From Pelomyxa schiedti (lineage: Eukaryota; Protista; Evosea): a stretch of 33,230 bases of DNA. A program made the position numbers and the translations under genes. Positions 1 through 33,230 of this stretch are shown piece after piece (positions within the stretch are counted from its first letter, which is position 1; each line of letters opens with the position of its first letter). Location of the stretch: NCBI GenBank assembly GCA_020536535.1, contig JAHLWZ010000125.1, positions 1 through 33,230 of the forward strand, given 5' to 3'. The notes beneath the pieces were generated by a model. The model did not search any database. It saw only the letters and a program-made list of their open reading frames with translations, and was not told the DNA's origin.

Positions 1-1424
1 CAACATCACATTTCATGAATCTTTTTGCACAAGGTGCCCTCTTGACAAGGTAATGAATCACTTGAAATCAGAAGAGCTTCTTCCACCAATGCAAAAACAC
101 ATCAGATTGTGAAGATGGAAGTTGAGAAGCGATTTGGGGTGGATGAAAACCAACAGGTTGTCTCTCTGGTTGTTGGTGCTACACAAGAAGTGTCACTCTC
201 TGACACTTCATCAACACTTTCTCAGTTGTTCTCTCTTCTCCCACAATCCACTGCATTGTCATCGCCAGGTATGTAAGCCCTCGTTTTGCCATCCCATTCC
301 AACAACAAAAAGGAAAAGAAGACGAAGAGGAAGCAAGCAACACAGCAGTGGCACAAGTGAAGGTGAGGATGAAACCAGTGATGACAATCATGGAGTCTGA
401 TCTGAGCCATGTTTCCACACTGGGGAGTGGCTGTTACGGAACTGTTTACAAGTACATCCACACGCCATCATCAAAGGAAGTTGCTGTGAAAACACTCTTT
501 GAGGTGTTAACATCACCACACAACGTTGAGAGATTCAGATTGGAAGCTGAGGTTTTCTTTTTCAACTTCACTCCAGATCAAATTGACACAAACAAACAAA
601 CACACAGATCGTGAGTGGATTGAGGCACCCCAACATTGTGAAGTGCCTTGGAACGTGCACAACAACAATATCAGGGAAACTGTTGATTGTTTCCGAGCTC
701 ATGTGTTGCAGTCTCAGACAGCTTCTGAAGCATGTGAGGAGTGATTCAATGAAGCAACGACTTGACTTCAAACAATTTGTCTCTATCTCACTTGGCGTTG
801 CCAATGGAATGGACAGCCTCCACAGGTGTAAATCCAACGAAACAAAACCAACAACAACTTATCAGTTGCTCACTCTGGCACAACAGGCAGAACATCATGC
901 ACCGAGATTTGAGCAGCAACAATGTTCTTTTTGACTCGAATGGAGTTCCAAAGATTTGTGACTTCGGTGTGTGTTTTTCCATCCCATCCCAATCACAACA
1001 CAAANNNNNNNNNNNNNNNNNNNNNNNNNNNNNNNNNNNNNNNNNNNNNNNNNNNNNNNNNNNNNNNNNNNNNNNNNNNNNNNNNNNNNNNNNNNNNNNN
1101 NNNNGTCATGCCTCTCAATTCTCGGTGTGTGTTCGTGTGTGTCTGTGTGTCAGTCTGTGAGTGGTGCTTGTGAGTTCTCACAATTTTACAGAGAGGAACC
1201 GGGTTCCGTTCACAGTGATTGTTCAACTCCTGCGATGTTGTTGCACATCGGCGGCCATCCATGACGTCACCACAACCCACCGCCGTGATTCATCATCATG
1301 CACATGCACCACCACCACCACCGTTGTGACTGACGACCAAGTGACTGAGTGCGTAACGCAGTGGCTGTACTCCCTCTCCCCGTTCATACACCACCTCGCT
1401 GCTGGTGCTGCTGCCACCTCATGA
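1..1424 (+). CDS. Partial MORN/UBL-kinase family gene K0 (5' end outside window; internal gap)
   Basis: Exons match K1: ITFHESFCTRCPLDK, VKMEVEKRFGVDENQQ, LGSGCYG, VAVK, HRDLSSNN, DFG, and last exon ERNRVPF ending TGA at 1424. N gap 1005-1104 hides part of the C-lobe. Confidence 0.8.
1005..1104. other. Assembly gap (100 N placeholder; others at 10117-10216 and 32561-32660)
   Basis: All three runs are exactly 100 N. Paralog comparison implies roughly 0.7 kb or more is missing at the first two. Confidence 0.95.
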
Positions 1425-1616
1425 GGCTCAATAATGCATAATCACACTGGTACCATTGCCAGTTCCACTTCTCCGCCCATACAATACTCCTGCTGCCAGA
1501 GTGATCATCATCACCCTGGATACGGCCTTCTCAGAAAGATCACGAACAAACACTTAAACCGGTTCAAGTCACTTTGACGAAACCCACCCGACACCTCCCC
1601 GTCTCAACCTTCACAA

Positions 1617-4600
1617 ATGCGGGGGCGGTTCGGCGGCTCATCGGACGCACCAACGCCAACAAACAAAGCTGTGGGCTACAACGGCGAGATGAAGGACGGC
1701 GTGGTGCACGGCCGAGGGTTCAACAGGTGGGACAACGGCAAGACCTACGAGGGCGAGTGGCGCCACGGCGAGTGCGACGGGTGGGGCGTGACCCGCTGGC
1801 CCGACGGCGAGTGGTTCGAGGGGCTCTACAGGGGCGACCGCCGCACGAGGGGCGCGTGCCACAGCGCAGACGGCGTCTACGTGTTGGACGGGGAGTGGGC
1901 GTGGAACGACGCGGCGCACACTGGCCAGATGCAGGGGTGGGGTGTGCGACGGCAAGTCAAGACGGGAGGCAATGTGACAACTATGGAAACGGTGTATGAG
2001 GGCCAGTGGGAAGAGCACAAGTGGCATGGCTGCGGGACATGGCACTCGCCTGATGGCTCGGGTGACATGTACCATGGCCAGTTTGACCACGGAAAGAGGA
2101 GTGGAACTGGGGGCATGTTGTTTGGGGGCACTGGAGGAGGGAGTTACGTTGGGGAGTGGAAAGATGACGTGTTCCATGGGAGGGGTGTCAGGATTTGGGG
2201 TGATGGGACGAGGTACGAGGGTGCTTGGGAGTGTGGCAAGGAGCATGGGGAAGGCACTAAAACGTGGGCATCTGATGGGACTTCAATCACTGGTGTTTGG
2301 GAGAAAGGTGCCATGGGGTCAGGAACAAAGAGGTGGCCAAATGGTGACGAATTCACTGGCAATTTCACAATGGATGGCGGCTGTGGGGAGGGCACGGCTA
2401 CATTCAGGAGTGGTGGGCCTTCTTCCAAAACAACAGTGACACTTGTTGGAACTTTTAAAGAGAATGTTTTTCAAGAATGTGGTGGAAGAGGCGTGTGTTG
2501 TCAAATTGGATGTGGTGACATTAAGCTGGAGGTTTGTGAATCTCCTCCTTGTTTTTTTCTATTAAACACTTGATGAACAGGAAAAAGTGAGAATGTTGGA
2601 GAGTAAACTTTCAGAGCTCCAAGTCAAACTTGACCAAGAGCAACAAGAGAAAACAGAGGCCATTTCGCAAGCAACAAAATCTTTGAGAGATCTTCAAAAC
2701 AAATGTGAGGAGCAAACAGAATGTGTGTATTTCTGAAAAGCAAAAATCCACACTAATTCCAAAAGTGATGGGTCTGCAGACCAAGCAGTTCATGGATCAA
2801 GAGGAGTGTATGTTTTCCCCTCAATTACAGCATCACCCAACACCCCAAATCCCAGATTTTGAACACACGTTGCAACACCTTCAAAAGGGGATGTGGGGAA
2901 AAACAAACTGTTCTCCAGGAAACACAAACAGCGGGTGTGTGATGGAGGAAGTTTCAATTACACTGGAAAGGCACAACATCACATTTCATGACTCACTTTG
3001 CACGAGGTGCCCTCTTGACAAGGTACCTTCTTGCAAGAACAAAAACACACTTGAAAGACACTCATTCAACACCAAAAGATTGTGAAGATGGAAGTTGAGA
3101 AGCGATTTGGGGTGGATGAAAACCAACAGGTCACCTTTTTGGTTGGGGCCACACGGGAAGTGTCACTCTCTGACACTTCATCAACGCTGTCTCAGTTGTT
3201 CTCTCTTCTCCCACAATCCACCACGTCATCATCAGGTTTCTTTTCCTTTGTTTTGCCATACCATTTCCCACAACAAAGAAAAGGAAAAGAAGGGGAAGCA
3301 AGCAACACAGCAGTGGCACAAGTGAAGGTGAGGATGAAACCAGTGATGACAATCATGGAGTCTGATCTGAGCCATGTTTCCACACTGGGGAGCGGGTGTT
3401 ATGGAACTGTTTACAAGTACATCCACATGCCATCATCAAAGGAAGTTGCTGTGAAAACACTCTTTGAGGTGATTGCATCACCACACAACGTTGAGAGATT
3501 CAGATTGGAAGCTGAGGTTTTCCTTTTCAACTTAGATTCGCCCCAGATCAAACTGACACAAACAAACAAACACACAGATCGTGAGTGGATTGAGGCACCC
3601 CAACATTGTGAAGTGCCTTGGAACGTGCACAACAACAATATCAGGGAAACTGTTGATTGTTTCTGAGCTCATGTGTTGCAGTCTCAGACAGCTTCTGAGG
3701 CATGTGAGGAGTGATTCAATGAAGCAACGACTTGACTTCAAACAATTTGTCTCTATCTCACTTGGTGTTGCCAATGGAATGGACAGCCTCCACAGGTGTG
3801 TAAATCCAACGAAACGAAACCAACAACAACTTATCAGTCGCTCACTCTGACTCGCACCAGGCAGAACATCATGCACCGAGATTTGAGCAGCAACAATGTT
3901 CTTTTTGACTCGAATGGAGTTCCAAAGATTTGTGACTTCGGTGTGTGTTTTTCCATCCCATCCCAATCACAACACAAATATTTTCTTTCTTCTGACACAT
4001 TCCAACCACACCCAACAGGAGTATCCCGCGGAATGCAATCCCTTAAGAGTGGTCCACAAACCATTGTTCCTGGAACAACAGTCCACATGGCACCACAGAT
4101 GTTCACAAACAACTACGCAATCGAGGGTGTGGTCTTCACCCACTTGCTCCTTTAATTTTTACACAATATACACAGGGGATTTGTGGGGGTTTGGAATGCT
4201 CATGGCAGAGATGATCAACGGCGATATTGTTGAATCCACGCTTGACAAGCTCCCTTTACACATGCAAGCAAATTTCTTGGGTGAAGCGATGAGGACCCTT
4301 TCACCTCCTGATGTCGCTGGTTTGCTTGCTTCTCTTTCTCTTTATTTATCGGAATAATATTAATCCAAAATAAATACAAAATCAAGAAATCAATGTATCC
4401 AGAAATAAATGGTTTGATCAAAAAATTTTAATTGAAATTACAATGAGAAGATAAAGAGTGTATAATTTGATGGGACTGCGCTTTCTTTTTTTAACAACAA
4501 ACAAAAGAGGTGAGGAGGCTGTGCTCTGAAGCTGGTGAGTCGGCGATTGCGCACTGTCTCAGCAGGAGGAATGCGGGTCTTGCTGCCGTGAACTATTTCA

Positions 4601-5024
4601 CACACTCTCCTGAATCGCCGCTCTTGACGTCGTCGTGTGGAACAACAACAACAGCATTGCCGACAACAGTGGGTGACCTCATATTCCTTGTTGTTCAGTC
4701 ATGCTTCTCCATTATCGGTGTGTCAGTCTGTGAGTGGTGCTTGTGAGTTCTCACAATTTCACAGAGAGGAACCGGGTTCCGTTCACAGTGATTGTTCAAC
4801 TCCTGCGATGTTGTTGCACATCGGCGGCCATCCACGACATCACCCGAACCCATCATGACGGGCCATTATCACCATGCACATGCACCACCACCACCACCAC
4901 CGTTGTGACTGACGACCAAGTGACTGACTGCATCACGCAGTGGCTGTCATCCCTCTCTCCGCTCATCCTCCTCGCTGCTTCTGCTGTTACCAGTTCCACT
5001 TCTCCACCACCGTCACTCCACTGA
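1617..5024 (+). CDS. K1: MORN repeats - coiled coil - putative ubiquitin-like domain - TKL-type protein kinase (multi-exon)
   Basis: Exon 1 (1617-2531) has MORN repeats (YEGEWxxGxxHGxG). Downstream exons splice in frame at GT-AG introns (e.g. 2532-2580, 2723-2765, 3023-3078). Kinase motifs GSGCYG, VAVK, HRDLSSNN, DFG|VSRG, HMAPQ, DLWGFG. Stop TGA at 5024. Confidence 0.88.
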
Positions 5025-5105
5025 CTGACAGATGCATCATCACCGAGAGGGATTTCACAGAAACCAACAAAGACCCTCTTTGTGTAGACACTTTTCAACG
5101 CACAA

Positions 5106-8100
5106 ATGTGGGGGTGGTTTGCCCGCTCAGCAGCACCTGCAGCCGCGACAACAACCGACGCACCAACGCAACCAAGGTCGTCCACCAACAAAGCCGTGTC
5201 CTACAACGGCGAGACGAAGGACGGCGTGAGGCACGGCCGAGGGCTGGTGAGGTGGGACGACGGCAAGACCTACGAGGGCGAGTGGCACAACGGCGAGTAC
5301 GACGGGTGGGGCGTGGCGCGCTGGCCCGGCGGCGGCTGGTTCGAGGGGCTGTGGAGCGGCGGCGGCTGCACGAGGGGGGCGTACCACTGCAGCAACGGCG
5401 TCGACGTATTTGAGGGGGAATGGGCGTGGAATGCGACGGCGCGCACTTACCAAGTGCAGGGGTGGGGCGTGCAGAGGAGAGTGGTGAGTGGCAGGGGAAC
5501 AGATCGCGATCGTGAGGGCGGTGGGGCAACAACAACTGTGGAAACGGTGTATGAGGGCGAGTGGGAAAAGCACCAGTGGCATGGCTGTGGCACATGGCAC
5601 TCACCTGAGACGGGTGACATGTACCATGGTCAGTTCGATCATGGCAAGAGGAGTGGCACTGGGAGGGCACTGTTTGGGGTCAACGACGGCCAAGGGGGAG
5701 GGAGTTACGTTGGAGCTTGGAAGGATGGCAAGTTCCATGGGAGGGGTGTCAGGATTTGGGAAAATGGTGACAAGTATGAGGGTGATTGGGAGTGTGGGAA
5801 GGAGCACGGCTCAGGTACAAAAACGTGTGCATGTGACGGAACCTCAATGGTGGGTGTTTGGGAGATGGGTGTCATCAGGTCAGGAACAAAGAAGTGGCCA
5901 AATGGTGATGAGTTCACTGGCAATTTCACATTGCCTGGTGGTGGGTGGAAGGGAACGGCCACATTCCCTTGTGATTCACTTTTTTCCAACAGAAAAATCG
6001 CACTTGTTGGAACTGTTCAAGGGAATGTTTTCAAAGAAACAGGTGGTGGAGGCATGTGCTGTCACATTGGATACTGTAACATTCAATTGGAGGTGTGTTT
6101 TACTTTATAAAATTTTCCACATCATTTCTTAATATTTTTTTTTTGTTTATGCAGGAAAAAGTGAAAATGTTAGAAAGTGACAGGAAACAACATAAACACA
6201 CCCTGCAACACATTCAGCATGGAACGTGGGTCCAATCAGATCAAATGGAAAACAGGTGTTTCATGAAAGATGTTGCAGTCACACTAGAAACCAGAAACAT
6301 AACATTTCATGAATCTTTTTGTTCACAGTGCCCTCTTGACAAGGTAGAAACAAAACACCTTCTCAACCACAACAAAAAAAAAAAAAAGGTTGTAAGGATG
6401 ACAGTTGAGAAGCGGTTTGGAGTGGATGAAAACCAACAGGTTGTCTCCCTAGTTGGTGCTACAAAAGAAGAGCCAATCTCTGGGACATTAACACTGTCTC
6501 AGTTGTACTCTCTTCCCCCACATGCCACCACATCACCATCAGGTTTGCTGTTCTTATGTTGGTGCATTCCCTTCCATCCAAAACAAAAAAGGAAAACAAG
6601 TGGAACACGCAATCACAGCAGTGGCACAGTTGAAGGTGAGAATGAAACCTGTGATGGAAATCAAAGAGTCTGAGCTGAGCCACATTTCCACATTGGGACA
6701 TGGGTGTTGGGGAACTGTTTACAGGTGCCTTCACGCCCCATCATCAACAGAAGTTGCTGTGAAGAAACTTTTTGAGGTCATTGCATCAGATCACAACATT
6801 GCGAAATTCAAATTGGAAGCTGAGGTTTTCTTTATTCTTTTGCTGCTAATGCACAAGAAAAACAAATGCTTCAGATCACGAGGGAATTGAGGCATCCCAA
6901 CATTGTGAGGTGCCTTGGGATCTGCACTGGATCTGGTGGATCTGGGCACCTTCAGATTGTTTCTGAGCTCATGTGTTGCAGTCTCAGGCAACTTCTAGAA
7001 CTAATCAAAGGTGAAAAGTCAAAGAAGCAGCTCAGTTTCAGAGAGGTTGCAGCCATTGCACTGGGAGTAGCGAAAGGGATGGACACTCTTCACAGGTATG
7101 AGTGTGTGGTTTATCACGGTTTTGCTCTCCTTTACGCATCACTAAACAGGCAAAATATAATGCACCGAGACTTGAGCAGCAACAATGTACTCTTTGACTC
7201 CAAGGGAACTCCAAAGATTTGTGACTTCGGTATGTGAAGTACTGAAGAAGTTTCGTCTGTTCTCATCTGTGAAAAACAGGTGTATCACGAGGAATGAACA
7301 CACTGGCAATTAGCAATAGAACAATTGGACCAGGAACTCCAATTCACATGGCCCCACAGATGTCAACAAGTCATTACTCAATTCAAGGTTGCGGTTCTCT
7401 CTGTTGCCAACACAAAACTAAGAACACTTAGGAGATATGTGGGGGTTTGGTGTTCTTCTGGCTGAGATGATCAACTGTGACATTGTGGACTCAACCTTTG
7501 ACAAGCTCCCTCTCCGCTCTCAAGTCACTTTCATGGAGGACCAAATGAATAGCCTTTCAGCTCCTGATGTTGAAGGTTTATTTGGCAAGTCACACCAGCG
7601 AGAACTAACCAACAGAAAGAGGTTCGAAGACTGTGCAGGGAGTCAAGTGAATCAGCAGTTGCACACTGCCTCAGCAGGAGGAATGCTTGCCTTGATGTTG
7701 TGAATCGCCGCACACACTCTCCAGATGCACTGGCCCAAGTTCAAATTCTGGCAGCGGCAGACCTCATGTTCCTTGTTGTCCGTTCATGCCTTTCCATCCT
7801 TGGTGTGTGTGACACTCCCGCTTCCAAGCACTTGAACTAAAAATCACCACCACCAAAAAACAGAGAGAGACCGAATTCCGTTCAGTGTGATTGCGTTGTT
7901 GCTCCGTTGTTGTTGCACGTCAGCAACAATCCACGAAATTGAAAGCCAACAGACACCAACAACACGCACAGCATTTGGTACAGTGACAGTGACCGACGAC
8001 CAAGTGACCAACAGCATCGCTCAGTGGTTGTCATCGCTCTCCCCTTTCATTCACCGCCTCGTTGCTGTTTCCACAACAACCAGCACCCCTTCCTTGTCAT

Positions 8101-8108
8101 CACATTGA
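5106..8108 (+). CDS. K2: MORN - UBL-like - TKL kinase, second kinase subtype
   Basis: Starts MWGWF; MORN exon to about 6091. Kinase motifs GHGCWG, VAVK, HRDLSSNN, DFG, IHMAPQ, DMWGFG. I found no frame disruption after splicing by eye. Stop at 8108. Confidence 0.85.
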
Positions 8109-8282
8109 TCAATTGAAAGTGATGAGATAAAAAACTCCACGCCGCCGATCCTTATGTGTTCGTACTGAAGCGAGATAAAGAGGAAACAAAGTGTTTATTT
8201 ATTATAGTTGATTGTTCGTTGAATCACGAGTTAACTCAGGGCCCTGAGCAACCCTCAGAAGTCGGACAACTTCTGGGAATTC

Positions 8283-8354
8283 AATGGCACATGATTCTGT
8301 GCTGTGCGTCCACTGAATACTTGGAATTCATGGGAGACAGGGCTTATAAGCGAC
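8283..8354 (+). repeat. 72-bp non-coding dispersed repeat, copy 1 (copy 2 at 28374-28445)
   Basis: Ungapped alignment, 62/72 identical by manual count. Confidence 0.85.
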
Positions 8355-8859
8355 ACTCTGTGATTCACTTTGTTCCCTCCTTATCTCGTGTTGCAGTGAT
8401 TTTAATAGACGTCACACCCCAGAACAGTGGTGGACTTGTCCTGACACCCAAACAAGACCGTTGCACGACCGTGATCGAGGCCACACACTCCCCGTTTTTC
8501 TCCCTCCAACAACAAAAGCACGGTCACACACGACGTTCAGAACGAAACCCAGCCGCCCCCGAAGTTTTTTTGATGGGTTGTCGGAGTCTTGTTTCAAATC
8601 GGTGAGTGATCAAAAAGGCCGGCGTGTGTGCGGACGCACCAAAAATTCGATTTTGTGCGTCGTTTTTCTTGGTTCCGGAGCCTCTGTGTGTCCTGGAAAC
8701 ACGCTCCCGGGCAGCCCATCGACGGTCTGCCTGGTCTGCGCACTTCCCGCCAACTTGGAGGCCCCAGTGCGGAGAACCAGGCCCACGCACCTTTCACTTT
8801 TGGTGCGTCCACGCACCCACCAAAAATCTATGCGCTTTTGGCAGGAGGAGTGCCCTGGG

Positions 8860-9950
8860 TTGCTGCGCCGTGAAGGAACTCTCCCGAATCGCTGCTCCTA
8901 TTTACATCGGGTGGAACAGCATTGCCGGCAACAGCCATGGTCAGTGACGCTTCTCGAACTTGGGTGTGCGTTTATGGGTAATTGCACAATTACTAACTTT
9001 CACCAGTTTGAGAGAACCCTGATTGCATTATTTTTCTTGCATTCCTGTCAGGCTCCTCTCAACAATGAAGATCCTTTCTCACCTCCTCCCGTTGCTGGTT
9101 TGTTTGCTTCTCTTCATATTTCTCATAAAAATTTCTCGCAGTCACAACAACACAGGTCCGAAGACAGTGCTTTGAAGCTGGGGTTTGGTGAAGCCAGCAA
9201 TTGCACACTGTCTCAGCCAGGAGGAATGCTGGTAATTGATGCTCTGAACCATTTCGCTCACTCTCCCCAAATCGCCGCTCGTTACAGCACTGCCGGAAAC
9301 AGTGGGGACTCATATTCGTTGTTCAGTCACGCCTCTCCATTATCGGTGTGCGTTTGTGCTTGTGAGTGTGCCAAATTGGTGAGAAAGTGAACTGACGATT
9401 GGCCAGAGAGGAACTGGAGCTCCCAGAGGAGCGAGCCTGTGACCAAACAGAGTGTAGTTTTCTGTTGCTGTCACAACAAGCCGGAAAGAACTGTTGATGA
9501 CGTTGTACTCCCTTCTTCCACAACCAACCTTGTCATCAGGTTTGTTCTTCTTCTTGTGTGCCATCCGATCCCATTTCAACACCATAAAGGAAAATTGGGC
9601 ACTGTGAGGAATCCAACACAGCAGTGGCACAAGTGAAATAATACAACTAATAATACAGTCAGTGGTGAAGCAAGTGATCAGAAGCTTGCCTTGATGTCGT
9701 GAATCGCCGCACGCACTCCCCAGATGCCCTTGCCCAAGTGCAAACACCAGGAGCGGTCGATCTCATGCCCCTTGCTGTCCATTTGTGCCTTTCCATCCTT
9801 GGTGTGTGTATCTCCCACTCCCGCTTCCAAGCACTTGAACCAAAAAACACCACCACCAAAAAACAGAGAGAGACCGAATTCCGTTCCGTGTGATTGTGTT
9901 CTTGCTCCGTTGTTGTGTCGGCAACAGTCCACAAATTGTGGGGTTCAAAG
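8860..9950 (+). pseudogene. Mosaic of degenerate kinase-gene fragments (C-lobe exons, linker exon, K2-type 3' end)
   Basis: Fragments match K1/K2 nucleotide sequence (e.g. 9500-9636 linker; 9686-9940 K2-type last two exons) but with no continuous frame. 8860-9130 recurs at about 12050-12320. Confidence 0.75.
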
Positions 9951-10000
9951 TCGGTGTGATCACCGACTTCACCAAAATCAAACATCACGCTTCACAACAA

Positions 10001-11695
10001 ATGTGGGGGTGGTTTGGCGGCACAACAACCAAACCACTACCAACGCCGACAAACGAAGTTGTGGGCTACAATGGTGAGATGAAGGATGGTGTGAGGCACG
10101 GCCGAGGGTTCTGGAGNNNNNNNNNNNNNNNNNNNNNNNNNNNNNNNNNNNNNNNNNNNNNNNNNNNNNNNNNNNNNNNNNNNNNNNNNNNNNNNNNNNN
10201 NNNNNNNNNNNNNNNNTTGCCATACCATTTCCCACAACAAAGAAAAGGAAAAGAAGGGGAAGCAAGCAACACAGCAGTGGCACAAGTGAAGGTGAGGATG
10301 AAACCAGTGATGACAATCATGGAGTCTGATCTGAGCCTTGTTTCCACACTGGGGAGCGGGTGTTATGGAACTGTTTACAAGTACATCCACACGCCATCGT
10401 CAAAGGAAGTTGCCGTGAAAACACTCTTTGAGGTGATTGCATCACCTCACAATGATGAGAGATTCAGATTGGAAGCTGAGGTTTACTTTTTTTTTTTTTG
10501 CTTCAATGTCTGCCTGACAAAACACAAGATCGTGAGTGGATTGAGGCACCCCAACATTGTGAAGTGCCTTGGAACATGCACAACAATATCTGGGAAACTG
10601 TTGATTGTTTCTGAGCTCATGTGTTGCAGTCTCAGACAGCTTCTGAAACAAATCTGAGGTGATCCTTCAAAGAGGCAACTCAGTTTCAGAGAAGTCACAG
10701 CCATTGCCCTTGGAGTTTCAAAAGGAATGGACAGTCTTCACAGGTTTGTGTGCAGTTTTTTATACTCTCTCCTTCACTCACACAGGCAAAATATAATGCA
10801 CCGAGACTTGAGCAGCAACAATGTTCTCTTTGACTCCAGTGGAACACCAAAGATTTGTGACTTTGGTGTGCACAGGTCAGAGGTTGTGTATTCTTATCAG
10901 TTTGAAAACAGGTGGATCACGTGGAATGAACAACACACAAGCAATGAGCAGTGGAGATACAACCATTGGACCAGGAACTCCAATTCACATGGCCCCACAG
11001 ATGTCAACAAATCATTACTCAATTCAAGGTTGTTGCTTGGTGTCCTCTCTAAAGACTAAGAACAGTCTCAGGAGACATGTGGGGATTTGGTGTTCTTCTG
11101 ACAGAGATGATCAACTGTGACATTGTGGACTCAACCTTTGACAAGCTCCCTCTCCGCTCTCAAGCCACTTTCATGGAGGACCAAATGAAGCAACTTTCAG
11201 CTCCTGATGTGGAAGGTTGATTGGCAAGTCACACCAGCGAGAACTAACCAACAGAAAGAGGTTCGAAGACTGTGCGGGGAATCAAGTGAATCGGCAATTG
11301 CACACTGCCTCAGCAGGAGGAATGCTTGCCTTGATGTTGTGAACCGCCGCACACACTCCCCAGATGCACTGGCCCAAGTTCAAACACCAGCAGCGGCAGA
11401 CCTCATGTTCCTTGTTGTCAATTCGTGCCTTTCCATCCTCGGTGAGTGTGTAACTCCCAACTCCCAATCTTGGCACCGCTAAACCAAAAAAACAGAGAGA
11501 GACCGAATTCCGTTCAGTGTGATTGTGTTGTTGCTCCGTTGTTGTTGCACGTCAGCAACAATCCACGAAATTCAGAGCCAAGTGACCGACGACCAAGTGA
11601 CCAACAGCGTCGCTCAGTGGTTGTCATCGCTCTCCCCTTTCATTCACCGCCTCGCTGCTGTTTCCACAACAACCAACACCCCTTCCTCGTCGTGA
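10001..11695 (+). pseudogene. K3: MORN-kinase copy with in-frame TGA; chimeric kinase; spans an assembly gap
   Basis: MWGWF start, then N gap, then kinase exons. In-frame TGA at 10655-10657 with the frame continuing into GDPSKRQLSFREV. The two sides of the gap may belong to different copies. Confidence 0.75.
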
Positions 11696-11719
11696 TCACA
11701 CTGATCAATGAACTTTTAG

Positions 11720-11907
11720 AAAAGTGATTGTTATGACAACATCGACTGTGTGGAGTAACGCAACCACGACACCGATTTGTGACACAATGCGCACAGGCGA
11801 CATATGTAACCTTTCTTTTGTTTGAGCTCAAACTGATTCACACATAAGCTTGATTAGGGTGGGCTCATTTGCGCATTGTGTCACAAATCGGTGTCATAAT
11901 CACTTTT
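11720..11907. mobile_element. Foldback / MITE-like inverted-repeat element
   Basis: Perfect 26-bp inverted repeat, 11768-11793 vs 11870-11895. Outer imperfect arms AAAAGTGATT(GT)TATGAC / GTCATAATCACTTTT. Internal palindrome TTTGAGCTCAAA. No clear TSD. Confidence 0.5.
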
Positions 11908-11999
11908 CGCTTAAATTGCCAAAGAGTACTACCCGACGTTGCTGCAGTTTGCTTGCTTTTCTTTTTTTTATATTTTATCAAAACAATAGTTTGATGTGA

Positions 12000-12770
12000 A
12001 GCGCCTCTGCTTCGGAGCTGTGTGGGTCGGCAATTGCACGCACGCTGCCTCGGCGCCGTGAAGGAACTCTCCCGAATCCCAGCTATTTACATCGTGTGGA
12101 ACAGCATTGCCGGCAACAGCCATGGTTGACCTCATGTTCATTGTTGTTCAGTCATGCTTCTCGATTTTGGGGTGTGTCTAACTTTCTACCCCAGTTTGAG
12201 AGGAACCCCTGATTCGGCATTATTTTTCTTGCATTCCTGTCAGGCTCCTCTCAACAATGAAGATCCTTTCTCACCTCCTCCCGTTGCTGGTTTGTTTGCT
12301 TCTCTTCATATTTCTCATAACAATCTAAAAATTCATTAATTGATACGCAAAAAACAGTACTTTCGATTTCTTGCAGTCACAACAACACAGGTGTGATCAT
12401 GAAAGTGAACAGGAAGGTGAAACAACAACAAGCCGGAAAGAACTGTTGATGGAACAAAGAAGAACTTACATTGCTGAAGTGACTTAAAGCTTGTCGCGTC
12501 GTTCCTGCTTTCCCCTGGGGGATTTCCAGCTATTTCCGGAATCCCGGTAATTGATGCCGTGAACTGTTAACTGTTTCAAGGTAAAAACCTAAAATGAGTC
12601 AACCCCCAAAAAAACACCACTTAGCAACAACAAAAAGGTTGTGAAGATGGAAGTTGAGAAGCACTTTGGAGTGGATGACAACCAACAGGTTGTCTCTTTG
12701 GTTGGAGCAACACAGGAAGAGATGACACCTAATCTGATGCTTACTAAAAGTTGGTTTTTGATTTCTGGGA
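12000..12770 (+). pseudogene. Degenerate kinase C-lobe and linker fragments
   Basis: 12050-12320 repeats 8860-9130. 12641-12770 encodes a truncated VKMEVEKHFGVDDNQQ exon. Confidence 0.7.
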
Positions 12771-12798
12771 ACATGCTCATCAGGGGCGATGAAGTGGT

Positions 12799-15700
12799 TC
12801 ATAGGTGTATGAAAGGGGAGAGGGAGTACAGCCACTGTGTGATGCAGTCAGTCACTTGGTCGTCGGTCACAGTGCATGTACCACTACGCATGGTGATGTC
12901 ATGTATCACGGCTGATGTGCAACAACATCGCAGAAGCTGAACAATCACTGAGAACGGAGCCCGGTTCCTCTCTGTGAACTGGTGAGAAGAGTGATTTGAT
13001 GATTGCCAAGAAACACACCAAGAATGGAGAGGCATGACTGAACAACAATGAACATGAGGTAACCCGCTGTTGTTGGCAATGCTGTTGTTGTTGTTCCACA
13101 CAGCGATGTCAAGAGCGGCGATTCAGGAGAGTGTGTGAAATAGTTCACGGCAGCAAGACCTGCATTCCTCCTGCTGAGACAGTGTGCAATCGCTGACTCT
13201 CCGGCTTCATAACACAGTCTCCTCACCTCTTCTATTGTTAAAAGTGGAAGGATATGATATAGCAACTTATTTGATTCGGAGAGAAGTTATATAAAATTAT
13301 TGTATAAAATTGAAATAAGAAAACAAACCAGCAACATCAGGAGGTGAAAGTGTACACATTTGTACACCCAAGAAATTTGCTTGCATGTGTAAGGGGAGAT
13401 TGTCAAGCGTGGAATCAACAATATCGCCATTGATCATCTCTGTCATGAGCATTCCAAACCCCCACAAATCCCCTGTTGTATTGTAAAAGTAGAAAGAAGG
13501 GGTACAGTCGCACCCTCAATTGCGTAGTTGGTTGTGAACATCTGTGGTGCCATATGGACCACAGTTCCAGGAACAATGGTTTGTAGCCCGCTCTTTGGTG
13601 CATGTTGGTTCATTCCACGGGATACTCCTGTTGCAAGTCAGCAAGAAAAGATCCATTGTTGTGAATGTGATCGAGCTGGAACACACCAAAGTCACAAATC
13701 TTTGGAACTCCATTCGGGTCAAAAAGGACATTGTTGCTGCTCAAGTCTCGGTGCATGAACTTCTGCCTGTGTTCAGAGTGAGGGACTGTGATGTTTTTGT
13801 TTTGTTGTGTTAACATCACACCTGTGGAGGCTGTCCATTCCATTGGCGACACCAAGTGAGATGGAGACCAATTGTTTGAAGTCAAGTCGTTGCTTCATTG
13901 AATTGCACCTTACATACTTTAGCAGCTGCCTGAGACTACAACACATGAGCTCAGACACAATTAACAGTTTCCCAGATGCTGTTGTGCATGTACCAAGGCA
14001 TTTCACAATGTTTGGGTGCCTCAATCCACTCACGATCTGTGTTTGTAGATTGAATGGTGAATGAAACTGAAGGAAAATGAAAACCTCGGCTTCCAATCTG
14101 AATCTCTCAACATTGTGTGGTGATGTGATAACCTCCAACAGAGTTTTCACAGCAACTTCCCTTGACAATGGAGTGTGGATGCACTTGTAAACAGTTCCGT
14201 AACAGCCACTCCCCAGTGTGGAAACAAGGATCAGATCAGACTCTGGGATTGTCATCACAGGTTTCATCTTCACCTTCACTTGTGCCACTGCTGTTCCTTT
14301 TTGAAAAGTGAATGGGATGGTAAATAAGAAGGACAAACCTGATGAGGACAAGGTGGGTTGTGGAAGAAGAGAGGACAACGTTGATGAAGTGTCAGAGAGT
14401 GACACCTCCTGTGTTGCTCCAACCAAAGATACAACCTGCTGGTTTTCATCCACTCCAAACCGCTTCTCAACTTCCATCTTCACAACCTTTTCTTGTAGAA
14501 TGGGTGGTTTTTTGTTATTGCAAGAGAGATACCTTGTCAAGAGGGCACCTCGTGCAAAATGAGTCATGAAATGTGATGTTGTGTCTTTCCAGTGTAATGG
14601 AAATTTCCTCCATCACACACCTGTTGTTTCCTGGAGAACCGTTTGTTTTGGACCATGTTCCCTTTTGAAGGTGTTGCAACGTGTGTTCAAAATCTGATTT
14701 GGGGTGTTGGGTGATAGGTAATATTGAGGGAAGAACATACACTCCTCTTGATCCATGAACTGCTTGGTTTGTAGCCCCATTACTTTTGGGAATTAATATG
14801 AAACATTGATGGAAATTTCAAAGGAAACACACACATTCTGTTTGCTCCTCAAATTTGTTTTGAAGAACCTGCAGTGCCTCCCTTGTTCTTTTTGTTTCCA
14901 GCAATGCTTCCTCTTTTTCGTTTGACAGATTTTCCAGCTTGTTGTTTAACAGCTTTGTACGTACATACTCAAGCTCAGTTTGTTCCCTAAGGTGCCTTGC
15001 AGTTTCTAAGGTCACTTTTGGATTTTAGAGTCACAAGCTTTCAGGAAGTACACACATTCTGTTTGCTCCTCGAATTTGTTTTGAAGAAACTGAAGTTGCT
15101 CCCTTGTTTGTGCTGCCTCCATCCAGCCTTCCTCTTTCTCTTTTGACAACTTTTCAACCTTGCAGTTTGACTCCTTGATTTGAATGTCCCTCACTATCAG
15201 AGATCAACAAAAGTTTTTTTTGACAAAGTACACACACTCAGTTTGTGCCTCAAGTTCCTTTTGAAGATCTTCAACACCTTTCCTTGCTTTCATCATGGTC
15301 TCTGTTTTCTCTTTAGCCTGTCGTTCAACTTGGATTTGGAGCTCTGAGAGTTCCCTCTCCAACATTCTCATTTTTTCCTGTTTGACAATGTTATTCAATC
15401 ATTTAATCATAGACGCACACCTCCAGTTGAATGTCACCAGATCCAATGCAACAGCACATTCTTCTTCCACCACCACATTTCGTTTCTTGGAAAACATTCT
15501 CTTTGAAAGTCCCAACAAGTGTCATTGTGGTGCTGGTGCCACACCTGAACGTGGCCATGCCATCACCGCACCCACCGTTCATTGTGAATTTTCCAGTGAA
15601 TTCATCACCATTTGGCCACCTCTTGGTGCCTGACTTGATCACACCCATCTCCCAAACACCACCAATTGCGGTACCGTCAGTTGCCCACATTTTTGTGCCT

Positions 15701-16374
15701 GCCCCATGCTCCTTCCCACTCAACCAAAGGCCCTCGTACCTTGTTCCATCATTCCAAATCCTGACACCCCTCCCATGGAATGTGCCATCCTTCCACTCCC
15801 CAATATAACTTCCTCCTCCATGGCTGTTGTCACCAAACAGTGCCCTTCCTATCCCGCTACTCTTTCCGTGATCAAACTGACCACGGTAGATGTCACCAGT
15901 GTCAGGTGAGTGCCATGTACCACAGCCATGCCACTTGTATCCATCCCACTCACCCTCATACACTGTTTCCAGAGCCACAGCACAGCTGCCATCATCTCCC
16001 ATCTTCTTCACTCTACTTTGCACACCCCACCCCTGCATCATTTCAGATTTTTTGGCACCATTCCCAACCCATTCCCATTCTCCCTCAAAAACATCAACAC
16101 CATTTTTGTGGTGGAATGTACCCCTCTTGCGGTGGCCGCCCCTGTACAGTCCCTCAAACCACTTTCCGCTTGGAAAGTGGTACACACCCCAGCCATCCCG
16201 CGTGCCATTGCGCAGCTCTCCCTCATACGTGTTGCCGTTGTCGTACCTCATGGTCTCCCGCCCGTGTTTCACTCCACCCTTCATCGTCTCACCAACTTTT
16301 TCTGTTGACGCCCGTGTTGCCGTCGTAATTACTACACGCGCAGTGGTCGCTTTTGCTAAAGGAGCCGCAGACAT
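12799..16374 (-). CDS. K4: MORN - extended coiled coil - UBL-like - TKL kinase (inverted copy)
   Basis: ATG at 16374 (MSAAPLAK). MORN exon, four coiled-coil exons (15236-15377, 15056-15193, 14835-15014, 14741-14782), then GSGCYG, VAVK, HRDLSSNN, DFG, HMAPQ. Stop at 12799. Confidence 0.85.
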
Positions 16375-17459
16375 TTTCCCTTGATTTCTAAGAAGAAAAC
16401 CGTTCCGAGGTGTGCCGCTCCACCAGAATCGTTTTGGTGGCAGCACGGTGTGTGTGTTCGTCGAATCGGGTACCGCCGCGGCATACTATATCTAAATGGG
16501 CTTTGGCGATTGTTCAGTGGCTTGTGTCTTTGATTATCTCCAACAACCACCAAAAAAATCGTTGCTACGAGGGGAGACTATGCCACCACCAGTGGAAAGG
16601 AACAAGCGCGGTACTCTCCCATTTGCTTTTCGTCGTCTTTCCCGCCACACACCGTTCCATTTGCTTGTTTATTATTTTATTTATCATAGTGGTGTTTCTT
16701 TTTGTGTTACTATTTGATATCTTAACATAATCATGATCCAGTTGCCTCTTATGCAAAGTTAATGCATTAACTTTTTTATAAATGCGGTCTTTTTTCCATT
16801 AACCTGGTCACAAGCTCCGGGATTACACAGTATTTACGGTAGTTCCACTGATGTGCTTCTTTCTTCGTTTTCTCACGTAAGATGATTTAGGTGCCGGGCA
16901 TGGTGGAGGTAATCCCAGCTGGCTAGGTAGAAAACCTTCCTTCTGTTTTTTCCCCGCTGGCACGGTGGTATATGCTTTTTTGACTTCCCCCGGTGTAGAA
17001 AGATGAAAGAAAAGAGGAATTGGGATTTTACGTGCCTTTGACCCGAGGAAAACAACACTTATTGTGTTCAACGTTCCTTGTCCGTGTTGTTTCTTCTTGT
17101 TCTTTGCCAGATTTACCTTAATCCAGTGAGTCGGCGATTGCAAATCGTGTGGGAACAGTATTGCCGTCAAGTCTTAGTTATACCCTGTGGAACTCAGGCA
17201 CTACTCTCTTTTATTTTTTTTTTTTTTTGCGAGTGATACAGGATAATCTACACAGACGGCCATTATTTGTTTTCTTTCTTTCTTTATTTGCCACAAAAAT
17301 ATAAATAGTTAACAGCAAGACCGGCATTTTTCCTGCTTCTCAGGCCATTGTTGAGTGACTGTAGAAAGCAAACCAGAAACGCTTGCAAAGCAATACAATA
17401 CCAATTGTTGAAGTGAATCAGTTCTCACCAGTTAACCGGGTTCCGTGAAGCAGTTTGGA

Positions 17460-18064
17460 CAATACTTCTTCTTTATTTTTCATTTAATAGTTCTTTAAGT
17501 TCACCACTGTGTTTGTATATTTATTTCTCTGTTCTCCGAATAAGATAAGCTGATCTAAAGCACTTCTAATTTGTCACGCATTAGTTCACATCTCACCAAT
17601 TGATAGGGAGGAACAACTTTGTAAGATCTTCCCCCTTGGGTGCCGCAACGATCCTCTTGTTAGTTTGCTTGTTTCTATTAAATTTATTGAATGCCCACAC
17701 GACCCACATCATTGCACACTGTCTCAAGCAGCAGAAGATATTCTGGCCTTGAACTATTTTAAAAACACTTATAGGGTCCCGTTCACAGTCTGCAGCAAGC
17801 GATATTGAAAAAAAAGAGTATCATTGGTGCTGGTTTGCTTGCTCCTTTTTATTTCAATTATTGTAAAATAATTTAATAGTTTGAATTGTTGTTGAATCTT
17901 CCCTTCAAAAAAAATAAGTTGATGAAAAAGCACTTTCAATTTGTCGCATGGTAGCCCACTTCTCACTGGTTCCCTTGCCAAGATTATTTAGGTGTAGGCC
18001 GACTTACCAAGGTAAATTCCCTTTTTATTATCACCCCACTCAACAACAACAGGACCCTGTGGGA
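17460..18064 (+). repeat. About 600-bp non-coding segmental duplicate (copy at 32661-33230)
   Basis: Near-identical sequence with scattered substitutions and one indel near 17890-17940. Contains a kinase relic (ATTGCACACTGTCTC). Confidence 0.9.
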
Positions 18065-18338
18065 TGCCAGAAGGGCAGACGAACTAACACCCCTTTGCTC
18101 TCGTTCTCTTGTTCTTGCTCTCTTGCTCTCGGTCTTTCTCTCTTGCTCTCACTCTTGCGCACCTACACCACTCCACTGGGCTCCTACGTGCCACTCTGCC
18201 ACATTCCCAACCTACACTCACTCCACTTCTCCATGATGTTCCCTGGCAATGCTTGTTTCTTTTTGCCAGGTAACTTGGCGTCATCACAGAGGACACACCC
18301 AAGTCGGTTTTTCTCTGGCCACCAAAGACACTAAAAAA

Positions 18339-20579
18339 ATGTTTAGCGTTTGTTCAATAACACCAACAGCGACAGCCACTACCACTCGTCCAACCACAAC
18401 CACAACCAAAACACCACCACCAACACCAGCAACAAACAAAGTTGTGGGCTACAGTGGCGAGACAAAGAACGGCGTGAGGCACGGCCGAGGGTTCCAGAGG
18501 TGGGACAACGGCGACACCTACGAGGGCGAGTGGCACAAGGGCCAGTGCGACGGGTGGGGTGTGTTCCACTGGGCCAGAGGCGATTGGTTCGAGGGACTGT
18601 TCAGGGGCGGCCACTCCCAGAGGGGAACAATCCACAGCAGAGGTGGTTGTGTTGAATGGGAGGGGGAATGGAGGACCACAGAAAAGAACCCCGCATTTTG
18701 GGGTGTGGAAAGAAGAGCCAAGAAGACGGAGACAACTGGTGATGGTCACGCAACTGCGACTGTGGATAATGTGTACAACGGTCAGTGGGATGGGTACAAG
18801 TGGAATGGCTGTGGCACATGGCACTCTCCTGACACTGGGGATATCTACCATGGTCAGTTTGATCATGGAAAGAGGAGCGGCACTGGAAGGATGCTGTTTG
18901 GTGGTGACAACAAGAGTGAAGGGGATGGAGGAGGGAGTTACATTGGGGAGTGGAAGGATGACATGTTCCATGGGAGGGGTGTGAGGCTGTGGGCAAACGG
19001 TGACAGGTATGAGGGCCAGTGGAAAGATGGGAAGGAACACGGAGAAGGAATGAAGAGGTGGTGCAGGGATGGGTCATCATTCAGTGGGTTGTGGGAAATG
19101 GGTGTGCCAAAGAAGGGAACGAGGAAGTGGCCAAATGGTGACCAGTTCGAAGGCATATTCACGCAGTCATCACAATGTGGAGGGAGTGGTGGATGGGGGT
19201 GTTGTGGTGAGGGTGTTGTGACGCTCTCCTCAGAAAATAATAGTCTGCTTCATTTTAGGGGTTTGCTCAATGGCAACACTTTCCAACAAACAATAACGTA
19301 TTGTGCTGAGAATTATGAGGCTTCTCTGGTTCGACATAAAATGGGATTGTATCTGCAGACTGAAGTGTGTATGAGAGAGGGAAACCACCAATTTCTTGCT
19401 CTCCCTGCACTGGAAAATGCTTTCACACTGGCAACACAGTTCCAAACCCAGCTACAAAAAGCATCATCTGAGTTTGTTTTGCTTGAGAAGTCACTGGCCA
19501 CCATCATTCAGAGCCTCCAAGGTGCCACACAACACAACCAGTCACTGGCATCACACTTGAGGGAACTTGTTGCACTGAAGGATGGACTGGGAAAGAAACT
19601 TGATGCAACATGTGAAGAGTGCAAGAAGGCTCTTGGGCAGACTCTGACGGATCAGAGCAGTGAGTCAGAGATTCAGCAGTGCTCCAGGAACATCTCAGAG
19701 TTGACAAAGAAGTTGTTGGAAATCAAGCCAGTTACCCCTGTGATGGAAGCTACTGTCCTGGTTCCGTCACCACCAAAAGGTATCCTCCCAAATAATGTTG
19801 AAAAAGGTAACAATTCCCAAACAGGATTTCATTACTTGATGCAACCTTTGATTTTGCGTGTGCAACAACCCCCAGACGTTCTGTCCACCACAGTGGCACC
19901 TTTCAATCTGTTGACATACACATTGTCCCTGCTTCAAGGGTGCAACTTTTCAGAGTGCACAATGCTTGCAGACAAACACACCATGCTGTCAAAGGAACTT
20001 GCTGAGCAGATCACATTGGGCCACAACCTCCACAATCAAATCGAGAAAATGCAGGGAGCATGCACAGACCTGATGAGGGAACACAAGTCCAAGTGGATGT
20101 TGGTACGTGGACTGGAGGGTGATGAGCGGTTCATCCAGTGCCCTGACGTGCAGTCACTTCTCTCTCCGTTGCTCCCTCAGGCTCAGCAGGCCATTATTGA
20201 CCTCATGGTGTCCAAAGCAGCGTCACTGGCTGCTGCACTTTCCTCGTCTCAGAAGATTCATCAGCAACAGATTCAACAACCACAGCAACCACCAGGCACG
20301 GCCACAAAGAGCCCTGCTCTTCAAGGTTGCACTGCTGCACAGCAACAACTCACAACACCAGTATTAGTAGAGGTTTGCATTGAGTGTGATGAGGAGCCAC
20401 CCAATGTCATTCTGCACCCCTGTGGACACGCTGTTCTGTGCTCTGAGGTTTACTCCTCCTTTTATTTTTCTTCCCAAATTTGCGACCAACCAACCAACCA
20501 CAACACATAGTGTGCAGCGACAGTGAGAAAGTGTCCTCAATGCAGAGCCCCAATCACTCAGAAACAGTTGAAACAATAA
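18339..20579 (+). CDS. RING-A: MORN repeats - coiled coil - C-terminal C3HC4 RING E3 ligase
   Basis: Long ORF with MORN repeats and a heptad-rich middle. Spliced RING CIECx11CGHx3CSE|Cx6CPQCR has IAP/neuralized-type spacing. Stop TAA at 20579. Confidence 0.88.
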
Positions 20580-20688
20580 TAAATTTTTTTTTATTAAAAT
20601 TTAGGTCTGGTGATCATTTTCGACCAAGTTGTTCTTCTTACCAAACCCAAACATCGTCGTCGCCAACAGAAAAAAAACAACATCAAAA

Positions 20689-23210
20689 ATGCGGAGAGAG
20701 TCACCAAAAACAAGGGAAGAAACAACAGTAGCAGTAACCATGACTAACACAAACAGTGCAACATCGACGAATGCACCGCCGCCTGAACCAAAAATTAAGT
20801 ACCAGGGGGAGAGGAAGGACGGCATGCAACATGGACGAGGGGTCCAAAGCTGGGCAAATGGCACTACATACGAGGGTGAGTGGCACAGCGGCAAGCAGGA
20901 TGGGTGGGGTTTGTACCACTGGCCCGACGGCAGTTGGTTCGAAGGACTGCAAAGGAGCAGTCGCCGTCAGAGGGGTACATACCACAGCGCAAACGGTGTG
21001 GATGAGTGGGAGGGAGAATGGGAAGACAAAGGAAAGAGAATGCAAATGCAGGGATGGGGTGTGCAACGGAGAGTGGTGAAGAAGATAGGAGCAAGCAATA
21101 CTGGTGACAGTCGTGGTGAAACAGTGGCCGTGGAGACTGTGTATGAGGGCCAGTGGGATGGGTACAAGTGGCATGGTAACGGAACATGGAAATCACCTGC
21201 TACTGGTGATATCTACCATGGTCAGTTTGATCATGGAAAGAGGAGTGGCACCGGAAGGATGCTGTTTGGTAGTGACAACAGTGAAGGGGATGGAGCAGGG
21301 AGTTACGTCGGGGAGTGGAAGGATGACATGTTCCACGGGAGGGGCGTCAGAATTTGGGGTGATGGCACGATGTATGAGGGTGATTGGGAGTGTGGGAAGG
21401 AGCATGGGGCAGGCACAAAAACGTGGGCACGTGAAGGTACTTCGATTGGTGGTGTTTGGAAGACAGGTGTGATCATGTCAGGCACAAAGAAGTGGGCAAA
21501 TGGTGATGAATTCACTGGAACGTTCACAATGAATGGTTCTTGTGGAGAAGGCATGGCCACATTCAAGTGGGGTTTGCCTTTCAACCGTCTTGTTGGGTGC
21601 TGCAAAAACAATGTTTTCCAAGAAACACAACGTGGTGGTGGAAGAGGTCTTTGCTGTGGGATTGGATGTAGTGATCTTCATCTGGAGGTGTTATACCAGA
21701 TTTTTCACTACTTTTGTTTCCTTCAGTGGGGTGGGAAGGAAACTGCACCAAAAGAGAACAAAGAGGCACAAAGTATTTTATTCATCTTGGAATGGATGGA
21801 TACATTTGGGTGTGTTTGTGTTGAGGTTTTTTTGTATATTTGGAAAGAAATGAGGTGAACTCGGTGTGCATTTATAAAGGATTCCAAAGTCAAAGGAAAG
21901 GTCTTGGGTATCTCGATGATCTTTCTGTGAACTTGATTTCCGAACTTGGTAAGTGATGACTCAGCCTCTGAGTCTCCAGTCTCGAGTCTTGCGAGTGCGC
22001 CTTGCGCACAGTTTGCCTGTGTGTTCGCAGAATCACACACTTTAAGTGAACCCTTACTTATATTTCTGTTATGCCAGGAAAAAGAGGGAAATAACCAAGG
22101 AAGTGGAACCACACCATTTTTTCATGCTCTCCCTGAACTGGAAAAGGCCTTCACACTGGCAACACAGTTCCAAACCCAGATAAAAAAAGCATCATCTGAG
22201 TTTGTTCTGCTTGAGAAGTCACTTGCCAACATCAATGAAAGCCTCCAAGGTGCCACACAACACAACCAGTCACTGGAATCACACTTGAGGGAACTTGTTG
22301 CACTGAAAGATGGACTGGGAAATACATTTGAAGAAACATGTGAAGAGTGCAAGAAGGCTCTTGGGCAGACTCTGACAGAGCAGAGCAGTGAGTCAGAGAT
22401 TCAGCAGTGCTCCAGGAACATCTCAGAGTTGACAAAGAAGTTGTTGGAAATCAAGCCAGTGACCTCTGTGACTGAAGGCAGTTTCCTGGAGCTGGTTCCG
22501 TCACCACCAAAAGGTATCCTCCCAAACAACACAAAAGCAAGGTAATAGAGTCCCCAAACAGGATATGATGACTTGATGCAACCTTTGGTTTTGTCTGCGC
22601 AGCAACAACCCCCAGATGTTCTGTCCACCACAGTGGCACCTTTCAGTCTGTTGGCTCCAGTCACAGACACATTGGTGCTTCTGCGAGGATGCCAGTTTTC
22701 AGAGTGCACGAAGCTTGTGGACCAGCACACCATGCTGTCAAAGGAACTTTCTGAGCAGATCACATTGGGCCACAACCTCCACAACCAAATCGAGAAAATG
22801 CAGGGAGCATGCACAGACCTGATGAGGGAACACAAGTCCAAGTGGATGTTGATGCGGGGACTGGAGGGTGATGAGCGGTTCATCCAGTGCCCTGATGTGC
22901 AGTCACTTCTCTCTCCATTGCTCCCTCAGGCTCAGCAGGCCATTGTCGACCTCATGGTGTCCAAGGCTGCATCACTTTCACTTGCACAGCAACACATCAC
23001 CTTAGCGGAGGTTTGCATTGAGTGTGAAGAGAAGCCACCCAATGTTATTCTGCACCCCTGTGGCCACGCTGTTCTGTGCTCTGAGGTTTCTTCCTTTTAT
23101 TTTTCCCAATTTGCAACCGACCAACCACACACACACAGTGCGCAGCCACAATGAGAAAGTGTCCTCAATGCAGAGCCCCAATCACTCAGAAGCAAATCAA
23201 GCAATTGTAA
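20689..23210 (+). CDS. RING-B: kinase-class MORN exon - coiled coil - RING E3
   Basis: Exon 1 ends CCGIGCSDLHLE|GT. Coiled-coil/RING exons from about 22078. Stops at 22543-22548 lie in a 48-nt intron (22514-22561). RING ends CPQCRAPITQKQIKQL*. The junction at 21690-22078 is uncertain. Confidence 0.75.
22333..22967. repeat. Near-identical inverted segment shared with about 26203-26835
   Basis: About 630 bp with roughly ten differences by eye, including an identical intron. ORF-track entries 22401-22883(-) and 26285-26767(+) differ at 2 residues. Confidence 0.9.
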
Positions 23211-23365
23211 CTCATTGGACAATTTATTATTCTCGTGCTGGCCACGATTGCATGTGGGGAAAGGCTCTCAGATTACCTGAATTTTGAAGGGATACACACG
23301 AGTGATACACACAAAAAAAGAGTCCGACGTCGTTTGTTTCACCAAAATAAAGTTGTTGACTTATG

Positions 23366-25848
23366 TCACCCACTGTTCCCTGTACTTGTTTTTCGTTGTA
23401 TTTTGGTGCGACACTGTGGACACTTCCTCCTTGTTGCTGCACACTGTTGTTGTTGTTATACAGTGGGTTGGACTTAGAGAAGTGGGAATCCATACATTAG
23501 AGCACAACACAAGGTGGCCACAAGGGTGCAACAGCACGTTTGGTGGCCTCTCGTCACACTCCATGCACAACTTGTTGCTGTGGTCCAGGGAGGAAGTGCA
23601 TCCAGGGAGGGTGGAGCTTGAAGTAGTTTGGCAATGTTCTTGTTGTGGGTTGTTTGGCTGGTTGAAGTGAGATGCCAAGGCACTGGACTTGGATACCATG
23701 ATGTTAACGATGCTCTGCTGGGCCTGTGGAAGTTGCTTAGAGAGCGTCGACCACACACTGGGGCACACAATGAACTGCTCATCACCCTCCAGCCCCCGCA
23801 TGAGCATCCACTTGGAATTGTGTTCCTGGTTCAGCTCGGAACACAGTCCCTGAAGTGCCTTGATTTGTGTGTGGAGGTTGTTGCCAAGCATGACTTGCTC
23901 AGAGAGCTCTTTGGATAATACTTGGTGTTGGTTAGAAAGTTTGGTGCACTCAGAAAAAGAGAAATCTTTCAGTTGAGCAAGTGGGGCTAAGAGAGGTCCC
24001 AATTGCAGTGAGCTTGAGAAGATAGCATCATCATCCTGTGGAGGTTGTGACAAAGGTTTCAGCAAGTTTTCACTGTCTATAAGTTGGTTAGAATAACAAT
24101 CTGTTGGCTTCTTGGGGGAAAGGGAACCGCACCTGGAAACGTAATTAATGGTGAAAGTGGGTTACTTTCTGCTGTCCCTCCTGTATGACGTGGCTTGATT
24201 CCCAACATCTTCTTTGTCAACTCTGAGATGTTCCTGGAGCACTGCTGAATCTCTGACTCACTGCTCTGGACGGTCAATGTCTCACCAAGAGCTTTCTTGC
24301 ACACCTCATGTGTGTCACTGACCCTCTTGGACAGAGTGTCCTTCAATGCTGTGAGTTTCCTCAGGTGTGTTGCCAGCACATCGTTGTGTTGTGTGACCTC
24401 TTCGAGTCTCAAGTTCATTTTTACCTGTGATTTCTCAACCAACACAAAGTCAACTGCTGATTGCTTCAACTGTGACTGGAACTGTGTTGTCACTGTGAAA
24501 GCCTTGTTCAGTTCAGTGAGTACAGTGGTTTCTGCTTTACCAGTATCAGGGCCCTCCAAAAGTTTACCCTTTCCCTCTTCACAGAGTTGCAGTGTCTTCT
24601 GTTGGAGTTGTTGCTCCAGATTTTGTATTTTCTGGGACATGTAGTGCAACTGATTATTGTTTCTTGCATTGATTTGCTGGAGGGAAAGGTGATGAGGTTT
24701 TCCTCAAGGTGAAGTACGAAGCCTTACCTGCCACTTTGCTCTAGCAGCGCTCATTTCCCCTTGCAGTCTTGCTTCTATCTCACTTTTTTCTTTTTCCAGT
24801 GCCTGTTGGGAAAAGGTAAAAAAAAAAAGAAAATTGGATGTCTCCACACCTGAATCTGCTGATGGTGCTCAATCTGTGGCAGTGAGGAACCCATGTTGTG
24901 TGTATTAGTGGTGCTTGATCCTTCATGGAATGTGTTGCCCTGGAGTGTACCTTTCAACGGGGGGGTGTGTTTCCCACAGGAGAGAATGAGAGCGCCAACA
25001 CCACAACAGGACCAGCCATCATCACGCATTGTACCCTGTGGTGACTGCGTGAAAGTCCCTTCGAACTGGTCACCATTTGGCCATCTCCTCGTTCCCTTCT
25101 TTGGCACACCCATTTCCCACAACCCCGTGAATGACGACCCATCCCTGCACCACCTCCTCATTCCTTCCCCATGTTCCTTCCCATCTTTCCACTGGCCCTC
25201 ATACCTGTCGCCGTTTGCCCACAGCCTCACACCCCTCCCATTGAACGTGTCGTCCTTCCACTCCCCAACGTAGCTCCCTCCTCCACCCCCTTCACAGCTG
25301 CTGTCACCGCCAAACAGCATCCTCCCAGTGCCGCTCCTCTTTCCGTGGTCAAACTGACCACAGTAGATGTCGCCCGAGCCATCATGTGCCCTCCACGTTC
25401 CGCTCCCGTTCCACGCGTTTCCGTCCCACTCGCCCTCATACACGGTGATCCCGTGTATCCCCCTCCTCTCGACCCCCCACCCCTGCATCACGTACACCTC
25501 CCCCGCCGCGTCCCACACCCAGTCCCCGTCGAGCACGGCGTCCCCCGCCCGGCCGGCGCCGCCGCGGCCGTCGTGCAGCGCCCCCCTGGTCCTCCGGTCG
25601 TCCCGCCACAGGCCCTCGTACCACAGGCCGCTGGCGGCGAAGTACACGCCCCAGCCGTCGCGCTTGCCGTCGTGCCACTCGCCGTCGTAGGTGCCGCCGT
25701 CGGGCCAGCTGTGGGCGCCGCGGCCGTGCATCTCGCCGTCCTTCCACTCGCCGTCGTAGGTGCTCCCGTTCGGCCACTTGCACGTGCCCCTGCCGTTCGG
25801 TTTGTTGTTGACGAGCCGCCCGGTGTATGAGAGGACGGTCTGAGACAT
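23366..25848 (-). CDS. RING-C: MORN - coiled coil - RING E3
   Basis: MSQTVLSYTG start, MORN exon, in-frame small exon ALEKEKSEIEARLQ, coiled coil, then RING CMECx11CGHx3CSN|Cx6CPQCR. Confidence 0.82.
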
Positions 25849-25886
25849 TGATGGTGGATCGGGTTGTTAGTTGTTGGCGTTTATTG

Positions 25887-28306
25887 TTATTGTTTGATCT
25901 GTTTCTGGCTGATTGGGGCTCTGCATTGAGGACACTTTCTCATTGCTGAGGCACACTGTGTGTGCTGTTGGTTGGGAGAAAAATAAAAGGAGGAGGATAA
26001 CCTCAGAGCACAGAAGAACGTGTCCACAGGGGTGCAGAATGACGTTGGGTGGCCTCTCATCACATTCAACGCAAACCTCCACTGATGCCGTTGTTGTAGT
26101 GAAGGTTTGCTGTGCGGCCCTGCGACCTGGAAGAGTTGAGGTCTTGCTTGGTTGCTCACTCCTCTGGGATGAAGAGGAAAGTGCAGCAGCAAGTGAGAAT
26201 GCCTTGGACACAACGAGGTCAACAATGGCCTGCTGAGCCTGAGGGAGCAACAGAGAGAGAAGTGACTGCACATCAGGGCACTGCATGAACCGCTCATCAC
26301 CCTCCAGTCCACGCATCAACATCCACTTGGACTTGTGTTCCCTCACCAGGTCTGTGCATGCTCCCTGCATTTTCTCGATTTGGTTGTGGAGGTTGTGGCC
26401 CAATGTGATCTGCTCAGACAGTTCCTTTGACAGCATGGTGTGCTGGTCCACAAGCTTCGTGCACTCTGAAAACTGGCATCCTCGCAGAAGCACCAATGTG
26501 TCTGTGACTGGAGCCAACAGACTGAAAGGTGCCACTGTGGTGGACAGAACATCTGGGGGTTGTTGCTGCGCAGACAAAACCAAAGGTTGCATCAAGTCAT
26601 CATATCCTGTTTGGGGACTCTATTACCTTGCTTTTGTGTTGTTTGGGAGGATACCTTTTGGTGGTGACGGAACCAGCTCCAGGAAACTGCCTTCAGTCAC
26701 AGAGGTCACTGGCTTGATTTCCAACAACTTCTTTGTCAACTCTGAGATGTTCCTGGAGCACTGCTGAATCTCTGACTCACTGCTCTGATCTGTCAGAGTC
26801 TGCCCAAGAGCCTTCTTGCACTCTTCACATGTTTCATCAAGTTTCTTTCCCAGTCCATCCTTCAGTGCGAGAAGTTCCCTCAAGCGTGATGCCAGTGACT
26901 GGTTGTGTTGTGTGGCACCTTGGAGGCTCTGAATGATGGTGGCCAGTGACTTCTCAAGCAAAACAAACTCGGTTGACGCTTTTTTTATCTGGGTTTTGAA
27001 CAGTGTTGCCAGTGTGAAAGCCTTTTCCAGTTCAGTTAGGGCACAAAAGTTTAATGGTGTTGTTCCACTTCCCGTCCAAGGACAAATGCAGGCTTCATCT
27101 TCATATTTTTGGAGTTGTTGTTGCTTTTTCTGGAGATTTTGTTCAAGCTCTTGAATTCTCTCCTTCAATTGATTGAGTTGTTCACCATGTTCCTTGTTGT
27201 TTTTCTTTTTGCAGAAAAGGATCATTGAATGGAATGGGTAAGGGAGTACACACTTCAATCTGGTTTTTGTATTTCAACTGCTGCTGCCAAGATGACCCCA
27301 TTTGATGTTCTACCAAAGAAACTTGTCCATTCTCAGCACCATCCACTGTTGTTTGTTGGAAGGTGTTGTTGTTGAGTAATCCCCTCAGCTTAATCAGAGT
27401 ATTATTTCCTGAGGGGAGTGTCACAACACCCTCACCACAACACTCCCATCCATCCCTCACGCCACATTGTGATGACAGTGTGAAGATGCCTTCGAACTGG
27501 TCACCATTTGGCCACTTCCTCGTTCCCTTCTTTGGCACACCCATTTCCCACAATCCACTGAATGATGACCCATCCCTGCACCACCTCTTCATTCCTTCTC
27601 CATGTTCCTTCCCATCTTTCCACTGGCCCTCATACCTGTCGCCGTTTGCCCACAGCCTGATACCCTTCCCATGAAACTTGTCCTTCTGAAACTCCCCAAC
27701 GTAACTCCCTCCTCCTTGGCTGTTGTCACCAAACAGTATCCTCCCAGTGCCACTCCAATTTCCTTGATCAAACTGCCCAGAGTAGATGTCACCAGTCTCT
27801 CGTGACAACCACGTTCCTAGGCCGTGATAGTTGTGCCCCTTCCACTCACCTGCATACACCACGCCGAGTCCCGTCTCCACACCCCAATTCGTCATCTGAT
27901 TCACCCCAAACTGCCCGTTCCACCGCCACGAACCGTCCATCTCGTACCCTGCCTCACTGTGCAGTATCCCCTTTGCCCAGTGGTTGTCCCTCCACAGCCC
28001 CTTGTACCAGCTCCCGTCGGGCTGGCGGCACACACCCCACCCGTCCTTCCTGCCCTCGCGCCACTCTCCCTCGTAGGTCAGCCCGTGCGGGCCTCTGAAC
28101 ACCCCTCGGCCGTGCATCCTGCCGTGCTTCCACTCGCCTTCGTACGTGGCCCCCAAGCAAAAGTCGTTGGAGAACGACTTGGACAGCCACTTGCACGTTC
28201 CTGTGCCATCACGGAAGCCATCGACCAGCCGACCAGTGTACACTTGCTCAGCGATCGACGTGTCGTCGACTACCAGTGCCACTGTCATGGAGATCGCTTT
28301 TGCCAT
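25887..28306 (-). CDS. RING-D: MORN - coiled coil - RING E3
   Basis: ATG at 28306 (MAKAISM), MORN exon to about 27260, coiled coil, then RING CVECx11CGHx3CSE|Cx6CPQCR. Stop at 25887. Confidence 0.82.
28287..28306 (+). repeat. 20-bp direct repeat ATGGAGATCGCTTTTGCCAT (second copy 29675-29694)
   Basis: Exact match read directly. It corresponds to the first 20 nt of the RING-D CDS on the minus strand. Confidence 0.95.
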
Positions 28307-28373
28307 CAATCGAGGCTAAGTTAAAGGCCTGTCAACAAAGCGGACTTCTTTACACATTAACTTGAAACCAAAG

Positions 28374-28445
28374 AATGTCACATGATGCTGTGCCGTGTGT
28401 CCACTGAATACTTTGAATATATGGGAGCCCGGGCTTATAAGTGAC
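28374..28445 (+). repeat. 72-bp non-coding dispersed repeat, copy 2
   Basis: 62/72 identical to 8283-8354. Confidence 0.85.
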
Positions 28446-28500
28446 CACGAATGAAACACATAACAAACAAAGGAAAATCCCTTTTTTTTAAAACAATTAT

Positions 28501-29277
28501 CTACAGGGTGGATTTTGGTCCGCTTATTTCCTCCGAACCGGTGGACCTTCTCTTCTTCGGCGTCGGGGAGACGGCTATAGACGAAGCGTCGTCGTCTCGT
28601 TCGGTTTCCGCGAGCCTGAAATCTCGCTTCATCCTGTATATCTGCAAAGCGAGCTTCCTGGTGTGGGCTGGACAAGACACGACAACCTCGAACTGTGAGG
28701 TCTCCCTCGAAAGGTCTCCATGCACGATCGGGAGGTTCGACATGAACGTCAGCGCCGCCAGCCCGTCGGTGCAGTCGGCACACAGGTCGACCGGCTCCAA
28801 CCCGACGTAGATGTTCCTCCCCCGGCACACCCTGCAGACCCCCCCGTGGTAGCTGCGCCCAGTGCCGGTCACCGCCCACTCGAACGCGTCGTTGCATCCC
28901 CTGTATCTCTGGACGTTGTTCGATACGCGCCTGACGACCTCGACGACGACCCAGCAGAAGTTCCACGCGACTTCGTAGAGGGCGACCAGCGCCGGCGAAG
29001 CGGGGGGCGCTGGGAAATCGGCGAGGTCGCGCGTGTTCCTGAAGGCCGCCGCCGCGAGGACGTCCTTGGGGATGCCCGAGGCCTCCGACGAGAGGGACAT
29101 CACGAGAGAGGCCCCGTGTTCGTCGACGATGGGGCATTTTTTCTGGATGGCCCTGCATCCCGCGTCGAGGGCTCCGGGGAGGTCGAGCTGCAGCGACCTC
29201 TTGGCTTCGCGGATGCCCCTGGCGTAATCGTCGAACGAGATGTTCCAATCATTAATTGATATTTTTTTCGCCGACAT
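28501..29277 (-). CDS. Intronless 258-aa orphan protein with CxxC-x14-CxxC motif and NLS-like PKKRR
   Basis: ATG-started ORF preceded by TATATAAATAAAAG, with GC3-rich codons. Motifs CRVC...CADC and C-terminal PTPKKRR. No family recognised. Confidence 0.65.
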   Translation of the reverse strand: MSAKKISINDWNISFDDYARGIREAKRSLQLDLPGALDAGCRAIQKKCPIVDEHGASLVMSLSSEASGIPKDVLAAAAFRNTRDLADFPAPPASPALVALYEVAWNFCWVVVEVVRRVSNNVQRYRGCNDAFEWAVTGTGRSYHGGVCRVCRGRNIYVGLEPVDLCADCTDGLAALTFMSNLPIVHGDLSRETSQFEVVVSCPAHTRKLALQIYRMKRDFRLAETERDDDASSIAVSPTPKKRRSTGSEEISGPKSTL

Positions 29278-29515
29278 CTTTTATTTATATAGGTAGATCT
29301 TTCTTTTCTTTTTTGCCCTTTCTGTCTTTTCGCCGAGTCCTCATTCGCTCGGAAAATCGGCATTTTGGATTTTTTTTCGGCTCCGCGACGCTCATTCGTC
29401 GGGTCCCGGTGAATAGCGATCGCTTTCCTGGGCCTTCCACTGGTCTTTCAAGAAATGTAGAGGAGGAAAAAAAAAACGCACGGATCCCCCGAACGACTTC
29501 GCAACGGACGCCGTG

Positions 29516-29674
29516 ATGCCGAAAAGGCAGCCTTTCCAACGTGGAGGATTCGTCTCTGACGTCGAACGGGTCAACAATGCCAGCCCGACGCTGACGAACC
29601 CGCTGTCGGGACGTATAGAGAACGGGCACTTTATGAGGTGCGACGCCTGCCACGAACCTCTTTGCCACCGGTGG
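29516..29674 (+). other. Truncated GC-rich ORF divergent from the orphan gene
   Basis: MPKRQPFQ...RCDACHEPLCHRW runs into the 20-bp repeat, where composition changes. Confidence 0.35.
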
Positions 29675-29694
29675 ATGGAGATCGCTTTTGCCAT

Positions 29695-30540
29695 TGTTAA
29701 TGTTCAGGTGCATTTCGGTGAGATTCTGGTGATGACTGCTAGTGATAAGTTGGAGCACCACAATGTCAACTGCTTGGCAGAAACTGAAGAGTCTGATCAC
29801 TGGGAAACCTTCTCCAACAACGATACACAAGCCGATCGGAGCTTTATGTGCTTGACACGGCATTTACAAGGGGCTTCCAGCTTATTTCTGGCATGTATCT
29901 TGTGAATGTGTTGCCAATTATCGGATCACTTTCTCACCAGTTCGACAGATTCCCTTGCTGAAAGCAACAAAAATTATGTTCGTGGTACAATGGTCCACAT
30001 GGCACCGCAGATATTCACAAACAACTACACAATTGAGGGTGTGGCATTTCTTCCTTCTTTATTACTGACTCCTGAGTACAACAACAGGGGATTTGTGGGG
30101 CTTTGGAATGGCAGAGATGATCAGTGGTGATATTGTCATTGACTCCCCACTTGACAAGCTTCCTCTTAGTTCACAAGCAAATTTCTTTGGGGAACAAATG
30201 CGGACACTTCCACCTCACGTTTCTGGTTTTCTTGTGTCTCTTTATTTCGAATATTATTTTAATTAATTAGTTACTAGTATAATAACTATTTATTATATAG
30301 TATATAGTATTAATAATATTATTATAATACTATTACTTAATAATATTAATAATTATTAATAATAAGTTGCAGTGTATAATTTAATTCTTACACCACAAAA
30401 GAGCTGAAGAGGCTGTGCTGAATCCGGCGAGTCGGCGATTGCACACTGTCTCAGCAGAAGGAATGCCGGTCTTGCTGCCGTGAACTATTTCACACACTCT
30501 CCTAAATCGCTGTGGAACAACAGCATTGCGAACTATTTCG
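29695..30540 (+). pseudogene. Degenerate kinase 3' half
   Basis: Remnants GTMVHMAPQIFTNNYTIE, DLWGFG, LDKLPL and AIAHCLSRRN, with deletions and frameshifts. No intact N-lobe. Confidence 0.8.
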
Positions 30541-30808
30541 CACTGCAGACATATTCCCCAAATGAGGTCACCAATTAAATTTATAATTATTATCACCCCA
30601 CTCAACAATAGTAGTTCCCACTCGATTCCAGAGAGACTGACGAATTAAGTGCCTCTCCATTCCACATTCCGCTCCCCTCCGACATTTTCTGAGTCTCTGA
30701 AGGGGATTCTAACGCCACGTCACTTTTATGGTAAAAAACGACTTGGTCAGGCAGTCCTTCAGTACACCAACTTCCTGTGTGCCTGTCCAACACATAAACA
30801 AAAAAAGA

Positions 30809-32560
30809 ATGTGGGGGTGGTTGGCCAGCTCACAAAAAAAAGAAACAACAACACCCACAGCTGATGCACCAACGGCGACAAGTAAAACGCCAACGCCAAC
30901 AAACAAAGTAGTGGGCTACAATGGCGACATGAAGGACGGCGTGAAGCACGGCCGAGGGTTCATGAGGGGAGCCGACGGCGGCGACACCTACGAGGGCGAC
31001 TGGCACAAGAACAAGTGCGACGGGTGGGGTGTGTACCGCTGGGCAAACGGCAATTGGTTCGAGGGGCTGCTCAGGGGTGGTCACTGCCAAAGGGGCACAT
31101 ACCACAGCGAAAATGGTGTTGATGAATGGGAGGGGGAATGGAGCACCACAGAAAAGGAGATGCGAATGCAGGGTTGGGGCGCAAGGAGAGCCAAGAAGAT
31201 AGTAACAAATCCCAGTGACAATCGTGAGACCGTGACTCTGGAGACTGTGTATGCTGGTGAGTGGGACGGGGACAAGTACCATGGCTGTGGCACATGGCAC
31301 TCACCAGCAGGTGACATCTACCATGGTCAGTTTGATCACGGAAAGATTAGTGGCACAGGAAGAGCACTGTTTGGTGACAAAAGCCAAGGGGGTGGAGGAG
31401 GGAGTTACGTTGGGGAGTGGAGGGATGCTAAGTTCCATGGGAGGGGTGTCAGGATCTGGGGAGATGGGACGAGATACGAGGGAGATTGGGAGTGTGGGAA
31501 GGAGCATGGGGCAGGCACGAAAACGTGGGCATGTGATGGGACTTCAATTGGTGGTGTTTGGGAAATGGGTGTGATTAAGTCAGGAACAAAGAGGTGGCCA
31601 AATGGTGATGAGTTCACTGGAAAATTCACAATGAATGGTTGTTGTGGTGAAGGAACAGCCACATTCAGAAGTGGTGGGGCATCTACAACCAATACAGTGA
31701 CACTTGTTGGGACTTTCAAAAAGAACCTTTTCCAGGAAACAAAATGTGGTGGTGGTGGAGGAATGTGCTGCAACATTGGATATGGTGACATTCAATTGCA
31801 GGTGTGTACAAGATTAGAAGCCATCATTACTGAATGTTTTATGTAGGAAAAAGTGAGGATGTTGCAAGACACATTTGAGAAACAAACAATAGACAAAGAC
31901 ACTCAAAAAGAACGTAGGTGGTTTGAGTCTCTTGTTGTCTCATTCCTTCCCAACCACAGTGATGAACAACCAAATAAAAGAGTTGAAAGATAAAATGGAG
32001 CAACTGTCAAACAATCTTCACGAACAACTGGAACAACAAACAGAATGTGTGTAGTATGACCCTTCCTTTGCTTGTTGTATTTTCATTGAATCTTACAAAT
32101 CCCCAAAAAGTGATGCAAATACAAACCAAGGAGTTCAAGGAGCAAGAAGAATGTGTGTGAACTTTTTTGTTTTTTTTTTTGCTCATTCCCACGCAAGACA
32201 TTGAACACACCTTGCAACACATTCAACAGGGAATGTGGGTCAAATCAAATCAAATGGAAAACAAGTGCGTCATGAAAGAAGTGATGGTAACACTAGAAAC
32301 AAGCAACATCACATTTCATGAATCCTTTTGTTCACAGTGCCCTATTGACAAGGTAAAAACAACAAACCAACTCACCTACAGGGCGGGCACAACACCCAAA
32401 AAGGTTGTCAGGATGGAAGTTGAGAGGCGATTTGGAGTCGATGAAAGTCAGCAGGTTGTATCCCTTGTAGTTGGACAACAGGAATTGTCACTCTCTGACA
32501 CTTCATCAACTCTGTCTCAGGTTCTTCTCTCGCAAGCAACATCATCAGGTTTGCTGTTTG
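30809..32560 (+). CDS. K5: kinase-class MORN - coiled coil - UBL-like gene, truncated by gap
   Basis: MWGWL start; MORN exon ends DIQLQ|GT. Coiled-coil exons 31847-31913, 31960-32046, 32111-32152, then VVRMEVERRFGVDESQQ. The kinase portion is not visible. Confidence 0.78.
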
Positions 32561-32660
32561 NNNNNNNNNNNNNNNNNNNNNNNNNNNNNNNNNNNNNNNN
32601 NNNNNNNNNNNNNNNNNNNNNNNNNNNNNNNNNNNNNNNNNNNNNNNNNNNNNNNNNNNN

Positions 32661-33230
32661 CAATACTTCTTCTTTATTTTTCATTTAATAGTTCTTTAAG
32701 TTCACCACTGTGTTTGTATATTTATTTCTCTGTTCTCCGAATAAGATAAGCTGATCTAAAGCACTTCTAATTTGTCACGCAGTAGTTCACATCTCATCAA
32801 TTGACAGGGAGGAACAATTTGTAAGATCTTCCCCCTTGGGTGCCGCAACGATCCTCTTGTTAGTTTGCTTGTTTCTCTTTTATTTATTGAATGCCCAGAC
32901 GACCCACATCATTGCACACTGTCTCAAGCAGCAGAAGATATTCTGGCCTTGAACTATTTTAAAAACACTTCTAGGGTTCCGTTCACAGTCTGCAGCAAGC
33001 GATATTGAAAAAAAAGAGTATCATTGGTGCTGGTTTGCTTGCTCCTTTTTATTTCAATTATTGTAAAATAATTTAATAGTTTGAATTGTGTTTTGTTTGT
33101 GATTTGGCATCGCATGGTAGCCCACTTCTCACTGGTTCCCTTGCCAAGATTATTTAGGTGTAGGCCGACTTACCAAGGTAAATTCCCTTTTTATTATCAC
33201 CCCACTCAACAACAACAGGACCCTGTGGGA
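32661..33230 (+). repeat. Segmental duplicate of 17460-18064
   Basis: Direct sequence match up to the window end. Confidence 0.9.

Follow-up and report, generated by a model that had tools for sequence, protein, structure and literature searches.

The window analysed here, the entire 33,230-bp contig of Pelomyxa schiedti, carries a gene cluster in which one MORN-repeat front end is joined to two alternative enzymatic back ends, a TKL kinase or a C-terminal RING, as an earlier note on this DNA had claimed. A MORN array coupled to either back end probably has a regulatory role at the cell cortex, at membranes or at endomembranes, and not one in dedicated pathogen sensing. We favor this role because the coiled-coil-RING cassette in P. 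schiedti also occurs with NT-C2, C1, ankyrin or Kelch domains at its front. Judging from sequence, the cluster is part of a large multigene family so far seen only in P. schiedti: at least 58 annotated members were present among the matches listed, of which 23 have a RING and 17 a kinase, and sequence searches detected no relatives of the coiled coil or of the kinase tail outside this species.

Using one MORN exon as a tblastn query, we recovered the nine MORN-exon starts previously reported on the contig, located at 1617, 5106, 10001, 18249, 20629/20689 and 30809 on the plus strand and at 16374/16446, 25848 and 28288 on the minus strand. The eight full MORN exons matched with E values of 1e-83 to 1e-101, and Pfam detected tandem 23-residue MORN repeats (PF02493; YxGxWxxGxxxGxG) at 47–109 bits (cut-off 22.5) in all eight, as well as in the annotated proteins P0036 and P0002. 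The proposed division into five kinase-class and four RING-class starts was also reproduced. Within the former, g1, g2 and g4 are full-length and include the kinase; g3 and g9 are truncated by gaps and were classed solely from the type of their MORN exon or linker. A tenth family member, g0, lacks a MORN exon only because the window begins inside the gene. The introns of the cluster genes are spliceosomal and 43–65 bp long.

Kinase-class genes encode, in order, the MORN array, a short coil, a small beta-rich domain, a TKL kinase and a helical tail. The complete plus-strand gene g1 (1617–5021), with its MORN exon, coil exons, linker domain, kinase and tail, is free of stops and frameshifts; its kinase and tail exons are annotated as P0265, and the NCBI model leaves the MORN exon unjoined. 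The next complete gene, g2 (5106–8105, plus), is annotated as P0036 (847 aa, 10 exons, introns of 44–62 bp by exact exon mapping, reproduced by spliced alignment), in which Pfam identified MORN and Pkinase domains, the latter at 136 bits. On the minus strand, g4 (12775–16374) is likewise complete and without a stop, lies head to head with g5 and shares 81% nucleotide identity with g1 over 1.6 kb. At the contig start, g0 (2–1397, plus) retains the 3' part of a kinase-class gene, with linker, kinase N-lobe and then tail, as delimited by spliced alignment to P0036 aa 377–623 and by tblastn for the tail (1191–1397). It is 90% identical to g1 in nucleotide sequence and is broken by a gap at 1005–1104 that conceals ~600 bp. 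At the other end, g9 (30809–32547, plus) is kinase-class by type, with MORN, coil exons and linker; no kinase exon precedes the gap at 32561–32660, which conceals everything past the linker exon.

The remaining kinase-class gene, g3, consists of a gap-cut MORN-exon start (10001–10116, plus; 39 codons, MWGWFGG...) and a kinase and tail portion (10217–11692, plus). The latter is mosaic and is interrupted in frame by a TGA (10655–10657), so g3 is probably a pseudogene. The two portions are separated by an assembly gap of 100 N (10117–10216), whose left flank ends at MORN codon 39 and whose right flank begins 17 bp into the intron preceding the first kinase-domain exon. Compared with g1, and assuming that both flanks belong to one gene, ~1.5 kb is absent: the coil and linker exons together with ~290 codons of MORN. 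Because the flanks are discontinuous and this much is absent, the 100 Ns are a placeholder, and a 255-aa ORF reading across them (9890–10657) was rejected as an artefact.

The motifs GxGxxG, VAVK, HRDLSSNN and DFG all occur in g0–g4, which carry the TKL-type hallmarks: the Gly-rich loop, the VAVK Lys, the alpha-C Glu, HRDxxxxN and DFG. The APE motif is replaced by APQ (HMAPQM) in every kinase copy. Among solved sequences, CTR1, JAK and FGFR were closest to the kinase. In the AF2 model of the kinase class, the domain between MORN and kinase is beta-rich, and it may be ubiquitin-like.

RING-class genes encode the MORN array, a coiled coil of ~340 aa and an IAP-type C3HC4 RING. They comprise g5 (18249–20576, plus; annotated as P0001, with apparently spurious exons at the 5' end of that model), g6 (20689–23204, plus), g7 (23369–25848, minus; annotated P0006, 758 aa) and g8 (25890–28288, minus; annotated P0002, 752 aa in 4 exons), which lies head to head with g9. 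All four end in C-x2-C...PCGH...C-x2-C...CPQCR, keeping the linchpin Arg as had been noted, and the P0002 RING matched zf-C3HC4_3 (PF13920) at 46.1 bits (Pfam, cut-off 27). When g5–g8 were examined together with 11 further RING-class genes, the eight C3HC4 zinc ligands were complete in 15 of 15, as was the linchpin in the form C-x2-C-R, which aligns with CPICR of cIAP1/2. A phase-0 intron splits the RING ahead of its last 22–25 codons, and AF2 modelled the RING with low confidence (pLDDT 50–65). The g8 RING was matched to cIAP1/2 and XIAP. Compared with the IAP RING ligases (cIAP1/2, XIAP, ML-IAP), the Pelomyxa RING aligns to cIAP1 (E 2e-9) with its zinc ligands spaced identically, and has the PCGH core and CPxCR ending in common with them, as well as a short tail at the C-terminus; by sequence it is an IAP-type RING and a predicted E3 ligase. 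Unlike the IAPs, the Pelomyxa proteins have no BIR, CARD or UBA domain, and their RING is preceded by MORN repeats and by a coiled coil specific to the family.

Predicted structures agree with this domain order. In AF2 models, MORN strands extend across residues 1–312 and 30–320 at a pLDDT of about 90, and P0002 has long helices at 334–673. The modelled array adopts a beta-hairpin sheet fold that Foldseek matched to MORN1 (E 2e-17), the top matches being MORN1 of T. brucei, T. gondii and P. falciparum, junctophilin-1/2, RSP1/10 and MORN4. MORN1, junctophilin and radial-spoke proteins share the repeat and the fold but have no catalytic domain, whereas the Pelomyxa array fronts a kinase or a predicted E3 ligase. 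MORN1 proteins serve as protein-interaction modules, dimerising via their C-terminal repeats (PMC7725318).

The N-terminal ~11–13 MORN repeats form an elongated beta-hairpin sheet in the models. We infer that this array acts as a targeting or partner-binding module, possibly a dimerising one, which would recruit the enzyme to a membrane site or to a protein. There the kinase-class back end, made up of a short coil, the beta-rich domain, a TKL-type Ser/Thr kinase and the family-specific helical tail, would phosphorylate targets. The RING-class back end consists of long helices over ~340 residues, followed by a disordered linker and the C-terminal IAP-type RING; acting at sites of this kind, it would ubiquitinate the bound target, with the coiled coil bringing two RINGs together, a pairing that IAP-type RINGs require for activity.

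The earlier note knew of no description of the paired architecture; for the kinase class, precedents exist. MORN motifs N-terminal to a TKL-group kinase are known from PfTKL1 and PfTKL3 (PMC2933843), and Paratrimastix pyriformis P0116 has a MORN array followed by a kinase, the same order as in the Pelomyxa kinase class. The PfTKLs differ in having only two weak MORN motifs and a SAM domain between MORN and kinase (Pfam found no SAM domain in P0036), the P0116 kinase is only 26% identical to that of Pelomyxa, and the linker domain and helical tail are missing from the PfTKLs and from P0116, for neither of which an expansion in clusters alongside RING-bearing sisters is described. A description of the MORN-coiled-coil-RING combination was not found in our literature search, and this combination is what appears to be new here. 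TRIM- and LRSAM1-style E3s, in families expanded in clusters, combine a RING with a dimerising coiled coil and a module for recognition, and the Pelomyxa RING class follows the same logic. It departs from the TRIM order, in which the RING comes first, by its C-terminal RING and has no B-box or SPRY, and it differs from LRSAM1 in having no LRR or SAM. Pandoravirus and protist MORN + F-box proteins (P0066 and several others) likewise couple MORN repeats to the ubiquitin system, but an F-box is a cullin ligase adaptor and not a ligase domain, identity to Pelomyxa is below 30% and confined to MORN, and the Pelomyxa genes are cellular, with spliceosomal introns. MORN-repeat gene families have been described in amoebal giant viruses (PMC5753266).

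We then considered an immune or symbiont-surveillance array, in which variable MORN repeats would bind microbial or viral ligands and paired kinases and E3s would modify the target. Several features fit: a clustered birth-and-death family with pseudogenes and recombination, its restriction to the P. schiedti lineage, and head-to-head pairs. MORN2 has reportedly been tied to LC3-associated phagocytosis of bacteria. P. schiedti, an anaerobic amoeba, keeps free bacteria and archaea in its cytoplasm (PMC10579272), so the family is a reasonable first candidate set for managing internal partners or membranes. Clustering, birth-and-death turnover and recombination are also common to NLR arrays, but the NTPase switch and a most-variable recognition domain (at the domain level) are not: Pfam found no NACHT/NB-ARC NTPase switch, death-fold or TIR in the cluster genes.

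The excess variability or positive selection expected in the MORN repeats was not borne out at the domain level. Domain-wide dN/dS for MORN was 0.15–0.72, with kinase, coiled coil and RING in the same range and no domain near or above 1. Judging from these ratios, moderate purifying selection acts on every domain. Across the 15 RING-class genes, MORN identity (56–63%) exceeded that of the coiled coil (49–51%), which is thus the most variable part. Within MORN, the N-terminal half (entropy 1.55–2.2 bits vs about 1.1) and an indel-rich loop are more variable, in favor of surveillance; this half and the dN/dS values of 0.3–0.5 suggest looser constraint than in typical housekeeping genes, and diversifying recognition would also fit. 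Given the ratios, the conserved MORN repeats, the absence of NLR-type domains by Pfam, and the same output cassette on the lipid- or membrane-type front ends NT-C2 and C1, we consider an immune array unlikely and retain regulation at membranes, cortex or endomembranes as the favored role.

The suggestion of paired kinase/E3 members gained some footing, as four head-to-head arrangements of a kinase and a RING gene occur (g4|g5, g8|g9 and on contigs L001 and L002); coupled function is only hinted at. The genes have spread by tandem and inverted duplication, and the pairs, spread by duplication, are therefore not independent, which also weakens them as support for surveillance. It is a long shot that kinase and RING genes are co-regulated from short shared head-to-head promoters, read the same target via exchanged MORN repeats, and couple phosphorylation to ubiquitination to tag, control or destroy intracellular bacteria, archaea and viruses, the host's own symbionts included. 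If true, it would be an undescribed cell-autonomous immunity built on MORN repeats.

Pseudogenes, chimeras and inversions were said to be interleaved with the genes, and we observed one probable pseudogene, fragments, mosaics and inversions. The tally comprises one copy with an in-frame TGA, three orphan gene fragments, three mosaic genes with sharp breakpoints and two inverted blocks; such decay products among the copies bear out birth-and-death evolution. Up to P0036 aa ~555, g3 is g1/g0-like (93–99% nucleotide identity), and past it g2-like (90–97%). The exchange of segments between the two classes was confirmed in g5 and g6. The first part of the g5 MORN exon is kinase-class-like (83–87% to g9) and its last part 92–99% identical to RING-class g8. 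In g6, a class chimera without stops, a kinase-class MORN exon ending at 21687 is followed, from about 22078, by the coiled coil and RING typical of the RING class, the coiled coil being 95% identical to that of g8 at the nucleotide level. Consistent with exchange, dS is discordant between domains of the same genes. The cluster is a clean natural case of exon and domain shuffling inside gene clusters, with one binding module swapped between kinase and ubiquitin-ligase lineages and the breakpoints still visible.

The first orphan fragment is a kinase-class tail-exon piece (9684–9916, plus), a remnant of a lost gene that matched P0036 aa 728–783 by tblastn and the g2 and g3 tails at 82–85% by blastn; further decayed tail debris lies at about 9186–9350. 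The second, a linker-exon fragment (12593–12760, plus), adjoins the inverted 3' end of g4, and this junction is an inversion breakpoint: an ORF at 12641–12940 reads linker sequence first and then antisense g4 tail. The third (29915–30512, plus) is a kinase C-lobe and tail fragment that NCBI model P0033 wrongly joins to g9. These remnants, the g3 stop codon lying right at its recombination switch, and the relatively high dN/dS could indicate that the cluster is mostly evolutionary debris, with few working genes, copies drifting to pseudogenes, and g3 and g6 as dead recombination by-products. Joining the g6 halves would also require an unusual 390-bp intron, and no 414–1,318 aa model for g6 is among the annotated proteins listed on the contig. 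Even so, in 7 of 10 genes the exons are long and open and both splice sites and catalytic residues are intact, every zinc ligand is kept in the RING-class genes, and dN/dS is clearly below 1 even in close pairs (0.30–0.48 at dS 0.06–0.12 for the g6–g8 coiled coil), which makes this reading improbable.

That some mosaics and inversions are assembly artefacts, from mis-joined repeats of 75–99% identity, is very doubtful: the genome derives from amplified single cells (seven micromanipulated cells; PMC8887013), three 100-N scaffold gaps all conceal gene sequence, and the contig end (32661–33230) is a 97.5–100% copy of 17460–18064, but the mosaics differ from their presumed parents (g3 by the identities above), the g3 switch falls within only 26 identical bases, the g6 join crosses about 400 bp of unique sequence, and independent contigs show comparable mosaics and head-to-head pairs.

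The public annotation of the cluster contains several split or fused gene models, and product names such as 'TIR protein', '2-isopropylmalate synthase' and 'phosphatidylinositol phosphate kinase' mismatch the domains found.

The 33,230-bp contig is an entire scaffold of the single-cell-derived assembly of the anaerobic archamoeba Pelomyxa schiedti (PMC8887013) and is interrupted by three runs of 100 N (1005-1104, 10117-10216, and 32561-32660). A 753-aa ORF (18249-20510) used as a protein query matched P. schiedti proteins, and the protein search placed P0001, P0002, P0006, P0033, P0036, and P0265 (our handles for annotated proteins) on this contig. Family copies were located by tblastn, with single modules and two annotated proteins as queries. 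For copies without a full-length annotated model, exons were taken from a purpose-written spliced protein-to-genome aligner, which was applied because it exactly recovered the annotated exons of both P0036 and P0002.

Ten related genes, g0 to g9, were resolved. The kinase class comprises g0 (2-1397; 3' part only, its front lying outside the window), g1 (1617-5021; open throughout), g2 (5106-8105; P0036), g3 (10001-10116 and 10217-11692; a putative single gene across the gap), g4 (16374-12775, minus strand; open throughout), and g9 (30809-32547; truncated by a gap). The RING class comprises g5 (18249-20576; P0001), g6 (20689-23204), g7 (25848-23369; P0006), and g8 (28288-25890; P0002). Three orphan pieces were also detected by tblastn: a tail (9684-9916), a linker (12593-12760), and a kinase C-lobe with tail (29915-30512). 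The earlier note had described, from sequence inspection, nine MORN-exon starts and four RING genes ending in CPQCR. The tblastn positions matched all nine starts and added a tenth family gene, g0, and the spliced alignments showed C-x2-C...PCGH...C-x2-C...CPQCR in all four of g5 to g8. Its description of the cluster was confirmed as real and apt.

Public models represent these genes imperfectly. P0001 carries apparently spurious 5' mini-exons at 16733-18134, P0033 wrongly merges the orphan kinase fragment with g9, and g1 is split, with P0265 covering its kinase half only. Neither g4 nor g6 has a counterpart in the 414-1,318 aa size range among this contig's listed proteins. Product names such as 'TIR protein' and '2-isopropylmalate synthase' disagree with the domains detected. 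At the gap in g3 (10117-10216), the MORN exon breaks off on the left at codon 39, and the sequence resumes on the right 17 bp into the intron preceding the first kinase-domain exon. The 100 Ns are a placeholder; an ORF reading through them was rejected as an artefact, since ~1.5 kb is absent there relative to g1. The other two gaps likewise conceal gene sequence.

MORN repeats were recognised by Pfam in all copies; kinase-class genes additionally matched Pkinase/PK_Tyr_Ser-Thr (136 bits), and RING-class genes matched zf-C3HC4_3 (46 bits). The kinase retains the Gly loop, VAVK, HRDLSSNN, and DFG, with APQ in place of APE; the nearest solved kinase sequences were CTR1, JAK, and FGFR, indicating a TKL/TK-like kinase. 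The RING is nearest to those of cIAP1/2 and XIAP, with which it shares the CPxCR ending. For P0002, AlphaFold with 25 paralogues as input (mean pLDDT 77) predicted a beta-hairpin sheet at residues 1-312 (pLDDT >90), then long helices (334-673), a disordered stretch, and a RING modelled at low confidence. In the P0036 model, a MORN sheet (30-320) precedes a small domain (347-432); the kinase comes next, and a helical tail (701-837) is predicted with confidence. The top Foldseek matches were MORN1 (T. brucei, T. gondii, and P. falciparum), junctophilins, and radial-spoke proteins, and the list for the full kinase-class model was dominated by MORN1 and kinase matches. The small domain between MORN and kinase was predicted as beta-beta-beta-beta-alpha-beta-beta (pLDDT 70-81), and the beta-beta-alpha-beta-beta order of its second half resembles a ubiquitin-type fold in the model. 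The sole outside hint was a long Foldseek alignment with a chain of a RAS/RAF complex (rmsd 24 A), which was given little weight. Searched separately against Pfam, the linker, tail, and coiled coil gave sub-threshold noise only.

The P. schiedti family has at least 58 members among proteins of 414-1,318 aa, 23 with a RING and 17 with a kinase; the remainder are MORN-only or partial models. When 1.84 billion representatives were searched with the coiled coil plus RING, ~45 proteins spanned the coiled coil, and lower ranks showed RING similarity only. In all 11 coiled-coil-spanning matches for which the source species was seen, it was P. schiedti. The kinase tail also matched only P. schiedti. 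In this species the coiled-coil-RING cassette additionally follows front ends of the NT-C2, C1, ankyrin, and Kelch types (proteins P0126, P0131, P0132, P0009, and P0129; 5447-9337 of L008, another contig compared). The P0129 model, in which the cassette is fused to polyketide-synthase domains, probably merges separate genes in one call.

The novelty claimed for the architecture stood in part. In the literature searched, we found no description combining a MORN repeat, an E3 ubiquitin ligase, and a RING domain, nor any mention of MORN in the P. schiedti papers covered, and the MORN-coiled-coil-RING architecture appears to be undescribed. MORN joined to a TKL kinase, however, is already known from PfTKL1/3 (PMC2933843) and also occurs in a Paratrimastix protein. 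The individual parts and the repeat domain/coiled coil/RING logic are familiar. Another protein match, P0055, was rejected as an orthologue, as its MORN array follows the kinase instead of preceding it; its gene is one uninterrupted ORF adjoining a kinase-RHS protein gene. This reverse order is seen at L010 (410-5190; GCA_964604835.1), in a single-ORF gene whose neighbour is a kinase with RHS-repeat matches.

Self-comparison revealed tandem units g1 and g2 only ~85 bp apart, as well as inverted blocks. Divergent g4 (minus) and g5 (plus) are followed by g6 (plus), which faces g7 and g8 (both minus), and g8 diverges from g9 (plus). This layout looks like an old inverted duplication, with 83% identity between g4 and g9 and 86-89% between g5 and g8. 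Synonymous divergence differed sharply among domains within one gene pair: for g5-g8 the MORN N-part gave 0.82, the MORN C-part 0.23, and the coiled coil 0.17, and for g6-g8 the coiled coil gave 0.06-0.12 and MORN 1.1 to 2.8. For the final portion of the MORN exon, trees split the classes cleanly except for g6, which fell inside the kinase clade; for the first portion, g5 clustered with kinase-class copies.

Mosaic breakpoints were located by sliding identity. Gene g3 is g1-like (93-99%) to about template residue 555 and g2-like (90-97%) thereafter, with a TGA at the switch. In g6, kinase-class homology ends with the exon (21687-21691) and RING-class homology begins at 22099, the two being separated by ~400 bp of unique sequence. 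A candidate intron (donor 21688, acceptor 22077) would preserve the frame. These junctions record exon shuffling in progress. Such swapping of MORN exons across kinase and ligase lineages appears to be undescribed. The decayed copies, chimeras, and inversions noted earlier were borne out by the three orphan pieces, the g3 and g6 breakpoints, and the inverted blocks.

Most likely, the family consists of species-restricted, recombining modular enzymes in which MORN is a targeting or partner-binding module. That these genes form an immune-receptor array, as the earlier note suggested, is a minority reading. Pairwise Nei-Gojobori dN/dS, calculated domain by domain, was 0.15-0.59 among the window genes; for 15 RING-class genes from ten contigs, medians were 0.34-0.45 and the maximum was ≤0.72. 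Mean identity was 56% in the MORN N-part, 63% in the MORN C-part, 49-51% in the coiled coil, and 65% in the RING. These values indicate moderate purifying selection throughout, with MORN as a whole not unusually variable, and at the domain level they argue against positive selection, MORN being more conserved than the coiled coil. Variability within MORN was 1.55-2.2 bits in repeats one to five and in a loop rich in indels, compared with ~1.1 bits elsewhere. A viral or transposon origin was rejected on two grounds: introns of 43-65 bp with GT-AG boundaries, and a lack of close viral relatives.

On two other contigs (L001 and L002), kinase-class and RING-class genes are divergent with starts 194 bp apart. 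The divergent kinase/RING pairs in the window are more widely spaced (g4 and g5, ~1.9 kb; g8 and g9, ~2.5 kb). Other arrangements were a divergent RING/RING pair (L005) and a tandem kinase-then-RING order (L003). The count of kinase/RING pairs is only suggestive because pairs were multiplied by duplication.

Scans of the whole window for tRNAs and Rfam families returned nothing. Spacer ORFs (8156-9390, 16823-17170, and 28316-29863) had no Pfam match and a 258-aa ORF (28501-29277) had no homologue among 5.8 billion proteins, so they are probably not genes. The segment 28316-29905 (54% G+C), with long overlapping ORFs of up to 310 aa on both strands, is probably non-coding. A ~70-100 bp repeat, neither a tRNA nor a match to any Rfam family, occurs in spacers adjoining family genes (8243-8354 and 28374-28445; L002 9683-9857; L009 3458-3557). 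The L002 copy lies inside the 194-bp divergent promoter and is 98% identical to the window copy. The final 570 bp past the third gap (32661-33230) are a 97.5-100% direct copy of 17460-18064, the spacer upstream of g5; either the contig breaks off before another g5-like unit or the scaffold was joined incorrectly here. Two long spacers have a 279-bp segment in common (8865-9132 and 12053-12324, 84% identity). They also contain further decayed kinase-class tail-exon pieces, including 9186-9350, and therefore additional dead copies are buried there.

Follow-up and report, generated by a model that had tools for sequence, protein, structure and literature searches.

A divergent ubiquitin-fold domain predicted directly ahead of Raf-like kinases in Pelomyxa schiedti

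Introduction

The segment that directly precedes the kinase domain in a kinase gene (K1) of the amoeba Pelomyxa schiedti raises the question of whether a ubiquitin-like (UBL) domain has been built into the kinase chain and, if so, whether it serves the kinase or the ubiquitin system. K1 lies on a 33,230-nucleotide stretch of contig JAHLWZ010000125.1 (hereafter, the window), which also carries related kinase genes and genes encoding RING proteins. An earlier note, made from the letters of the window, had proposed that positions 2942-3345 encode a beta-grasp UBL with a conserved H-x3-C-x2-C motif that takes part, with the neighbouring RING ligases, in a ubiquitin-linked circuit.

Results

The K1 Gene and Its Splicing

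K1 is one 12-exon gene with an open frame of 891 aa, and every intron is of the GT-AG type (window positions from 1617). Its domains follow each other in the order MORN repeats, coiled coil, H-x3-H..G-x-W motif, UBL, TKL kinase and tail. Positions of secondary-structure elements on K1, given below, follow the AF2 prediction made for the paralog P0003, and the intron at 2808-2855 was placed by comparison with the same protein.

1617..2531, forward strand: exon 1, the MORN-repeat sensor part; an open frame with MORN-type repeats, joined in frame to later exons and homologous to the N-terminal part of P0010
2581-2722 and 2766-2807, forward: exons 2-3, the coiled-coil linker; spliced in frame, with a heptad-like sequence in which Glu, Gln and Lys abound
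2856..3022, forward: exon 4; an RNA contig starts at 2856, and the exon ends in ..CPLDK
Within exon 4: H-x3-H..G-x-W motif at 2864-2896; a loop; a Cys at 2936-2938; beta1 at 2942-2965; beta2 at 2978-3001; C-x2-C-P at 2999-3013
3023..3078, forward: intron between the C-x2-C-P loop and alpha1; 56 nt, GT..AG; the RNA contig passes over it, and P0001 and P0003 lack it
3079..3235, forward: exon 5, with alpha1, beta3 (~3127-3144), beta4 (~3157-3165), a short helix (~3184-3195) and the start of a low-complexity loop; P0006 exact from 3088, AF2 model
3236..3283, forward: intron; 48 nt, GT..AG, removed in P0006 and skipped by the paralog RNA contig
3284..3354, forward: start of exon 6, with the rest of the loop, beta5 at 3316-3336 (AQVKVRM) and the conserved K-P-V-M-T-I junction; P0006 threading, AF2 model
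3355..5021, forward: TKL (Raf-like) kinase and conserved C-terminal tail; exon 6 to 3516, then 3578-3795, 3861-3940, 4019-4126, 4176-4319, 4508-4717 and 4765-5021; exact P0006 threading

A contig from an RNA library (run X1, record 1), derived from a close paralog, aligned to 2856-2991, 3076-3221 and 3287-3482. Both introns are missing from it, and its start coincides with the exon boundary at 2856. The NCBI protein P0006 matches the window exactly on 3088-3235, 3284-3516 and six more exons. The NCBI gene model of K1 begins in the middle of the UBL domain, and the model given here therefore corrects public gene models. Because the intron at 3236-3283 is in frame, it reads through without a stop; in K0 and K2 an intron at that site is required, since the frames before and after it differ. 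Counterparts of the K1 coiled-coil stretch are present in P0004, P0010 and P0016.

The RNA contig and the NCBI proteins bear out the proposed segment at 2942-3345 as a real part of the protein in front of the kinase, comprising ~100 residues from three exons that are spliced as had been suggested. Its supposed start codon at 2942 is internal; the exon begins at 2856 and the frame runs on from the MORN and coiled-coil exons. The loop that the earlier note left out of its spliced linker is FSLLPQSTTSSSGKEGEASNT.

Copies of the Domain in the Window

Copies found by tblastn and DNA alignment, or read from the gene models, are distributed as follows:

2..400 (copy span 2-551), forward: copy in paralog K0, truncated where the window begins; modeled by NCBI as P0007
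2942-3516 (copy span), forward: copy in K1 (exons 4-6 above)
6263..6662 (copy span 6263-6824), forward: copy in paralog K2, in parts 6263-6343, 6389-6541 and from ~6592; tblastn, DNA alignment
12635..12730, forward: isolated remnant of the alpha1-beta3 exon (exon 2 of the domain), which diverges after ..VGATQE
14240..14613 (copy span 14613-14085), reverse: copy in paralog K4; tblastn, DNA alignment; P0003 is 94-100% identical to the exon translations
32272..32550 (copy span 32272-32547), forward: copy in paralog K6, running into the N gap 32561-32660, where beta5 is lost

The N gap 10117-10216 conceals the copy that precedes a further kinase, the one at 10247. Between window copies of the UBL segment dN/dS was 0.19-0.36, and the segment is therefore under purifying selection.

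Predicted Fold of the Segment

The fold was predicted with AF2 for the NCBI paralog P0003 instead of K1; P0003 is 88-100% identical to the exon translations of K1, K0 and K4. With 28 homologs the model reached a pLDDT of 82.3 and a pTM of 0.73. Its topology, beta-beta-alpha-beta-beta-turn-beta, is that of the beta-grasp, with strands at residues 6-13, 18-25, 49-54, 61-63 and 89-95, a helix at 30-42 and a short helix at 71-74. The same topology was repeated in a second AF2 model, in which another family member was folded together with its kinase.

When the predicted model was searched against the PDB with Foldseek, the best 50 matches belonged without exception to ubiquitin or UBL domains (lowest E 1e-4; TM 0.7-0.8 by target; probability 1.00 for 49 of the 50). 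VIA-align against 48,161 chains likewise gave ubiquitin, SUMO, UBL or UBX domains as all of its best 50 matches (Z 8.9-10.3). Among the best of these was the UBL of TBCE, with a Z of 10.2 and an rmsd of 2.0 A for 79 residues, and one FERM F1 lobe was among the best 50 structural matches (Foldseek/VIA-align). The model thus has both the beta-grasp topology and the similarity to solved ubiquitin/UBL domains that mark members of this fold, in agreement with the beta-grasp proposed earlier. As modeled, the ~100 residues of the segment make up a true ubiquitin-fold (beta-grasp) domain, though a highly divergent one. The 2Fe-2S ferredoxin type of beta-grasp was also considered and was dropped, as no ferredoxin was found in the best 50 matches of either structure search. 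In ferredoxins the cluster-binding Cys sit in another loop than does the Cys pair here.

Sequence Similarity to Ubiquitin

A HMMER profile of the family, compared with PDB sequences, matched only ubiquitin chains (18/18), with profile positions 34-95 on ubiquitin 26-79. This reproduced the alignments drawn in the earlier note (VKMEVEKRFGVDENQQ to VKAKIQDKEGIPPDQQ; LSDTSSTLSQL to LEDGRTLSDY). The part aligned to ubiquitin residues 26-59 falls in K1 exon 5 (3079-3235), and near-invariant Val, Lys, Gly and Gln of the family are paired with V26, K27, G35 and Q41 of ubiquitin. A significant profile match to the ubiquitin clan had been named beforehand as a test; the match obtained is specific to ubiquitin but is not statistically significant (E ~1 for a single ubiquitin). 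The best Pfam score for PF00240 (clan CL0072) was 13.9 bits (E 0.048), for the K4 translation, below the gathering threshold of 25.4 bits. Pfam scans found no PF00240 match in P0001 or P0003 and no match at E<1 in any of 28 family members. With hhalign, the family profile aligned to one true ubiquitin-like sequence (P0036:1-76) in the right register at 5.7% probability, and a word search for relatives of P0036:1-76 returned zero candidates. When a profile of the window copies only (A3) was compared with PDB sequences, a polyferredoxin match at E 4.5 was obtained; this was set aside as chance, being a likeness of the C-x2-C-P string only.

Within the family the segment is well kept. The other 27 aligned members are 35-76% identical to P0003 with invariant core positions, and the Val at 3328-3330 (beta5) is invariant in all 28. 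At the positions of ubiquitin G75/G76 there is Pro in 20/28 and Val in 15/28 members; the chain has no Gly-Gly end and runs on into the kinase, the last UBL strand reaching the first kinase strand within ~10 residues.

Conserved Cysteine and Histidine Residues

The His of the H-x3-C-x2-C motif that the earlier note regarded as conserved is kept in the window copies but in only 6/28 family members, and so this string is not a family motif. What is kept is C-x2-C-P, at the N-terminus of helix alpha1 (Cys1 28/28, Cys2 27/28, Pro 28/28). In the upstream H-x3-H..G-x-W motif, which the earlier note did not mention, H, H, G and W are each at least 90% conserved in alignment A5, the rows behind the His count having been partly picked by a pattern that demanded both His. 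H-x3-H and C-x2-C-P are encoded by the same exon (2856-3022), and the upstream helix with H-x3-H has a pLDDT of ~73 in a two-domain AF2 model (UBL and kinase). P0035 keeps H-x3-H, and its second Cys is replaced by Thr.

The Kinase and Its Family

The kinase is a Raf-like TKL kinase (Pfam PK_Tyr_Ser-Thr, 2.4e-18 on paralog P0001), and among kinases of solved structure B-Raf and C-Raf come closest to it (E ~1e-25). In the two-domain model pLDDT was 77-89 across the junction and pTM was 0.81, a value that possibly comes largely from the kinase alone. The family comprises 37 representatives with differing N-terminal modules, and 20 of the 20 representatives that were sampled trace to P. schiedti. 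Modules of at least six kinds stand ahead of the motif-UBL-kinase unit, namely MORN, ankyrin, LRR, GTPase (a GTPase-like N-terminus in P0011), a membrane anchor and true ubiquitin (borne in addition by P0036). Whatever its neighbours, the UBL is always accompanied by a kinase. The motif-UBL-kinase unit is, then, one cassette that is combined with many sensor modules in P. schiedti.

When the ESM-Atlas was searched by shape for relatives of the UBL-kinase model, the listed rows all aligned ~250-300 residues, roughly the size of the kinase, and the listed clusters contained no ubiquitin-type Pfam family and no other UBL-before-kinase architecture.

Discussion

An Integral Domain Compared with Known Systems

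That the UBL is an integral domain and not a modifier follows from beta5 running into the kinase within ~10 residues and from Pro-Val taking the place of Gly-Gly. Most likely it serves the regulation of the kinase as a built-in element and is no degradation tag. Ubiquitin itself is the only PDB sequence family matched by the profile, with the four paired residues given above; the UBL here differs from it in the absence of a Gly-Gly end and in ~20 extra loop residues before beta5. Among the best structural matches are the integral UBLs of TBCE (4icu, 1wjn), SF3A1, USP15 and TBCB, which act without conjugation. These are 9-15% identical to the UBL here, belong to unrelated host proteins, and have neither a C-x2-C-P loop nor a long beta4-beta5 loop.

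The IKK/TBK1 group supplies most known examples of integral UBLs with control over a kinase, and beta-grasp domains ahead of Raf-like kinases are known as Ras-binding modules. In IKK-beta and TBK1 the kinase depends for its activity on the ubiquitin-like domain (ULD). The ULD of IKK-beta, TBK1 and IKK-epsilon resembles the UBL here in being an integral, non-conjugated ubiquitin fold in a kinase chain, next to a coiled-coil dimerisation element; its action in cis is established, whereas here it is inferred. However, the order in IKK/TBK1 is kinase, ULD, coiled coil, while that in K1 is coiled coil, UBL, kinase, and the kinase there is of IKK type rather than Raf-like TKL. No sequence relation was found between the UBL here and the IKK/TBK1 ULD. 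With its reversed order and with Raf enzymes as the nearest solved kinases, K1 falls outside the IKK/TBK1-type ULD kinases.

The N-terminal placement had been presented earlier as a departure from kinase-UBL fusions, which overstated the case: examples of beta-grasp domains N-terminal to a kinase are the Raf RBD, the FERM F1 lobe and those of PB1 and DCX kinases. PB1 had no Pfam match in P0001, P0003 or the 28 members, and no PB1 structure was in the best 50 of either search. The Raf RBD and cysteine-rich domain offer a likeness, a beta-grasp by Cys/His residues (metal ligands in Raf, candidate ligands here) N-terminal to a Raf-like TKL kinase. In Raf, however, hundreds of residues separate the kinase from the RBD, which binds Ras, and the zinc domain forms a C1 fold of its own, while the UBL here abuts the kinase, is nearer to ubiquitin than to RBD, and has its Cys pair inside the beta-grasp. 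In mycobacterial PknG a rubredoxin-like domain, a small C-x-x-C domain directly N-terminal to the kinase, is believed to control that kinase by way of metal or redox state; given its rubredoxin knuckle, four Cys and bacterial kinase, PknG is an analogy only.

What the Domain May Do

Several readings of these data have to be weighed. That the segment is no domain at all, but a flexible linker that resembles ubiquitin by chance, would agree with the lack of significance of all Pfam and profile matches and with the ~20-residue low-complexity loop. Such a linker is difficult to reconcile with the purifying selection, with the degree of identity and the invariant core across the family, with a confident and repeatable AF2 fold, or with structural matches that are exclusively UBL at Z 9-10; we consider this reading close to refuted and scarcely credible. 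It is very improbable, too, that the domain binds small GTPases in the manner of RBD or RA domains and recruits the kinase to an active GTPase. RBD and RA domains do share the ubiquitin fold, the nearest solved kinases are B-Raf and C-Raf, and P0011 has its GTPase-like N-terminus, yet no such domain was among the best 50 structural matches (ubiquitin/SUMO/UBL-type and one FERM F1 lobe), the sequence signal points to ubiquitin itself, and the UBL abuts the kinase where Raf has a long linker.

The circuit idea of the earlier note would make the UBL a docking module for the ubiquitin system, recognised in trans by the proteasome, by the MORN-RING ligases or by proteins that bind ubiquitin, or else a decoy. 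This reading has in its favor the ubiquitin-like fold obtained in the structure searches, the true ubiquitin domain of P0036, and the presence in the same array of three MORN-RING genes with a shared MORN part:

18249-20510, forward: MORN-RING gene
20629-23154, forward: MORN-RING gene
24065-23361, reverse: MORN-RING gene

These paralogs have only the MORN part in common with K1 and no UBL counterpart in the window, and for that reason nothing ties the UBL to a RING circuit; the adjacency of the two is explained by tandem-array duplication. The proposed ubiquitin-linked circuit thus comes down to neighbourhood, and the UBL also has no Gly-Gly end. In a weak HMMER register, the site of ubiquitin Ile44 carries Ser in 14 of the 28 members, Phe in 8 and Tyr in 3, and that of Val70 carries Lys in 18/28, so that the hydrophobic Leu8-Ile44-Val70 recognition patch would not be retained. 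The UBL, moreover, goes with the kinase regardless of its neighbours. We regard docking in trans as distinctly unlikely. A further reading, held tentatively and on the pattern of conserved residues, is that C-x2-C-P and the upstream H-x3-H may bind zinc, or that the two Cys may be joined in a reversible disulfide. As a sensor element, the UBL would in that case control the kinase, for example by reporting oxygen or oxidants in an anaerobe, which is compatible with regulation in cis. The near-invariance of the Cys pair and Pro, the conservation of H, H, G and W, the exon that both motifs share and the pLDDT of the upstream helix are consistent with such a switch. Against it stand the partial selection of the His rows by a pattern requiring both His, the P0035 protein with H-x3-H but Thr for the second Cys, and a spacing that fits no zinc finger among those compared, with the two Cys and the two His in separate elements, 35-60 residues from one another.

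The overall best explanation, which we hold with rather better than even confidence, is that of a divergent integral UBL in a motif-UBL-kinase cassette, working in cis on the kinase. The UBL probably works in cis as a fixed regulatory or scaffolding element that would lie against the kinase N-lobe. In this position it would inform the kinase of the state of the upstream coiled coil and sensor (oligomerisation when ligand binds), a role comparable to that of the ULD in IKK-beta and TBK1, and C-x2-C-P at the N-terminus of alpha1 together with the upstream H-x3-H may form a metal/redox site that locks or switches the UBL-kinase arrangement. A bolder proposal, suggested by sequence motifs and in our view unlikely, is a switchable ubiquitin fold of a new kind in which the putative zinc/redox site (C-x2-C-P and H-x3-H) keeps the coiled coil on the sensor side clamped against the N-lobe of the kinase, gating dozens of sensor kinases by metal or oxidant state via one cassette.

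The immediate impact of these findings is modest, because the family search yielded members from P. schiedti only, for which we know of no genetic tools. The family nevertheless presents a ubiquitin-proper-like fold that is joined directly to a Raf-like kinase N-lobe, has its own conserved Cys pair, and is reused behind at least six kinds of sensor in one amoeba. It is thus a natural series for asking how a UBL relays an upstream signal to a kinase. If the switchable fold were true, the differently tipped sensor kinases (MORN, LRR, ankyrin, GTPase and membrane-anchored) of this anaerobic, symbiont-bearing amoeba would share one metal/oxidant gate.

Structure of the K1 gene

The segment at 2942-3345 lies in the kinase gene K1. 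The window is eukaryotic DNA whose introns are short and of the GT-AG type; the NCBI proteins matching it are named as Pelomyxa schiedti. The parts of K1 at and before the ubiquitin-like (UBL) domain are as follows.

1617-2531, + strand: MORN-repeat exon, in the same frame as the coiled-coil part and exon 2856-3022
2581-2722 and 2766-2807, + strand: coiled-coil part, its frame continued by exon 2856-3022
2808-2855, + strand: intron of 48 nt, placed by comparison with the K4-like paralog P0003
2856-3022, + strand: exon ending ..CPLDK, its 5' boundary coinciding with the start of an RNA contig
2864-2896, + strand: H-x3-H-x3-G-x-W motif, following the coiled coil and preceding the UBL; C-x2-C-P is encoded by this exon too
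3023-3078, + strand: intron of 56 nt, GT..AG, skipped by the RNA contig
3079-3235, + strand: exon, threaded from 3088 by P0006, the NCBI model of K1
3236-3283, + strand: intron of 48 nt, GT..AG, removed in P0006 and skipped by the RNA contig
3284-3516, + strand: third UBL exon by P0006 threading, with strand AQVKVRM ending at 3336

The splicing of 2942-3345 proposed in the earlier note was right. A close-paralog contig in run X1 (record 1), a single-cell RNA library, mapped to 2856-2991, 3076-3221 and 3287-3482, skipping both UBL introns and starting exactly at exon boundary 2856. P0006 threaded with zero mismatches on 3088-3235, 3284-3516 and six more exons, the last ending at 5021. In K1 the second UBL intron is in frame and stop-free; an intron is required at this position in K0 and K2, because the flanking frames differ.

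The ATG at 2942 is internal and is not the start of K1. Both P0006 (window 3088) and P0007, the NCBI model of K0 (window 115), start at an internal Met of ..VKMEVEK.., and in P0006 this start cuts off the sensor half of K1. In both public models the UBL is split and the kinase parted from the MORN and coiled-coil exons. One model of 12 exons, with an uninterrupted frame of 891 residues and GT-AG ends at all 11 introns, fits the K1 DNA.

The UBL-kinase cassette and its family

Further copies of the UBL segment, genes that end in a RING-like motif and assembly gaps were present in the window.

2-551: UBL segment copy, truncated by the window start
6263-6824: UBL segment copy
12635-12730: UBL segment remnant
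14613-14085, - strand: UBL segment copy
32272-32547: UBL segment copy, entering an N gap
18249-20510, + strand: MORN-RING gene
20629-23154, + strand: MORN-RING gene
24065-23361, - strand: MORN-RING gene
1005-1104: gap of 100 N, within the K0 kinase
10117-10216: gap of 100 N, in the region before the K3 kinase
32561-32660: gap of 100 N, within the K6 UBL loop

The gaps fall inside these array genes and limit what can be said of gene copy number and integrity. Among the window copies, dN/dS of the UBL segment was 0.19-0.36. Isolated kinase and UBL exon fragments between intact genes (11993-12169, 12635-12730 and 29915-30509) are probably debris of tandem duplication.

We scored 1.84 billion representative proteins with a family profile built from the window copies and the paralogs P0001 and P0003; 37 matched with E<=0.001, 25 of these with E<=1e-10. 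All 20 members whose origin was looked up were from P. schiedti: 19 were NCBI proteins and one was a Logan assembly sequence, assigned through a cluster mate that is a P. schiedti NCBI protein. In every complete member the UBL segment lies directly before the TKL kinase, and the N-terminal parts vary, comprising MORN repeats, ankyrin repeats, LRRs, a P-loop GTPase-like part, membrane anchors with MORN repeats, or a true ubiquitin. The last, P0036 (KAH3761622.1), has a recognisable ubiquitin domain at 1-76 and the divergent UBL before its kinase at 322-425. In the ankyrin-repeat protein P0022 (KAH3759292.1) the whole motif-UBL-kinase cassette is tandemly doubled (219-325 and 729-835). We also noted a membrane-anchored subfamily (P0028, P0031 and P0038) with the H-x3-H motif and UBL ~25 residues past a predicted transmembrane helix; the cassette would be the entire cytoplasmic part of these putative receptor-like kinases.

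In the MORN-RING genes a C3HC4-type RING-like motif (..C.EC......V.L.PCGH..LC..) takes the place of the UBL-kinase at the end. These genes share only the MORN part with the kinase genes of the window and have no UBL counterpart; the UBL therefore belongs to the kinase cassette and not to the sensor. A RING in place of UBL-kinase behind MORN suggests output swapping within one array.

Predicted fold and relationship to ubiquitin

The beta-grasp UBL proposed in the earlier note was borne out by structure prediction. An AlphaFold2 model of P0003:36-141, computed from the 28-sequence family alignment, had a mean pLDDT of 82.3 and a pTM of 0.73, low confidence being confined to the long loop preceding the last strand. 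Its predicted strands (6-13, 18-25, 49-54, 61-63 and 89-95), helix (30-42) and short helix (71-74) make up the ubiquitin topology. The same UBL elements (pLDDT 82-87) were obtained in a model of family member P0018:333-760, covering the upstream motif, UBL and kinase (overall pLDDT 83.8, pTM 0.81). The best 50 Foldseek matches in the PDB were all ubiquitin or UBL domains, headed by the TBCE UBL (E 9.6e-5), with TM by target of 0.7-0.8 for ubiquitin. Independently, the best 50 VIA-align matches among 48,161 representative chains were only ubiquitin, SUMO, UBL and UBX domains (Z 8.9-10.3), including the TBCE UBL (4icu; Z 10.2, rmsd 2.0 A over 79 residues). PB1, RBD/RA, DCX and ferredoxin domains were absent from the best 50 of either search.

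The sequence signal was fainter. Pfam did not recognise the UBL: the best match was PF00240 on the K4 translation (E 0.048, 13.9 bits vs a cut-off of 25.4), and none of the 28 family members had a match at E<1. The 28-member profile gave 18 matches at E<=10 against all PDB sequences, every one a ubiquitin, pairing profile positions 34-95 with ubiquitin 26-79. This register is consistent with both the predicted structure and the two alignments made by hand in the earlier note. A single ubiquitin scored E ~1 against the family profile; a poly-ubiquitin value of 5.7e-6 was discounted as the same weak match summed over repeats. Near-invariant Val, Lys, Gly and Gln of the family coincide with ubiquitin V26, K27, G35 and Q41. 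Both K27 and Q41 belong to the buried, conserved core of ubiquitin. The UBL is thus probably a true homologue of ubiquitin, as seen at the level of the predicted fold, with sequence similarity only suggestive.

At the positions of ubiquitin Gly75 and Gly76 the family has Pro and Val, and the chain continues through K-P-V-M-T-I and E-S-D-L into the Gly-rich loop of the kinase. The UBL therefore cannot be a conjugated modifier. In the recognition patch, by the same weak profile register, Ser stands at the Ile44 position in half of the members, and the Val70 position is mostly occupied by Lys.

Conserved Cys and His residues and the kinase domain

An H-x3-C-x2-C motif noted earlier did not hold as a conserved feature, its His being present in only 6 of 28 members. 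What is conserved is C-x2-C-P (first Cys 28/28, second Cys 27/28, Pro 28/28), located in the model where strand 2 ends and the helix begins. An extra Cys occurs two residues ahead of the first strand in 21 of 28 members. The H-x3-H-x3-G-x-W motif has the same position in 27 aligned members; its two His, Gly and Trp are >=90% conserved in the alignment used for this motif, most rows of which were picked by a pattern requiring both His. The motif is missing from two partial models, P0021 and P0034. Together, the two invariant His and two invariant Cys suggest a candidate metal or redox site that would link the helix before the domain to the beta-grasp.

The nearest solved relatives of the kinase are B-Raf and C-Raf (~1e-25). 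Its translation keeps the beta3 Lys, helix-C Glu, HRD and DFG. The catalytic loop, HRDLSSNN, lacks the usual Lys or Arg, and APQ stands in place of the APE motif; these two features are unusual and conserved across the family (exons ~3861-3940 and 4019-4126), so that the catalytic properties of the kinase may be unusual as well. A conserved tail, ..VTDDQV..I.QWLSSLSP.., follows the kinase in all family members (window 4765-5021).

Implications for the Pelomyxa kinases

The P. schiedti genome paper makes no mention of protein kinases, MORN repeats or ubiquitin (PMC8887013). Among the papers listed in literature searches, none describes in its title or abstract a UBL placed immediately before a TKL kinase. 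Integral UBLs in kinases are already known from IKK-beta and TBK1. The ubiquitin-linked circuit with the RING neighbours envisaged in the earlier note is a less likely reading, its one piece of evidence being adjacency in the tandem array. Overall, our data show that an integral domain with the ubiquitin fold is fused to the N-terminus of the kinase, and that the two form a conserved cassette behind interchangeable sensors. We infer that the UBL would act in cis, as a regulatory or scaffolding element in a fixed position, and so couple the kinase N-lobe to the coiled coil and the sensor, a role that would liken it to the ULD of IKK-beta and TBK1, possibly with metal or redox control via its Cys and His residues.
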